The notes under the pieces: model-generated
Told to the model about the DNA's origin: nothing
The model's input: only the letters and a program-made list of their open reading frames with translations
Databases searched by the model: none
In this document: piece by piece, positions 1 through 64,000 of the stretch
Numbering within the stretch: the stretch's first letter is position 1
How the letters are laid out: every line of letters begins with the position of its first letter
Source: Elsinoe ampelina
Taxonomy: Eukaryota
Direction: 5' to 3'
Assembly (NCBI GenBank): GCA_010093995.1
Contig: ML992501.1
Span: 1,518,566-1,582,565, forward strand
Length of the DNA stretch: 64,000 bases
Translations under genes and position numbers: made by a program

Positions 1-3000
1 CGTCGTCGGCAAGATCGTGTTCTTGGGTAGTGTCTTGTCCTGGCGCGTCCACAGCATCCTGCACAGCATCCCCATCCGCGTCCGACACGACTGCTTCTTC
101 ATCGGCTGTGTGGTTGGCCAGGTGGTTTGCTTCGTCGTGCCAAATCGGATGTAGCATGTCCTCAGCGACGGTATCGTTGCCTCCACTTAGTTCGACAACC
201 TCAGATCCTTCCGCAATGCCTTCATCGTCACGGGGAAGTTCCAGGTTCCCAGACTCCTTCGTGTCGATAACCTCTTGCGACCATCGGTCAACGCGGTCAG
301 CAGCATATTTCTGCTGTGCCAAAGGATTCAATCGTCTTTCCCTCTCCTCATCCGTGCTCGCCAATTCGATGCCTTGCTCCCTCCTGATCCTCTTCCTCTC
401 CTCTCGTCTGACCTCATGTCGACGCTCGGCCTTAATCCTCGTCGTTTCCCGAGCGAGATCCCACAGTATGTCATCCGGCACCCTGATGGCTGGAGCTCGT
501 TTTTTGTTCCTCCATTTCAACAGATGGAATGCCAGCTCCTCCTCACCCATGCGAGCAAACTCTGTAGAAGGATCAGGATGCTCCACATCACCGCCATGCT
601 CCAACACCCTCTCGGTCCTCTTGCGCACAATGGCTTCGAGGTGCCATTGATGCCACTGCGAGTCTAGATTGTAGCGCCTTCGGATCTCGCTCGCATCGAC
701 CTCCGAAGCAGTCATCCTGGCTCGCCTTTCAGCATGGCGCGCCTCATGTGCTGCTCTCCTCGCCGCACGTCTCTGCGCCGACGCCGCTTGGATTGCGACT
801 TCGGCGTCTGTGGGCTGCCTGCTCCCTTTCTCGACTTCGCACTCCTGGTCAATGACCTGATCGCGATCGCTGAGCTCCTCATTAGGATCAACGCTGCTTC
901 CCAGTATTTGACCTCTCGCTTCGCGGATCTGTGCTGCTTGTCGCTGAACAACGTCCTCCTGATAACGCTCATCGGCAAGCAATTCCTGCGATCTAGAGCG
1001 CGGGGGCGTGGCTTGGTCGGGAACTCTTTCCAAAGATTGATCGTAAACCACGTTACCATGACTGGTGCGAGCAAGCACCCAAGTCTCGTACCGGTCGGAA
1101 AGCCAGTCAATGCTTGATATGATGTTGCGACGTAGTCCACCTCGAAATCCAGCCTCCTTGACGATGTTCCAGTACTGCGTGATGCGATCTTCAGCCGTGT
1201 AATGCTCCTCGCGGCATTCACGGCGTACAGTGACCAGAAAACTGTTCAAGTCGGTGAAATTGCCAGCATGATACGCCGCCATGAGATCGTGCAGCATGAG
1301 ATATTGATCACCGGGTAACCACACTTTCTCATCGGGAGGCGTCCGCGCCCGAAGTCGCGAAGGGCCGGAGGTGATGGGAGATGGAGGTCGTTCACTGCTA
1401 TCGTATACCCGTTGCGCAAACCGACGGACCGGTCGCGGCGAGTCTTCACTACTGGGATCATCTGGCTGAACAGCAGGTTGCGGGATCGGCGGCGATGATG
1501 CGAAAGATGGCGAGCTGGGCTCCGCGGCGACCTGTGCCGTAGCATCGTTCGGACGTGGTTCGTCCCCGATCCTCGACGTAGCAGATGGGGATCCCCCTGG
1601 CCGAGCTTCCTCCTCGTCTTCCTCACTGGAAGACTCCGCTTGCTGCACCTCGTTCCCGGCAGCTACTACTCGTTGAAGAGCAGGTGCTGTTCTTCTTGCA
1701 GAGCTGCCATGTGCTAGAGGAATTGCTTTGCGGATAGCCTTACGCGCTTGGGACCCTGTTGGCGGCGACTGAGGAATGTCGTAGATCTGCGATTCCTCAG
1801 CGATTGTTCTTTGAGGTGTGAAGATGTGTCCCGATGCTAGGAAGAGACCTTGCTTACCTCCATGTCATCGTTGCGCTGCGAGTATTGCGGCTGGGTGGAG
1901 TCTTCGATCTCGTCGTCCTCAGAAGTGACTTTTGCGGCGCTCAAGTATTTCTTGCTTGAATGTGGTGCCGAAGCACGTCTTGCCTTTTTGCTTTTTGCAG
2001 AGCTCGAAGGCTGGATTGACTTATCACCCGCTTCCTTTGTGGCTTTCGGCTTCTTGGCTGCTGAAGACTTGCTGGATTTGCTTTTGCTCCCCATTGCTGG
2101 TGTCGCATTAGTGTTTCCCGGAGTGGATGTGAGGCCTCCGCTCTTCCTGCGTCTAGGATGAGGCGTTCCGGTCTCTGCTATTCTGAACTTGCGATCGTGC
2201 AGCTTCGCCCATTTATACCTGCACTGAAGCCTACTTCGTGTCTTGCCCAGCATACCGCTCACGACGCTCCAATTGACGTTGGCCTCATGGACGGCATCAT
2301 CCAAGTCATCAAGTTTCTGGTCCAAGCGCTCTTTTCGCATCCGGGAGATGCACTCTGCAACGGCTTTCTCCAGTTCGGCTTCCTCGTGGTCAGTCCACAC
2401 GCCTTCTTGCTTGTCAGGATTGCCGACATAATCTCGCCAGCGATCTCGACAGTCTTCGGCAAGTCGTCCAAGGAGGGCAGCGATGTATACCCAGTTGCCA
2501 GGCTTCTCCTCGTACGCTTCCTTCAGATCCTTGTCTTCATCTGGAGTCCAGGGTCCTCGATGTGCTGCACTGTATCGTCGTTGGACGAATTGGCGAATCG
2601 ATTTGCGAGACCGGTCCGGCAGAGCATCCTGGACCCAATTGACCGCATCCGTGACCAACGTCTTGGACGAATTCTTCGGCTGTAACATCTCTTTGAAGGC
2701 ATTCTCGGACAGATTGTTCTGCTCACAATACTGACCTATCGCGATCTGCACCTTGTTGATCTCTTCCTTTTTGAAAGGTCCACTCATAGTGGCCTTGTTA
2801 GGCGTGGCATCCGACTCATTCCTGATCTTCTGCGCATCGCTCTTCCGAACACGCCTTTTCTGTGGCTTTGTTGATCCTTTGGCTCCATGCGGAGGATCTG
2901 TGGACAACGTGAGGATTGGCTTCGAGGAGGCGGGAACCTGGGAGGGGCTCGATTCGGGCGAGCGAGCTACATCGACCGCCATGTCATCCTCGCCAGGTTG

Positions 3001-4131
3001 TGTCTTCTGAACTTCCGCAGGCTGTGTCGTCTGTCGTTTTGCCTTCTTACTCGTAGATTTGGCTGGCGTGTTCTTCGCTTGTTGGACATTCGTCCTTTCC
3101 GAGCTGCCCGCTGCTTTGCTTGCGATAGCCTGCTTCTTGGAAAGTCGCTGCTGACTTGGCGAATTGGCCGCTTCTTCCTCAAATTCTACAGAGGCTGCTT
3201 TCCGCTTCTTTGAGTTGTGCTTCTGCGGCTTGGGTTCCTGCTCTTTCCGCTTGAGAGGACTCGAGAGCTCTTGTGTGGTGCTTGTTCGAGCTCGCTGTGC
3301 TCTCTCCGCTTCCATGCGAAGTTGTGTCCCGGGATCGTCGAAATCGTAGGACATGTCGACGTCCTGTGCCGATAGTGCGGCCTCGTTTTTCAGCTCTGCC
3401 GCCCTGGGTGTGGTCTCTTCGTGGCGCACCTCTGCGTGGGCTTCTTGAACGTCCGCAGGTAGCGATCCTGGGTGCCGCGTGATAGCGTCCGGCTGCGTCT
3501 CCGGTACCAGAGTCTCATCTTCTACAAATGGCGCACCAAGACCAGTCTCGATTGTAGGATGTGCCTGCGGCGTACTGCCCATAGCGCGCTGCAGCTGCCG
3601 TGATATCTTCCTCGCTCTTTTCTCAGCGCGCACACGCTTGCGCTCTGCCTTCGCTCGTCTGGCCTCTTCGGCTGGTGAGAATTGAACATCTCCCAGACTT
3701 TCACCGGGCATGGTCGCCCCATTGGCCATTACGCTCGGTGGAGAATCCATGGTGCCGTTGAATTGCGGAATTTCGCGTGAGTCAACGACCAGGTGGTGGT
3801 GAATTGTCACAAAGCTAAAGTCGCCTAGCTCTGGAGATCCAGCACCATGTAGAGTACTCTGCTCGACAGCTTCGTCAGAGCCGGGGTCTTCGATCTCTCC
3901 AAGCTCCGCTTCGTCGCGATCGACGCTGGGGTGCGATTGTCCAGAGTCCGAGTCGGTCTCCTTGAGTACGCCGGTCGGGGGAGGCGTGAATGTGGTCATT
4001 TCCACTCTCGCGCTTTTGTCGAGTCTCTCCGCAGGAATTTCCAGAGCTTGAGGGGCCGTGGGAACTTCGGCACTGGAAGATTGCGGTTGTGATTGTTCAG
4101 GTCCGACAATCTGCGACGAAGTATTGCCCAT
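1..4131 (-). CDS. Myb/SANT-repeat DNA-binding protein (Reb1/DMTF1-like repeats); two exons 4131-1858 and 1786-<1, runs off the left edge
   Basis: Myb repeats GPFKKEE, GPWTPDEDKDLKEAYEEKPGNWVYIAALLGRLAEDCRDRWRDY and GVWTDHEEAEL...NWSVVSGMLGKTRSRLQCRYKW. Likely start MGNTSSQ at 4131 (the longer ORF-track start overlaps the RAD54 stop). Phase-0 intron 1857-1787 (GTAAGC...GCTGAG...CGCAG) joins a frame that stays open to base 1. Confidence 0.8.
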
Positions 4132-4441
4132 CGGGCGCCAGGAGTTGGTCACAAGCAGTGCAAAGCGAAAGCATGTGGGCGTGTCGTGGAAGCGGATGTG
4201 GAAAGTGCTTGACACGAGGATTATCGCGAAATAAAGTGCCAAGGCCGGCGTTCCTGCCACGCCAAGAGAAAGGTTCGCAGGCTCATTCTCTACATGCTCA
4301 CTGTCAACATTTCGTGGAGATAAGAGTTCCTCTCGTGACATTTTCATTATTGTTTTTCCATGGTCTAGGGAGATGCAAATGTAGTATGTACAGGGTGATC
4401 CCATGAGTAAGCAACAAGCCCGCCCCCACCTGACTCCTTCG

Positions 4442-6931
4442 CTAATGACTGATGTATTGAAAGACTGCACTGACGGCCTGATCAGAGCATTCCTGCCGCA
4501 GCAGGAGATCTTGGATCTTGCTCATTGCACCCTTTTCTCCATCGTTGGTAAAGTGGTTCCATGTGCTCGTATCGCCGTACAGCATAGCTGGCGCTTTGAT
4601 GAACTGCTTTCCTTCTTTACATCTCTTGCACTTGAACGAATTGTGTGTGTCGCTGGTCGTGTCTGGATTGTACTGGAACAGCTCTCGAAGACTGTCCAGA
4701 GAGAAATGGCGCTCCACGTCCTCCGCTGAGTCGACGACGCAAGATGACAGTGACTGCTTGTGGGACTGTCGTTGAAAGATCTTCTCCTCGATGGTGCCAG
4801 TTGCGATGAAACGGTAGACGAAGCAGTCCTTCTTCTGGCCATCACGCCAGACACGTGCAAGGGCTTGCTGATCGGCAGCAGGATTCCAGTCAGGGTCGAA
4901 GAGGACTAGACGATTGGCACCGATGAGGTTGAGACCACATCCACCTGCCTTGGAGGACAGCAAGAAAACGAACTCGTTCCCATCCGGATCGTTGAATTTG
5001 TCAACCAGCTTCTGGCGCTTATTGACAGTCATGGTACCGTCAAGTCGTAGTGAGCCGTACTGGCGGGACCGACATAGCTTTTCGAAGATGTCCAGTGTCT
5101 GCGTGTAATTGGAAATGAGTACGATCTTGTCATTCGTCTCTGCACGGATACGGGCAAGCATTCTAGGTTCTGTCAGCGAGGGAACGTTACGGAAGCCACG
5201 AAACACTGACCTGTCAAGCACCATCATCTTGCCAGAGTACCATGACTTGACATCCCTGTCTCGGCCCCTAGCATCTTTGGGCACATAATCGGCCGGATAG
5301 AGCTGCTCGCACCCTGGTAAGTCATCTGGCAAGGCAAGGAGATCCGGATGATTGCACAATTTCTTGAGCATGCCGATTGCCTTGAGTGGCTGACTTCCCT
5401 TTCCCTTGAGCAGGGCTTTGATGTCCGGAGATTGAAGGAACCAGTTGTACAAATCCTTCTGGAAAGGCGCCATGTTACAGAACACTACATGCTCATACTT
5501 GACTGGAAGATACTTCGAGAGGATGTCGTTAGTCCGTCGGATGATGAATTTGTTGACGAGCCCAAGAAGCTCAGTGATAGCCTCATCACCCTTCTTCTTG
5601 TCCACATCTGTGCCGTCTGCATCTCGACCTCGTAAGATTGGTAGCTCGAACTTCTTGCGGAACTCTGCGCGTGTACCGAGGTAGTTGGGATTGGCGAAAT
5701 TGAGAAGAGCAAAGTACTCGGACAAGTCGTTCTGGATGGGTGTGCCAGATAGAATGACCCGCTTCTGGACGTTCAAGCTGTTGAGTGCAGTGAATGTCTG
5801 CGATTCGCCGTTCTTCAGTCTGTGACCCTCGTCGCACAGAAGGAGTCCGATAGGGGTACCCTTGAGCTCGTCCACGTACATTCGAAGGGTTTCATAGGAT
5901 ACGATGATGACAGGTCTTGAGACGGACCGTCCAGTCGCGATCGACCATTGATGCAGCTGCTGGATGAGTTCCTCCTTTGTGGCTTTTCCATCGATTGCGA
6001 ATGGGCTGACGGCATCTTTGCCCAACCACTTCACAAGCTCGTTGGCCCAGTTGCGAACCAGACTGCTGGGACATGCAATGACAGCCTTTTGTATCGTGCT
6101 CTTACCGGCGTCTGGGCTCTGTTTCAGCAACGTCCACATCAACGTGATGCATTGCAGCGTCTTTCCCAGACCCATCTCATCGGCCATGATGCAGCCATGT
6201 GCGTTCTCGTCGATCAAACCGGTCGTACATCGGTACAAGAACTTGACACCCTCGACCTGATGCGGACGTAAGACCTTCGCGAGTCGAGGATCGATTACGA
6301 CAGGCACCTTTGGCCTCTCCTGTACAGTGTTCTTCTTCAACCCCAGTATCTCAGCCAAGCTCTTATGCACAAGTGGTCTGTCAAGCTTCTCCTTCTCTGC
6401 CTTGGCCTCGTCCTCTTTCTTCTGCTTTTCCGCGGCGATCTCTTCTGGAGTCTTGTCGGGCTTCGCATCAATAGTTGGGTCGTACAGAACGATAGCAAAT
6501 TCGCCAGAAGGATCGTGAAGTGGTTTGGCCACGAAGGCAGCGCCCTGTCGCAAGCCCAACAATGGTGGCGGTCGTCCTTGGCTGTATCCTCCAGCATCTT
6601 TATTGATCAGCGGCACATTGAAGCGTTGCCGAAATGTGGAGTCCTTGTCCTTCACCTTGAAGACTGGAAACTGTTGTGACAGTGGTGGGCGTTCGATAAT
6701 GCTGAACTGTGAATCGTCCTTCCCATCCTCGCTGTTGTCTGCTCCTCCATAGTTGACCTTGCGTCGCTTGCGTGCTGGCTTTTCTGATATCCGGGCGGTG
6801 GCGGAACCGGGGCATTTGAATGGCTTGACAAGCCGGTCTACTGATTGTGAGAGTCCGCCGTAGAGTCGTCCTCGTTTGATGCCGGTAACGGGTGTGGATG
6901 GTACGTTCTCCTTGCCCAAAGCCACAGTCAT
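4442..6931 (-). CDS. RAD54: DNA repair and recombination protein Rad54 (SNF2 family ATPase)
   Basis: LRPHQVEGV, GCIMADEMGLGKT, CDEGH, LSGTPIQNDL, LSSKAGGCGLNLIGANRL and QALARVWRDGQKK motifs plus the Rad54 N-terminal LHDPSGEFAIVLYDP. In-frame 48-nt intron 5210-5163 (GTCAGT...CTGAC...CTAG). Confidence 0.96.
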   Translation of the reverse strand: MTVALGKENVPSTPVTGIKRGRLYGGLSQSVDRLVKPFKCPGSATARISEKPARKRRKVNYGGADNSEDGKDDSQFSIIERPPLSQQFPVFKVKDKDSTFRQRFNVPLINKDAGGYSQGRPPPLLGLRQGAAFVAKPLHDPSGEFAIVLYDPTIDAKPDKTPEEIAAEKQKKEDEAKAEKEKLDRPLVHKSLAEILGLKKNTVQERPKVPVVIDPRLAKVLRPHQVEGVKFLYRCTTGLIDENAHGCIMADEMGLGKTLQCITLMWTLLKQSPDAGKSTIQKAVIACPSSLVRNWANELVKWLGKDAVSPFAIDGKATKEELIQQLHQWSIATGRSVSRPVIIVSYETLRMYVDELKGTPIGLLLCDEGHRLKNGESQTFTALNSLNVQKRVILSGTPIQNDLSEYFALLNFANPNYLGTRAEFRKKFELPILRGRDADGTDVDKKKGDEAITELLGLVNKFIIRRTNDILSKYLPVKYEHVVFCNMAPFQKDLYNWFLQSPDIKALLKGKGSQPLKAIGMLKKLCNHPDLLALPDDLPGCEQLYPADYVPKDARGRDRDVKSWYSGKMMVLDRSVFRGFRNVPSLTEPRMLARIRAETNDKIVLISNYTQTLDIFEKLCRSRQYGSLRLDGTMTVNKRQKLVDKFNDPDGNEFVFLLSSKAGGCGLNLIGANRLVLFDPDWNPAADQQALARVWRDGQKKDCFVYRFIATGTIEEKIFQRQSHKQSLSSCVVDSAEDVERHFSLDSLRELFQYNPDTTSDTHNSFKCKRCKEGKQFIKAPAMLYGDTSTWNHFTNDGEKGAMSKIQDLLLRQECSDQAVSAVFQYISH

Positions 6932-7021
6932 GTTTATTTGGTGCGATGACCGGTGGACGATGAAAGGAAGAGTTGTTTGGTGGGAGGAATAAATTCAAGA
7001 CGCCTGCAGGCACTCATGCGG

Positions 7022-7075
7022 GGAGACGCGCCCAAGTCGCCACCCGAGAAACACGCAAACGCGACCCCACGTGAC
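7022..7075. promoter_or_regulatory. Possible MCB-like (ACGCG core) elements upstream of RAD54
   Basis: Two ACGCG cores (~7026 and ~7059) 95-130 nt upstream of the RAD54 ATG. MBF control of repair genes is established in fungi; function of these sites is inference. Confidence 0.3.
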
Positions 7076-7267
7076 CAATTCCGTTTCCAATTGCCTGTCA
7101 ATTTTTGCGCATGCATACTTGCGTATTTCACGACTTGCATCGCGGTCCTGTCCATAGAAATCATTTGTTCTTTGTGGAGAAATTGAGATGTCTCACGCTG
7201 GCGTAACTTAAGAAAGGCCACGTGCTGATAGTCCGGGTACAAGCAAGTCTACATGTGGTCGTCTATC

Positions 7268-10200
7268 TTACAACTCATCTTTGGCTACATTCCCCTTGTC
7301 CTGCTCTGCTTTCGTCTTCGCCTTTTCCTCTTCAAGCTTCCGTTGGTACTCCTCTGCTTGTAGTCTTTCCTGCTCACCCTTCCCGTCGCCCCGTCCCGGA
7401 ATGGTTGCCGCATCACCTTGCTTTCTTTTCGCGAGCGCGGCAATCTCCTCGTCGTAGATCGTCCACTCAGGTATGAGCCGCCTCGCTCTTTCCAGCTTGG
7501 GCTCCTTGGTTGCCGGGTTATTGCAGAGATCGATGGTCTTTGCGACTCTCAAGGTGTCATCGCTGCACCAAGTCTCACACCACAGCCATTCCTGGGGCAA
7601 ACTGTGGACCGGAAGGACATGGCTCATTTGATTGATGATATCCTGGTCAAGATTGGACAATGATTCGGGATCTGCAGTCAACTGATGATACTGCTGCCGG
7701 ATACGATCGCCAGCGGCCATTTGGCGGAACTTGACAAGGTCGATCACGTACAGAGCTGAGATGTGGTAGGGCAAGCCTCGCAGAAAGTTCTTCCAGTAGC
7801 CTTGCTTCCAGAACCTGTAGCCTTCCATTTCCGTGCGGGAGTCGCACATTGGCGTGAACCCGTACGGTGCACCCTTGAGGTCGAACTGCACCAATTCGTA
7901 CATGTCTGTGCGGACAATCTGGTCGGCGTCGACAAATATGACCTTGTCCAAGTCTAGCGGGAACAGCACGTCTAAGAAGAGAACCTTGTATCCCCAGATC
8001 TCACGCTGCTTCTCCTTTTGCGCCCGAAGCCAATGTGGCCACTTGTATGTGACCATCTCGTACCTGAAGCCGTATTCTTCTGCCAGAATCGGGAGGAACG
8101 CTTTGAATGAAGGAGATAAGAATTGCTCGATGAACCAGAATTTGACTGTGTGCGAGGTATGCTTCGTGACTGAGACCATCATGAGATTAAGCATGCGCTC
8201 GTAAAGGTGGCCAGAGGCGACCGAGAAGATGTTGATGTCGGCGTGAGGAAGAGTAGAAACAGCCTTACCAGTGCCGCTGTTCGACAGAGATGCAACTTTT
8301 TGCGTGGCTTTTGAGAGCCAGTCGCCAGCACCTTTGCCGTCAACACCGAAGGCATTTAGCACATTACCAGCGGCGTCAGCCAAAGCGTCTGCGGTCTTCT
8401 CGAAGGTGGATTTGCTTGCCTCCAGCACGTCCTCTTCCTCCATACCAGCCTTCCTCGAAAGACGAGGGAAGAGTGTAGTACCACGGAAGCTTGACAGAGC
8501 GATCTCGGTAGTACCATCGCTTGATTGTGCGGAGTAGCCCGACAAACCAGCACTGTCAATGTGGAAGATTTCTTGACTTCGGCCTTGCTGGAGTGACAGG
8601 TTGTAGAAACCCGGGTTCGCCTTGAACTGGAAGTAGCCAAGGTTGGCCATGATGATAGTGTCAGCGATCTTCTCATTCCGCCCGCTCCCTAGAATAAGCT
8701 GTGCACCACGAGGGGCTGAGCCGGCTGTCACATCTCTCGAGTGGCCCTCGATTAGAATGTGGTCAAGTTGGTATACCGCTTCGACTTGATCAGACTTGAG
8801 GGAGCTAATCCGCAGATTGTCGAGATCGTGTACACTATCCTTTGGCGAGACGAGCCAGGCCGGGGGCAGGTCCATGCCAATTGTAAGAAGAGCATCGGCG
8901 GGTAATCCTGTGAAATGCGCGCTTTGATCCTCGAGCGCCCCTGCTGCGTCGAATGTTGGTGAGGACTTCAATACATGCCTGTAGAAGCGCTTGACTGGCA
9001 ATTCTTCAATCCGTTCTTTCGGGTTGAGGAAGATCTTGACGTGCACACCTGCCATCTCCGATAGTACCTTCACTACTGGAAGCCAGGTCTGCGCGGACTC
9101 AGATGCAGGATCGATAGCGACGACGACTTGTACACTTGCAGTGGAGGCATCCCCGAGTGTAATACCGGTGAAGTCTCCCTTCAACTGATCGTAGATGGAC
9201 ATCCTTGCGGCAGGCGGGCCTTCAAAAATACCTTCTGGTACATCCGAGATCTGCGATAGAGCAACAAGGTTGGCTAGCCTCGAAAAGGCGTACGGGGTTG
9301 ATGCTTTCTGCAGTAGGTCAAGCGCCTTGAGTGCCTTGCTTACTGGTAGCAATCGTTTCTTTCTTTCATAGGACAAAAGCATCTCCAGGTCGTCAACATC
9401 TATGGTCGCCTCTGCTGGAATAGAGATTACTCTGCCATTGAATAGCAAGGCTGAATTTCCTTGCGGAAGACCGAGCTCCTTCACCACCGAATCCGCAGAT
9501 CGCCAGAACTCTTGCACAGTGATGCTTGCGTCGTCTGAGTTTTGACTGACAGGAGCACTCCACTCAAGACCTTTGAGCACATCGAGTGACAGTGTCGTGC
9601 TGGAGAGTGCTCCCTGCAATCTTTCAGAGAAACCGCCCTTCTTCGCGGATCCTGTCTGGGCAAAGAGAAGCTCGACATTGTCGTGCTCGGAGCGGAACTT
9701 GACGGCTTCGGCAAAGAGTCGCCCACCGATGTCCGAGTCGAAATCCGCGAAGAGCACCAGCTGAATGAGTACCGCTTCCACAGTCTCCTCACTTGCTGGA
9801 AGACTGGGTATACTGCCAATCCGACCATGTTTCAGATCAGGAATGTTCGAAAGCGTAAGTACTCGAACGTCTTTCTCGTCCTCCGGTATGATCAGAGGGT
9901 TTCGCCTCGATACTGCATTGTTCAGGAACATGCTAGGCAAGTAGCTGTCATCGTCAAGCTTTCCCATGTAGATGGCCTGCTGGACAACGCGAGTGTCCAT
10001 ACCTACACGGTTGCTCATGACAGCCATCCACTCTTCGTTTCGGGGGATGGGAACACCATTTGCTAGATATGGGGGCGACGATCCAGTGGCTCCAAGCCTG
10101 CGAAGATAGCTTCTTGCAAGTTCAATCTCGATGATCTTGTTCGTGTCTTCGATGACCTCCTGGAACGAGAGCGCGATCTTCTCTTTCCGAAGCGTCTTCT

Positions 10201-12008
10201 CTTTGATCGCAGCCTCATAGTGGGATTGAGCCGGTGCCTTTAGCTTCTTGCCCATGTCCGGAAAGCTCCGTTCCAGAAAATGAAGAGCCGCAGCCAGTCC
10301 ATATGAGTCGACCAGTGTGAGAACCACTTTTGCATATTGATCGGCTTCAGTAGTCTCTGTGAGAGGCACTAGACCGAACCGGATTGGGACCTTTCTCTTC
10401 ACATAATTCTGCAGGTTCTCGAGTATCACCTCGACATCTGTTTTGTTGGAGAAGTCCACCGGCATGACAACATTATGGAGATCTTTCCTGACAGCAGGAA
10501 GCTGGCCGGGGAACATGCGCTGAAGGAACTAGGATTTGTTAGTAGCAACATTCGCTTAGATTCAATGGACTTACTGCTTGAGCGTTGTCGGGCCATTCGA
10601 GATACCTCTTATCTTTCTCGATGTTGTTCATCCAGATAATGACATGGTTGTCTTCTATGTCATCTCGCCAATCATAACGCTGCACCTCTGGCATACCATC
10701 CGCAGATGGACCGCCTTCATTCATCGAGGAGTGGCTGATCAGCTTGATCGCCTCTTCTCCACCGAGACCGATGTCCTTTGCAGAGTTGATGAGCTTGCGC
10801 TCGGATCGGAGTTGCTCCAGTAGTGAGAAGGCATCCAGATCACGGCTGAGCATCTGCCTACCGTTGATCCACATGGCGCTGTATCCAGGCGGTAGGAAAG
10901 ACACAGCGTTCTGGCCCAGCTCATGCTTCAGCTGCTCCGAAACCTCCGCAGTCGACAGCGCACTAGAGTGTTTGGGGAAGTCTTGCGCCAGCTTGAGCAG
11001 GGTTCCAAATTTGTCTTCGTTGGACATGATGAAGCCTGTGGCCTTCATTCCCAAATCCGCTAGCTCTGACGATGATAGTGGCTTCAGGTCTGCCACATCA
11101 TCGTCGGCCAGAACGGACTGCGTCCGCTCCGGAGAGTCCTTCTTCGCGTCTCCTCCCGAGGCTTGTCTGTCATCAATGACAATGTAATCTGTCCTCTTCA
11201 GGGCCAGCTCCACACCATACCCGCTGACAGACAATGGTCTTCGGGTTCCTGTCGTTGGCGGCTTGTGTCTGACCCGGTAGGATGTCTTCCCACTCTTAGC
11301 TGTGATGCTTATGGTTCTATGGAACTTGCGAAAAGCAGGCGACGTGATGTCCGCATAGAGGATAGAGGCGATGGATTTTGCGTCCCCCAGGACACGATCA
11401 AAGGGTAATGTTGATAGCGCAGATCTGTAGGGTGTAAGCCGACGTCTATACCTTGCTTGGGTCTTATTCACCTGTCCGATATCGTTTCAGTCGCCTCATT
11501 CGCCAGATCCGGTGTGCAGTACTTCTTGCCGTCGAATATCACCCATGTATCGCATTCCTGATTTCCAAGATATCTCGCTGTGGTGTTGTAGTACTGGTAG
11601 TGAGCTTCGATCCGAGGTGCAGTGGAATGCACAGATAGCGCCAGCCTCAAGGACGACAGAGTCTCTTGATCAATGATATGTCCATCATCTTGCACGGTCT
11701 TAAAGAAAAGCTCATACAGCTCCCTGTCCGTCTTTGCACTATCAAAGTGGCCATCCGCGACTCGGTCCAGTAATGGGAAGTATGAAGTCGCATTCTCTTC
11801 TGCCGCGGTCTCGCTGGAGCTATATTAGCAGCCATATATGATTTTGTACCTGTATGAGTACCAACATTAGCTCCACCAGGAATGGCGGTGCTTCGAAAGC
11901 GGCTTGCAAGGACACATCGACAGTAGGAGCTCCCTGAACGGCCAGTCCCAGCAGTGCTGCAACGCAGAGACTCAATCGGCCGACACGGCCCATATGTATT
12001 CTCCTCAT
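7268..12008 (-). CDS. UDP-glucose:glycoprotein glucosyltransferase (UGGT/Kre5-like, GT24); 4 exons
   Basis: Signal peptide, INIFSVASGHLYER, LFLDVLFPL, FVDADQ, NLDQD, WLWCETWC and C-terminal KDEL. Introns 11865-11814, 11471-11425 and 10574-10529 restore one frame. Start at 12008 or 11993. Confidence 0.95.
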
Positions 12009-12523
12009 TGGAATAGCATTGAACAATCGCTCCACAGCTTCACAAGAATGCCGAAGTCGACCCTCAAGCTTTCCGTCTTTGCGAGCTGCTGGTTCACAAG
12101 AAACGTGTCCCCAGCTGAGGTCCAAAGCTCCGAAATTTTAAATGCTCCGAAGGGTTGTAACAACTGTGGTAGTTTCGAACTAGGATAAAACTACCAGTGA
12201 GTGTACAGTGTATCTGAAGTTCCGAAGACGCGTAGAACAATATCTTAAGGATACAGAAATTATTCAAAATGACATCTACGATGTCTGTGCGATACCTTAT
12301 AAGTGTTGAGAATTCGTGTTGTCCATAATCCACTTCCTCTTCTACGGATCTCCGCCTTTCTTAAGGATAGGATGAATCGGATATAGATCAAAAATCTCAA
12401 GTTACGTCCAGAAGTTGATCCATTCACATCCTACAGAATTATGAGTGGAACAAGACCCCTGCGAATTACTCAGGAGGGTATAATACATGATTGGACTTAA
12501 AGTTTATCAAAACCAAACACCTT

Positions 12524-15500
12524 CTACTCATGTCCGCCCAGTATCACAAGATACGCCTCCCATTCCGCCTCCTCCATGGCCCTCATTTCCCACTTCGCCT
12601 TCACCTCCAGTCGATTCAGCCGCCAATCGTGCTCAAAGTCCTCCGCACGCCTACCAGCTCCTTTCCGTGCCGCGGCATCGTGCAGGACTTTGAAGAAGCT
12701 CGGAAGGATCACGCGGATCTCATGAGCGAGGTTCTCCTGGTAGACATCCCCTCTGCCGGTCTCGTAGACTTTCCTCTCCACTAGTGCGACGAAGTGACCT
12801 ACTTCTCCGGACAGTATGTGTTGCCGGGTGACCTTGTTGAGTTGGCTCCACACTCTGGCGACGCTGACGTGGAGATTTACATGAATCGAGGTCGGTGCCT
12901 TACCATCTAGCGGAAGTGGCATACCTGTCTGTGCTAGCTTTCCAAATGTGTCGTCTACAGCGAATGCCTTCACCAGGTGTGCGGCTCGAGCTTGACGCAG
13001 CCGGTCCAGCTCCTTTGCGGTCCATTCTCGATCCACGTCTGGCAGGTCTTCCGGCTGGATGAACCATTCACCGCAAGCAGGGAAGCCGCATCGAAGTACG
13101 GATGCGCCGAATGGAGATGCGAATTGACATGCACTAGTGTGACGGGCGAAGAAGGCATGGTCGGCTGGGTCGGATGCACGGAAGATGGATGTCAGTGTTG
13201 GGATCACTGCTGCGTCTGGTAGTGCTGGGAACGAGACATCGAGCACGGTAGTAGCGAGAGCTTCAGACTGTCGCATGTACGCGAAGAAGGTCTTGGTCTT
13301 GGCGTGTGACGGGAGGTGGTATAGGAGCCAGAAGGAGAGCAGCTGGGCTCGACGCATCAGATGGAGTTTCTCGGACTCGCTGCAGCGGTCAAGGAGGTCC
13401 ACGTCTGATGCAAAGAAGGCACGAAGACGAGTACAGAACTCAACAGGTTCGTTGACAAGTGAAGCGCCGCCACGCTTATCTGTTGGAACAAGCGACGCAT
13501 TGAAGGAAGCGTAGATCATAGCCATCACTGGCTGCTTCCAGCTTTGGTCGTGCTCATTCCCATGCTTGAACGTCAGTGCAAGATAATTGGAAACAAGACC
13601 ATGTAGCATCTTTGCCACTCGCATCTGCGCGACAACCTTGTCGTCGAAGGCGCCGGCCCTGATTCCGAGGGATACCAGCTGAGTGAAGCCAGCTAGTGGG
13701 TATCCGATAGCCCAGCTATCCACTCCGTTCGCTTGGAAGTCCCGAACTGCCCACGACAGTGCTTCAGGGAACGTCACCCATGGTCCGAGCTCACTGAATG
13801 TCTCGCGACAACCAGTGTTGAGTAGCATGCTGTCCAGCGTCCACTGCAGCATAGCACGCCGGCGACTGATCTCCAGATCTTCCATGCTTTGTCCTTGTGC
13901 TCCTGCCCACTGCTTCTCACTTAGGACGCCATCGAGCACGGCCATGAAGAGCTGCGATACACCTGATGCGCCGGTGCGGAGACCTCCAGTCAGTCCAAAG
14001 TATAGTTGTTCTTGTATGTACTTCTTGTTGCTTGAGGTGTACTCAACAGTGGGTATGATGGCGGCAATGGTCTCCTGATGAATGGTCCGGCCATTGAGAG
14101 CTATCGCACATTGGAAACAAATGTGCTGACTGGAGATGAGATCCAGGTTGGACTCGAAGCGACCAGCTGCTAGTGGGAAGTCGAGGGCGAAATTGTCAGT
14201 GTTTGCTGCACCATCAGCGCCCGACTTCAGGACAACAGACATCACCTCGTTGTCGCCGCAGCATATCCAGCACTCTCCGCGGAAAGCCTTCGGGGTCTCT
14301 AGATTAAGACTAGTGACTTGTATTTCCCCTCCAGCGGCAACAGTCTCCGCTCTCCTGGCGCGATTACTCCGGCGACTAAGGATGTCAGCAGTGTATGTAG
14401 TCTTTTCCAGGTCTGTCAGCTGTTGTAGAGCATCATTGACGAGACGGTTGAGGACTCGAGCGGTTTGAGCCTCCGTCGACGTTGTTGCATCTCGCAGCGC
14501 TGTCTGGTAGCACGCGCGATTCAGCTTGTGAGCTTCACGCAGCTGCTGCTGAAGTTGGTTCCGAGCATCTTGATCAAGACCAGCGTCTCCGAGTCGAGAC
14601 ACGATTGCAGCCGCGTTAGCATTATCTTCGAGACGGACGCTGACCTGTTCGACCTTCTGAGCTAGCAGGAGATGTCGAAGATGTTGTGTACGACCCCGGG
14701 TCTTGCAAGCAAGCGAGAGGTTGCCGAAAGCCTCTTCAGCAAGGAGATCCATGGCTTCGACCTGACCGAGTACTGTTCTGGCGTCGAAGAGTATGTTGAG
14801 ATCGACCAGTGTGTCCTCATTCTTTTTACGCCAGGTTTGACCAAGATCTACGAGTCCCACGGTCTGCATCGGACGAGTCTCGGCGACAGGCACCTGAATG
14901 AGCTCAGTCGCGCAGAGATCGAGGAACTGCTGCTCAGATGTGAGTCGCTTCATTCGAGACCAGCTGGATAGTTCAGGAGTGTCTCCGAGAGGGCTGTCGA
15001 CTAGTCCAGAAAAACATCCTTTTGCTGCAAAGATGAAAAGGCTACCACTTGCGCAATCCTTGAACAGAAAAAGGACGTCGCTAGCATTTGCAAGGAATGA
15101 GATCCCAACTGATATGTTCATGGAAGCGGGGCTGGAGCGACAATTGCCAGCGACTACGAAGACAATGGGCACGTTGATTGCGCCGGTCTCGTTGGCTAGT
15201 CGGAATAGTGCTGGGACATCGGCGTCCCAGATCTCACCGTCAGTCAGCAGATACCAAACGTCAGACTTGTTCAGAGCTGAAAGGGCGTTTGGGTTGCTCA
15301 GGATTGTAGAGGGTGAAGTGCCACCCATGTTACCACTCCATTGGACATTCTCGAGGTCGAACACAGGGTCGTTGGAAACAGTTCCCCAGGTCAAGACTCG
15401 GTCTCGCCCCAGGCAGTGTAGAGGCTTGACGAATTCATGCTCGTGCTTGATGATGGAACCTGCGGTGGAGCCTGAGGCGTCGACTGCGAATAGTTGTCGT

Positions 15501-15574
15501 GCGTGGTGAAACGCGACATATTCAATCTGTGCTCCACTTTGTCGGTGGACCTTCCAGTCTCCTGAAGATTCCAT
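12524..15574 (-). CDS. Intronless 1016-aa protein with N-terminal vWA (MIDAS) domain, coiled coil and Cys-rich putative Zn-binding motifs; function unknown
   Basis: LFAVDASGST (DxSxS), GGT and WYLLTDG; central CWICC...HICFQC; C-terminal CGFPAC. Single long ORF. Confidence 0.8.
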   Translation of the reverse strand: MESSGDWKVHRQSGAQIEYVAFHHARQLFAVDASGSTAGSIIKHEHEFVKPLHCLGRDRVLTWGTVSNDPVFDLENVQWSGNMGGTSPSTILSNPNALSALNKSDVWYLLTDGEIWDADVPALFRLANETGAINVPIVFVVAGNCRSSPASMNISVGISFLANASDVLFLFKDCASGSLFIFAAKGCFSGLVDSPLGDTPELSSWSRMKRLTSEQQFLDLCATELIQVPVAETRPMQTVGLVDLGQTWRKKNEDTLVDLNILFDARTVLGQVEAMDLLAEEAFGNLSLACKTRGRTQHLRHLLLAQKVEQVSVRLEDNANAAAIVSRLGDAGLDQDARNQLQQQLREAHKLNRACYQTALRDATTSTEAQTARVLNRLVNDALQQLTDLEKTTYTADILSRRSNRARRAETVAAGGEIQVTSLNLETPKAFRGECWICCGDNEVMSVVLKSGADGAANTDNFALDFPLAAGRFESNLDLISSQHICFQCAIALNGRTIHQETIAAIIPTVEYTSSNKKYIQEQLYFGLTGGLRTGASGVSQLFMAVLDGVLSEKQWAGAQGQSMEDLEISRRRAMLQWTLDSMLLNTGCRETFSELGPWVTFPEALSWAVRDFQANGVDSWAIGYPLAGFTQLVSLGIRAGAFDDKVVAQMRVAKMLHGLVSNYLALTFKHGNEHDQSWKQPVMAMIYASFNASLVPTDKRGGASLVNEPVEFCTRLRAFFASDVDLLDRCSESEKLHLMRRAQLLSFWLLYHLPSHAKTKTFFAYMRQSEALATTVLDVSFPALPDAAVIPTLTSIFRASDPADHAFFARHTSACQFASPFGASVLRCGFPACGEWFIQPEDLPDVDREWTAKELDRLRQARAAHLVKAFAVDDTFGKLAQTGMPLPLDGKAPTSIHVNLHVSVARVWSQLNKVTRQHILSGEVGHFVALVERKVYETGRGDVYQENLAHEIRVILPSFFKVLHDAAARKGAGRRAEDFEHDWRLNRLEVKAKWEMRAMEEAEWEAYLVILGGHE

Positions 15575-15849
15575 CTTGTCGATGGGACATTGTCGACAAG
15601 TGTACGCCAGTACTCTTATGTATATGGTTTCCTAACACGACAGGAAAACCCACGTCATTGTCCTATACTATCAGTCGTGATTCACCTACCTTGATTCACA
15701 GGCTCATAGGGAAACGAGGCCTCCACGCGACGGCTAGAAGAGGACGCCGCCGGCACCGCCTCAGCGCAGCGACGCTGACTCACACATCCCAGGCGGCCAG
15801 GTACTGGTTGCCTGAGCATCGCACAGAGATGTCTGCGAAACAGGACTGA

Positions 15850-16996
15850 TACGTGATCTGTCATGGTGATGGAAAATGTATTCGGGTTGGACTACGCAAA
15901 CAATGACAAGTGGATTACGTAGGCGAAGCGAAGCAGAAATCAGAAATCCAAGCAGAAGGACCATCGCCGACGTGCGGGCCGATATCGGCTCTGGGCCTCC
16001 TATGGGCTCCGTTTTTGATGGCGAACAAATTCGACTGACGATCGTGTCATCATACCCTAGGCTCTAAAGGAAACCCACTAGCTCCATTGTCCGACTACCA
16101 CCAGCCAGGTCTGTCATTGACGAACCTCCAGTAATCGCCGAACCAAAGGGGAATGTCTTCACCCAAAGCCCGGGCACAGAAGATGTCCAGTTCGCCTTCA
16201 TTGACCTCTCTTGCTTTGACCCTTTTCGCGTCGATCTCCGGGATGTCTTGTCCATGGTCCATGGCGTTCGGTATAGCTGCATCTGAACAACATCAGATCA
16301 GCCCATTTACCAGGAGGTGGCGACCCCAGCGCGATGTGTGTCAAATGCAGCGGGGTGAGATCTGCATCATCATCGATCCCCGAACCAAGTGTATCGGTTG
16401 CCAGTCCCCAGCAGATATGAGCTTCAGGAATCTGCCAGTGTAGGCACAATCGGTAATGTGAAGTTGCTGAACATCCCCAAAGCATGCTGCTGATCTTGAC
16501 CCATCGGGGATCGTCATGAAGTGCACTTCGTTGAGTCCAAGTAGTGCTGGAGCTTTCAGTATCGGCCTTTCATCTCCTGGAGAAGTAAAGAAACGGAGGC
16601 GACCTCCGATTATACTTAGTGACTCCAGCTTCTTCATCTGAACTTGTGCAAGGTAGCCCAAGCAATCATTGACTGTCTCCAGACAGGATGGTTCGGCGTT
16701 ACCGCAAATCATGATATGCTAGACTCGATGCCCGTTGCATTTCAGTGCTGGCACCAAGCTTTTCAGGGATCCGTTCTTCATTTGGATGATGAGGGAAGAA
16801 TACGGCCGGGAGATACCTGTGTTACGGCATTGCCTGCAAGTCAAGCATAGTGATCTGATATCCGACGTTTCGGACAGCTTGAGAAGTCAGCAGGAAGTAG
16901 AAATCGTCGGGCTTGACTCACAAAACTGAAGACAATATCCAGTACCTCAATTGGACACGAAAGTAGTCCAGTCAGCTCAGAAGCAGTCTGTGCCAT
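15850..16996 (-). pseudogene. Degenerate F-box/LRR-like gene (copy 1)
   Basis: MAQTASELTGLLSCPIEVLDIVFSF, intron 16921-16878, then LSETSDIRSLCLTCRQCRNRYLPAVF, the same architecture as its neighbours. A frameshift near 16795 and an in-frame TAG near 16720 follow; the remainder is broken into short ORFs. 3' end approximate. Confidence 0.65.
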
Positions 16997-17549
16997 CGTC
17001 TTCAAGCACACGTCGGGTGTAAAGATACGCTGCTGTTGAAGTCTGGTCGGTGAAGTTGTGATGTGAAAGCGACGGTCGAGGTTAGATTAGAGTGAAAGTT
17101 GATGATGTTCGAGGAGAGCAAAAGATAAGTACGTCAACCCAGCGCGATAGAAGTCGTTCAAGAGAGTGTGAAACGAGACTTTACAGTAATGTGAAATCTA
17201 ATAGAGAGCATCTCTGTGAGGCGCAGAGTGAGGTCGTTCAGCGAGAGTGGCGAATTGAGATGAATAGTATCACGAGAGGTATAGACTATATATCGCCACC
17301 ATTTGAGCTGCAAAGCTCAGTTAGTAGATGAATCGGACTCGAAGGCAGTGTTTGTGACGGTATGACCTCGAGCATGAATGTTTAGATAGAGTTTCTCATG
17401 CTCAAAGAAATGTCATCATCGGTAGGATGAACTTTGATGAACGGGACCTCGCAATTGACGACTCGAAATCAACACACGGGTAGACATGAAAACAACGCTG
17501 AATGAAAAAAGTCTGTAGGCCTCAAGACTACGGCTCAAGACACGTCAAT

Positions 17550-19501
17550 CTACCACCACTCACTCCCCCGAGGCACCCGACCATCACCCTGTATGTTCTC
17601 CTGCACTGGCATTACCTTTTCAAGCCTCCTCGTGGTCACAAAAGATACATCCTCATCGATGCACGCAGTCTCCTCTTTCGTCAGAAATCTCACGTCGTCA
17701 AAAGTCCTGTCGAGACAAGGCCCAGAGACAACGATTTCCGAGCAAAAGTAGGCGGCCTTGAAATTCAAGACCGAGTCATAAGCATCGGTACCTATGATGA
17801 GCTGTCTAAGTCGCCGTAGACCCACGGTGGAAGATCCAGGTCTCTGTGATTCCTGACGGTTGATGATTGCAGTCTCCAAGTTCTGCATATTGACGGCGAC
17901 TTGGTCTAACACTTGAGGATGCCTTATTGCTGAAGCCTTCCGGAGCATCGTATCTTGCCCATAGTTGAGCCAGTCAAATATCCGCTTGGCAATGCCTGCA
18001 ACTAGATCCAAATAAGGTCCGCTCTCAATGAGCTTGCCGTCGACGATCAAAATTGGATAAGTCGAAATGTTGAGCGTCCGCAGGGCAGGTAGTCTCCTGA
18101 CAGCACACTGTAGACAGGTCAGATGGGCTAGGCCACAGGGTTCGATAACTTGTACCTACCAGAAATGACAGAAATTCAATCTTGGCTCCTTCGAGAGCCC
18201 AGATACGGGGAAAGGCACAAGCCAGTGCCTTCAACTTTGGTGCGTTCAAGCAAAGCTGCAGGAGATCTTGATAATGCCATCGCTCTTCCCTTGGTTGTTG
18301 ATAACTTCCTCGTTTCGTCCACGAGTGAACTCGAAGATACTTCAAAGTTTCTGCTTGAAGCACAATTGCCTGAGCACTGAGGACGCGGGGACAATCTTCG
18401 AGCTCGACCGCGATTTCTTCGAGACCCCTGATATCCTCGAGCAGGTTTTCGATCGACTCGACTAGCCTCATGGTCCTGTCGTGCTTGCCACACACACGAA
18501 GACTGCGGAGAGATAGACCATCTCTGCGCCGTCCACATCGCTGACTCAGCGCATGGATCAAGTCCGCAGTGCTGGAACAGTCCGCAATCGACAATCTCGT
18601 CAGATAGGTAAGATCGATGATGTGGGCATAGGTGTATGACGCTTGTCCAAGGTGGATCCCAACAAGATCAAGCTCGCACAACTTGATGGGAGGCTGGCCA
18701 GATCCGAACGGCAGATGGAGGCGGAAGAGGGTCCTTGTCAGTAGACCAGGTCCATTCGAAGAGTCATTCCAGCGTATCTCCGGATCCAAGCCCCACTCAG
18801 CCTCCCGCTCTGGGAGCAGATGCAGGTGAAGAGTCCTTAATCTGCTACTATGACTTAGAATTTGATGGCAGATTTTGAGGTCGTGAGTGCGCTGTGGTGT
18901 CAAATACAACGCTTCGATGCTTCGTAGACTGCCACCGAGACTCAACAAACGTCCCGTAGCATCCACCTCCGAGCAATTGTGCCCGACAGTATTGACGGAC
19001 AGGCTTCTCAAGCAAGTGTGACGCGCCAGTATTTCTGCAACCCAGTCCACTTCCATGACCATGTCTGAAGTAGCATGGAACGATAGCAGACTGTTCCAAG
19101 GCAATAGCCGCATGAGCTGTGCCAGTATCTGCCGAGCATTGTCATGCATCTTCGCCGTGACCTCCCCATCGTCATCTATGTAAAAGTTGAAGTGAACATG
19201 ACGGACACATCTGAGCCCCTGATTGCCCTGCCCGAGTTTATTCAGAAGTCTATTCGACACATTCTCAGAGACTTCCACGACCATAGAGTTGTACAGCTCT
19301 GGTATGCTGAGTCGGTACGTTTGCTTGCAAGCGAGTGCCAGGCTTCTCAGGTCCGCCTTGGAAGCGAGCTATTCACATCAGCTTGTGGACGGACAACTCG
19401 GGCGGAGCACTTACGGATTGTACAATTACCAGTTTCAGATCCAGTGGTAGGTGCATGAAACTCGCACGTCCACGGGTATGGTCCCCGATCCTCGTTGCCA
19501 T
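17550..19501 (-). CDS. F-box/LRR-like protein (copy 2); exons 19501-19415, 19368-18160, 18107-17550
   Basis: FMHLPLDLKLVIVQS|LASKADLRSLALACKQTYRLSIPELY F-box-like motif; LxxLxL repeats; GT-AG introns with branch sites. Confidence 0.8.
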
Positions 19502-20113
19502 GATATGCCCAGATGTGTCCCTAACGGTCACCACGTTTTAAATGGCACTCTAGTGATATGGTAGTGTATGTAATCTTGGTATAGATCAGAGTGTCAGAGA
19601 AGGAGATTCTACTCAGCTCATGACTTTTCGTCTGTGTTCACGCACAAAGGGGTCACGTGATCAATTGCATTCTCAAAGAAAGCCGCGAATTTGAGCGAGA
19701 CGGATTCAGAAAACCCATCTGATGCGACAAAGGACTCTCCCATTGTGGAATATTGGCACTGTTTCCGATCTGTGTGTCTGCAAATGGCAACGTGGTCCGC
19801 TACGTCGCAAGAGGGAGACGACTCGGCCTCGTGAACTTGCATCTGCAGTACTTTCTGACTAGGCCAGCTCTCGCGCGGGCATATCGCGGGTCGAACACAT
19901 GTTCTACCGGTTTGCAAGAAGATGACATAGTCCTGTATTGATCTCCAAGGTGTGTTGTTGCTGATTCTTGTTGCTGATGAAATTGAGTGTCCGCACTCCC
20001 GAATCTGACACCGCCACATTAGTCATCCTGCACATGACGACCATGCATGGGCAGAAGCATCACACCTTTCTCAGCGGAGACTCATCCTTCAGATTCGACC
20101 AGAACACCCATCA

Positions 20114-21457
20114 ATGGCCTTGAACGAGGATCTCGATGTCTTTGGACACCAGCCGCCGCTGCACAAACTTTATACGCAAATCACCTTGTGCTATGCCGTT
20201 GCAGATGCTAGAGCAATTCAGGCAAACATTGAAGTCATCCGAGAAGGGCTAGGAGTCCTAGCAAAGAGCTTCCCATGGACTGCTGGACAAGTGGTACGGG
20301 ACGAGGAAGGAAACCTGAGGATCCAAAGCCTGGACAAAGCACCTCGGTTGACCATCAAAGACTACAGCAACGACAAAGAGATGCCCTCCCTAGAGCAAAT
20401 GCGGCAGGCAAGATTCCCATTTTCGATGCTCAATGAATCGATCGTAGCACCCTGCCCCACGCTGTCACACAGTATTGATGGACCAGTCCCGACTTTTCTG
20501 GTACAAGCCAACATCATCCGAGGCGGACTCCTCCTAACCTTCAATGCTGGCCACGATGTGATGGATCTAGTAGGACAGCACTTCATCATGCACCTCCTGT
20601 CCAAAGCCTGCAAAGGACAGCCATTCACACCCGAGGACCTAACAATCGGCAACCCCAACAGGCCCAGCATGATCCCCCTCCTCGACACCACCTATCACCC
20701 CGGCCCCGAGCTCGACCCCCAAAGACTCCCTCCCGCCCCCTCAGACCCCGCGCCCACCTCCCCCTTCCCTCCCTCCCCAGCAACATGGTCCTACTTCCTC
20801 TTCTCCCCCACCTCACTCACCACTCTCAAATCCCACACCACAACCACCCTCCCCCCTACCTCCCCCCTCATCTCCACAGACGACGCCCTCACCGCCCTGG
20901 TCTACACCCGCCTCACCGCCGCCCGCTCCCCCCGCCTCCCCGCCTCCACCCCCATCAACCTCGCCCGCGCAGTCGACGCAAGACGCTACCTCTCCCTCCC
21001 CGCCGCCTACCCGGGTCTGTGCCAAAACATGACCTACCACACCTTCACGGCCGAAAACCTCACTTCCCTCCCGCTGGGCGCCATCGCGCTCCATCTCCGC
21101 CGCGCCGTCGACCCCGCTGCTTCGGACGTGGGGTTCCGGACCCGCGCGCTGGCGACGGCGCTCGCGAGGGCGTCGGCCCGGGAGAGGAGTGGGTTCAGCT
21201 TCACGGCTGGTGTCGACGGGCCGAAAGATATGATGTTGTCGAGTTGGAGTAAAGTGGGTATGTACGAGGTTGATTTCGGGTGGGGGGAGCCGGAGGCGGT
21301 GCGGAGGCCGAGTTTTGATGGGGTCGAGGGGTTGGTGTATTTCATGCCGAAGAGGGGGGATGGGGAGGTCGTGGTCGGGGTGTGTTTGAGGGGGGAGGAT
21401 TTGGAGAGGTTGAGGAAGGATGAGGTTTGGGGGAGGTGGGCGGAATTTGTTGGGTGA
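20114..21457 (+). CDS. BAHD/transferase-family O-acyltransferase, trichothecene 3-O-acetyltransferase (Tri101/Ayt1)-like
   Basis: LDVFGHQPPLHKLYTQ N-terminus, catalytic HxxxD (HDVMD), STDDALTA, SSW...VDFGWG and VRRP motifs; intronless 447 aa. Confidence 0.9.
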   Translation: MALNEDLDVFGHQPPLHKLYTQITLCYAVADARAIQANIEVIREGLGVLAKSFPWTAGQVVRDEEGNLRIQSLDKAPRLTIKDYSNDKEMPSLEQMRQARFPFSMLNESIVAPCPTLSHSIDGPVPTFLVQANIIRGGLLLTFNAGHDVMDLVGQHFIMHLLSKACKGQPFTPEDLTIGNPNRPSMIPLLDTTYHPGPELDPQRLPPAPSDPAPTSPFPPSPATWSYFLFSPTSLTTLKSHTTTTLPPTSPLISTDDALTALVYTRLTAARSPRLPASTPINLARAVDARRYLSLPAAYPGLCQNMTYHTFTAENLTSLPLGAIALHLRRAVDPAASDVGFRTRALATALARASARERSGFSFTAGVDGPKDMMLSSWSKVGMYEVDFGWGEPEAVRRPSFDGVEGLVYFMPKRGDGEVVVGVCLRGEDLERLRKDEVWGRWAEFVG

Positions 21458-21593
21458 GTGGAGGTTGGGGAGGTTGGATGATCTATGTTGAGTGCTAGAA
21501 GGGAGCAGAAGTGAACGAAATCGGTCAGCCGAGACATGGCCGTGCTCGTTTAGCTGCCTCGTTTGTTGTGGCTATGTACCTCCTACTGCCATG

Positions 21594-23733
21594 CTATATG
21601 GCAAGGTCAGCAGGGTCAATTGGCCCTTGTTCTGTATTCATCTTCAAATAAGCCCGGTACCGCTCTTCCCCTTGCTCTTTACGGGCCTGCTTCACCGCAT
21701 CAACCCTGTTCATGGGTCTGAAATGTAGTGTCCTGTTCAGGACTTCGAAGTGGGTGCCCTCCCACACCCTGTGGCCCTTGGATACCGGAACGACTCTTGC
21801 CATCCTTCCATCAGCACCCTCTTCCCACTTTCGTTCGTAGACTGCCTGATCCTCATGATCGCCCCTGGCGTATAGCTGAGTGGTTCCAAATCCTATGTAC
21901 CGGAGGTTGTGTGCTCCCCGCATACCTCGGACGCCACATGCTTTGCTGGCCTCAGACATGGCATTTGTTTCATCATCGTCCTGTTCGTCTGCTCCTTCCT
22001 GTATGATTGCTCCTTCGGACCCACGGTCACCTTGAGGGACATTGAATGCCTCTGATTTGGAATCAACGCCGTCTGGTACAGCCGGCTTGTGTTGCACAAT
22101 ACCGATATGATACTCGCTGTCACTATCTCCGTAGTGCCATGTGATCTCGAAGATCTGTTCAGCACATGCTCGGACGCCGTGATAGTACTCTCGGTCAGAT
22201 ATGGACAAAGGATGGGAAGCGACGGGCCAATTGGTGATGTTGAGGGTAACAAGGCTCTCGAGATTGCAGATGCATTGCTACAATTCAGTCAGTCGTCAGT
22301 TTGGGACTAAGTAGCAGAGATTGGTACCATCCATTCCTTCCATCCTCGCGAGAACTTTTGTCCGACTACCATTTCTGGCATGCTGATCGCCAGATGCTTC
22401 AAATTCTGTGCCTTGTGGCAGAACTCGCGGAAGTCAGGGACTTGCCAGACCCTTTGCCATAAAACGGGGGTGCCTTCGCCAGCCGCGTTGGCTTCGTGCA
22501 AGGACAGCGTCTCCAGAGTATCGGCATTTTGAATCAGGCCATTCCAGTCTCTCATCTTGTCGTCTTCGTAATAGCCCAGAATACATATAGTGAGGTGGCG
22601 GAGTCTCAATCTGGAGCGGAGCAGTTCCTGCAGGATCATCTCAACGTCGTCACCTGATTCCCTATGGAGGTATTCGAGGGTTTCCCATCTTGGTGACTGC
22701 CCAACGACTGATATCATATGGTCGAGGAAATCGTCGTAATCTGTGCCTTCGAGGAGCCGGATGACTTGCAGTCGTGCGATATCGACAGCAACTAGCCATT
22801 CCACACCAGCATCATACAGGTCTAGTCTCTTGACTGTCAACGAATTGAGGCCCGGGAAGAGAGGTAGAAGGCCGAGTTGTCGTAAGCTATTGAGATCCAC
22901 ATCACCAGCTAGCACCTCGAGCATTTCCTTACCCGTATCGTAGATGTCTTCCAGCGAGAGTTCTCGCAGGCTCTCATACTGACAAAACCTAGGGATGATG
23001 GGGCAAACTTGTGAAGAGTCCTTGATGTAGTAGCGATAATTCTCAAGGTGGGGCAGCGTTGCATGTGAGCGGTCCAGCATGCCCGGCGGAGGACTCCATG
23101 AGTGACCTTCGACTAGTCCACCCAGTCTTCGCAGGTTTCTCTGATGCGTCTGAAAGTGCAAAAGTAAGCCGCAAAGGTTTTGATATTCTCCCTCTTCCCA
23201 ATCGAATGTGTCCAGAGTATCCTCCTGGAGTTTCCCAACCACTAGATCGAGCAGCTTCGCTTCGTCTTGCTGGTTGAAAGGCCCCAGAATGGTCATGATT
23301 CTGACATGCCTCAGTAGCTCGCTACGGCTGACGGATCGCCAACAGTCTGTTCTCGAGACATCGAGAATCAAGTGATGATACAGTCTTGGTATCGCTAGAT
23401 CATTAAATATCTTGCAAACTTGTGATGCATTATCGAGATGACCCGGCTGTTTGACCTAGTCAAAGTCAGCTATACTCGGTGTGGGTGCGATGCTGAGCTG
23501 CTCCGAGCGCATAAAAGACTGCGAGCTTGGAGCAGTCGAGCTTGATTCAACGCCTTGGACGCCATACAGATTCCTTGATGGGTAGGAAGATCTGCTGCCT
23601 GGCGCCCACAGGATACTGTTAGAAGAGCATCGCTGAACCAGTGGTCCATGAATGTTGCTACCGTGGGGAGACTTACATGATCTAGAATGAGACCGATGAT
23701 CTCGGTTGGCAATGGTTCTAGTATTGAAGGCAT
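21594..23733 (-). CDS. F-box/LRR-like protein (copy 3); exons 23733-23677, 23455-22328, 22277-21594
   Basis: MPSILEPLPTEIIGLILDH|VKQPGHLDNASQVCKIFNDLAIPRLY; LxxLxL repeats; second intron 22327-22278. First intron is unusually long (221 nt) and has a competing acceptor. Confidence 0.7.
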
Positions 23734-24080
23734 GCTGTTATTTGTGAAGGGAGACGGCGTGAGCGAGGAGGGACAATCTCGGCGCAGCTTGCGGCAGATT
23801 GCACGCCCAGAGAGTGGCGCACACCCCTCTACTGCGAGATTAGATATGAGGATGAAAGCTGCCAAGTACATTGTATTACCACTATTAGTAGAAACGGAAA
23901 AGGAGTCTATCGAAGGTCTGTCGGTAAATTCGCATCGACAGGCTTCAAAATGACATACATTCACAAGGAGAAACTGATGAACAAAGAGATAAGTATCTTC
24001 AATGCTAATGATGATGCTAACGCTACAGTAATGATCGACTCGCTATTCTATGTATAATACAAAAACTCCCCTATTCCACT

Positions 24081-26051
24081 CTAGCACTTCCCAAAGTTGA
24101 CATCAACATCCAGCTCAAACGTCCACGACTGCTTGGAGCTGTAGCTATCCTTGCCCACCCATCCACCGGTATAGGTCTCAAAGGACGAATCAACAGCGAC
24201 ATCGTACAGATTGCAGTACGTTCCGTACGGCACACCGTTCTTGTGGTAGTAGATGGCGTTGACATACTTGCATGGTGTCCAGGTCTTGAGGCCAGCTTGG
24301 ATGGCGGCGGCTTTGTTGGCGGCGTTCTGAGCGATTGCGTAGTCACCGCAGATTTGTGCGTTGAAGGGGCCGGGGAAAACCTTGCTGCCCATCCATCGCT
24401 TGGGGTTGTTGACGGCTTTGCCTCCGCAGTTCTTGCCTGGCTTCCATTTGGGAACGGAGCTGGTTGGAGTGGAGGCGGCGGTGGTCTTGGCTGTGGTCTT
24501 CACGGAGGTGGTCAACGATGATTTGACGGTGGTGGTAAGCTTGCCAGTGGTCTGTGCTGTGCTAGTCTGAATAGCAGTGGTTGTGGGAGCGGTGGTCGAT
24601 GGAGCAGCAGTAGTGGAGCTTGGGGTAGAGGAAGGTGCAGTCGAGGTAACCTCACAGGTAGGTGTAGTGTTGTTGGTCTTGTCGTAGCCATTGGAACCGG
24701 TGATGACAACCTCAAAGTCCTTGCGCCATTGGCCTTTGTTAGTGGCGAGACTGGCGTCTAGAGCAGATCCCCAAAGAGTGCACTTGTAGTTGGTGACGGC
24801 ATCGGGAAGAGGGCACCAGTATCCCCAGACAGTGGGAGCAGTGGAATCGTTTTTGGTGGGGTTGAGTGCTGGGTCACGCTCAATGTAGATGTTGAAGGAT
24901 GTGCAAAGATTAGTTTCTTCACAGAAGGCGGCGCACTTATTGACATCGTATGCATCGAGAGTGTGAAGACCAAGATACGAGTTGGCAGATACTGAACCTT
25001 GAAGGTTACTGAAGATGCGGTTGTAAGTACTGCTGCCACTGTTGACGGTCGAGGGAGCGGAGAGTGCGGCTTGCTTGAAGTCGGGGTTGTTCATGAAAGC
25101 ATCGACAGTGAGATTGCCTGGACCGTGGCCGTCAGGCTGGGGAGCGCAAGGATCTTCAGGGTTGATGAAGCCACAGTAGGTGCCAGCCTCGGGTTGAGTA
25201 GCGCATGCGCCGTTCGCGGATGTTGTGGAAGTTGCATATGTGGTGGTGGAAGGAGAAGGTACGGCTCCGCCGCAGCTAATATCATAGAAAGCGTAAGGAC
25301 TTTCGTCGACAGGATTGATGTTGCCAAGTACAGGAGCCTTGTAGCATAGACAAGTGTTGGCGCCGAAAGCGAAGCTCAAAGCCCCGTCATGCTGCAAGCA
25401 AAGGCCTTTGCAGGTCTCGAGATTGGCAAATTGACCAGAGCCATCGGACCAGAAAGCTGCAGGGTTCTGCAAGTCGTAGCCATGAATGCCACAAGATCCA
25501 CTCGAAGCAGCGGATGTAGTTGCTGGAGCTGCCGTGGTTGTTGAAGGGGCAGCAGTTGTCGGGACAGGTGTTGTGTATGCGGAAGTTGTTGGGACCGCCT
25601 TGGAAGTAGTTGTGCTCGTTGTGGTGGTCGAACTGGTCGCTCTTGTAGTGGTGGTCGTGGTGGTCGTAGTTGGAGCAGTAGTGGGCTTCGCGGAAGTCGT
25701 AGTGGTCTTCGGAGCAGCTGCAGGAGTTGTACAGGGAGTAGTTGAAGCCGGAGCCGTTTGACACTTGCGGAAAAGCAAGCATTCCCAAGTGTTGATGACA
25801 GCGCCGTAGTTGGTGCTTCCACCGAGGTTGAAGAAAGTACGCTTCGTGAGACCTGAACCAGCAGGAGCAACAGGATCGGTGACAGTCACATTGTTGGTAA
25901 TGGTGACATCTTCTTCGACCACAAAAGTACCTGGACCAGTAGCGGCGACCGGCGCTGCATTGATCTGATCCATGTCGAGCATCTGAGGAGCGGGAGAGCC
26001 AGCGACCAGGCCAGCCAGGGCCGCGGCAACGATGATCTTCTGATGAACCAT
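24081..26051 (-). CDS. Secreted Thr/Ser-rich, Cys-rich protein with PAN/Apple-like modules (paralogue A)
   Basis: Signal peptide, LTKR Kex2-like site, T-rich linkers, core YDVNKCAAFC...CTSFNIYIERDP...CTLWG...NKGQWRKDFEVVITGSNGY. Confidence 0.85.
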   Translation of the reverse strand: MVHQKIIVAAALAGLVAGSPAPQMLDMDQINAAPVAATGPGTFVVEEDVTITNNVTVTDPVAPAGSGLTKRTFFNLGGSTNYGAVINTWECLLFRKCQTAPASTTPCTTPAAAPKTTTTSAKPTTAPTTTTTTTTTRATSSTTTTSTTTSKAVPTTSAYTTPVPTTAAPSTTTAAPATTSAASSGSCGIHGYDLQNPAAFWSDGSGQFANLETCKGLCLQHDGALSFAFGANTCLCYKAPVLGNINPVDESPYAFYDISCGGAVPSPSTTTYATSTTSANGACATQPEAGTYCGFINPEDPCAPQPDGHGPGNLTVDAFMNNPDFKQAALSAPSTVNSGSSTYNRIFSNLQGSVSANSYLGLHTLDAYDVNKCAAFCEETNLCTSFNIYIERDPALNPTKNDSTAPTVWGYWCPLPDAVTNYKCTLWGSALDASLATNKGQWRKDFEVVITGSNGYDKTNNTTPTCEVTSTAPSSTPSSTTAAPSTTAPTTTAIQTSTAQTTGKLTTTVKSSLTTSVKTTAKTTAASTPTSSVPKWKPGKNCGGKAVNNPKRWMGSKVFPGPFNAQICGDYAIAQNAANKAAAIQAGLKTWTPCKYVNAIYYHKNGVPYGTYCNLYDVAVDSSFETYTGGWVGKDSYSSKQSWTFELDVDVNFGKC

Positions 26052-27096
26052 GGTGAATGAGTGTAGTTTTACTGTAGTGATTAAGATATTATTAAGTTAG
26101 ATAGTATAGATTAGTGAATGAATTAGAAACGAAAAGGGACCAGCCCAGAAGATTGTACAGTAAAGAAAAGATGAGGTTGTGGTTGCTGGTCGTCAGTAAG
26201 AGGTCCAACCTCAAGGTCTTATACCTGCAGCCCAAGCATGCACATGACGGTGACGGCATGGCAGCGTCCTTCAGAGTCGAACAATTGGCCGTTGCCACCG
26301 CTATAACGGCTCGTAATCGAAGAAGGAGTCCACGCTGCTACATGCCATGGTTTGGCGGTGTCTCGGCAAAGCTTGTCCGTCAAGACAGAATGACGGCTGT
26401 CATTCTCGAAGGAGACCAGGTAAATCTCGAAATGGATGGCCCGAGATTGATAGTTGGGTTCTCTGATTGCGGACCGGTCGATACTGTCGTCGAACGTCCG
26501 CAGCGTGCCGAGAGCCGGCAGCCAGAGACACAGCAGGTAGCATATGCGAACCTTATCAACAGGTCATGCCTCTATCGCAGCTCGCCCTGACGAGACAATC
26601 GAAGCCAAGGTCCCTGTGTATCAGGAAATATTACTTTGGAAAAAGAGTGAGGTCGATGCGTTGGAGCAGCAAGAGGAAGAAGAGGAATAAAAGGCACTGA
26701 CGAGAGGTACTACGGTGAACGGAATTCAAAAGAATGCAAAGCATTTTTCCCCGAAATTTCACCATTCCGAACATCACAGATCTAATGCCTTCCATGCATT
26801 CCTCCTTATACATGGTCGTCGTTCATGATAGCGGCATGATGGCCCCAAGATCTATCTATTCTGCTCAGGCTTTGGACCCCTTGAGATTTATTCTCTCTGC
26901 CACAGGAGTCCACAGGATTTCTGCCCGCTTCGTCGCGGTCAAAACAGTATCCTGAACCCTCCGGCCTCTCGGAACGACCCGACCTACTCCAACTGTGCTA
27001 TTCCTCATTGAGCCTTCTTTGCTCAAAACTCTCGAATGTAGTATATGCTGTCATAGATGATGCCTCGGGGCTGGTGTAAACTCCTCGTCTTTGTCC

Positions 27097-28822
27097 TCAG
27101 TCGCCCATCACATTCGCCGGCCTTTTCGCCCAATGGGGATTTTCGTACTCGAGTAGCGTGCAGTCAGGATAGTCATACCTCCTGTCGATGTGCGAGATGG
27201 GTCTAACGTGCTGTAAGGTGTAGCCCATCGGCCCATGTACGACAGCGTCTTCGATTGCGAAAATGCAGACACCTCCTGAGTGTCGGTATGGTCGCTGTTC
27301 TCCACAACCAAAGGCGACTAGTTCTATGCTTGGAACGAACTCGTATCCCTCATCTGACATCTGGCCGTTCACCATGGTCGCGGTGAAGGATCGTAGAAGT
27401 TCTTGATATATAGTCGTTGAGAGGTTCAACACCGCGTTCACCGTTGGCCAGGGACTAATGCGCAATGCATAGATGGAGGAGTTCTGCAGCAGATACTGCT
27501 ATGCTGAAGTGAGCTGTTTGGGCTTTGTACAGGATTCAATGGGCTACTTACAACTCGGCTTGACCAGGAAGGTTCCACGGTGGATAGCAGATCAGCCGGG
27601 GGAAAAGCGCAGGAAAGCTGTCCCAGAGCAGGGCATGCGTCGATAACGGCGGCAAGGTCGTCCTTACTCCAATACCATTCGACGTTGTTGGTCCTCGCAT
27701 CTCCAAAGAAATGAACAGAGAGGAGCTCCAGCTTGGATCCCGAGGCACAGATCTTGCCAGCATTGATGCTTCTGGAAGTCCCTCTCAATGACAGCGAGAG
27801 AACCTTGAGCTTGGTACAAAGAGTAAGAAGCGCCTCCAGTGCTTCAATAACTCTATTGTCGTTGAGGTCGTTGTGAGTGACGGTCAGTTGCTCGATGGTC
27901 ACTGGAGCGGGCCTGCACATCCTTCTGAGAAGTCCTGCAGTACCAGAACAGTCCACAAGGGTCAAGGTCTGCAGACGAGAAAGGTCAAGCATGGACATCC
28001 ATTCAGAGGCGACATTTCTGAGATCAACGGAGCACAATCTGAGCTCGTGGAGGTCGATGAGATTGCTTGGTATACCGCTGGGAAGTCGGATACTGAACAG
28101 ACGCCTGGCGAACACGGAAGACAGGCTTGTGGAAGATGTCTGTGAATCGAGGCCAAGAAAGCCGAACTTGTTTGCCGCGTCTCGAACCTCGATGTCCAAG
28201 GTCCTGATTGAGCTTGCCGCTTGGACGAGATACTGTGAGAGTTGAAAAGATGTCTCCGAGTCGATGATGAGTTCCAGCTTTTGACGGCCGTCAAGAGTCT
28301 TCCCGTAGGCAGGGGCGACCTCTTCAACTCCGTAATGAGACGAGACAGCAGTCGTTAGAGGAATCGTCGGCATGACCTGCAGATTCCCGAGCCGCCTTTG
28401 TGTTGAGTACAGTTTTCTGATAGCGTTCACAGAAGGAGGAGCGACTTCTGACCACGTGAAACGCCTGAGAACGTCTTCCGGCAGATACTCGAGAATGATT
28501 CGCAGCGTACACTCGACCAGTAAAGCTGGCGCTTCATCGATCGTGCTGATCTCCAACTCTTGAATGTAACGAAGAGCAACATTGCGCGGGTTGAAGGTAT
28601 AGACAAGATCACAGTCTTCTCGACTCCCGATGAGGAGATGCATGTCGGCGTAAAGCAGCTTGACGCCTGGATCATACCAGTCCTTGTTGGTGAGACAAAG
28701 ATTCTTGAAATCTGATGGTCGTGAAAGCTGTCGCATCAATCAGTAATGAGTCGGTGCGCATTTGGTGCTATACATGCGTGCTCGGCTACCATATGCCTGA
28801 CCTCCACCGGCAGTTGCACCAT
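27097..28822 (-). CDS. F-box/LRR-like protein (copy 4); exons 28822-28778, 28727-27552, 27498-27097
   Basis: MVQLPVEVRHMVAEH|LSRPSDFKNLCLTNKDWYDPGVKLLY; first intron appears to be GC-AG; LxxLxL repeats; second intron at the family-conserved site. Confidence 0.8.
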
Positions 28823-29342
28823 GATGGCGTGATATACGATTGTCTCGACTTCGTATGGTGACGATTTGTTCGATAGTACGAAGGTGGTGAAAGAAGAGAA
28901 GTGGGAAAGATGGATGTCAGGAAATGATCAACAAGAGAGAAGTGGTCAGCCACGTTTCACGAAACATGCCACTTCGTCACGTGATTCTCAAGGATGATGT
29001 CAGCGGAATGAAAACGTCGAACATAGGTAGGCCTGGCTGCAGTCTGGCATTAGAAGGAGTTCTCGACATCACCTGAGTCCAAGCCTCCGTTTCAGCAACA
29101 TTATGAACCTTGCGACCAGTGGCCCGCACTCGACCCATGCATGCTCTCGAGACCTGCGTGGACGGATCAGCATTTGGTGGCGTACGCTTGCAGACAAGAG
29201 TCCTGTCGAAGTTCAATTCGGGCAGAGCACTTTCTCTGTCGATCTGTCCCTTCAATCGATCTTTGGCTATCTCTGCGGCTCCTTCTCAATGAGACTTCAT
29301 GCTCATCTTCACCAGTGTCGCTAGTGCCACTCCTTCCAGCCA

Positions 29343-31159
29343 TTACTGAATGTCCTGTGGCGGACCTTTACGGAAGGCAACCCATTTGTCCAGGATATCG
29401 CTCTCGGGCATCTCATGTACCCGCTCCGAGCTACTGACCAGCTCTGCCTGCACGTATCCCTGGACCCCTGAGACAGCACCTCGTTTATAGATCTGATGCG
29501 CCTCCACGGCGGCGAGAGGGTCTTGATTGGTGATACCGAATGCCACGAGTCGCAGACTTGAACTGTTCGGGATACGATAGTGATTTGTTGGGTCACTACC
29601 AACGTTGAGGATCTGCTTTGCCAGGCTCTTGATAGCGCAGCAGTAGATGCTGGATTCGACAGCTTCGACGGATTCGGGTGCTTCTGGCCAGGTACTGATC
29701 CTCAGGGTATGGAGCTTTGGCAAGGCTTTGATGGCAACCTGATGAACATAAGCTATGGTGGACTTTCTTGCGGATGGCAATACTTACTATGCATCGCATC
29801 CAGTCGTCGGAAGGATCATCGATGATAGATGTACTTGGGAGAGCGCAAGAGAGCTGCTCTAATTCGACACAAGCTCGAGTTATCATCCCGAGATCCTGAT
29901 GTGTCCAGTGAAGTTCATAGTTATCATCGTTGGGAGCAACGTGGACGTTGAGAAGCCTGAGAGAACTCCTATGCGATCTGATACAGCGCTCTTCTACCAT
30001 GCGGCTCATCCCTGCCATGCTGAGCACTAGGTTCACAAGCCCACGGGTGGATCTGAGATATCGCTCGATCGCGGTAAGAGTGCGGTCCCTATCGTGACCA
30101 CTGATCTGGATCTCGAGTTCGGTCAGAGAACTGGTCCAGTAGCTGCGAAACATGGGCAAGAAAGATCTCAGACCGGAGCATGCGCGAAGTCGCAGCGTGT
30201 GCAACGCTCTGAATGGGACTAGACTGACCCAGTCCGAATGCTGAGTCAAATCAATGTTGAACAGTGTCAGACTGCGCAATTTGTTCAATGACGAAAGACC
30301 AGTGACCCACGGCCTGTTCTGACATAGCTTGCGGATGAAGTTGCCCGAATGATTCCCCTGTTGCACGGCTGTTGTGCTTGGTGATCCAGACACAGACATG
30401 AAGCTCAGATTCTTCACATTCCGACAGATTCGTATACTCAATTCAACTGGCTTGCATTCCGACAAGAGGATGCGGCTCAATTCGAAGGACTCTCTTGATT
30501 GTATGAACAGCTCAAGCTTTACGCAGTGGTTGAGTGAGCCCGTCGTCTGTGTTGGACGAATTGGTACCATATAACCTGACCCGTAGATTAGATCACCTCC
30601 ATCAAGCTCTCGTGGCCCCACACCACTACCATTGGCCACCAACGTAGGGGTGGGCGGGAGTCGATCGAGTAGACCTGCTGCGTGGAACGTCTGTACTGAG
30701 CTCATCTTCTTCTGGCGGCATAGTAACACACGTAGAGTATCCTGTGACAGGCGGGCCCAGCTCCTCCAGTGGAATCTTGACAATGAGTCTTCTGGGAGCA
30801 GCTTGAGAAGGACAGAGATTGTGGCGTCTGCTTGGGATTGGAAGCCACCAACTGCCAGGTCCAGATCAACCTCTTTGACATAGCGCAAACCATTGTTGCG
30901 AGAATTGAGCGTCATTGCCATCAGTTGGACGTCGTTCTGGGAGCCGATGTCGAAGCGGAGGCAACGATATAGTTTTCGGATCGCGGCGTCGTACCAAGTA
31001 TGGGAGACGTAGGACAGGTTGGCAAGATCTGAGGGACAATTCAACTGTAACATTCAGCGGCCATCAGCATTTCCTGAGCTGCAAAGTTCTTACTGCTTCT
31101 GCGATCATACATTTCACCTCAATTGGGAGCCTGGCTCCAGCGCTCTGGTTGGTGCCCAT
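29343..31159 (-). CDS. F-box/LRR-like protein (copy 5); exons 31159-31094, 31044-29788, 29738-29343
   Basis: ARLPIEVKCMIAEA|LNCPSDLANLSYVSHTWYDAAIRKLY; LxxLxL repeats; GTAAGA/GTAAGT donors. Confidence 0.82.
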
Positions 31160-31940
31160 GTTCCCACCGAAGCTGTGGAATGCGACCAAAACCTGCGATC
31201 AATCAGGTCTCGGCAGATCGAATGTGTTTATAAAGTTGAGAACGGTACTTTGTAAGATTTTGACAATGAAGGGGGAAGTGAAGCACAGGCCGGATGGAAT
31301 TGCAAGTGAGAAAGAATCAAAGTGATCGAGCAGACTTCGAAGTGGTGGCGGGTTGGCAACCTCACTTCGCTCACCTTTCCGTCAGTTCCGGTCTGGTATC
31401 ACTTCAAATTCACATTGGGCGAATCTCGTTTGTTCACTGCCCTCGGATGGAACGCGAGTTAAAGAACAAGCACAATTTCTGCCTCGTTGTTGAGCTCAAA
31501 GCTCACCCATGTTTGATCTATATTTCAGCTTCTATCACATCACATAGCATCGCCACTACAGGCTCATAAATCAATGACATGAAGTCCTCTTTATATCAAG
31601 CGACAAATCAGAGCATGCTGTCCAAACAGGGTAGGTATAAAAGAGAAAAGCAAAGGAAAGCCATTTTGGTCGGCACAACGTTTCGCCGAAACAAGCAACC
31701 TGCTTGCCTCCACGTCTCCAAGATCATGCTCGTCTTGCATACAGCCATCCAAATAATCATGTCAACATGCTGGTATGCGAAGCGAGGATAGAGAGTCACA
31801 GACCGCAGGTGTCGACCATAGCGCATGCTTGGTAGAGGTTGAAATTTGTACACACGATAAAGTTAAACATTACAAAGTGGTATCTCCCATGCCCCAAAAC
31901 GCCCTATATACAATCCCCCTTCCTCTTCCCATGCATCACC

Positions 31941-33812
31941 CTAGATCGACCCCGCAATCCTACTAACAACAGCCCCCAAGCCACCCGCCGCCGTCGTCGT
32001 CGCCACCGCAGTGGTCGTACTCGCCCTCGCCGTCGTCGTCGTCGTTGTCGTTGTCGAGCTCAAATTCGGCGGAGTATAAGCCGACGCCACCCACGCCAAA
32101 TCCACATTCGCGTTCGCATTCGGACTCGTGGTCACGCCTGCCAGACGCTTGAAGTAGCACACCTTGGCTGAAGGGACGTAGGCGAAACCGCTGCACCCGC
32201 TGATGACGTCGCAGTTGGTGAAGCAGTCGCTGTAGGCGTTGACGGTGAGGGAGGAGATGTCGCCTACGTTGAGGAGGTCTGTTCCGCAGCGTGTTTGATA
32301 AATCACTCCATTGGCGTCGGTGTAGGATGCTCCGCCGAGGGATGCGCAAGATACTGATGATGGGGTGGCTGCGGAGAGGGAGCGGGTGGTGGTTGCAAGG
32401 GTGGTGGTGGTAGTAGTGGTGGTAGTTGTGGTTGTGGGAACAGCAGTAGTCGTGGTTGTTGTTGTCGTCGTCCTGACGGCGGTGGTGGTTGGCAGCAAAT
32501 TGTTGGCAGTAGCAACGACATTGCCGGCTGCGCTAGAGACAACACTGCCTGCAGCATTGGAGATGACACCACTGTCGAGCTGGCTTACAACATAGCCGTA
32601 TGACTGGAGCAGATCATAGCTGACACCAGACATGGTCGAGCTGTACAGACCGGCGTAGGACGAGACGTCAGACGAGTAAGCCTGGCAGTAAGTACCCTGA
32701 GCAAGTCCGTTGACAGAGATGGACAGAGCGTTGAAGAAGTTGCAAGGGGTGTAGCTGCTCAAACCAGCGGTCCTGGCAGTAGCCTTGTTGGTCGCAGTCG
32801 TGTTTGTGCAGAAGTCAGCGCAGAGCTGAGGGCTGAAAGACTGTGTGTAGAACTGAGCGCCGGCGAAAGGTGTCCTGCCGGAGGTGATGCTGGAGACATC
32901 GACAGCACCGCTAAGAGGGACGGGAGCGTTGAAGCCCGAGACAGTGGCGGGGATGGGGTTCTTGTTGTACCCGTTAGATCCTTGAACAACGACCATGAAG
33001 TCGGTCCTCCACTCGCCAATGTTGCCAGCTTGGGCGGCAGAGACCTGAGATCCCCATAGAGCGCAGCGGACCATGGTAGATGAGGTAGGGTTGGGGCAAG
33101 CTGAACCTGGATCTTGGATCGGGTCACGCTCAAAGTAGATGTTGAAGGCCTGGCAGCCTGAAGTTGCATCACAGAACGCCGCGCATTGCGAAATGTTGTA
33201 AGTCGGCAGTTGAGTGTAGGTGATGTAGTTGTTGGCGAAGAGCGAGCCATACTGATTGGTAAAGTTGGTAGTATAGCCAGCTGGGTAGGGAGTGTTGTCC
33301 TTGGAGATTTTCGCCAGCCTTGCGTCTGTGAGGAAACCAGTAGGGTTGTTGGGCGATGGAACGTAGCCATACTGAACGTCCTGTGCAACACAACCAGCAG
33401 CGGCGATGTTGGGACGCACAGCGGCGAACGCAGCTACAGCGCCTCCGTGACCTGTCTTGGACTTGCCAGTGGCCTTCGCTGCCTTGGCCTTTTTCGTCTT
33501 GGTGGTCTTTGGTGCCTTGCCCTTCTTCGTGGTAACCTTGGGCACTTGGTCCTTCTTCGTGGCGCTGGTAGTTGCGGTAGCTTCTTCAGTAGTCGTAGCA
33601 GTAGTAGTGACACCAGTCGGCTGAGGCCTGCGTGCACTCATGGCACTAATAATCGATGCAGCAGTGGCCTCGGTATTAGTCTCGGCCGCAGGAGTGTTGC
33701 TAGTCTGCGAAAGCCCGGGCTTCTTCTTCATGATCTTTCCGAATTGAATGCCCTGCGCCTCCACAACAGTGGTGAACGGAAGAGCGGGCAGAGCGGCATC
33801 CCAGAAGCGCAT
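31941..33812 (-). CDS. Secreted Thr-rich, Cys-rich protein with PAN/Apple-like modules (paralogue B)
   Basis: Likely start MRFWDAALPALPFTTVVEAQ; core YNISQCAAFC...CQAFNIYFERDP...CALWG...NIGEWRTDFMVVVQGSNGY; C-terminal Apple-like CFTNCDVISGCSGFAY...CYFK. Confidence 0.82.
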   Translation of the reverse strand: MRFWDAALPALPFTTVVEAQGIQFGKIMKKKPGLSQTSNTPAAETNTEATAASIISAMSARRPQPTGVTTTATTTEEATATTSATKKDQVPKVTTKKGKAPKTTKTKKAKAAKATGKSKTGHGGAVAAFAAVRPNIAAAGCVAQDVQYGYVPSPNNPTGFLTDARLAKISKDNTPYPAGYTTNFTNQYGSLFANNYITYTQLPTYNISQCAAFCDATSGCQAFNIYFERDPIQDPGSACPNPTSSTMVRCALWGSQVSAAQAGNIGEWRTDFMVVVQGSNGYNKNPIPATVSGFNAPVPLSGAVDVSSITSGRTPFAGAQFYTQSFSPQLCADFCTNTTATNKATARTAGLSSYTPCNFFNALSISVNGLAQGTYCQAYSSDVSSYAGLYSSTMSGVSYDLLQSYGYVVSQLDSGVISNAAGSVVSSAAGNVVATANNLLPTTTAVRTTTTTTTTTAVPTTTTTTTTTTTTLATTTRSLSAATPSSVSCASLGGASYTDANGVIYQTRCGTDLLNVGDISSLTVNAYSDCFTNCDVISGCSGFAYVPSAKVCYFKRLAGVTTSPNANANVDLAWVASAYTPPNLSSTTTTTTTTARASTTTAVATTTAAGGLGAVVSRIAGSI

Positions 33813-36800
33813 CTTGAACGGTAAGGTATAATTAGGTATTAGGTAACAAAGCAGGAATAGAGCCTGATGAGAGAAGTCTGTGCTGTCGACTCCAGTGTGA
33901 CTATATATCACCATAGCATATGTGACATGCACTTACATGGTACCTCGAATTCGAAGATCGTTCAATAGCAACGGCCGAACATCAGATCGTTGACGCCACC
34001 GGCTGACTCACCTTGTCAGTGGCCGGAGACTTGTGTCCACGCGGCATAGCCCATCTGTCCAGATCTATATTCACATGTGCAGTCCGGAAGGGCCTCGAAA
34101 AAGCATGGAACATCAGTATAGGGCCGTAGTACACGGCAAATCAAGCCCGGCGGGTAGATAGAAACGGGGTCAGGCAAACGGTGCCCGGGCCTTCCCCAGC
34201 CAGATGCAAATGCAGTATCGATTTGAGATCAACGGTCGACGGGATGGCTGTATATACATGTTCGGTCGAGGTAACGGTCAGAGTCTGGGCTTGTGGTTGT
34301 CCGTGTCTGGCTGCTTATTGGTGATTTTCTGCTCGTAAGGACCTAGAGACTTTCCGTCTGAGACTTGAGCAGTTCGGATCGATCGGACAAATCCTGCTTC
34401 TGTGAGAAAGACTTCTGTCAAATCCGTATGACCTTCTTCTCAACATGCTGAAGGAGATCAGAGATTAGGCAAGGCTGCCCGCGAGCATGAAGCATTGTTG
34501 ATGCCGCTTGCCACCACGTCAGATACTTCGCCTGGGCCGCTCTTGCGGTCAAGCAGACCACGCACGTCCTGCTTATCGGAATGTCCAGAAGTGAAAGGAG
34601 AGCTGCAGTGTGTCAATGGGAGGTGTACGGCGTTTGGGAGGAGCTGACCCCCAGCCATCAGATCATGCCGTTGACATACAGATGTTTGGTAGAAAAGAAC
34701 AGTTGGTCAAGGCAAAAGGAACATGGGGAAGTCGTTGACGGGAGACGTCCCGTTGCGAAACGGTCGCTGCCACAAACCCAAAAACAGCTTCACAACTCAA
34801 CATTTCACAAATTCGCAGCGCGGCATGAGTACAGGGTTTTCGGGTTTAAACTGGCCACTTTTTTTTTTTTTTTTTTTTTAAAATTCTATTTAGCCGACTA
34901 GCTGCTGTAAGGCGCCATGCAGCGTGTGTACTATATACTATCTCTACTCTAGTAATTAGGGCCTTTTACTGCCTCTGGATTATACAATCTAGTAGTTAGT
35001 AATAGAGAGCTAGGAGGACCTTCTATCTACCTTCTTTGCTAGGCCCTAATCTAGCCCTTAACAGTGTAAAGAAACTATCTAGTATAACCTGTAAATGTGC
35101 GCCTTATACTTTATCTTATACCTTAAATTGTTATATAAAAAGTGCTATATTAACTGCTCTAAACTAATCTAGGAGGTTTATTTACCTTATGAATTAAATA
35201 GCCCTATAGAAGTAAGCCCTTATGCCTACTAACTCTTACTAGGCTAGAGGCTATATAGTAGTACTCTAGACATCTACGTAGATGTCTCTATAGATATAGT
35301 ACTTAGTAAGTATATAGTGTACTAACTAAGAAGCTCTACTATATTTATAGGCTTTAGTATCTACTCTTTTAATAGAAAAAAGATAGTTATTTAGTCTAAT
35401 ATACCTAGTGTATAGTTAGATACTAACTAAAGAGAGAGGTTTTAGTAGGCTAGTATATAGAGAGAGACTTTACTTACTATTAATAGTGCTAAGTACTTAA
35501 TATAATACTCTCCCTATATCGCTAACGTTCTAAAGGTATTACTATTTGTCCTTAATAGCTTAGTTAAATGTTCTTATTACTACAGTAATAAGAGTATATA
35601 GCTAGTAAGTCTTTAGGCTATTAGAGTTAAGAGCTACTTCTTTAGCTAGCTTATTAATAGCTTCGTTGCCCTTAACGCTCTTATAGCCTAGTATCTAGCG
35701 GATTTTAACCTCTATACCGTACTATACGAGGTGCTAGTAAAGCCTAATAATTCTCCTAATTAGGTACTATACTATCTTTTACCTAGGTCTCTTAACTAAC
35801 TATATTATAGCCTAGTTATTAGTAAAGACAGTAATCTTATATACCTCTTACACTAGAGGCCTATTAACCTCGACTATTAGTTCTAGTACGAGGTAGATGT
35901 CTTATAGCTCTACTACGTAGATGTTACTACTCTAGTTCGTGCCTATATAGTGTTTACTAAGCTATTCCCTCGAGGGGATCTAAGCTATAGCTCCTACTTT
36001 GCCTTATATCTTAGAGCTATCTAAGTACGTAATAATATAGCTAGAGTTACCTCTACTAGTCCGTACTACTTTATTATGTTCCTAGATAGCGTCCTTAATT
36101 ATATTAGTAATATAGGTACCTAGTAGTACCTACTATAGGTCGATAGCCTCTATAACGTAGTCTTCTAGAGAGGAAAGTCTAGGGGGTATAATTTTAGCAG
36201 CGTAGATCTCTAGCTTATATAGTAGTACTTTAAGGTATAATCTCGTGTCTCTAGTATCTCTAATAGCTTAGAGTTCTACGTGCTAGAGTAACCCCTTTAG
36301 GTAGAGTATAGTAGATAGTAGTAGGCGCTATAGGTAGAGGTCTATAGATAAGACCCCTAGCTCCGCCTATAGCGTAGCTACTACTATAGTGCGTAACGCC
36401 TCTAATATAAGCACTAGAGCCTTATACTATAGCTAGGATAGCGTACGTACTATAGTAGTTTTAGCTCCCCTATAGCTAAATCCGCTAAAGGGAATAACTT
36501 AGGTACTATAGCTATAGATTATCTTAGGGAGTACTATAGCGTAGTATAGCTACCTTATTTACCTAAGAGAGATCCCCTAGGTTAAGGCTACTATACTAGT
36601 TAGTACTCTAATCTACTTAGTTACTCTACTTCTAACGTGTTCTAGGTATACTCTACTATTAAGCTAGGGGTCTAGAATAACGCCGAGGTGCCTATAAGCC
36701 TAGCTAGGCCTAATAGTAATAGCGGCGCTACCTTTAGTCTCGATATTAAGTAGCCTATTCGCTTTTTTCTACTCTAGTACGCGCTATCCCCTATAGAAGA

Positions 36801-39800
36801 AGTAAATTATCTTATACTTTATAGGGGCAAAGACTAACGCGTAGGTACGTGCCTACTTATTAGCTTCGCTAATTACCCTCTAGATAGAGGCAATAGTATC
36901 TACTATAGTAGCTCTAGTAGTAAGGAGACTTACGTTATTAATGTACTCTATATTGTCTATCTTACCTTATTCGATCTCTAGTAGGTCTATATTATAGAAG
37001 TAGTAAAGGATTAGGAATAGAAGGGAGCCTTATAGAATGCTAGTGTTAATCTCGTACTACTTCTAAAGTCCTTTCTACATTTTTAACTATAACTATTAGC
37101 TCTATAGCTAGCTTACTAGCTAGCTAACAATTAGAGAGTTAATTCTACATTTCTAGAGGTTATAGGGTAGTCGCTAGTAGAAGACATTATCGAATGCCTC
37201 TAACATGTTAAGCATTAGAAGTATAGTAATCTTACTCTATTACTAGGCCGCGTAGATCTATTTAGTAATAAGATAGAGAGTATACTTTATGCCTCTACCT
37301 CTCCTACTACTATAGTAGCTAAACGGTAGAAAAGAGAACCTCTCTATAGCTACTAATATTCTTCTAGCTACTATAACGTCTATTAGCTTACTAATAGTAT
37401 TAAGAAGGGCTATTAAGTAATAGCTCTTTACCTAGGAGTAGTCTAATTTACCCGGCTTATAGAGTATAACTATTATAGATTAGTAGAAGTGCTATAGGTT
37501 ACACCCTAGTTATAGCCTTATAGGTAGGCGTTAAAGATCCTTATAAGTAGGCTAGCTACTAAGTCTATTACTAGTTTATATACTCGGTTTAGTATCTAAT
37601 CTAGTCCTAGTGTATTATCTACCTTTATACCTTATATTACCTCTCTTACCTTACGCTTAACTATATTAGGGCACTTAGTAGAGTCGGGATAGTAGAACTC
37701 CTCGATGTTAGTAAGGTCTACCTCTAGTAGTGCTAGCGTAAAGACCTACTAGAGGATAGTAGCCTTAGTTACTATATCTAACTAGGGGTTACTCTATCTA
37801 TTATAGATCGCTAGGGTAAAGTCTAGTTAAATAGTACTATAGTTATTAACCTATTTACTAAGTTTCTAGAGGTAGTTAGGTTCTATAACTTAGAATACCC
37901 TATCCCTATAGTAGTTATAGAGTACTCTAGTAACAATAGACTTCTTATAGCGTATAGCGAGCTAGTATTAGATATAGTCTTCTAGGTTCTATGTCCTCTA
38001 CTAGCGCCTCTATACCGTCTTTACCTCCTATACCGCCTCTATATATTTCTAGTTCTAGCTCTATCTAGACTTACTATAGATTCTACTCTTTAGTATAGTC
38101 TACTCTACTACCTCCTCTACCGCCTATACGATCTAGTAGACTACTTCGTTAACATTGGCTATGTTATTAATTAGCCTATCTAAATCGAGGCCTATAAGCA
38201 TTTTCTAGAAGGCTAGGACGTTAGCCTTCTTCTAGTACTGCCTATTCTCTACTACTCGGAGTATAGAGTTAAAGTCGAGTACTATAATAATAGGTAGATA
38301 GTTCGATTATAGGTTATACTTCCTAGAGATGTTATATTTAATAAAGCGTTCTATAATTCGTTCTAATACAAATACTAAGTCTAGCGTTAAACTATACTAT
38401 AGTTATAAAGCTACCTCTACTAGTCTAGTAATAGTACCTAGCCTAAGGTATAGGTAGGGGTAGTATCGTTCGAATATATCCTCTACTAGGTAGTTAGCGG
38501 CCCTAGTAGTTCGTTCGTCTCGGTCTATACCTCTAGTCTATAGGTAGTAGTAGAGGTTAAAGTCCCTAAGAATAAGATATTCTTAGTTAGGCCTACCTAC
38601 TAATTCTACCTCGAGTTTAACAAGTAGGCTATAGGCTTTAAGGAAGCCTATATTGTTCCCCCTTATACTAGTGCTAGTATAGGGGGAGTTATACATATTA
38701 TAGATATATAGCTAGGTAGGGGTGCCGTTTATATAGTAGATAACTTAAAGGATAAAGTATTCTTTAGCTATATAAACTAGTAAGAGGTATTATTTCGAAA
38801 TCTACTTATTAATAAAGAAGTAGACTTTAGAGCTCTCTTATAAGTAAACTAGCTAAAAGTCTTACTTAAGTAGATAGTAAGTTATAGTAGCGTATCTATT
38901 ATAGTAGAGGTCCTAGATTATAATAATATTAAAACTCGTAATATTCGGCATACTAAATAGTAGAGCTATTACTTCGTCCTTAGACCCCCTAATGTTATAC
39001 TATATAATTTTAAGTCCTTTTAGTATGCTATTTATTAATTAACTTACTAGCCTTCTTCTACGTAGGCTTTATCTACTAGAGCGACTTATATAGCTTCGAC
39101 TCGTCTATAGATAAGAATAGATTAGAGCTAAGGTTATTGTTCTCTATATCCTATATATTAATATTAAGTATATTGTCTACGTCGGCCTATAGTTAAACTA
39201 TTTTAGTAGCAGCAATAGAGGTAATATCTAGGTTAGTAAAGACATTAAAGGTAGCCTTTTTTGCTCTTAAGTTGCTACTAATTTCCTTTAGTAGGTCTAA
39301 GTACGTCCTCTTCTACTCTCTAATCTCTAATTTAGTATAGGTTTTACTCTTACTCTTTTCCTTTAAGCTAGGGGAGTAGGATTAGTTATCTCTAGCCTTA
39401 GAGCGGCCCTTTAAAGCGCGCTAGAACTTCTTAAATTATACTATCTAGAAGTCTTCTTCTTAGGACGTCTTAGTCGCTAGGTTAGAGATACTCTCCTATA
39501 AGAGAGTAAGTTTAGAGGTTAGAATAGAGTTACTCTATCCTAACCTTAATAGTATTTTAGACACTAGCGAGGTAAGATCTAACGCTAGCTCTAGCTAGAA
39601 GAGCTTTATTATAGCTAGAGCCTTTATCTATTCTATCTTTATCTTTTCTTCCTATTTAAACTTATATATAGTTACCTATATATAATATTTACTATAGTAG
39701 CGGCAGTATAAGGGCTTACTATCGTTAGCTTCTATAGTATAGGCGTTAATATTATATTTAGTGCTAGCGCACTTACTATATGTTTCGGGATTAATATATT

Positions 39801-40752
39801 AGGTTCTAATATAGCTATATTAGTAGCACTTTAGACATTGTTTAATCTAGTAGCTATATAGGTACCTTTCGGTCCTATACTTACTACTATTCTAAGTAAT
39901 CTACTAAGCTATAATTACCCTGTTTACGTCCTTAGATTTAGTAAATTCTACTACTAAGGTAGAAGCTTTCTTCTCTTTACTAAACTTAGTAAGCTAGTAA
40001 ATATACTTAATAACTATATTACCTATAATAAGCAAGTTTTCGGCGCAGAGCTAGGCTACTATCCCTACTTAATCGGCTAGATTAACTGTCCGAACGGGGA
40101 CCTAGTAGAGGATAGCACTAAAGGTAGATATAATAACTATAGCTAAAGGCCTTAGGCTTTTAGCCTACTCGCTATACTAGGGTTACTTAAGAAGCTTAGC
40201 TTTCCTAGCGGTAGTAGTAAAGAACTAGAGGTCTCTAGACTTAAGTATATATACTAACTATAGCTTAGTACCTTATACTATAGGCTCTATCTTTGCTAGT
40301 TACTTATTAGCTATTTCTAGAAGTTCCTTTTAGAGGTTAGCTATTCTATTCCCTAGTCGCTAGGTATACGCTAATTGCGCGTTATTTAGCTTAATAATAA
40401 GCTACCTAGCTAATAGGTAAAAGGTGTCCCTAGCTAGCTAAGATCCTAATAGTAGCGAGCTAAGGGATAGTAGTAATTCTTAAGGGCTAGAAGCTACTAT
40501 TTCGGCCTACGTCTTAGTAGTCTATTTAAATAGGGCAGCGGTGAATTATAATGTTTTAATGTCCTTATAGATAGATTCTAGCTTTATTTCGATATTCTTT
40601 ATTAATAGTTAAATTAAGACCTTATAGAGGTAGCTAATAATAGAAGATAATAGCTTCTAAAAGACTTTAAATAAAATAGCTTACCCTTTTATTTTCCTAA
40701 TAGAAATAGTATAGTAGTTAATAGAATTAATGTCCTATTTAATTCTAGAAGC

Positions 40753-40955
40753 TGTTAAGAATATAGCTCTCTCTAGATAATTAGGCTATAAAGTTATATA
40801 ACCTTAAGTTATATAATGCTAAGGCCTAGAGATTTATAGCTGTTCTTTCTTCTAGTAGATAGACTCCTTTTAATCAATTAACTCGTCTATTACCTAACTA
40901 GTGTACGATTAGTTCTATATAATATTCTACTCCTAAACGTGCCTTCTACTTAACA
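40753..40955 (+). repeat. Copia 5' LTR
   Basis: TG...CA ends; near-identical direct repeat at 51853-52055. Confidence 0.92.
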
Positions 40956-43900
40956 GGTTATAAGCCTAGAGCTATAGCACAAGTATAGGATTATATATAC
41001 CGTAGTTAAGTATCTACGTTATTAAAATTAGGCCGGATTCTATTAGTATTCTCCTCCGTTCCCTCTCTATTATCTTAATCTTAGATAGATTAGTAGAGGC
41101 AGTATAAAGTGTAAAAGACTAGTTACTTAGTACATTAAGTAGGATATAATTAAGACGTCTACTATAGATTTATTTCTATAATTGTATAATAGCTACTATT
41201 TATTAGCTATAAATAACTAAACAACTTTGTTTTTATTAATTGTTTCTTCTAAGGCTAAGCTAGCCTTATTAACTATATTAACTTAAAGGTTATTAACCTC
41301 TAGAACTTAACCTTTATCTATTTATTTAATTTTTATTCTCCGCTATAGATATATTATTAATTAGAAAGCCTATAGCTAAACTTAGCTATAAAAACTACAA
41401 GCACTAGTTTAGTATAATAAAATTATAGCTTAAGATAAAAGAAGTTACCTATATCTTTAATAATAATATAGCTAATCTTAATTTACTATTATTATTAATA
41501 GCTTCTTTATTAAATATACTATCCTCCTTAACTACCTCTATACTAATTACTTAGTCCTAGTATTTACTATAGACTAGAAAGGCTAATATCTTTTATCTAT
41601 ACTAGATTAAGCTTTATATTAACTATAAGAATAACCTTCTTATCTAAGGCAAGATAAGAGTAAGGTAGGTATAGAATATACTTAAGGCTAAATATACTAA
41701 GAGGCTTATATCTATAGGTAGGTAGCTTATAAAGGAGTTCTCTAACTATACTATATTAGAGGAGACCTCTATTATAGAAGCCTAGGTATATCTAACTTAG
41801 CTAGTAAGAAGGATTATCTATATTATACCTAAAGCTAGGTAGATAGAACTCCCTATTACTAAGCTATAGTAACTTCTTAGTACTCTCCTAGAATCTTAGT
41901 AATCTATTAGAGATAGTATCGATATCTAGCCTAGGCTAGATATTAAAACTATCCTAAGTATTCTAAGAGAGAAAGAGAATTAGAGGAAGAAGCTAGATAT
42001 AGTAATATTTATAAGAGGTAGACTATAATAAGGAACTAGTAGGAGCTTAAGCTATATATATATCTTATATAAGGAACCTAGATATACTATTTCTAGGTGT
42101 CCTTGTCTCTAATAAGCTAAGAAGTATATCTAGCTATTCTATAGAGTTACTAAAAGGAGTAGCTCTATAAGGAAATAGTTACCTAAATATTAGGAACTAA
42201 TTAGACTTATAAGGTAGCTTACTAAGAGGATAGACTCTCTTAAAGTAGCTAAGTTAAAGAGGAAAGGTAAAGCCTATCTAGCTACTAAAGGAGGTCTATT
42301 ATTAATATCTCTATCTCTACTACTAGAAGTCCTTTCTAGTAATAAAGAGCTTAAGACTACAGGTTCTATATTAGAGGTTTAAGGGGCCTATTAAGCAAGA
42401 TTCGTACTTAATAGATCTAGGTTAGGGGGGGTTACCTTTAGTTATAGTTAATAGGAACTATAGTTATTAAGACTAAGAAGGGAGATAAGATAAAGGTATA
42501 GGCTCTTTATATACCTAATCTTAGTATAAATTTAGTCTCCTATTATAAGCTATACTCGGATTTAGAGGTTTCTAGAGTTCTTAATTTAAATTCTTTTCTT
42601 ATCCTTAATTAGTAGAAGTAACTATTACTTAAAGCTAGAATTTAAGGGGGAGTATATATTATCTAATTCCTCTTTAAGTAATTAGCTAATTAAAAGCCGT
42701 ATTCTAGATCTAAGCCCAGCTTAATTCTAGATCTAGCTAATTAGGATTTAGTATTCCTTACTACCTAGCCTATAATTATATTATAGACTAAGTATATATA
42801 TCTAACCTAGGATAAGTAATAAGAGAATCTTATTAACTTAGGACCTAATAACTCTAAGATAGAGTATTAGCTCTAGTATAGGAGATTTACTTACCTTAGG
42901 ATTAAGAAGCTTAAGGATCTTTATAAAGTTATAACTCTTAAGAAACCTATTAACTTAAACTATAATCTATCTATTCTATATAAGGTCTATTCCCTTATAA
43001 AGATAAGAAATAGAAGAGGTAAAACCTTATAAAAAAGACCTAAGGTTCTTTAGCTTATCTATATAGATATCTATAGTCCTATTAAAGTAAGTAAGGAAGG
43101 ATTTAGATACTTCCTTAAGCTTATAGATAGCTACTTAAGAATAATATAGATTATACTACTTAAGATAAGAGATAAAGCCCTATAAAGGCTTATTAAGTAA
43201 AAGCTAAGAGTTAAGAAGGAGAGTAATACTAAGGTTAAGGTTACTAGATTAGATAATACTAGTAAACTTAATAAGATCCTAAAGTAGTAAAAGCACTAAG
43301 AAGACATCTATTACATAACTACTAAGCTATATAATTTAATTTAGAATAGACTAGTAGAGAAAGGTATCTAAACCTTAGAGAATAGTATAAGAGCAATACT
43401 TAAGGACTTAAAGATGCTAAATAAGTTCTAGCCTAAAGTAGTTTAGGTAGATATATATCTAAGGAATAAGATAGTAACTAGACCTATAATTAATAATAAG
43501 TAAGTTATATCTATTAAGGCCTATATAGGCATTAAGCTATTAGTTAATTATATTAAGGTCTAGAGCTATAAGGTATATACCTATATAAACCTAAAGTTCC
43601 TTTCTATATATAGAAGAAAAGATAAGCTTATAGACAGAGAGAGAGTAGAAGTATTCCTTAGCTATATAGATAGATCTAATAGGATATATAAGATATAGGC
43701 ACCTAATAGGAAGGTAGTAATTATATTACTAAATATTAAATTCTCTAAGTTTAAGAAAGGTAGTAATATTAATCTTAGTATTAGAATTAATACTATAAGT
43801 AATTAAGTACTAGTTAGGAGACTAGTTAGTAGACTAACTTAGATTTAGACTAAGGTTAGATCTAGAATAGACTAACTAAATTAGCCTATTTAGAATAAAG

Positions 43901-44422
43901 TACCTATAGGGAGAATCTTCTTACACATTAAGATCCTAAGAGTTAACCCTATTAACCTTATAGATTTCTAACATAGAAAAGAGCTAATAGTTTAATCTTT
44001 ACTAACTAACTATATAAGTTAATTACTTAAAAGATTAAGAGATAATAACTCTAATAATAAAGGCCCTAAAGCTAAGCACTATAGAGCTTTTATTACTAAG
44101 TATATTAATTAGTAAGATAAGGTTAATAAGATTACTATAATGGCCTCTATTAAGTAATATGTCCTAATCCTAAGGGACTACTATAAGGCTATTACTAATC
44201 TAGTATAGGGAAGTAAATAGTAGAAAGTAATTAATATAGAGCTTAATACTCTATACTTAAATAATATATAGAAAGAGGTTATTCCTCTAAAGGGATCTAA
44301 CTTAGTAACATCTAAATAGGTCTTTAATATTAAGTATAACATAGATAGCTCTATTAAAAAGTTTAAGGCTAGACTAGTTACTAGAGGCTTCTTATAGAAG
44401 TATAGTATTAACTATAAAGACA

Positions 44423-44657
44423 NNNNNNNNNNNNNNNNNNNNNNNNNNNNNNNNNNNNNNNNNNNNNNNNNNNNNNNNNNNNNNNNNNNNNNNNNNNNNN
44501 NNNNNNNNNNNNNNNNNNNNNNNNNNNNNNNNNNNNNNNNNNNNNNNNNNNNNNNNNNNNNNNNNNNNNNNNNNNNNNNNNNNNNNNNNNNNNNNNNNNN
44601 NNNNNNNNNNNNNNNNNNNNNNNNNNNNNNNNNNNNNNNNNNNNNNNNNNNNNNNNN
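44423..44657. other. Assembly gap (235 N) within the Copia RT
   Basis: Run of N. Confidence 0.99.
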
Positions 44658-45007
44658 GTTATAAGGGATAGACAATAAGGCACCTTAAGACTTAATTAAA
44701 CCTACTATATAGATAATATACTATAGAGGCTTAATATAACCTCTAATAAGGTTACTCTAATAAAGTAGCTAATAGACAATAAGCTTCCTTAAAGAGCTTA
44801 GGAAGATAATATAAAGTATAGTAGAACTAAGTACTTATATACTATTAGAAGCTAGATATACCTTAGTACCCTAATAAGGCTAGATACTACCTTTGCCTTA
44901 GGAAGGCTAAGTTAGTTTATAGTAGATCTAATAGATAGTTATACTATTAAAATAAAGAGAATATTAAGATATATTAGATTAACTAAAGATCTTAGTATTG
45001 TATTTAG

Positions 45008-48000
45008 TAATTACAACTAGTAAGATAAGAGGTTAATTACGTCTATTTATTAAGATATTAAGACTTAGAAGAAGAAGAAGAAAAGCTAGTATATAAAGCA
45101 CATATAATATCGAGAGTAAAGTAGCTAGAAGCCTAGGCTATAATACTAAGATTACGTAACTAATCTAAACTAGTTCCTAACTAAATCTAGTTCGTATCTA
45201 TCTCGTATTACTACTCTCTCTCTTAAGCGCGTTTACTCTTAAACACTATTATACATTATTTATTAATCTATTTCGGTCTTAGCTTATCTATATAAGAGTC
45301 TAGATAGTCGCGTAGTACGTTAGCTACTCCTTTAAGGTTGTTAATTAGCTACTAGATAAGATTCTCTAGATAGCTCTTCTAGCTTATATAAGTAACTAGC
45401 TTCCCTTATAGTATATATATGTTAATTACGTTATCTACCTTATACTCTTCCTTACTATCGATCTCTACTAGAGGTAGTTCCTTAAAGGCTTAGCCTAGTA
45501 GAGAGTTATTCGGGTACTTAGTAAGAAGGTTAGCGTAGAACATAGAGTAAATCCTTTATAGAGTAGCTAGTAGATCGAGCTTATATACTAATAGCGACTG
45601 TTTTTCGAGGATCTTATAAGAACTAACATACTTTAGTAGTAGCTTTAGATTACTCTATAGCCGAAGGTTTTTTGTTAATAACTACACTAAATCGCTAGCT
45701 TCGAACTCTATTAGCTAGTAGTGTTTGTTAGCTTACTCTACTATTCGTAACTAAGCGATAGTAAGGTTAGCTTTAGTAATAGTAAGGGCTTCTTCTAGTT
45801 GTTTAGTAAGCGCGCGAATTTCGGCCTTATTAAGCTTAGCTCTTATTAATAGTACGTCGGTAGAGAGCTAGAAGCTTATTCTTAGCTTATATTCTCTAGT
45901 TACCTTAAATAGTAATAGCTTAGTACTTTCCGAGGGGTTAGCGTTTATAGAGAACTCTATAACTAGTAGAACAAGGGTCTAATTACTAAACTGTGTTATA
46001 TAGAATCGAATAACTCGTTTAAACTCTTAGTTTATAACTTCTAATTAGCTATCTATTTAAGGGTAGCTAGCGGTAGATAGCTTAGCTATAATCTTTAGAA
46101 TCTAGTAGAGTCTCTTCTATACGTCGCTAACGAACTAAGAGCTATAGTTAGAGGTAATACTATCTAGTAGGCTATATAGTTTCTATACGTAGAAGAATAA
46201 TAGCTTAGCTATCTCGAATATAGAGGTTCCTTCTTCTCTCTAGAAGTAAGAGATTAAGTGTCGCTTCTTAGACAAGCGATCGACAATATATAGCACTATA
46301 TTATAGTTATCTACTAGAGGTAGGCTAGTAACGAAGTCTATAGTAATATGTTACTAAGGCCTTACTAGAATAGGTAATAGCGATAGGAGGCTAGCTAGTA
46401 AGCTATAGCGAGCCTTTAAGCGCTTATAGTTGTAATAGTTAGCTACGAATCTCTTAACAAAGTTGTTATAGCTTAATATATAAAAGGTAGTCTTAATTAT
46501 AGTAGCCGTTTTAGTAGCTCCTCTATATATATAGTTCTTCGATATATAGACTTCTTAGATAACCTTTATAGCTATTAACTACAGTATAAATAGTTAGCTA
46601 GCAACCTATAATATCCCTTTATTAATAGTAACATCGCTCGATAGTAGCTATTTCCTCTTTAGGAAGGCCTCTATTATATAGTAGATGCCTCTAACTATTT
46701 TACACTTAGCGTCTTATAAGTTAGCTTTAGCTACTTCTTCGAAAAGGGGTAAAGGTTCTTCCGCGACTAAGATAGGTACTACGTAGATACCTAGTTTAGC
46801 AGCCGAAATAGGCACTAATATAGGTAGCGAAATAGGAGGCAAAATCGGTAGCGAACTAGATAGCGAACTAGTCTATAAACTAGATACTAAACTAGATCTT
46901 AGTTCGGCTTAGATTAGTAATCTAGTTTAGATGCGACCTAGATTTAGTTCGTCGATAATGTACTAATCTAGCACCTTATATAGTAGTAGTGTCTAGCGTA
47001 GATTAGAGTCTTCTCTTAAACGTAGTATATCTCTATTCCTTCTCGTAAGTATATTAGCCTTACTATTAGTAGCGCTAGGCCTATATATAATCTTAAAGTT
47101 AAACTACGCGAGGTAGAGGGCCTAGCGTACTTAGCGGCGTAATAGCTTCTAAGTCTTTATAAAGTGCATTAAGAATTAGTAGTTAGTAAGGATATAGATA
47201 GCCTTATTAAATTAAGTACTTATAAGCTTAGGGGCCTATTCCTTAAAGGCTTAGATAATTACTAGTAGTTCCTTGTCGTAGATAGCGTAGTTATATTCGG
47301 CTTTATTTATAGATTTACTAAAAAAGGTAATAGGCCGAAGAATGTTAGACTTATCGTATTATAATAGAATTCTAGCAGTAGTAGTATCGGAGGCGTTAGT
47401 CTTAAGGACTATCTACTTCGAGCGATCGAAATACATAAGGATAGGCGTACTTATAATAGTGTACTTTATGTAGTTAAATACAGTAGTATACTTATCGTTC
47501 TATAGTATAGTATCCTTCTTAAGAAGATTATTTAGTAGCTTAGCGATAGTACTAAATCCCTTAATAAAGTAGCAATAGTAGCTATAGAAACTAATAAAGC
47601 TTCTTACCTAAGTAGTGTTACTAGGAGCTAGCTATTTCTAGGCTTATATAGCTTCTATCTTCTTTAGATCTATTTTAACTCTATCTCGGCCAATAATAAT
47701 ACTAAGATACTTTACCTCTATTAGGTAGAACTTACTCTTCTTAATATTAGCGTTTAGGCCTAATTCGTAGAGCCTCTAGAGTACTAGCTTAATATACTTA
47801 GCATACTCTCGGTAGGAGCCGTTTATATAGATAAGAATATTATCTAGGTAGATCGACACAAAGCACTCTAGTATATTAACAAAGTTATAATTTATAAACC
47901 TCTACTAGACTATAGGGGCATTAGTAAGGCCGAATAGTATTACTAGCTACTTAAAGTTGCCTATATATATAGAGAATATAGTAAGATCTTTACTATCGAT

Positions 48001-51000
48001 AGAGTTATAGAGGTAGTAGAAGGCTTAATAGATATTAATCTTACTAAACTATTTAGCCTTACTTACGCGCGTAAGTATTTCTTCGATAAGAGGTAGAGGA
48101 TAGACATCTTACTTAGTTACCTTATTAAGGCTATAGTAGTTAACGTAGAGATAAAGTTCTTTACCTAGCTTATAAATAAAGAGAATAGGTAAGGAATAGC
48201 TAGTAGAACTTAGTGTAATAAAGCCTTTATTAAGATATTCTTAGATAAATTATTCTACTATATTAAGTTCTTCTAGCGATAGGCGGCGTAAAGGCTCTAT
48301 ATATAGTAGCTTAGCGCTATCTTTAAGTATAATATAGTTGTCGAAATCCGGCCGATACTAAGGGAGCGTATTAGATTATTCTTTAGAGAAGACGTTAGTA
48401 AACTCCTATAACTCCTCTAGAAGGACTACTATAGGATCTAGTTCTAGCTTAGAGGCTATCTAGTAGTAGTCTTTAATATTCTTTACTAAGATTATAAACA
48501 CCTTATTCTCTTAGTATTTAGCTACTAATATAAAGGTAGTAGCGCTAATAAAAGCGATAGTTAGCTCTTCTTACTTAGTGTTACTTACGTAGGTAGGTAC
48601 GTAGGAGAACTTATACATTAACTAAGTACTATAGGAGATTAGCTTAAACTCTCTCTAATTTAGCTTAAAGTTCGACCTAAGAGCTAGCAGTCGATATAGT
48701 TTAGTTCGCTCTATCTCGGTAGCTAAGCTAGGACCTAGTTTACGTATTAAACTAGGACCGAACTAATTCTAAACTAAAATAGCAGCTTTGCCGAGCTAGA
48801 TTCCTAGATCTAAGCCGGGCTTAGATCTAGATTCTAGCCTTTTAATTAGCTATAGTAGCTCCTACTTAACGACTATTAGCGAAAACTCTTCTTTGTATAT
48901 AACTCGGCCGTACTTATAGTCGATAGTAGCTCTATTAGCCTTAAGCTAGCTAAGGCCAAGAATAATGTTAAATCGGCTAATATCTATAATACGAAAGGTA
49001 GTAAGGTTATTTAGCTTACTAGAAACAGTAGTAGTAAGGGGAATACTATATATAACTTACTCTATTAGAACACTATTATAGGCTTAAAGCTAAATAGAAC
49101 TAGCTAGTACTACGGGGTAGCCGAAGCTCTTTAGCTTATTAAGAACGTTATAATTAACTATAGCGCTAATAAGCGCGCTAGTATCGATAAAGGCTTAAAG
49201 TATAATAGTACGCGAGTAGTTATAGGGGTCGTAAATAGTAATAGAAGTTATAATAGCGGGGATATAGTAGCTAATAACACTATTTAGTAACTATATACCT
49301 CCGGATCTATCTCGAATTACTCTTATTCTACTAGAGAATAGAACTCGTCCCCTAGCTACTCGTTTCTCTAGCTAGAGAAACTAGTAGGCTTATAGTCTAT
49401 TTCGGGGTTAAACTAAGGCTTAACTAGATCTAGTTCGTAAGCCGAACTAGTGTCGACCTAGTTACTTAACTTAGCTAAGCGATTCTAGAGCTACTATATC
49501 TCCTTTATAGCGCTAATACGTATAGGGCGTATAGTAGTATAAGTAGCCTTCTCTAAGGCGCTAGCTATATACTTAGTAGAGATATATCTAGGCTTGCTAT
49601 ATACGTAATAGGTAAGTGCTAGAGCTAGATAGAAAGGCTACGAAGCATCTCTAGTAATAGAGTAGAAGGTAGATAGAGCTATAGGTATAGAGGTAGAATA
49701 AGGTACGTAAGTAGGTATAGTAGCGGCGCGGCTTATAGCTAGTATAGAACGTAAAGCCTAAGTGCGCTTAGTAATAAGGTTATTCTATTAAATGTTATAG
49801 TCGGTAGCGTAGGCCTTAGTAATAAAGGCAGTAAAGTTATTAGTATTATAGTTAACTAGAGTATCGCGTAGCTTGTTAGATATCTTCTAATAGATCTAGT
49901 ATAGCTACTTCTCTTTAGCGATCTTAGCGTAAAGGGCATACTTATTAAACTCGCTAATAAAAGAGTTAAATGTACTATTACGCTAGAAGAGGTTAGTAAA
50001 CTAAGTATATATAGTAGCTCTATAGTTAGGATTCTTAAAGCACTAGGCTAGGAGAGTAAGAACCTCTTTAACGCTAATAACGTTATTACTAGCTAAGTCT
50101 ATAATAAGGGTATAGGCTTCTCTAGAGAGGTATAAGTATAGATAGGCGAACTAGGTGTCCCTCGTAGAGAAATAATCTATATTAGTATATATCTTATTTC
50201 TTATCTAGTACTTAAAGACCTCGAACTGCTCTAGTGTACCTATACTAAAGATAGTAGAGTCTAGTATCTTTTCTAACAAGGTAGAGCTACGTATAGAAAG
50301 GGCTAGTATACTATACTCTATCTCGTTTCTTAGTTAGTCTACCTTAGCCTTAAGCTCTTAGATTTTGTCTAGGTAGTAAGTAGCTTAGGTAGTAACGCTA
50401 TTAGTATAGGACTAAGATACGTCTAGTTCGAATTAGAGGTTACTGAGCTAGGCCTAAGTAGTATCTAACTTATAGTAATAGTAGAGAGCGTTAGTATAAG
50501 TGCCTTTTACCTACGTAGTCTACTTATTATAGAAGGACTTAATATAGTTAAATACGTCTCTTAGTGCCTATATACTATACTCTTCCTATAGCTTCTTAAG
50601 AAGTGTAGCGTTAGAGAGGGTAAAAAGATTATAGTAAGGGGAGTAAATAGGGGCGTTATTATTGTTAGGGATAGGTTAAGGTAGCTTACTTTAGTAGCGC
50701 TCTTCATCGCTATAGTTAGATCAAGCTATACTTAGCATAGTTAGTCGTAAATAAAACAGTATAAAAAGTTAATACGTAATAAAGGGAATATTAAAATTTT
50801 TAGCTAGTAGCCTACTTCCTTTAAGAGTTGTCTATAACTCGACTTATTACCTTCTTCTTATATCTTCGAAGTTTATAGTATTAACCTATATAGTAGTAGC
50901 AAGGATCTATTACAGTGTACGCGGGAACTATAGTTATAATAGCTTCTTCTTTAATTCTTTAATTCTTCGTAAGTAGTAGTTATTAGTAGTTACGTAAGTA

Positions 51001-51269
51001 GTAGAATAACTAGATAGTTTAATAGCTCTATTACTCGGTCGTAGTCGTTTCGAAGTCTCGATATAGTAATTATAACTAGTAAGACAAGAGGTTAATTACG
51101 TCTATTTATTAAGATATTAAGACTTAGAAGAAGAAGAAGAAAAGCTAGTATATAAAGTACGTGTAATATTAAGAGTAGAGCAGCTAGAAGCCTAGGCTAC
51201 AATACTAAGATTACGTAACTAATCTAAACTAGATCCTAACTAAATCTAGTTCGTATCTATCTTACATTA
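45008..51269 (-). mobile_element. Ty3/Gypsy (chromovirus-like) LTR retrotransposon 1, nested in the Copia pol region, RIP-mutated
   Basis: 203-bp LTRs 45008-45210 and 51067-51269; TSD TTTAG (45003-07, 51270-74); minus-strand PPT next to 45211. De-RIPped motifs: protease FIDTGA (~49185), RT IYLDD (~47845), RNase H TDAS and YDKELL, integrase WQHITMDFVTGLP (~46340), chromodomain-like end (~45300-45450). Confidence 0.92.
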
Positions 51270-51852
51270 TTTAGAAGGAATAGGAATAAGACTCTTAAGA
51301 GATACTCTAATTTAGACTATACCTTAGATAAGTTAGATAGAGTCTCTATCCTTAGATATATCTTTATACTTATAGGTAGTTCTATTAGCTAGATAAGTAG
51401 GAAGTAGAAGTCTATTTTAACCTCTACTATAGAGGCTAAATATATAGTAATATACTCTTATATAAAGAGATTACAGTTCCTATCTTAGTTACTAAGAGAT
51501 ATAGGCTATTATAAGATAGTTAGGCAATTACTATAGAGGCTAACTATAAAGGAATCTTAGAAAGCAATAATAAGATTACTCTTTACTACTAGGATTAATA
51601 GTAATAACTAAGTAGCTCTTTTACTCGTAAAAGAGCTATATACTTATAAAAGGGCAAAGCACATTAATATCGCTTACTACTACGTTAGAAGGCTATAGAG
51701 GAACTAGAGGATTTAAGTAGAGTTTATAAGGACAGTAGACATAGTAGCTAATAGGTTAAGTAAGCTATTATAAGGTTAGATCTTTATAAGGTTTATAAAG
51801 CAACTTAGCTTATTATTAACCTAATAGCTTATCTATAGGAGCTAAGTAGGAG

Positions 51853-52055
51853 TATTAAGAATATAGCTCTCTCTAGATAATTAGGCTATAAAGTTATATA
51901 ACCTTAAGTTATATAATGCTAAGGCCTAGAGATTTATAGCTGTTCTTTCTTCTAGTAGATAGACTTCTTTTAATTAATTAACTCGTCTATTACCTAACTA
52001 GTGTACGATTAGTTCTATATAATATTCTACTCCTAAATATGTCTTCTACTTAATA
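51853..52055 (+). repeat. Copia 3' LTR
   Basis: Direct repeat of 40753-40955, preceded by a purine-rich PPT-like stretch and followed by the TSD GAAGC. Confidence 0.92.
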
Positions 52056-52280
52056 GAAGCGTATATAGATAGATTTAAGAGTTTTTCGCCTATATAAGGC
52101 TAGTCTTTTCTAGTACCTATAATTTTCTAGTCTTAAAAGATATAGAATCTAGTTCTAAATCGAATAGTACTAGAAAAATTAATAGTTTAATAGATGTAGT
52201 AATAAATTCCTCCGAAAAGTAATTTTGTAAAAAATGTTATAGGTGTTTAAACTAGCTACCTTATAGCTTAGCGACGCTAA

Positions 52281-55200
52281 TGTTACGAACTAGTAGGACA
52301 GCTAGAGCGCGGGGATGTTAGGACTAATTAAACTGCTAAGGTTATTACGTAACTCGGCCTAATATTTACCTAGTTCTCTATCTTCCCTAGCGGCTCTACC
52401 TCTAAAACTATAGAGCGTATAGGTTACTAGCGGACGTGTACTCTATACTACTTCTAACTCTCGCTATAGAGTATATAGAGTATATAGAGAACGTAGTAGA
52501 GAATATATATATATAGAAATAGTCCTTACCTTATATAAGTACTATAGTTAACCTTGTCTAGATAGCGAACACTAGTATTACTAAGGCTAGCCTTTATAAT
52601 ACTATCTAATTGTACTTTATTATCTATAAGATATACCTTCTCTAACTCTTACCTTAGTGCTATACTACTATAGAAGTAGAACTACCTCGTTCTTAGCTTA
52701 GCTTAGACTACTAGCGTAGACTATATTTAGACAGTTTATAACATTTTAACTACCCTTACTATAGTATAGCATACTATAAGGTTAATAAGTAACTCTTGCT
52801 CTAAGTTACTATTAGTATCTTTAATTACTAGTAAGCTAGAAAAGCTTACTATTAATAATATGTCTACTACTAGTTTAACCTCGGGTAAATATAGAAGGTC
52901 TCTTAGTATAGGGGAAGAATAGAGTAAGCCTAAGTTAGAAGTAGAACTCTTCTATAAGAACTGCGCCTACTTAAGGCGCTTCCTTATTTAACTTAAAGCC
53001 TTCTTCGCTCTAGAGGGGGACAAGTACGCTAACGATGTAGTAAAGGTTCTCTACGCTAGGATATACCTTAAAGGCGCTACCTTCGGGTGGTTTAAGCCTT
53101 ACATAAGTAGCTACCTAGATAGATAACTAAGCCTAGATATAAAGGCTATCTTTAAGAGCTTTAGTATCTTTTAGGCAAAGATTAAGCAAGTCTTTAACGT
53201 ATCTAATAAGAAATATATCGCTATAACAAAGATCTAACAACTATAACAACGTAGGTCTATAGCCTAGTACTATTTCTAGTTCTAACAACTCGTAATACAC
53301 CTAGATTAGGATAATAGTACTAAACATTTAGTATTCTACTAAGGACTAAGCGACTTAGTTAAAGACTAAATAATACCTAAGCTACCTAATAGCCTTTAGG
53401 AATTAGTAGACACTATAATTGCTATCGATAATAGACTTTACAAACGACATATAGAATGTTATAGAGGATATAAAGTAAATACTAGATATATATATTCCTC
53501 TCGAAACTATAGAGACTCTATAGAACTTAACGCTATATACGAAGGCTGCCCCTTATAGGTATAAGGCCGAAGCTATAGAGGAAAGTTCCTTAGTAGAAAA
53601 GAGAGAGAGAAGTATAAATAAGACAATCTATATTTTAAGTGTAAAAGACCTAGGTATCGGGCTAGAGACTACTAATAAGGGGTGCTAGCCGATAGATTAT
53701 ATATAATAGTTACTAGGCTAGTAGAAAAAAAGGCTAATACTACTATAGAAGACCTAATAACCTTTAGCGTAGGTAAGGAAATATAGAAGGAGTCTATAAC
53801 AACTTAAGAGGTAATAGAATCCTCTCTAGATATTATACTTAATATCTCTACGACTAATAGCAAATAACAAAGCTAATATGTAACACTATTATAGATAGTA
53901 TACTATAATAACTCTTATTATATTTACTTATTAGATAAGTAGGGATCTAGTTAGTTTCTATATAAGCTATCTAAGTATAGGTAACTAACGAAATAGCTAG
54001 ACTAGGAACCTAACCTAGAAGAGCTCTCTATAATTAGTAGTAATAGTAACTAACCTTAGAAGATAGTTAGCAACAATTACTAATATATAATTATCGAGAC
54101 GAAGTATTAGGACGTAAGTACTATATAACTATATAGTAGCCTTACCTTTAGCTCTTATAGTAAACTATAAGGAAAGGTATATTATATATCGCTCTAGAAA
54201 TGTACAAATCTAGATTGTAAATGGTACTATACTATCTACTTATATAATGTACTTAGAGAAGACGCTATTAGTCTTAAATACACTATAGACTTCTTAGTAA
54301 TCGAAATAGACAGTACTATTCTCTATAGCTAAGTACAAGAATATACTTAGTATAGCCTTACTAACTATAACTATACTAGAGACAGTAGTAATAAAGAGAA
54401 ATATAATAAAGAATACACTAAATAACTATACTATAATAACATAGATAAAGACTTATCTAACAATAAAGACAACGATATACTACTACTAAGCGGACAACTT
54501 AAGGCATACTTTATAGAGATATAGAGAAACTATATAATAATATATATCTACTACTAGAATAGGACACAATAAGACAAATCTACTTAACTTACGTTTATCT
54601 TTAATACTAATATATAGCTATACCTAGAGGGAATAGTTATACTAATATAGGTGTGTAATACCACTTAGTATAACTAATAGAGGATTATTAAACTTTATAG
54701 TCATTAAGGAACTTAAGCACTAGAAGTCTACCTTACTATATTAAACAATAATAAGACACGACTAGCCTAGTAGATATAGTACTAACAATAGATATATACG
54801 GGAAGGAATTAACTACTTATCTAAGGGGCTATAATAATAAAAAACTAACTAGTTGTTGCCTAATAAGGCAAGACAATAACGCTAGCTAAAGCCTTAATAT
54901 AATAAAGATCTATATATTAAATTACTTTATACTAGAAGCCTAGATACAAGGAAATAAGGTAAAAGCGATAATAGATTTAGGAGCTAACTATAGCTATATC
55001 TCTATAACAATTGCTAATTAGCTTAAACCTTATTAACATTAGAAGGAGTTACCTTACCTACTTACTATAGTAGATAGAACCTCTATAGAGAAGAACGGGA
55101 AAGTTACTTAGGAACTATAAAACGTTATAATTTAAATTAGGACATACACGGAGAAATAATTAATTAATATAGTTAATATGTAGTATAATATAGTACTTAG

Positions 55201-58200
55201 TATAGACTAGCTTTAATAACACAATCTAGACGTAGACTAGATTAAAGAAACACTCGAATTTCCTAAGTATAATTATAGGACATAGGGAGTATAATTAGCT
55301 CTATAGATACTAACTATAAGAATAGTATAGGTACGACTAATAGTTAGGGCTATTACTAGCGTAAGTAATTAAGTACTTCTACTAGAATATAAAGACTTTA
55401 AGGACTTATTTAAAGAAAGGAAAGGTATTATAGCCTTACTCTAATATAAACTATAGAATTATAAAATACCTTTTAAAGAGGGTAAATCCCTAATATACTA
55501 TTATAGTCTTATACTACTATCGAAATAAGAGGAGAATGTCCTTAAGAACTATATCGATAAGCACTTATTTAAAGGATTTATACGACTATTAAAATTACCT
55601 ATTATATACGGAGTGCTTTTTACACCTAAAAAGGATAGAATGTTATAAATATATATTAATTACTAGAAACTTAATACACTTACTAGGAAAAATTGCTATT
55701 CCTTACTAAGGATTAACAAACTTTAAGACCGACTACTTAGAGCTAAATAGTTTACTATAATTAATATTAGAGATGCCTATTATTAAGTACAAATAAAGGA
55801 GAGTAAGGAGTTAAAAACGGCTTTTAGGATATAATAGAGTCTATATAAGTACCTCGTTATGCTCTTTAGGTTAACTAACACTCCTATAACCTTCTAAGAG
55901 TTAATTAATAATACTCTATAAGAATACCTTAATAACTTTGTCTTAGTATATTTAGACAATATTATTATCTTCTTAAAGATATATAATAAACATATAGGAT
56001 ATATTTATAAAGTACTATAGAAACTAAAAGAGAAAGACCTACTAGTAAAACTCTCTAAGTATAAGTTTTATAAGTACAAGATACAATTTCTAAGCTATAT
56101 TATATCTACTAAGGGTATTAGACCTAATCTAAAGAAGATTAAGTTAGTAAATAACTAGCTAGAACCTACTATAGTTAAGGAGGTTTAAGCACTACTAGGA
56201 TTCTTTAACTACTATTATAAGTTTGTTAAAGGATTTTCTAAGGTAGCTACGCTAATATCTAACCTTACGAAAAAGGAAACTAGCTTTATCTTTAACAAAA
56301 AATATAGATAGGCCTTTAAGAAGCTAAAGTTTAGACTTACAATAGTACCTATCTTAGTACTCTTCGACTTAGACTAATAAGCACTACTAGAAATAGATGC
56401 CTTAGACTTTGCAATAGAAGCGTATCTAGCGTAGAAGGACATAGAAGAATAACGCTACCTAATTATATACTACTTACGAAAAATAACTAGACCTAAACTT
56501 AACTACGATATATATAATAAGAAATTACTTATAATTATAGAAGTATTCCGTAAGTAAAGAGTATACCTAGAAGGAATAACCTTACCTATATAAGTCTATA
56601 CCGACTATAAGAACCTTCTATATTAGACAATAACTAAGGTTCTTAATAGATAATAGGTCCGATAGTTAGAAACACTTATAAGCTATAACTTCTAGATCTA
56701 CTATATTAAGGAATTAGAGAACAGCGGAGTAGATGCTCTTAGCTACTAGCTAGATTACTTAAAAAACATAACAATAATAGAGGCCTCTATACTAAAGTAG
56801 TAGGATAGCGCTCTAGTCTATAAGTACCCGAAGGTAGAGTAGTTATATAGCCTTATCTAGGAGCTTATATAAGAATAGAAGAAAGAAGTTATTTAAATAT
56901 ACTATAATAACCTAATAGCGGAACATAGTAGGATTAATAAGACTATTAAGCTTATTATATAAAACTACCTATAGAAAGAACTCCGAAACGACATTAAGAC
57001 ATATATTACTATATATAATACGTGCTATAAGTCTAAGCACTTACGATATAAGCTATATAGCCTACTATAACTCTTACTACTACCTAATAAACTATAGTAA
57101 TTAGTTACGATAGACTTTATAGAACTCTTACTACTATTAGAAGAGCCTCTTATAGGTGTAAAGTATAATAGTATTCTAGTCCTAGTAGATAGATTTACGA
57201 AGTATTACTACTTTATACTATATAAGATAATAGTAACTACTAAGGATATAGCCTTTACCTTCCTTCGAATAATTGTTTTATAATATAGAGTACTATAAGA
57301 CCTAATAACTAATAGAGATAAGCTATTTATATTACAATTCTAGTAATTATTTATAGACCTACTAGAAGTTAAATATAAGCTATCGACCTTCTTTTATCTA
57401 TAAACGGACGGACAAACGAAATAGGCAAATTAAGTACTAGAGTAATATCTATATTACTACCTTAACTACAAGTAGAATTCTTAGGTAACGCTATTACTAT
57501 TCGTAGAGCTTGCTGTTAATAATAGGAAGTTAGCAAATAGAATTTTACTATTCTACGTAAACTATAGAATATACCTAGATCTATACTATAACATACTTAG
57601 AATTAAGCTAATATCTAAGGATACTAATATACTAGTAGCTAATATTAAGAAACTATACGACTAGCTATACTACGATATAGTATTTATATTACAAAGAATA
57701 GTATAGTTTACTAACTAGAAGAGAATTACAGGACTAATTCTAAAGGAGAGAGAGAAGGTTTATCTCCTTAGTAAAAATATTAAGACTAAAAGACTAAGTA
57801 AGAAACTAGACTATACTAAGCTAGGACTTTTTAAAATCCTAGAAAAGAAAAATAAGAACATATATAAACTAGAACTACTAAGACATATAAGGATCTATCT
57901 AGTCTTTTATATATTACTACTAGAGAAAGTACTATAGAATACTATACCTAGACCTATTAAACTAGATAAAGAAACATAGGAGCTATAGTATAAGATAGAA
58001 AGAGTTTTACATTATAAACTTATAAAAGAAAAACACTACTATCTTATTTACTAGAAGGGACATTAGTATAGCGAAGTAATATAGAAACTAGAGAAGTACC
58101 TTACCTCGTAAGTAATTCTAGATTACTAGATTAAGAACCTATCCTAAGTAAACCGACTAGATAGACCTAGCACTTCTAATACTAAACAAAAACGAGAATA

Positions 58201-59301
58201 CTTAAGAAAGATCGCTTAGGTAATAGAAGCACCTTAATTGTTACTAAATAAAGAACTCTAATCGAAGTTAGGCATAAATAATTACTAGTTCTATAGAAGG
58301 ACAGGATCTACTAATAATAGTATTTCCTTCTACTCTAAGACTTAAATATAAGTCTTCTCTAGAGAGATTACTTTCTCTACCTTATTCTCTAACTTTTGTA
58401 TCTCCTTACGGAGCTAAAGCTTATTACCTATAGCTCTCTAACGAGCCTCCTTTACCTTTTTATAAGCCTCTTTAGCCTCTTTTCTAGTAGCCTCTACTAT
58501 AATTAACTCCTTTTATAAACGGATATACTTAGACTATAAGCACTACTATTTCGATTTTGTTACCTAAATATTATAACTTAAGTAGTTACTTACGACATAC
58601 TAGCTATAGATACTCGACTAAATATAGACCTTATAGTCTAGCCTCTTTAATTTGCAATAAGAATAAGCCTATAGTATATTAGTTCCGAATAGTTTAATAA
58701 ACTCTAAGAGATTCTTTCGGGCAGATATACTAGATTTACTATACCTTCGACAACTAGAAGGCATATTTAGTATATAGTATAAGAAGATAAGGAAGGACAC
58801 TTACTTATTAGGACAACTCGATTAAAGGAGGAGAGTAATATTACAAACTAGTAGGACAGCTAGAGCGTAGAGATGTTAGGACTAATTAAACTACTAAGGT
58901 TATTACGTAACCTAGCTCGATATTTACCTAGTTCTCTATCTTCTCTAGTAGCTTTACCTCTAAAACTATAGAGCGCGTAGGTTACTAGCGGACATATACT
59001 CTATACTACTCCTAACTCTCGCTATAGAGTATATAAAGCATATAGAGAATATAGTAGAGAATATATATATATAGGAATAGTCCTTACCTTATATAAGTAC
59101 TATAGTTAACCTCGTCTAGATAGTAAACACTAGTATTGCTAAGGCTAGCCTTTATAATACTATCTAATTGTACTTTATTATCTATAAGATATACCTTCTC
59201 CGACTCTTACCTTAGTACTATACTACTATAGAAGTAGAACTACCTCGTTCTTAGCTTAGCTTAGACTACTAGCGTAGACTATATTTAGATAGTTCGTAAT
59301 A
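52281..59301 (+). mobile_element. Ty3/Gypsy (chromovirus-like) LTR retrotransposon 2, inserted in the DNA transposon left TIR, RIP-mutated
   Basis: 463-bp LTRs 52281-52743 and 58839-59301; TSD GCTAA (52276-80, 59302-06); PPT AAAGGAGGAGAG before the 3' LTR. De-RIPped motifs: gag CCHC (~53630), protease IDSGA (~54970), RT YLDD (~55950), RNase H ETDASD (~56390), integrase, chromodomain YLIHWKG...TWEP (~58040). Confidence 0.93.
58216..58764 (-). pseudogene. RIP-mutated antisense extra ORF of Gypsy element 2: six-Cys Zn-cluster-like motif plus coiled coil (~182 aa)
   Basis: ATG at 58764 in frame with TAA at 58216. De-RIPped reading is approximately CSYCKSKGLDCKVHVQSGICGQCVVSNHSGC followed by an E/K/R-rich helix. 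Confidence 0.6.
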
Positions 59302-59445
59302 GCTAACTAACCTCTCGTTACTAAAATTGGCAGGCTAGAGGTCGAGATTAGTTATAGCTAGATAGCTCTTAATATAGCTAAATCTAGTTAATTTTTAAAG
59401 CTTAAAAAAGGTGTAATAGCTATTAGTTATTAGCTATTAGCTATT

Positions 59446-60402
59446 ATAGTAAACTAGAGAATCTTAAAGGCTAAGCTAGCTAATCTACTCTATCTCCTCT
59501 CTAACGGCTTTAGTAATAGAGTAATTACTATAACACTTACTATCTCTCGAGCGACTATTTATAATATCTACCTATCCGTTAAGTTCTTTAGATCTCTCTA
59601 TCTACTACTAGAGGTACGCCTCTAGTATACTTACTATATTACTCCCTTTATAGAGGACTAGCTCTTAGCCTGCCTTACTAATATACTAACTACTTATCTT
59701 AACGAGCTTTAATTGTAGCTACTAGAAGTATATAGCTTAGATATTAGCCTTACGTTAATATAGGAGGCTCTCTACTACTAGAGGTAAAGTTAGAAAGTTA
59801 TAAAGAAGAAGGTAGCTAAATAAGATAAGGTACTACGTAGTGCTTAGAGTATAAGGTATAAGAGCTAGCTAGTCGATAAGATTATATACTTCGATAAATT
59901 AGCTTATAATAAATATACTAGCTAAAGGAGGTATAGCTAGTTATCTATTAGCCTTAACTACATAGATAAGTAACTAAAGACTTAGTCTAAAAGGTAAAGT
60001 GTCCTTCTAGCTATTATAACTAAGAGCTATCTCGAAGGTACCCTTATCTACTACGGATCGATTACTAGCTTTATCTTCTAAGATTAGCTTAAGTATACTA
60101 TCTTACTATAGCTTAAGCCTAGCTCGATTATAGTATTAGATAATGCGTTAATCTACTATAACGAGGAGATTTAAAGAATAGTATAAGAGTATAGATTATA
60201 CCTTAAATACCTACTACTATATTTACTAGATTTTAACTCTATAGAGGAGAGCTTCTTAGTACTAAAGGCGTAGGTAAGGAGATACTATTACCTAGCTACT
60301 AGATAGCTCTTTTACTAATTTCTTACTTATAGAGTTATAGAGGTAGGCGGCAAAGGCGCTAGAGGTCAATTTAAGTATTGTAGCTATAACGTAATTAAAT
60401 AG
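59446..60402 (+). pseudogene. RIP-inactivated Tc1/IS630 DD34E transposase (~318 codons)
   Basis: One frame with HTH ISRATIY, YLDELQ, YFDES (D1 ~59893), VLDNA (D2 at 60139) and de-RIPped YLPPYSPDFNPIEE with 34 residues between D2 and E. Internal stops are TAA/TAG derived from CAA/CAG/TGG. Confidence 0.88.
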
Positions 60403-60434
60403 ATAGATAGGGAGAGTAAGGTTAAACTCTTCCT

Positions 60435-62125
60435 TTAATACTAAGCCTTTATTAAAAATTCTATACTACCTTTACTAACGATAGTAACGATTTATTTAGC
60501 TATATTAACCTCTTCTAGAGTGCTCTCTTTAACCTTAGTATATAGAGAGTATATCTATTAACGCTTAAACTTTAATATCTACTACTTTAGACGGATTAAA
60601 AGACTATCGGTAAAGAGCTAGTTATTACGCTACTAAGAGGCTAATATCTAGTAGATACTCTTAAGGTTATAATCTTTACTTTATAGCTATATAAAGATTT
60701 AATTAAGCGCTCGAGCGTGCCGTTTAAAGGCCTTCTTCTTTAAGAGAAAGGCTTTAAAGTCGAATAGTACCTTACTTAAATCGAATTGTAAGCTAATTAG
60801 TAACAATAGAGGAGTAGCTTATATAGCTAGTTAAGTAGGTAGACTACTTTAAGTATTTATATTATTTATATAAACTGTCGAAGGTAAGGTATTTAAGGCT
60901 AAAGTTAGTAGCAAATCTAGTACTCTTTTAACTATAGTAGCTCTAGCCCTCGACTTTATATAGTTAAGCTAAACGCTTACTATAGCTAGAGGTAAGTCGA
61001 TTAAACCTCTACTATTACGGATTGTAGCACTCTAAGTTATCTTAGCTATAGCATTAATAGGGAAGTACTCTTAGTACTAGTTACGCTAATATAAGCCTAT
61101 CCGATTTACATACTAGATATTATTATACTACCACCTATTAAAGCTTAGCGTAGTATTACTTAACACGCTAGAGAGGCTAGATTACTAGCTTAAAGTTACG
61201 CTCCCTCGAGCTTATTACTATAACTATAACTATAACTATAACTCTAGAGGCCTTAGTATTAACTAATCCAGTAGTAACGCTAGTAGTATATTAGCTTTAA
61301 CTAGCATAGAGAGTAGCCTAATAGCATAAGGAGAAATAACTTATAAGGTTACTATAAGTATAGTTAGAGTAGCTAGCTTAGTAAAGGTAACTATAAGAGA
61401 GATAGAGAGTTATAAGTAGCCTCTATTAATCTAGCTTATAAGCTTATCTACTAGCTTTTCTATATTAGCTAGCTTATCTACTATAAGTTTAAAACTCTTA
61501 TTTTTAGCTAGCTTAAAGTAAGTAGCTATTAAGCTTATATTCTCTAGCTTTAAGAGGTTATCTAGTACATCTTTTACCTTACTCTTTAACTATAATACTA
61601 GCTAACTATAATCTAGTACTAATAGTCCCTTTAGTACTTACTTGTTATAGAACTTCTTACTATTTATACTAGCTATTAGTAGTACCTCTATCTCTATCTC
61701 TTTCGGAACTAGTAGTGTAGCTTATATAGAAGGAGAAGAATTAGCCTCTATTAAGGGACTTACCTTAGCCTCTACTAGTAGTGTTAGTAACGTAGTTATT
61801 CTCTAGCTAAAGGGCCTAATATCTTAAGACTAAAGAAGATTACTTACTTAACTTATAAGAGAAGTAAGAAGGCTAATATTATAAGGGGGCTAAGGATAAT
61901 CTACTACTACCTTCTCTACCTTACTCGCTATAATACTAGAGTTATAGCTAAAGGCTTAGCTTACTCTATATACTAGCTAGATGTAATAATAGTATAGAGA
62001 AGGTAACGGAGTTACTACTAGCCTCCTATTTAACCTTAGCGTAACACTAGACAGTTAATAGCCTCGAGGCTAAGGGGTCTTAAAGCGGTTAGTAGAGGGC
62101 ACTATAAAGAGTAACACCTTTATAG
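60435..62125 (-). pseudogene. RIP-mutated second (passenger) gene of the DNA transposon, convergent with the transposase; unknown product
   Basis: ~1.7 kb between the transposase stop and the right TIR with coding-like minus-strand stretches, a (GTTATA)4 repeat at ~61218-61241 compatible with former Gly-Arg repeats, and a GTATGT...TAG intron-like segment near 61114-61050. Boundaries approximate. Confidence 0.45.
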
Positions 62126-62682
62126 TAAGCACAAATTGGTAGTGAAAAATTGATTAGCTAATTAGATTGCGCGCTTCTTTAGCTTTAACTATTAATATCA
62201 ACGACGACGACGACAATTACAAGCCTCTATTAATCTCGACCTTATACGCTTCACCGCCTGCCAAATTTTGGTGCACGAGGGGCGGTCAGCGTCGCCAAGC
62301 CATGGGGTGGCCAGTTTGAACCCGAAAACCCTGTATAAGCGAAGTCTTTGTATCGAACGGTCTTTGACATCTGAATGGCCGCCACGTCGGCATTGCCGAA
62401 GGTATCTCTACTATCTGCCTCGATATTTACAACGTACATCCCGCTTCAACGCATCGTTGGCTCCATAGGGCGATGGAAGGCATGTGCCATCGACCACTCT
62501 CGGACCGGGACATCACGTCACGCTATAGAGACTCTCAAACTCTCTCGGCCGTATGCTCGCGTGTCACACACGTGCGACTTGCCATGCCTCGCAAGGCTGA
62601 CCGATTCAAGCCATGCTCGAATACATGCCGTGAAGATGATGCTGAGCTCAATATTACAACGATTGTCACGCCACGTGCCGCT

Positions 62683-64000
62683 TCAATCCCGCTTGTGGCC
62701 CACTTTACCTATCTTTCTGAGACCAATCAAGCCCATAGCGAGCGTGAGACCGCAGATGCCAAAGTTGAACCAGAATGCACCAATGTAGCCGTCCATGAGA
62801 GCGTCCGGGGAGTGCTTGTCCGGATACAGTGTCCTTGCCGTAACACTGCTGGCGACGACTGCACTGAGAGCGATGCCTACCGACTTGCCGATCTGGCCAA
62901 CGGTATTGAAGACGCCACCTGCGAGCGCTTGTGTCTTGGCTGGGAAGACGGATGTGATGAGTAGGTTGGCGACTGTGAAGAGTGCATCGACGCCGACTGC
63001 GCTCAGAACATTCGCGATGAAACCAGAGGTCCAGAAGCTCGATGACGGCGTGGCAAATGTCATGGCGAGAGGTGCAGCACAGGTGATGAAAAGACCGACA
63101 TTGACCATGAGATTCGCGGAGATGCGGTGCACTAATGCACCTGCAATGATATTCATGGTAAATCCGACGACAGCAGATGGTAAGAAACGCAGTGATGTCT
63201 GTATCGGTGACAGCTTTTGTACTTCCTGGAAGTAAAATGTGAGTAGCGTCTCGACGCTATTAAAGGTGCCCCATGAGAAGAAGACCACAAGACAGATGGT
63301 AGTGAAGTATCTGTTCTTCCACACCGAATTCGGTATGATCGCAGGCCGACCAAGCTTCTCCTGACGACCAACCCAGAGAGTGAACGCAGGTACCAGAGCT
63401 AGGCCAATGGCAAGCAAGGCGATCGTGCTGGGCTCACGAATATTCCGGGTGCTACCAGTGATCGTGGCGAACACGTACGAGGTCATGGCTAACGATGCGC
63501 TTGCCAATCCAGCACCAACCCAATCAATCTCATGAATGATCTGCTGCCGCTTCTCTTGCCAGGTTAGACTACCGGCACCGGTATTCGGGACAGCCCAGAG
63601 GATCAGCGCGATGTTCAGCGCGATGATTCCTGAGCCGATGTAGAAGCCCGCCCTCCAGGTGACAAACTGCGCCAGCACACCACCTAGGACAAGTCCGACC
63701 ACGAAGCCAACAGGCTGACCAGACCCCAGCACCGCAAAAGCCATGTTACGCTGCTTGCCCACGAATGACGAGGTAATAATGCTGACCGCACTCGGTAGGC
63801 AGAACGAGATCGCAACCCCAGTCAGTCCACGAAACAGAACAATCTCGAAGCCATTTCGTGACAGACCACATCCTAGTACAAAGCCAGTCTGGAGAATGGT
63901 ACCCCAGAGATACATCATCTTCGACCCGAGAGCGTCGCAAATTGAGCCCGCAAGGAGAAGCGTGCAACCACATGTGAGAGCCGGTATCGCCACAGGCCTG
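62683..64000 (-). CDS. MFS drug:H+ antiporter-type transporter (14-TMS DHA2/Atr1-like), 5' part outside the window
   Basis: LLLAGSICDALGSK motif A, FRGLTGVAISFCLPSA, WRAGFY, IDWVGA and AGGVFNT; many hydrophobic helices. Confidence 0.92.
   Translation of the reverse strand, partial: RPVAIPALTCGCTLLLAGSICDALGSKMMYLWGTILQTGFVLGCGLSRNGFEIVLFRGLTGVAISFCLPSAVSIITSSFVGKQRNMAFAVLGSGQPVGFVVGLVLGGVLAQFVTWRAGFYIGSGIIALNIALILWAVPNTGAGSLTWQEKRQQIIHEIDWVGAGLASASLAMTSYVFATITGSTRNIREPSTIALLAIGLALVPAFTLWVGRQEKLGRPAIIPNSVWKNRYFTTICLVVFFSWGTFNSVETLLTFYFQEVQKLSPIQTSLRFLPSAVVGFTMNIIAGALVHRISANLMVNVGLFITCAAPLAMTFATPSSSFWTSGFIANVLSAVGVDALFTVANLLITSVFPAKTQALAGGVFNTVGQIGKSVGIALSAVVASSVTARTLYPDKHSPDALMDGYIGAFWFNFGICGLTLAMGLIGLRKIGKVGHKRD

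Follow-up and report, generated by a model that had tools for sequence, protein, structure and literature searches.

What are the five related genes that lie close together on one strand of the genome of Elsinoe ampelina, a grapevine pathogen, and does their divergence mark them as a recognition repertoire? [quoted passage not shown] Gene models built from splice signals recovered five related minus-strand genes, A to E, where they had been described, at 16.1-31.2 kb of the window. Four copies are intact (A-D, 540-622 aa) and one is broken (E). The genes and the two unrelated genes among them are as follows.

29343..31159, minus strand: gene A, F-box/LRR protein of 572 aa (exons 31159-31094, 31044-29788 and 29738-29343)
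27097..28822, minus strand: gene B, F-box/LRR protein of 540 aa (exons 28822-28778, 28727-27552 and 27498-27097)
24081..26051, minus strand: threonine-rich gene with PAN-like domains, unrelated, inside the array (one of approximately 18 relatives in the genome)
21594..23733, minus strand: gene C, F-box/LRR protein of 622 aa (exons 23733-23677, 23455-22328 and 22277-21594)
20012..21457, plus strand: acyltransferase gene, unrelated, inside the array (PF22664, E 1.6e-52; PF02458, E 8.9e-21)
17550..19501, minus strand: gene D, F-box/LRR protein of 617 aa (exons 19501-19415, 19368-18160 and 18107-17550)
16095..16996, minus strand: copy E, degenerate (exon 16996-16922, intron 16921-16878, stop 16721-16719)

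The copies are clustered but not contiguous, given the PAN-domain and acyltransferase genes inside the array. Genes A and D are each 100% identical to an annotated E. ampelina protein (572 aa for A), and the model of gene B rests on sequence and alignment. The deep divergence that had been claimed was confirmed, as A-D are only 21-31% identical to one another (BLASTP E 6e-58 to 2e-6 in a five-sequence comparison). No recent near-identical duplicates or gene conversion were found among the copies, the longest DNA match between any two of them being 29 bases. Genes B and C scored 355 and 201 bits, respectively, against a profile of the family to which the array belongs. The motifs L..L.I..(W/Y)P, LxxL(A/S)(C/I) and L..(V/I).(F/I)G, previously noted as shared, occur in all four intact copies if I/L swaps are allowed, and the F-box motif given with them is approximate only (LP.E in A-C, LPLD in D and CPIE in E). 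The frame of copy E is broken by a stop at codon 78, with another two ahead of its last codon. It is clearly family-like only in its first 68 residues (profile match over residues 9-68, 34.6 bits, with one later patch of 2 bits), and most of its LRR is absent. Gene C carries an acidic insert in exon 3.

All introns of the array genes are in phase 0. One interrupts the F-box in 5 of 5 copies and a second precedes the L..L.I..(W/Y)P motif by a few codons in A-D, both as predicted; a family alignment of 41 rows puts each of the two at a single column boundary shared by A-D. Furthermore, public contigs from four runs of three studies join both introns of A, C and D (six in all) at the bases predicted, and with GT-AG ends. 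These contigs are RNA-like; none of the runs is registered as RNA, and the joints, which match spliced forms, are the evidence used. Each intron of gene C was joined in three of the four runs. No joints are listed for B or E, an absence that is no evidence of silence. The second acceptor of gene B was modelled where it is because the frame is kept. The first intron of gene B has a GC donor (GC-AG), and the first intron of gene C is 221 nt long.

The F-box/LRR fold was borne out by AlphaFold models of A (pLDDT 86.5, pTM 0.89) and D (pLDDT 82.6, pTM 0.85, with a low-confidence tail) and by structural matches. In both models the F-box has three helices, 14 parallel strands alternate with helices, and a beta-hairpin lies at the C-terminus; the LRR strands of A and D occupy the same alignment columns. 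The top match of model A in a wide structural search was FBXL2 (6o60_C; Z 15.9, rmsd 5.7, 371 aligned), with further matches to FBXL17 (6w66_B; Z 15.3), Rad7 (Z 15.2) and Skp2 (1fqv_A; Z 12.9). The top Foldseek rows for model A were COI1, TIR1 and MAX2 (E 1e-8 to 1e-7, TM 0.35-0.39). The LRR solenoid is modelled for A and D and, for B and C, assigned by alignment only. A Pfam scan that took in the two full-length array proteins A and D placed A above the cut-off of the F-box-like family PF12937 (25.5 bits against 24.3) and D below it (17.4 against 24.3); B, C and E match the family profile over the F-box. Among 46 family proteins scanned, 29 matched PF12937 at E<=0.01 and 13 passed its cut-off, and no Pfam LRR family reached its cut-off in the array or family proteins scanned. 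No strongly hydrophobic 19-residue stretch occurs in any copy, which fits intracellular proteins, and the genome has one Skp1 gene. By both structural criteria applied, the array genes are predicted to encode F-box/LRR (FBXL-type) proteins.

Where does this family come from? A search with gene D returned 154 family representatives (50% clustering, E<=0.001), which are unnamed ascomycete 'F-box domain-containing' proteins of 500-650 aa, with relatives in, for example, Peltaster, Aureobasidium, Saxophila, Phyllosticta, Candelaria, Pycnora and Xylographa. Among 30 representatives looked up, all those with names were ascomycetes, and in the Atlas the ascomycete clusters scored 0.98 and one basidiomycete set 0.97. 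Searches of the genome with six single proteins (three from the array and three outside relatives), which scored best candidates only, gave family matches at this locus. The sole match elsewhere (E 0.012) contains two stops.

In addition, 40 metagenomic loci of the conserved subfamily were examined, 11 of them with at least 12 kb and several of them near-copies, so that the counts are not independent. A second family copy was found in 0 of the 40. An AG stands at the phase-0 position of intron 1 in 28 of 34 testable loci; four of those 28 read through from an unbroken F-box, which gives 24 loci with the intron and 10 without. For intron 2, a GT at the same position together with a break in the match was seen in 9 of 34 testable loci. 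Since relatives elsewhere carry both introns, the gene structure is ancestral to the family, and the identical structure that had been noted among the copies is inherited rather than special to the array. Shared introns were likewise rejected as proof of local duplication, because single-copy relatives elsewhere have the same ones. A conserved insert before strand 7, whose strict pattern occurs in 31 of 150 matches (many of them fragments), is present in D and absent from A, B and C. As D alone among the array copies keeps the insert, the sequences suggest that it is the conservative copy.

The relatives within Elsinoe bear on the age of the copies. The locus numbers of the five family members in Elsinoe fawcettii are neighbouring ones (4g003070, 3100, 3120, 3130 and 3140). 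Four of these members pair with array genes in trees and in the same annotation order: A goes with 3140 (47% identity), B with 3130 (30%), C with 3100 (26%) and D with 3070 (35%); orthology here means trees plus annotation numbers, not DNA synteny. The C pair joins two long branches. The remaining member, 4g003120, is an extra copy that is unpaired here (27-34% identity to the closest array proteins), and no remnant of it was found between the array genes. In E. batatas, the D partner is 86% identical, and a B-like protein (51% identity) has a locus number 443 from that of the D partner, on a contig equal in length; the shortness of this protein looks like read-through of intron 2. With cross-species partners and no young duplicates, the copies are old paralogues, as had been proposed. 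Birth and death is visible in the extra E. fawcettii copy and the broken E, but gain and loss are slow. The opposite view, that these are conserved 1:1 orthologues under uniform purifying selection, is correct for the pairing of four copies with E. fawcettii and fails on uniformity, as divergence is fast and uneven. A tree with all 11 Elsinoe rows together was not rejected and fitted slightly better (p-AU 0.595). D stood apart from A-C with weak support in a 131-row FastTree, before which 22 of 149 rows were dropped by length; a 31-row tree held named or full-length rows only. A single local origin of the Elsinoe copies is allowed, rather than shown, by these sequence comparisons.

We favour the explanation, at a probability of roughly 60%, that A-D are SCF adaptors whose F-box binds Skp1 and whose LRR binds a target that is then degraded; the fold comes from prediction, and Skp1 binding and targets from established SCF biology. 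These proteins would act inside the cell as substrate adaptors of the SCF ubiquitin ligase, with the N-terminal F-box docking on Skp1 and the concave sheet of the LRR solenoid holding a target protein, which would be ubiquitinated and subsequently degraded. A mostly single-copy ascomycete gene would have been duplicated locally before the split of E. ampelina and E. fawcettii. D probably retains the ancestral role, and A, B and C, which would have lost the conserved insert and diverged fast, probably have other targets of the fungus's own, copies being gained and lost slowly; we infer a division of labour among them. The score of D below the Pfam cut-off counts against this explanation. In Aspergillus nidulans, one study detected 43 of the 74 F-box proteins together with SkpA and reports that development needs only eight (PMC9744329), and the former count also weighs against this explanation.

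Among the alternatives, the one that survives best, although we regard it as unlikely, is a defence repertoire in which the LRRs would recognise mycovirus, transposon or other-strain proteins and deliver them to the proteasome, with an arms race driving divergence. Most Elsinoe copies do have long end branches (0.4-1.7, against 0.34-0.71 in the Peltaster, Aureobasidium, Saxophila and Phyllosticta relatives), and a word-based search with A gave no E. batatas protein. Divergence is also concentrated in the LRR of some copies. Between B and its E. batatas counterpart, the F-box is 82% identical (33/40) and the rest 47% (174/369; p 2e-5), and the A pair behaves likewise (26/40 against 242/504; p 0.048), whereas D and its E. 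batatas partner are similar throughout (35/40, 88%, against 451/525, 86%). The B pattern fits diversifying selection as well, and the B pair could be paralogous rather than orthologous. Together with the extra E. fawcettii copy and the broken E, such a pattern recalls nematode F-box genes, as far as the available portions of two reports describe them (10.1101/2020.07.09.194670, PMC12951971).

The concave face of the solenoid speaks against a defence repertoire. Diversifying LRR receptors are expected, by a criterion from plant NLR work, to vary most at exposed residues of their xxLxLxx strands. Across six cross-species pairs of the present family, exposed concave positions were more often identical (129/274, 47%) than other surface-like positions (415/1065, 39%; p 0.016), in a comparison of protein identity rather than dN/dS, with overlapping pairs, deep divergence, and strands that are generally better kept than loops. 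Paralogues gave 21% and 14%, respectively, and eight outside relatives 29% and 28%. In the B pair, 21/48 exposed concave positions were identical, against 75/184 on the other surface. The D pair with E. batatas, taken alone, leans the opposite way (37/50 concave against 174/208, p 0.15). The exposed concave positions are thus not hypervariable. Further, there are only five copies, none of them young and with no inter-paralogue DNA match above 29 bases, and one base differed in the 19.5 kb common to three of the four runs, under thin cover and outside the array genes. Three marks expected of an immune-type array were examined: gain and loss of copies is present, and concave hypervariability and near-identical duplicates or gene conversion are absent. 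With a concave face better kept than other surface and 1:1 E. fawcettii pairs, the surveillance or defence reading found no direct support.

Less likely again, in our view, some copies may have left the SCF complex, their F-box degenerating and their LRR serving either as a scaffold for binding or to shield targets in the manner of a decoy. The low score of D over the F-box would agree with such a loss, as would the F-box of C, which matches its E. fawcettii partner at 9 of 40 positions, no better than the rest of the protein, and the 31 of 74 A. nidulans F-box proteins not found with SkpA (PMC9744329). The F-box is, however, the best-kept part of A and B, it is confidently modelled (pLDDT >90 for A and, in D, for most of its length), and PF12937 scores above its cut-off in the E. 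fawcettii partners of A and C.

Lower still we place relaxed drift, under which A-C would be redundant duplicates diverging under weak constraint, with E further along. Divergence spread over the whole LRR, the missing insert of A-C and the broken state of E would suit it, and drift models have been proposed for plant F-box genes (PMC7829749, in the section available). Nevertheless, open frames of 540-622 codons persist at 21-31% identity, core strand residues and cross-species partners are kept, and A and C are spliced; such long frames, kept residues and partners need long-term selection.

How, then, does the SCF-adaptor reading sit beside known systems? The array is real and old, but it is part of an already known kind of gene family. 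Like human FBXL2, FBXL17 and Skp2 and yeast Dia2, the proteins combine an N-terminal F-box with a beta/alpha LRR solenoid; they differ in being 11-14% identical to these adaptors, with no orthology shown and no Pfam LRR family over its cut-off, and in having a C-terminal beta-hairpin and 14 repeats that are irregular and carry inserts. The plant hormone co-receptors COI1, TIR1 and MAX2/D3 head both the Foldseek and the sequence-profile rows, but at a TM of only 0.35-0.39 and rmsd of 10-13, and the significant TIR1 sequence stretch is the F-box; the likeness is one of fold, and a hormone or inositol-phosphate site has no evidence in the array proteins. The unnamed ascomycete family shares the two introns, but its members were single in 40 of 40 loci examined, whereas the gene is multiplied in the array, and A-C lack the conserved insert. 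Mushroom-forming fungi (PMC10282164) and nematodes (10.1101/2020.07.09.194670, PMC12951971) show F-box expansion with fast divergence in the parts of these papers available, and nematode and plant arrays and mushroom expansions resemble the present array in being clustered, lineage-specific, fast-evolving SCF adaptors. The present array differs in that its five copies are old and have partners across species, with young duplicates and hypervariability of the concave face both absent. F-box/LRR genes have been catalogued in Macrophomina (PMC7991009, seen in part), and a literature search, with most subscription journals outside its reach, found no paper on the array or its family.

The array offers a clean case of a fungal F-box/LRR family missed by Pfam LRR models, in which a single locus holds one conserved copy beside three that were remodelled. 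Deletion or tagging of the entire family would need work at this one site, which makes it convenient for learning the function of fast-evolving F-box proteins in fungi. Its importance would rise considerably if foreign proteins or plant molecules turned out to be what the copies recognise. It is doubtful, and as improbable as the drift, that A, B and C are non-self sensors with LRRs remodelled from a D-like ancestor, which would bind mycovirus or transposon proteins or a host-plant glue in the TIR1/COI1 style and be anchored alike by a family-conserved H/Q/S/T patch on repeats 11-13; if true, an ascomycete would thereby have a recognition system based on LRRs and linked to ubiquitin. Approximately 80% of 41 rows keep the residues of that patch (H390, Q419, S421 and T452 in A), which may either contact the C-terminal hairpin of the same protein or bind a ligand common to the family.

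The surroundings of the array had also been brought into the defence reading. The repeats concerned are as follows.

35000..62200, no strand: AT-rich, RIP-mutated repeat island (GC 0.31, composite RIP index +1.88)
52278-59313, no strand: 7-kb element inside the repeat island, with 479-nt terminal direct repeats

The array genes themselves are free of RIP, as had been observed (composite index -0.68 to -1.04 over the five genes; -0.80 for RAD54). A RIP-mutated island does lie nearby, but the array does not adjoin it, gene A being approximately 3.8 kb away with another gene between. Eight other clusters hold 22 of the 78 F-box matches in this genome. Because F-box clusters and a neighbouring transposon are both common here, neither adds much to the case for defence. 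Five of the other F-box clusters were scanned as candidates for the same family and rejected, as only one gave weak matches, mainly over the F-box. A duplicated unit of PAN gene plus F-box gene was also considered, as two PAN genes are 45-50% alike in their shared domain, and it was rejected, the inner PAN gene being 68% alike to a gene on another contig. The 7-kb element has at least 16 other copies in the genome at 88-91% identity (17 scored of 157 candidates).

Within and around the array, the following features were located in the window:

12524-15571, minus strand, single-frame gene for a 1015-aa protein
20012-21457, plus strand, gene within the array for an acyltransferase resembling trichothecene 3-O-acetyltransferase
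23456-23676, first intron of gene C, 221 nt
24081-26051, Thr-rich PAN-like gene, inside the array
31941-33812, minus strand, Thr-rich PAN-like gene

Both PAN-like genes belong to one family of approximately 18 members in the genome. Of the 16 members located outside the window, 3 have an F-box match no more than 10 kb away, while such neighbourhoods make up 4.6% of the genome (p 0.03, a post hoc value). A common location in fast-evolving regions may be the sole cause of this proximity. Over the end of the second PAN-like gene, one contig (depth 2.1) of X2, a public run guessed to be RNA, lacks 101 nt at 31878-31980 that are bounded by GT-AG in plus-strand orientation, possibly reflecting a spliced antisense transcript.

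The acyltransferase gene and gene C converge at their 3' ends. The first intron of gene C is four times the length of the others in the array and has an internal CAG, downstream of which lies a short open frame; a joint was found in contigs only for the long form. The 1015-aa protein had no match in the Pfam scan, and was placed by Atlas in an unnamed ascomycete cluster (0.95), with a weak vWA-domain likeness (0.83).

F-box clusters of a family other than the array's were found on C4 and C16 of this genome:

C4:1303288-1305167, F-box cluster
C4:1382505-1388361, F-box cluster
C16:382786-385675, F-box cluster
C16:416382-424072, F-box cluster

In the long open frames of these clusters (L011-L013 and L015) the F-box opens with 'NPYL', and five genes are packed inside 6 kb on C4.

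The AT-rich RIP island holds three pairs of direct repeats, two of which are nested, consistent with stacked LTR elements:

40755-40956 and 51855-52056, pair 1
45002-45203 and 51061-51262, pair 2
52278-52756 and 58836-59313, pair 3

Follow-up and report, generated by a model that had tools for sequence, protein, structure and literature searches.

An AT-rich island in Elsinoe ampelina interpreted as a small DNA transposon carrying four retroelements

Anatomy and composition of the island

The AT-rich island described here, found within a window of 64,000 nucleotides (the whole stretch of DNA that was analysed), is very probably a small cut-and-paste transposon together with four retroelements, some of them nested in others, which were later mutated by RIP. 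Repeat-induced point mutation (RIP) is a fungal defence against repeats, which acts during the sexual cycle on duplicated DNA, where it converts C to T at CpA. The island comprises 27,502 bases between two TA dinucleotides (34830-31 and 62334-35). Five elements, namely a Tc1/mariner-type transposon (3,075 bp), a LINE (6,078), a Copia element (5036), Gypsy-1 (6,262) and Gypsy-2 (7,021), account with their target-site duplications for all of these bases, with none left over (3075+6078+15+5036+5+6262+5+7021+5 = 27,502 = 62333-34832+1). The host site is a unique intergenic spacer of ~1.25 kb, which has a PAN-domain gene on one side and on the other an MFS-transporter gene that turns its 3' end towards it.

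The composition of the island is that of RIP-mutated DNA. GC per bin is 0.26-0.38 (0.20 in the bin holding the run of N), against 0.48-0.58 in the rest of the window, TpA/ApT is 1.68-2.51 against 0.49-1.03 in the flanks, and (CpA+TpG)/(ApC+GpT) is 0.06-0.28 against 1.03-1.46. No ATG-to-stop ORF of at least 60 aa was found within the island. The features are as follows, in window coordinates.

34830..34831: TA target-site duplication, left copy
34832..34858, plus strand: Tc1/mariner-type piece 1, outermost 27 nt of the left inverted repeat (26/27 against the reverse complement of 62307-62333)
34859..40752, minus strand: LINE 3' part, with poly(A) tail, RT and RNase H remnant (35632-37476) and upstream ORF remnants
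40748..40752: Copia duplication GAAGC, left copy, LINE sequence
40753..45007, plus strand: Copia 5' part (12 copia-type polyproteins, colinear tblastn of P0008), with 5' LTR (40753-40955), integrase remnant (about 43000-43743) and RT (start 44122-44421, N gap 44423-44657, end 44832-44999), all on the plus strand
45003-07 and 51270-74: Gypsy-1 duplication TTTAG, copies identical
45008..51269, minus strand: Gypsy-1, 6,262 bp, LTRs 45008-45210 and 51067-51269
51275..52055, plus strand: Copia 3' part, with RNase H remnant and 3' LTR (51853-52055)
52056..52060: Copia duplication GAAGC, right copy
52061..52244, minus strand: LINE 5' end, 184 nt, placed only by the two bounding duplications
52245..52259: LINE duplication, right copy, 15 bp, corresponding to Tc1 positions 13-27 apart from two RIP-type changes
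52260..52280, plus strand: Tc1/mariner-type piece 2, positions 28-48 (16/21 against right-arm positions 28-48)
52276-80: Gypsy-2 duplication GCTAA, left copy, last 5 nt of Tc1 piece 2
52281..59301, plus strand: Gypsy-2, 7,021 bp, LTRs 52281-52743 and 58839-59301
59302..59306: Gypsy-2 duplication GCTAA, right copy, identical to the left
59307..62333, plus strand: Tc1/mariner-type piece 3, the body, with transposase remnant (about 59450-60420, plus strand; DDE_3 at 59881-60282) and right inverted repeat (62307-62333)
62334..62335: TA target-site duplication, right copy

The Tc1/mariner-type transposon

A sequence-only reading of this DNA had proposed that 27-bp inverted ends with a TA duplication bracket the island exactly, over a range that includes both TA copies, and this is borne out by the 26/27 match and the two TA dinucleotides. 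When the LINE, with its 15-bp duplication, and Gypsy-2, with GCTAA, are removed in silico, 34832-58 is joined to 52260-80 to give a left end of 48 nt. Set against the right end, read as its reverse complement, this end agrees at 42/48 positions, compared with 30/48 without rejoining, and all six mismatches are of RIP type, with T or A on the left and C or G on the right. A gapped alignment extends the likeness to ~108 positions, 89 of them identical, and an additional weak inverted match lies ~130-165 nt in from each end. The level of 16/21 shown by piece 2 is reached by only 2 of 54,452 island 21-mers, which, judging from that count, would be piece 2 itself and the right arm. The final ~100-130 nt of the right end are almost free of RIP (GC 0.56-0.62 at 62234-62333).

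The body carries a transposase remnant with many stops, in which one of six frames matches Pfam DDE_3 (E 3.5e-7, 30.6 bits against a cut-off of 28.6), and the spacing from the second D to the E is 34 residues. The TA duplication, short inverted ends, DDE_3 match and 34-residue gap are all shared with the Tc1 family (Tc1/mariner, DD34E). Typical members of that family are ~1.3-2.4 kb long, whereas the element here has 3,075 bp, a stop-ridden transposase and ~1.7 kb without recognisable content. The proposal of a single 3-kb transposon thus holds for the ends and the sizes; the recognisable transposase remnant covers only ~1 kb, and for the ~1.7 kb at 60450-62165 neither a homologue nor a second copy was found, and no other copies of the right half of the element were seen among the compared contigs. 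This part of the body may be a fifth, unrecognised insertion.

The LINE and the Copia element

The identities of the LINE and the Copia element rest on word-seeded homologue searches and tblastn; Pfam searches matched 0/3 minus-strand and 0/3 plus-strand frames of the LINE, 0/9 plus-strand frames of Copia, and 0/8 short island segments at E<=1. For the LINE, six relatives were found at E<=0.001 (best 2.9e-34), all with PF00078, and residues 534-1147 of protein P0001 align to 37476-35632 on the minus strand (E 4.8e-24). The poly(A) tail reads as 21 T (34859-34879). We take this element to be related to the fungal APE-type non-LTR retrotransposons, of Tad1/I-like kind, with which it shares the poly(A) tail, a long duplication of variable length (15 bp here) and an RT-RNase H remnant that aligns colinearly to an ORF2-like protein of 1,329 aa. 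That relative also has endonuclease-family domains, whereas in the LINE here the endonuclease part was undetected: neither the endonuclease region nor the 184-nt 5' piece matched anything in the homology searches. The two copies of the LINE duplication, GTTTAAACTGGCCAC (34844-58, which is also the last 15 nt of Tc1 piece 1) and GTTTAAACTAGCTAC (52245-59), agree at 13/15 positions, and both differences are transitions. Within the island, two random 15-mers differ at no more than two positions with P ~4e-5, and the chance that a random pair of 5-mers agrees throughout is ~0.0037.

The Copia element spans 40753-52055 with Gypsy-1 included. Its 203-bp LTRs are 96.6% identical and its GAAGC copies are identical, in agreement with the proposal that its removal restores the LINE. 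Twelve polyproteins were found at E<=0.001, with PF00665 in 12/12 and PF07727 in 11/12. Protein P0008 aligns colinearly by residues 468-701 and 761-863, then, after the N gap, 1069-1124, and beyond Gypsy-1 by residues 1126-1271 (51270-51770, the RNase H region). On the near side of Gypsy-1 the alignment runs up to residue 1124, at 44999, and on the far side it resumes with residue 1126 at 51270, in the duplicated TTTAG; because the two abut through this motif, excision of Gypsy-1 loses no Copia residue and keeps the frame. The claim that removing Gypsy-1 restores Copia is upheld by this alignment, and would be supported by contigs from public runs that carry the joint 45000->51268 (with 7 nt of slack, 45007->51275), of which X1 has two, X2 one or two, and X3 and X4 one each; these are weak single contigs with short sides (28-49 letters), and a likeness below 95 often denotes repeats. 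The comparison near the N gap covered positions from 44658 onward. A loose contig end at 45007 resembles the sequence after 51275. The intended reading of the joint contigs is that they would be other copies of the family running straight across the Gypsy-1 site.

The Gypsy elements

Gypsy-1 has LTRs that are 93.1% identical and Pfam matches on the minus strand to RT_RNaseH_2 (2.8e-19), RT_RNaseH (2.6e-14) and an integrase SH3 domain. In Gypsy-2, whose LTRs are 92.0% identical, the domain order is gag, RT, RNase H, integrase, with matches to RVT_1 (9.7e-13), RT_RNaseH_2 (3.1e-15), RT_RNaseH (3.5e-14) and SH3_Tf2-1 (5.3e-7); those to Integrase_H2C2 and gag fall under the Pfam cut-off. At the Copia and Gypsy-1 boundaries a shift by -1 or -2 still yields identical 5-mers, so that the repeats are truly 7 nt; the duplication length is taken as 5 bp because canonical LTR ends fix the boundaries.

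Order of insertion and proposed history

Each target-site duplication consists of sequence of the host element, and therefore the pairwise order of insertion can be read directly: the Tc1/mariner-type transposon preceded the LINE, the LINE preceded Copia and Copia preceded Gypsy-1, while the transposon also preceded Gypsy-2. That Copia came before Gypsy-1 also follows from the protein alignment, which stays colinear across the Gypsy-1 site. In-silico excision recovered both the mirror-image ends of the transposon and an unbroken Copia frame. The sequence-only reading had spoken of a fully ordered history; the orders just given stand, but the history is a partial order, in which Gypsy-2 has no fixed place relative to the LINE, Copia and Gypsy-1. 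Nor does it follow that Gypsy-1 came last, since Gypsy-2 could be younger. LTR identity cannot order the two Gypsy elements, because RIP-type transitions make up 57/58 of the LTR differences, and the LTRs of the nested, younger Gypsy-1 are less alike than those of its host Copia.

The history very probably began with entry of the transposon at a TA in the spacer between the two genes. The LINE later entered its left inverted repeat after position 27, very probably by target-primed reverse transcription, producing the 15-bp duplication, and the Ty3/Gypsy element Gypsy-2 after position 48 by its integrase, producing a 5-bp duplication. The Ty1/Copia element then inserted near the 5' end of the LINE, and was in turn entered by the second Ty3/Gypsy element, Gypsy-1, between its RT and RNase H coding regions. 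RIP very probably lowered the whole block to ~30% GC and left no reading frame intact, because every element is, or once was, a member of a repeated family, and the short scraps of the transposon between retroelements were mutated along with their neighbours.

Why the insertions accumulated

Selective persistence is the most likely explanation for the pile-up of insertions: in a gene-dense region a dead transposon would be the only harmless target, so that only insertions into it persist, and the harmless area would grow with every new RIP-mutated insert. A further contribution may come from insertion actively directed at AT-rich or heterochromatic DNA. It is possible, if somewhat doubtful, that targeting rather than tolerance was decisive, with Gypsy chromodomain integrases and the LINE endonuclease seeking RIP-mutated, H3K9-methylated, AT-rich DNA, in which case the first dead transposon truly nucleated the island. 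Each of the four retroelements sits within an older element and the ~1.25 kb of unique spacer holds none of them, the entry sites of the LINE and Gypsy-2 in the left inverted repeat are only 21 bp apart, and the integrase tails of both Gypsy elements are, as we take them by eye, chromodomain-like. However, the Pfam Chromo domain was found in 0/2 of these tails at E<=1, and the target of the LINE and Gypsy-2 was not obviously AT-rich: the inverted repeat that they entered was GC-rich and lay within a few dozen bases of unique sequence. Four events are too few for statistics, and the data fit targeting and selection alike. The 'nucleation' of a heterochromatin-like island put forward earlier is thus compatible with the data, and tolerance of insertions in dead transposons fits equally well.

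It is very improbable that the inverted ends come from two copies of the transposon, or that a composite was built elsewhere and moved in whole. Contig depth over the body is uneven (the right 1.55 kb is single-copy, 59493-60782 is at 3-12x), and the unexplained 1.7 kb would also allow such an origin. But one TA duplication stands at both outer ends, the three pieces, put together, supply each part once (left end, transposase remnant and right end), and the sub-terminal sequence is mirrored out to about 110-165 nt. In a related organism (~88% alike), moreover, the match of contigs to the right flank breaks exactly at the TA, starting from its first base at 62334; two of the contigs extend 91 and 128 letters upstream of it. 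We know of no precedent for a Tc1 transposase moving a 27-kb RIP-mutated composite.

A scaffold misjoin at the 235-N gap inside Copia, which would mean that the two halves of the island only appear to be nested, is more improbable still: three independent end pairs match across the gap (GAAGC with the Copia LTRs, the LINE 15-mer, and TA with the 26/27 ends), and the P0008 alignment stops at residue 863 on the left and resumes in the same frame direction with 44658 at about residue 1011 (extrapolated), so that ~147 residues (~440 nt) are absent from the middle of the Copia RT. Contigs of the source sample match 52027-52307, 59268-60228 and 60213-63999 without a difference, and are not independent of the assembly.

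Comparison with other nested transposons

Nested LTR retrotransposons are well known from plants, for example between the genes of maize, where layer order is read from interruptions and intact 5-bp duplications, and LTR divergence dates the layers. The island resembles these nests in having retroelements within retroelements, an order given by interruption, and 5-bp duplications. Unlike in plants, which to our knowledge lack RIP, the LTR clock is here swamped by RIP, as the Copia and Gypsy-1 LTRs illustrate.

In Leptosphaeria maculans, AT-blocks ('isochores') have been described as RIP-mutated and gene-poor, with ~33% GC in gene-rich DNA of ~51% GC, and as transposons nested in each other in a 'nesting network' (Rouxel et al., 2011; PMC3105345). 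DNA transposons were invaded in 23.3% of cases and were the invader in 3.5%, and mid-sized blocks corresponded to single DNA-transposon insertions (PMC3105345). The island shares with these blocks its RIP-mutated, AT-rich make-up of nested elements, with a DNA transposon as an invaded one. In L. maculans, however, most elements are described as truncated mosaics and LINEs are minor, whereas here a LINE participates and all boundaries and duplications survive, so that a base-by-base dissection is possible. Its authors argued that decayed transposons preferentially tolerate later insertions, and that RIP of these leads to a positive reinforcement loop (PMC3105345). The nucleation or tolerance model is therefore not new, having been in print for L. 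maculans since 2011, and the island is a very clean and tidy but ordinary example of an already well-known nesting process.

Composition of the island and its surroundings

GC content is about 30% in a single block at ~34.9-62.2 kb and about 52% in the gene-dense remainder of the window. In all 27 of the island's 1-kb bins, TpA/ApT is 1.68-2.51 (0.49-1.03 outside) and (CpA+TpG)/(ApC+GpT) is 0.06-0.28 (1.03-1.46 outside). Repeat-induced point mutation (RIP) acts at CpA, and such indices, with usual thresholds of ~0.89 and ~1.03 respectively, are its classical signature. Both indices, together with the transition-type differences between repeat copies, identify the island as RIP-affected DNA. 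Such a signature suggests that the organism is a filamentous ascomycete. Neither flank shows RIP indices. In other fungi, a sequence signature of the RIP type accompanies heterochromatin. Outside the island, the bin at 20001-21000 has a GC skew of -0.36 at a GC of 0.58.

Within the island no ATG-to-stop open reading frame (ORF) reaches 60 aa, and GC is normal in none of its 200-nt stretches, if the right end and a single pocket at 0.43 are set aside; this argues that no gene is embedded in it. No tRNA genes were found in the window. The island contains one run of 235 N (44423-44657). Its nearest neighbours would be separated by a spacer of ~1.25 kb if the island were removed.

Nearest ORFs on either side of the island
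31944-33932, minus strand: PAN-domain ORF, nearest on the left
62686-63999, minus strand: MFS transporter ORF, nearest on the right, its 3' end facing the island

The transposon that brackets the island

At the left border ...GCATGAG TA is followed by CAGGGTTTTCGGGTTTAAACTGGCCAC, and at the right border the reverse complement of this 27-mer is followed by TA and then TAAGCGAAG. The terminal inverted repeats are identical at 26 of 27 positions, the right copy having C where the left has T, and the two copies of the TA target-site duplication lie at 34830-31 and 62334-35. The sequence-only reading, which had 27-bp inverted repeats and a TA bracketing the island, is borne out here. The element proper runs from 34832 to 62333 (27,502 nt including inserts; the earlier range also took in both TAs). 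GC rises to 0.56-0.62 at 62234-62333, and RIP ends ~100-130 nt before the right end of the transposon.

Broken frames were translated read-through for all elements, with X at each stop. In one of the six frames of the transposon body, the Pfam family DDE_3 was matched at nt 59881-60282 (E 3.5e-7, 30.6 bits, cut-off 28.6). This transposase remnant has many stops in frame; 34 residues separate its second D from its E, and the first D was not located. A D-E spacing of 34 residues (DD34E) is that of the Tc1 type. The TA duplication, the inverted repeats and DDE_3 with DD34E spacing identify it as a Tc1/mariner transposon (hereafter Tc1). Typical members are ~1.3-2.4 kb long with one gene, and this one, at 3,075 bp without its inserts, is longer.

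Four retroelements inside the transposon

A repeat search returned exactly three long direct-repeat pairs, which were trimmed to canonical ends and are the long terminal repeats (LTRs) of a Copia and two Gypsy elements.

LTR pairs in the island
40753-40955 and 51853-52055: Copia LTRs, 203 bp, 196/203 identical (96.6%)
45008-45210 and 51067-51269: Gypsy-1 LTRs, 203 bp, 189/203 identical (93.1%)
52281-52743 and 58839-59301: Gypsy-2 LTRs, 463 bp, 426/463 identical (92.0%)

Each pair is flanked by identical 5-mers, GAAGC (Copia), TTTAG (Gypsy-1) and GCTAA (Gypsy-2); for a pair of 5-mers drawn at random from the island, identity has P ~0.0037. For Copia and Gypsy-1 the flank identity runs on for another 2 nt, as RIP has turned the final two LTR bases into TA, the same two bases that precede the duplication. 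We take the duplication to be 5 bp since the unmutated Copia 5' LTR (TGTTAAG...TTAACA, with TG..CA ends) finishes in CA.

The fourth element, on the minus strand, has no repeat pair at its ends and so no LTRs. Its tail is a run of 21 T on the plus strand (34859-79), directly after the left 27-mer of Tc1. Its target-site duplication, GTTTAAACTAGCTAC (52245-59) against GTTTAAACTGGCCAC (34844-58), matches at 13 of 15 positions over a distance of 17.4 kb, both differences being transitions; the chance of a 15-mer match this good is ~4e-5. The element sizes are 6,078 (LINE), 5,036 (Copia, including the N run), 6,262 (Gypsy-1), 7,021 (Gypsy-2) and 3,075 (Tc1), and with the duplications (15+5+5+5) they sum exactly to 27,502.

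Pfam gave no match in the six read-through frames of the LINE, in the nine plus-strand frames of the Copia, or in eight short LINE and Copia segments even at E<=1. We take this silence as RIP damage rather than absence of the domains, as homologue searches found both elements. Of 8000 candidates scored against the reverse transcriptase (RT) region of the LINE, six proved to be relatives at E<=0.001 (best 2.9e-34), and tblastn aligned that region at E 4.8e-24 over 632 columns. These relatives carry PF00078 (6/6), PF14529 (5/6), PF03372 (4/6) and PF00075 (2/6), of which we take the first to be reverse transcriptase and PF14529 and PF03372 to be endonuclease. The poly(A) tail, the variable-length duplication, the lack of LTRs and an ORF2 of RT type mark the element as a LINE. 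For the endonuclease domain expected upstream of the RT, no alignment to 38262-39132 was obtained.

For the Copia, 12 relatives were found among 7999 candidates (E<=0.001), with PF00665 in 12/12 and PF07727 in 11/12, presumably the integrase and the RVT_2-type RT; four are named copia-type, retrovirus-related-Pol or TNT 1-94. One homologue, P0008 (a Copia polyprotein of 1,290 aa), has its residues 468-701 upstream (43000-43743) of its residues 761-863 (44122-44421), the former being presumably the integrase part, given the usual domain order. TG..CA LTRs, a 5-bp duplication and an integrase before the RT place the element in Ty1/Copia.

Gypsy-2, on the plus strand, has RVT_1, two RNase H models and SH3_Tf2-1 (a Tf2-type integrase SH3) above the Pfam cut-off; its gag and Integrase_H2C2 (the integrase zinc domain) fall just below it. 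There was no Pfam match to RVT_1 in Gypsy-1. Both are Ty3/Gypsy elements, as judged from LTRs, a 5-bp duplication and the domain order RT, RNase H, integrase. The chromovirus branch of Ty3/Gypsy carries a chromodomain at the C-terminus of its integrase. At E<=1 Pfam found a chromo domain in neither of the two integrase tails, where there is a resemblance by eye only.

Pfam domains of the Gypsy elements (aa)
1119-1274, Gypsy-2, plus strand: RVT_1
1338-1468, Gypsy-2, plus strand: RNase H
1532-1586, Gypsy-2, plus strand: Integrase_H2C2, below cut-off
1824-1883, Gypsy-2, plus strand: SH3_Tf2-1
1259-1390, Gypsy-1, minus strand: RNase H
1860-1919, Gypsy-1, minus strand: SH3_Tf2-1, below cut-off

In-silico excision

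The overall observation is confirmed: the anatomy proposed from the sequence, and the pairwise order of its layers, are right. The tblastn pieces of P0008 are colinear along the Copia, and around Gypsy-1 its residues 1069-1124 lie at 44832-44999 and residues 1126-1271 at 51270-51770. The duplicated TTTAG coincides with residue 1126, so that once Gypsy-1 and one TTTAG are taken out the alignment continues in frame without a break, as had been claimed.

The same joint was seen when contigs of four public runs, two of them probably of the source sample and two of a second, related organism (organism B) at a share of 0.05, were compared at >=80% likeness over 44658-63999. The joint without Gypsy-1, 45000->51268 (equivalent to 45007->51275 with 7 nt of slack), occurs in two contigs of one source run and in one contig of the other, which has a further contig at 45002->51270. 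Each organism B run has one such contig, with a shorter side of 49 letters. At 45007 a loose contig end continues with sequence resembling that after 51275. We read these contigs as other Copia copies without the Gypsy; the joints have short sides and are of a kind that often arises from repeats.

At the N gap, P0008 ends on the left at residue 863 and resumes on the right at about residue 1011 (extrapolated), in the same direction on both sides, so ~440 nt of the Copia RT are missing where 235 N stand. Given this alignment, and since three pairs of ends agree across the gap, a misjoin is very unlikely.

The left end of Tc1 is also recovered. Joined, 34832-58 and 52260-80 give 48 nt that agree with the right arm at 42/48 positions, against 30/48 unjoined, and at each of the six mismatches the left has T/A where the right has C/G. 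Only 2 of 54,452 island 21-mers match positions 28-48 of the right arm as well as 52260-80 does, the two presumably being that piece and the right arm itself. Extending the join with 59307 onward brings the agreement to 89 of 108 aligned positions (one 9-nt gap and a few 1-nt gaps), and a weak mirror match lies ~130-165 nt from each Tc1 end. Removal of the LINE and Gypsy-2 thus yields the mirrored left repeat that the sequence-only reading described. For its statement that removing the Copia restores the LINE, the single line of evidence is the GAAGC duplication; the 184-nt 5' piece of the LINE matched nothing.

Order of the insertions

Tc1 positions 13-27 make up the duplication of the LINE, and positions 44-48 that of Gypsy-2, so both elements arrived later than Tc1. 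The Copia duplication is LINE sequence, and that of Gypsy-1 lies in the Copia coding region. These origins give the order Tc1, LINE, Copia, Gypsy-1, and separately Tc1 before Gypsy-2. The history is therefore partly ordered rather than fully ordered as first proposed: the pairwise relations stand, and Gypsy-2 cannot be placed relative to the LINE, the Copia or Gypsy-1. The claim that Gypsy-1 came last does not follow, LTR identity being uninformative. Transitions make up 57 of the 58 LTR differences, and LTR identity runs opposite to nesting, the nested Gypsy-1 (93.1%) being below its host Copia (96.6%). LTR divergence here is set by RIP, not by time. Neither RIP load nor LTR identity was accepted as a means of ordering the LINE and Gypsy-2, as RIP dominates the differences.

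In the Tc1 piece at the outer left (34832-34858) RIP has changed 1 base of 27, and in the piece at 52260-52280 it has changed 5 of 21. The scraps of Tc1 between retroelements appear to have been mutated together with their repeated neighbours.

The right part of the transposon and its relatives

About 1.7 kb of the Tc1 body (60450-62165) has no recognisable content and no Pfam match. Of the six frames, +1 has the fewest stops over 60448-61887. With this stretch phmmer gave 0 matches among 1.84 billion representatives, so a second gene there is unsupported. No protein of 473-1505 aa among 8000 scored candidates matched the 860-aa transposase read-through. Against the whole window, blastn with the Tc1 body returned the outer inverted repeat, one self-palindrome (58 nt, 61482-61539, 80%), one 52-column match to the LINE at 37094-37142 (79%) and nothing else. 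There was no bounded insert in the body, a short-seed repeat search giving low-identity AT-rich matches only, and tandem repeats are trivial. A (TATAAC)5 microsatellite lies at 61213-61243, and the contig comparison skipped repeats at 61208-61251.

In the source runs, 60450-62165 has single-copy depth, and the transposase part 3-12x. The flank has a summed contig depth of 155-173, the retroelements one of 33,000-123,000. Along Tc1 and into the right flank the depth is ~500-660 at 59493-60137, ~1,800-2,000 at 60138-60782 and 160-184 at 60783-62717. The retroelement families are thus abundant and the transposase part has few relatives. For the right 1.55 kb of Tc1, no other copy at >=80% was found in source-run contigs. 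The stretch 60450-62165 may be non-coding DNA specific to the family, a fifth insert, or sequence of which the other copies were driven beyond 80% divergence by RIP.

Source-sample contigs, which are not independent of the assembly, show no difference over 52027-52307 (Copia/LINE, LINE/Tc1 and Tc1/Gypsy-2 junctions), 59268-60228 (Gypsy-2/Tc1) and 60213-63999 (Tc1/flank). Organism B holds the Gypsy-2 family in abundance (~200-1,270 in most Gypsy-2 bins vs 2-4 in the flank). Its Copia and Gypsy-1 families are scarce, and a Copia copy there lacks Gypsy-1. Two organism B contigs (360 and 408 nt, ~88% alike) begin matching where the right TA starts (62334) and match over 62334-62606, with 91 and 128 further letters upstream. 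Organism B seems to lack the island; the pattern resembles an empty site, compared on the right flank only.

Insertion sites and implications

The LINE (34858/34859, Tc1 27/28) and Gypsy-2 (52280/52281, Tc1 48/49) entered 21 bp apart, both within the first 48 nt of the left inverted repeat and bordering unique DNA. Two uniform hits in 3,075 bp would fall within 21 bp with a probability of ~1.4%, and the two elements have unrelated integration machineries. If the spacing is not chance, retroelements in this fungus might prefer the border between a freshly silenced transposon and active chromatin, or inverted-repeat DNA itself, a reading that we consider improbable. If it were true, single DNA-transposon insertions would seed AT-rich islands from their edges.

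The account of AT-blocks in Leptosphaeria maculans by Rouxel et al. (2011; PMC3105345) describes them as mosaics of RIP-mutated transposable elements with a 'nesting network', in which DNA transposons are the invaded element in 23.3% of cases and the invader in 3.5%. AT-blocks of middle size are there single DNA-transposon integrations, and in a 'positive reinforcement loop' decayed transposons tolerate later insertions, which then undergo RIP (PMC3105345). The suggestion that a heterochromatin-like island nucleated from one small insertion is, on that account, a model already in print for L. maculans (PMC3105345); the anatomy reported here would fit it and, equally well, simple tolerance of new insertions by dead elements, and to call it a demonstration of nucleation was an overstatement. 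No new principle is involved, as that account had described nesting, preferential DNA-transposon invasion and RIP-block growth through repeated insertion genome-wide in 2011 (PMC3105345). The locus gives a known process one further clean example. Its value is as a specimen: all boundaries survive, each insertion is reversible on paper, and the island stands alone in a gene-dense region. It shows concretely that under RIP, LTR divergence fails as a means of dating. Should other strains carry intermediate alleles, these could provide a dated series for the rate at which such an island grows.

Follow-up and report, generated by a model that had tools for sequence, protein, structure and literature searches.

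Within the 64-kb window (the whole stretch of DNA analyzed here), GC content is ~50-58% at positions 1-35000 and 62001-64000, and 20-38% in the 27-kb block spanning 35001-62000. This block carries the footprint of RIP, with a high TpA/ApT index, a low (CpA+TpG)/(ApC+GpT) index, and copy differences that are overwhelmingly transitions; the two indices are 2.05 and 0.17 in 35000-62000, versus 0.58 and 1.28 in the GC-rich 1-35000. Inside the block lies a complete LTR retrotransposon, a Ty3/Gypsy chromovirus with TG..CA LTR ends, a 5-bp target-site duplication, and a polypurine tract, and it is within this element that the antisense gene described below is found (Table 1). The main gag-pol frame contains 189 stops in 1823 codons. 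When X-masked, this RIPped frame gives Pfam matches to RVT_1, two RT-RNase H models, Integrase_H2C2, and SH3_Tf2-1, but none to the Chromo and protease HMMs. In the adjacent ORFs of intact relatives, the order of domains is PR-RT-RNaseH-IN-SH3-Chromo, and the pol protein of one such relative (locus L004) aligns to the window by tblastn with 48% identity over residues 60-1140 of 1165, covering 54833-58075.

Table 1. Features of the retrotransposon and of its antisense gene, in window coordinates.
Feature	Position	Strand	Basis
Target-site duplication GCTAA, left	52276..52280	.	Identical to the 5 bases after the 3′ LTR
5′ LTR (TGTTACG...TATAACA), RIP-mutated	52281..52743	+	~91% identical to 58839-59301
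RIP-degraded gag-pol	52760..58150, end approximate	+	Pfam on X-masked frame; tblastn with pol of relatives
RT	~55637-56104	+	Pfam, X-masked frame
RNase H	56294-56686	+	Pfam, X-masked frame
Integrase zinc domain	56876-57040	+	Pfam, X-masked frame
SH3_Tf2-1	57752-57931	+	Pfam, X-masked frame
Chromodomain-like end of pol	~57983-58115	+	
RIP-inactivated antisense third gene	58216..58764	-	183 codons, 18 stops; homologous core 58312-58752
Region matching the long charged helix and predicted dimer interface of relatives, ~codons 66-150	58315..58569	-	HMM alignment
Six-Cys module, codons 34-64	58573..58665	-	HMM alignment; the matching columns hold Cys in 49-50 of 50 relatives
Polypurine tract AAAGGAGGAGAG	58824..58835	+	Read directly; 3 nt before the 3′ LTR
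3′ LTR	58839..59301	+	~91% identical to the 5′ LTR; inner side is U3
Target-site duplication GCTAA, right	59302..59306	.	Matches the left copy

Between the end of pol (~58150) and the start of the 3′ LTR (58839), a further frame runs on the opposite strand. A preliminary description of this DNA had presented it as an antisense ORF of 183 codons that opens with an ATG and is broken by RIP-type stops, and such a frame is present, with its ATG at 58764-58762, 74 nt from the 3′ LTR edge, and with 13 TAG and 5 TAA codons along its length. The gap of ~600 nt that had been described between the chromodomain and the polypurine tract is also there, and measures ~700 nt. The stops are all TAA or TAG, but the argument that they are RIP-type cannot discriminate this frame, since all six frames of 58216-58764 are alike in stop number and type, with 16-21 stops per 182-183 codons, only TAA or TAG and zero TGA. 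Its longest open run is 31 codons, versus 51 in another frame, and its stop count is not the lowest. It could thus be argued that no gene lies here and that AT-rich, RIPped DNA has produced a shadow ORF by chance or composition, a reading that fits the likeness of the six frames in stop density and type, as well as the outcome of a Pfam scan and a word-index protein search with the window frame, neither of which gave a match.

What raises the antisense frame above chance is its homology to intact proteins. With the frame carrying an X at every stop as query, a phmmer search of 1.84 billion representative proteins returned seven matches at E<=1e-3 (best E = 9.2e-14), which are 175-211 aa in length and collinear with the window frame. 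Six of these are intact and share the pattern MP..C..C......C[KR]VH[VI]RSG.C..C.......C[DN][VI][RK][VI]T..EW.RL, after which the sequence is charged over a long stretch, while the seventh (P0008) is RIP-like, with Tyr replacing four Cys. A profile built from the six intact matches (profile A3) recovered 51 family proteins, none with a precomputed Pfam domain. Those that are named are called 'hypothetical protein', with the exception of one 124-aa entry from Lithohypha guttulata that bears the UniRef label Zn(2)-C6 fungal-type domain protein, and in the ESM Atlas the family is found in clusters of 140, 122, and 62 'hypothetical proteins', where Ascomycota is the commonest phylum. A family HMM made from 50 of 54 family proteins, excluding P0008 and three short fragments, scores the window antisense frame at 66.3 bits; run over all six frames of the window, it gives a single match, at 58312-58752 on the minus strand (E = 4.7e-19), with the next-best match at E = 0.93. 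A tblastn comparison of the family with the window places five of six matches at the antisense gene, the sixth being a stretch of 26 residues elsewhere (E = 0.003), and a second Gypsy element in the window is without a homologue of the antisense gene detectable by tblastn or the family HMM. A search for longer or fused family forms of 385-2000 aa found none, which is weak evidence, and of 67 pattern matches in a scan of viral contigs, none was confirmed as a family member.

The alignment to these relatives also makes the damage to the window copy legible. At the six columns that are Cys in 49-50 of the 50 aligned members, corresponding to window residues 34, 37, 44, 53, 56, and 64, the codons are TAT, TGC, TAT, TAT, TAT, and TAT, where the change from TGY to TAY is a G-to-A change, as expected of RIP. 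The six-Cys pattern that the preliminary description had read back from the mutated letters is therefore the one its relatives hold, although only a single Cys survives in the window. Some stops likewise fall at family residues that RIP-type transitions can convert to stops, with codon 169 aligning to Trp in 45/47 relatives, and codons 49 and 117 to Arg in 48/50 and 45/50, respectively. We compared other genomic copies by aligning contigs from two DNA runs of one sample, in which the present stretch is itself contained, at 80% likeness, onto 57500-58900. With 3173 and 2129 matching contigs and 30 of 30 bins covered, the element family must be highly repeated in that genome, and the differences among its copies over this interval are nearly all transitions. 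Restored codons, mapped by hand, come from 40 listed variant places of 148: codon 84, a stop in the window copy, is CGA (Arg) in other copies, codon 75 is CGT, encoding a nearly invariant family Arg, codon 76 is CTC (Leu), and codon 137 is GAG, which completes the AVEE motif. The un-RIPped letters of other copies thus restore family residues at codons 75, 76, 84, and 137. Within the window there is no further copy of 58100-58840. The window copy itself, with its 18 stops, is a pseudogene and is dead.

The relatives that escaped RIP reveal how the gene is placed in its genomic context. Scanning metagenome contigs with profile A3 yielded 28 loci with a GC content of 46-56%, a composition from which we take them to be un-RIPped. 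At 24 of these 28 loci the strand opposite the antisense gene carries the C-terminus of pol, which abuts or overlaps the gene's 3′ end, in agreement with the earlier proposal of a third gene outside gag-pol. The exceptions are L003 and L026, whose contigs (~1.0-1.1 kb) are not long enough to show the neighboring gene, and L006 and L007, which are the same 2.4-kb element and have no pol, only gag and the small gene between two 330-nt LTRs that are 95% identical. Ten long neighboring ORFs were scanned, eight of which encode pol (protease, RVT_1, RNase H, integrase, SH3_Tf2-1, and Chromo) and two gag (Retrotrans_gag). Across the Cys module and the helix, 26/28 loci keep an open frame, while in L020 and L026 it breaks after ~80 codons. 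The un-RIPped relatives retain the ORF, its six Cys, and a long helix, so that the outcome named in the preliminary description as a refutation, relatives without the ORF or the inferred Cys codons, did not occur. Taken together, the conserved place and orientation argue that the Gypsy element does carry a third gene in antisense.

The same loci bring the upstream side of the gene into view. Scanned for an LTR-edge motif (26 loci, L007 and L023 being omitted as duplicates), 22/26 carry TAACA together with the complement of a G-rich polypurine tract upstream of the ATG, at a distance of 44-113 nt. This motif is the inner LTR edge, and the 74 nt that separate ATG and LTR edge in the window lie inside the range of the relatives. 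A promoter could not fit outside the LTR in such a distance and, for this reason, an LTR promoter is probable; the antisense transcript would begin within U3 of the 3′ LTR and run inward. The un-RIPped LTRs contain a conserved CTATATAC box, and between this box and the LTR edge are TCACGTGA boxes together with short inverted repeats in arrays, a layout that resembles the common upstream region of two divergent transcription units. Within the innermost 150 nt of the LTR, the palindrome CGG-N4-8-CCG occurs in 6/22 loci and is not a consistent feature. Two sequencing runs presumed to be RNA gave no contig over 57500-58900 of the window, a result that weighs neither for nor against antisense transcription.

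Comparison of intact coding sequences indicates that it is the protein that is being preserved. Twenty-three sequences were compared, with L007, L024, and L025 dropped as duplicates and L020 and L026 dropped as broken. Differences between L014 and L015 are distributed 4/4/38 over the three codon positions (dN/dS 0.03), and those between L019 and L027 are distributed 10/12/42 (dN/dS 0.10), while more distant pairs give dN/dS of 0.07-0.20, with dS saturating. For pol, the L014/L015 and L019/L027 pairs give 0.05 and 0.11, so that the check on dN/dS in intact relatives that had been suggested returns values of 0.03-0.20, which are pol-like. The antisense gene is thus, on the evidence of these alignments, under purifying selection and constrained as much as pol. 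Pairwise identities of the antisense gene and of pol are weakly correlated (Pearson 0.52, Spearman 0.17; 66 pairs from 12 loci). The combination of specific homology to intact proteins, found with phmmer and the family HMM, conserved synteny, and purifying selection refutes the chance or shadow ORF, to which we assign a probability close to nil. A different possibility is that the functional product is an antisense RNA, damping pol or gag or feeding RNA silencing, with the ORF being incidental. The gene overlaps the 3′ end of pol tail to tail by 26-95 nt in 6/8 loci compared (in 2/8 there is no overlap), and antisense RNA is raised in reviews as a possible role of such ORFs (PMC7264820). However, the third-position bias of the differences and the dN/dS of 0.03-0.20 point to selection on the protein, and the six Cys and several motifs are invariant among sequences that are only 30-50% identical. 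A purely RNA-level role is for these reasons unlikely, and we regard this explanation as highly improbable.

The protein encoded by intact copies is ~175-210 aa long and has a simple arrangement. In the alignment of 50 members, an MP start is followed by an N-terminal, helix-forming SST.RR..L..FI..FG segment, then by the Cys module, then by VT..E[WF].RL and an extended run of charged residues that includes LR..MD and AEEAIAVEE, and finally by a conserved acidic and aromatic tail, L.LSP.TWSA.EG.PD.FW. The six Cys, invariant in 22/22 relatives, follow the spacing C-x2-C-x6-C-x8-C-x2-C-x6/7-C, where VH.RSG separates the third Cys from the fourth; at locus L028 the gap from the second Cys to the third is x8. 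The spacing of the relatives is within that of Zn(II)2Cys6 clusters (C-x2-C-x6-C-x5-12-C-x2-C-x6-8-C), and the window keeps one of the six. An AlphaFold2 model of the family member P0003, computed from this alignment (mean pLDDT 81), predicts helices at residues 17-31, 40-45, and 59-64, where the latter two begin at the CxxC pairs, and a long helix at 75-156 with pLDDT of 94-98. The long charged helix anticipated in the preliminary description is therefore predicted by this model and matches the charged segment of the alignment.

Comparison of the models with known structures points weakly in one direction, while comparison of sequences is less clear. Foldseek ranks 1-19 for the full model, and ranks 1-15 for the model of the N-domain, are all Zn2Cys6 DNA-binding domains, although the matches are weak, with Pho7, Hap1, Leu3, Gal4, Ppr1, Put3, Cep3, and Lac9 the top-ranked neighbors. 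In sequence, 11/50 members match the Pfam family Zn_clus (PF00172) at E<=1, the best at E = 0.0071, and the two listed member scores of 12.1 and 11.2 bits fall below its cut-off of 21 bits, which was not reached. The unrelated Cys-rich family FpoO is weakly matched by 19/50 members, more than match Zn_clus, and a PDB profile search finds as its best match the coiled coil Gfh1 (E = 0.014), with Leu3 at E = 0.15 and Lac9 at E = 0.84. The six-Cys module is thus best described, from spacing and predicted fold, as Zn2Cys6-like rather than as a Zn_clus member, since the spacing fits and the structural neighbors, though weakly matched, are Zn2Cys6 domains only, while the sequence threshold is failed. 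With fungal Zn(II)2Cys6 factors (Gal4, Pho7, Hap1, Leu3, Put3, Ppr1; PF00172), the protein shares the Cys spacing and restriction to fungi, and a helix predicted to dimerize comes after its cluster. It differs from them in having a further conserved helix at its N-terminus, a fourth Cys that is not preceded by Pro, a length of <220 aa, a helix of ~80 residues, and no fungal-specific regulatory domain, in scoring below the Pfam threshold, and in being encoded by a retrotransposon.

The long helix is also the predicted site of dimerization. We modeled two P0003 copies with four zinc ions in three runs, alongside three controls, and obtained a homodimer score of 0.50 in each of the 3 runs versus 0.00 for the best control, to be read with the mark reached by 21/30 proteins solved as pairs and 0/23 solved as single chains, and with the caveats that eukaryote proteins are concerned and a small molecule was co-modeled. 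The pLDDT of the partner reaches 70 or more, and 63% or more of the contacts recur between runs. In this predicted complex, the interface spans residues 71-144 and is antiparallel, pairing 109 with 109, 123 with 88, and 130 with 81. If true, the antiparallel dimer would put the Cys modules at opposite ends of a rod estimated at ~100 Å, which would suit bridging two separated sites. Gal4-type factors, in contrast, dimerize through parallel coiled coils, and the predicted antiparallel pairing, with its Cys modules far apart, departs from this arrangement. Of the likeness to a Zn-cluster and dimerization module that the preliminary description had suggested, then, the Cys spacing and a predicted homodimer stand, while the Zn_clus threshold is missed and the dimer is antiparallel.

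We favor, with a probability of roughly 60%, the reading in which the window frame is the RIP-killed third gene of an ascomycete chromodomain Ty3/Gypsy lineage, the product of which would be a zinc-dependent, dimeric regulator that tunes the LTR. The mechanism would proceed from the LTR-driven antisense transcript to a protein that may bind two zinc ions per chain and is predicted to dimerize through its uninterrupted helix of ~80 residues. This protein would then enter the nucleus and bind nucleic acid, most plausibly the LTR of its own element, and the LTR-bound protein would set the transcription or copy number of the element. That zinc and DNA are bound, that the LTR acts as the promoter, and that the role is regulatory is in each case what we infer from the features above. 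A comparable logic is known from HBZ of HTLV-1, a vertebrate retrovirus whose 3′ LTR drives an antisense transcript for this dimerizing bZIP regulator of the DNA-binding type. The analogy extends to the working logic only, as HBZ is a bZIP protein without a Cys cluster and there is no homology between the two.

A more far-reaching form of this hypothesis is that one clade among the ascomycete chromoviruses has a miniature Gal4-type transcription factor of its own. Here, a zinc-cluster dimeric activator, produced from an LTR-driven antisense transcript, would bind the repeat arrays of U3 and turn the LTR into a self-regulated bidirectional promoter; such an activator could also rewire host genes near insertions and be a mobile seed of the fungal Zn2Cys6 repertoire. 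We put this forward tentatively, and consider it doubtful as a whole. The main rival to a regulator of the LTR is a role in particle assembly or integration, in which the protein assists the retrotransposition cycle as an accessory factor, acting as a zinc-dependent binder of element RNA or cDNA, of integrase, or of chromatin, with the antiparallel helix as a spacer or bridge. Zn_clus scores that stay under the threshold, the antiparallel form of the predicted dimer, and the scarcity of canonical CGG palindromes (in 6/22 LTRs only) are all in keeping with such a factor, as is the 2.4-kb element of L006/L007, where gag and the antisense gene are kept without pol, as would fit a cis-acting or Gag-linked factor. 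However, the sole structural neighbors found are DNA-bound Zn2Cys6 domains, and the conserved acidic and aromatic tail resembles activation motifs. We judge the accessory role to be rather unlikely, and retain the LTR-tuning regulator as the preferred reading.

Antisense accessory genes of LTR retrotransposons are already known, and what is new here would be the unusually concrete biochemistry that sequence and models predict for one of them. In fungi, brtn of Boty-like elements is said to have been treated by Zhao et al. (2011; Virology 417:248). In Boty of Botrytis cinerea and Sclerotinia sclerotiorum, this antisense gene lies between pol and the 3′ LTR, and its function, like that of the plant ORFs named below, is stated to be unknown (PMC7264820), with further mentions of brtn in PMC8365987, its preprint, and PMC4227169. 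According to these descriptions, brtn resembles the window gene in position and orientation, each being an extra antisense gene in the pol-3′ LTR interval of a fungal chromodomain Gypsy element, while a Cys motif or coiled coil does not figure in the descriptions (PMC7264820, PMC8365987, PMC4227169). No family match named brtn was present among the phmmer or profile A3 results. In plants, the antisense ORFs of Gypsy elements such as Grande, RIRE2, Retand, and PvRetro13 (aORF-3R) are likewise described between pol and the 3′ LTR (PMC7264820; PMC11963269), and the account of them in PMC7264820 has them conserved in most copies of a family, with a regulatory role suspected but unproven. Position and orientation are the same as for the window gene, but the hosts are plants, the lineages, as described there, are not chromoviruses, and that account reports no zinc-cluster-like module (PMC7264820). 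Some fungal chromoviruses have also been drawn with an 'additional ORF with unknown function', as in the relevant figure of Novikova et al. (2010; PMC2864245). Nothing relevant to a zinc-cluster reading of a retrotransposon antisense ORF was found in the literature searched.

For annotation, the lesson of this locus is that a RIP-ruined frame can be recognizable through homology where the statistics of its stops are mute. For the biology of these elements, the family provides a testable hypothesis, in that a zinc-cluster-like module, a dimerizing helix, and an acidic tail are combined in one small protein, of which dozens of intact and diverged copies exist. Should the protein prove to be a regulator borne by the transposon, the family would reveal the means by which a fungal retroelement governs its LTR, and the role of antisense ORFs, a long-standing question, would become directly testable.

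Eight of the un-RIPped metagenome loci that carry relatives of the small antisense gene were compared at its junction with pol: six have a tail-to-tail overlap of 26-95 nt between the two genes, and the other two, L025 and L027, have zero overlap. In L005, L013, L015, L019, L024, and L027, the two ends of the contig overlap each other by 123-174 nt, with 99-100% identity. Because the overlap is located within pol in L013 and L024, this arrangement suggests that these contigs are circular collapses, each consisting of one LTR and the internal region. At L006 and L007, a shared 2.4-kb element retains gag and the small antisense gene, with pol being absent, and it therefore looks like a non-autonomous derivative that has kept the third gene.

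Coordinates of elements, repeats, and gene overlaps
Feature	Location	Strand	Details
Second RIPped Gypsy-like element	window 45002-51269		LTR pair and pol similarity
LTR pair of second element	window 45002-45210 and 51061-51269		93% identical
pol similarity in second element	window 48426-46972	minus	
LTR element, 2.4 kb	L006 4673-7086 = L007 7551-9964		two 330-nt LTRs, 95% identical
Direct repeat, 202 nt	window 40755-40956 and 51855-52056		copies 97% identical
Small gene/pol overlap	L005 638-732; further in L010, L015, L018, L028, L004		

Within the window, family profile and tblastn searches detected no homologue of the antisense gene in the second Gypsy-like element. The AT-rich block also holds both copies of a direct repeat, separated by 11.1 kb, the second of which lies immediately upstream of the retrotransposon studied here.

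The family proteins, 50 of which were aligned, give weak, sub-threshold Pfam matches in their N-terminal part, to DUF5651 in 12 of the 50 members (best E 0.0048) and to DUF3716 in three (best E 0.005). One database relative, P0008 (195 aa), has Tyr at four of the six Cys positions, with the conserved His likewise replaced by Tyr, and this "protein" was evidently derived by prediction from another RIPped copy.

We inspected the 150-250 nt that precede the small-gene ATG in L001, L004, L005, L008, L013, L015, L019, L024, and L027. The un-RIPped LTRs of these nine loci contain a conserved CTATATAC box together with one or two TCACGTGA boxes. Short inverted repeats, arranged in arrays, are also found in un-RIPped U3, formed by ACTGAGCA/TGCTCAGT at some loci and by GAGAGCA/TGCTCTC at others. 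These boxes and inverted-repeat arrays are candidate elements that may serve as binding sites for a dimeric factor.
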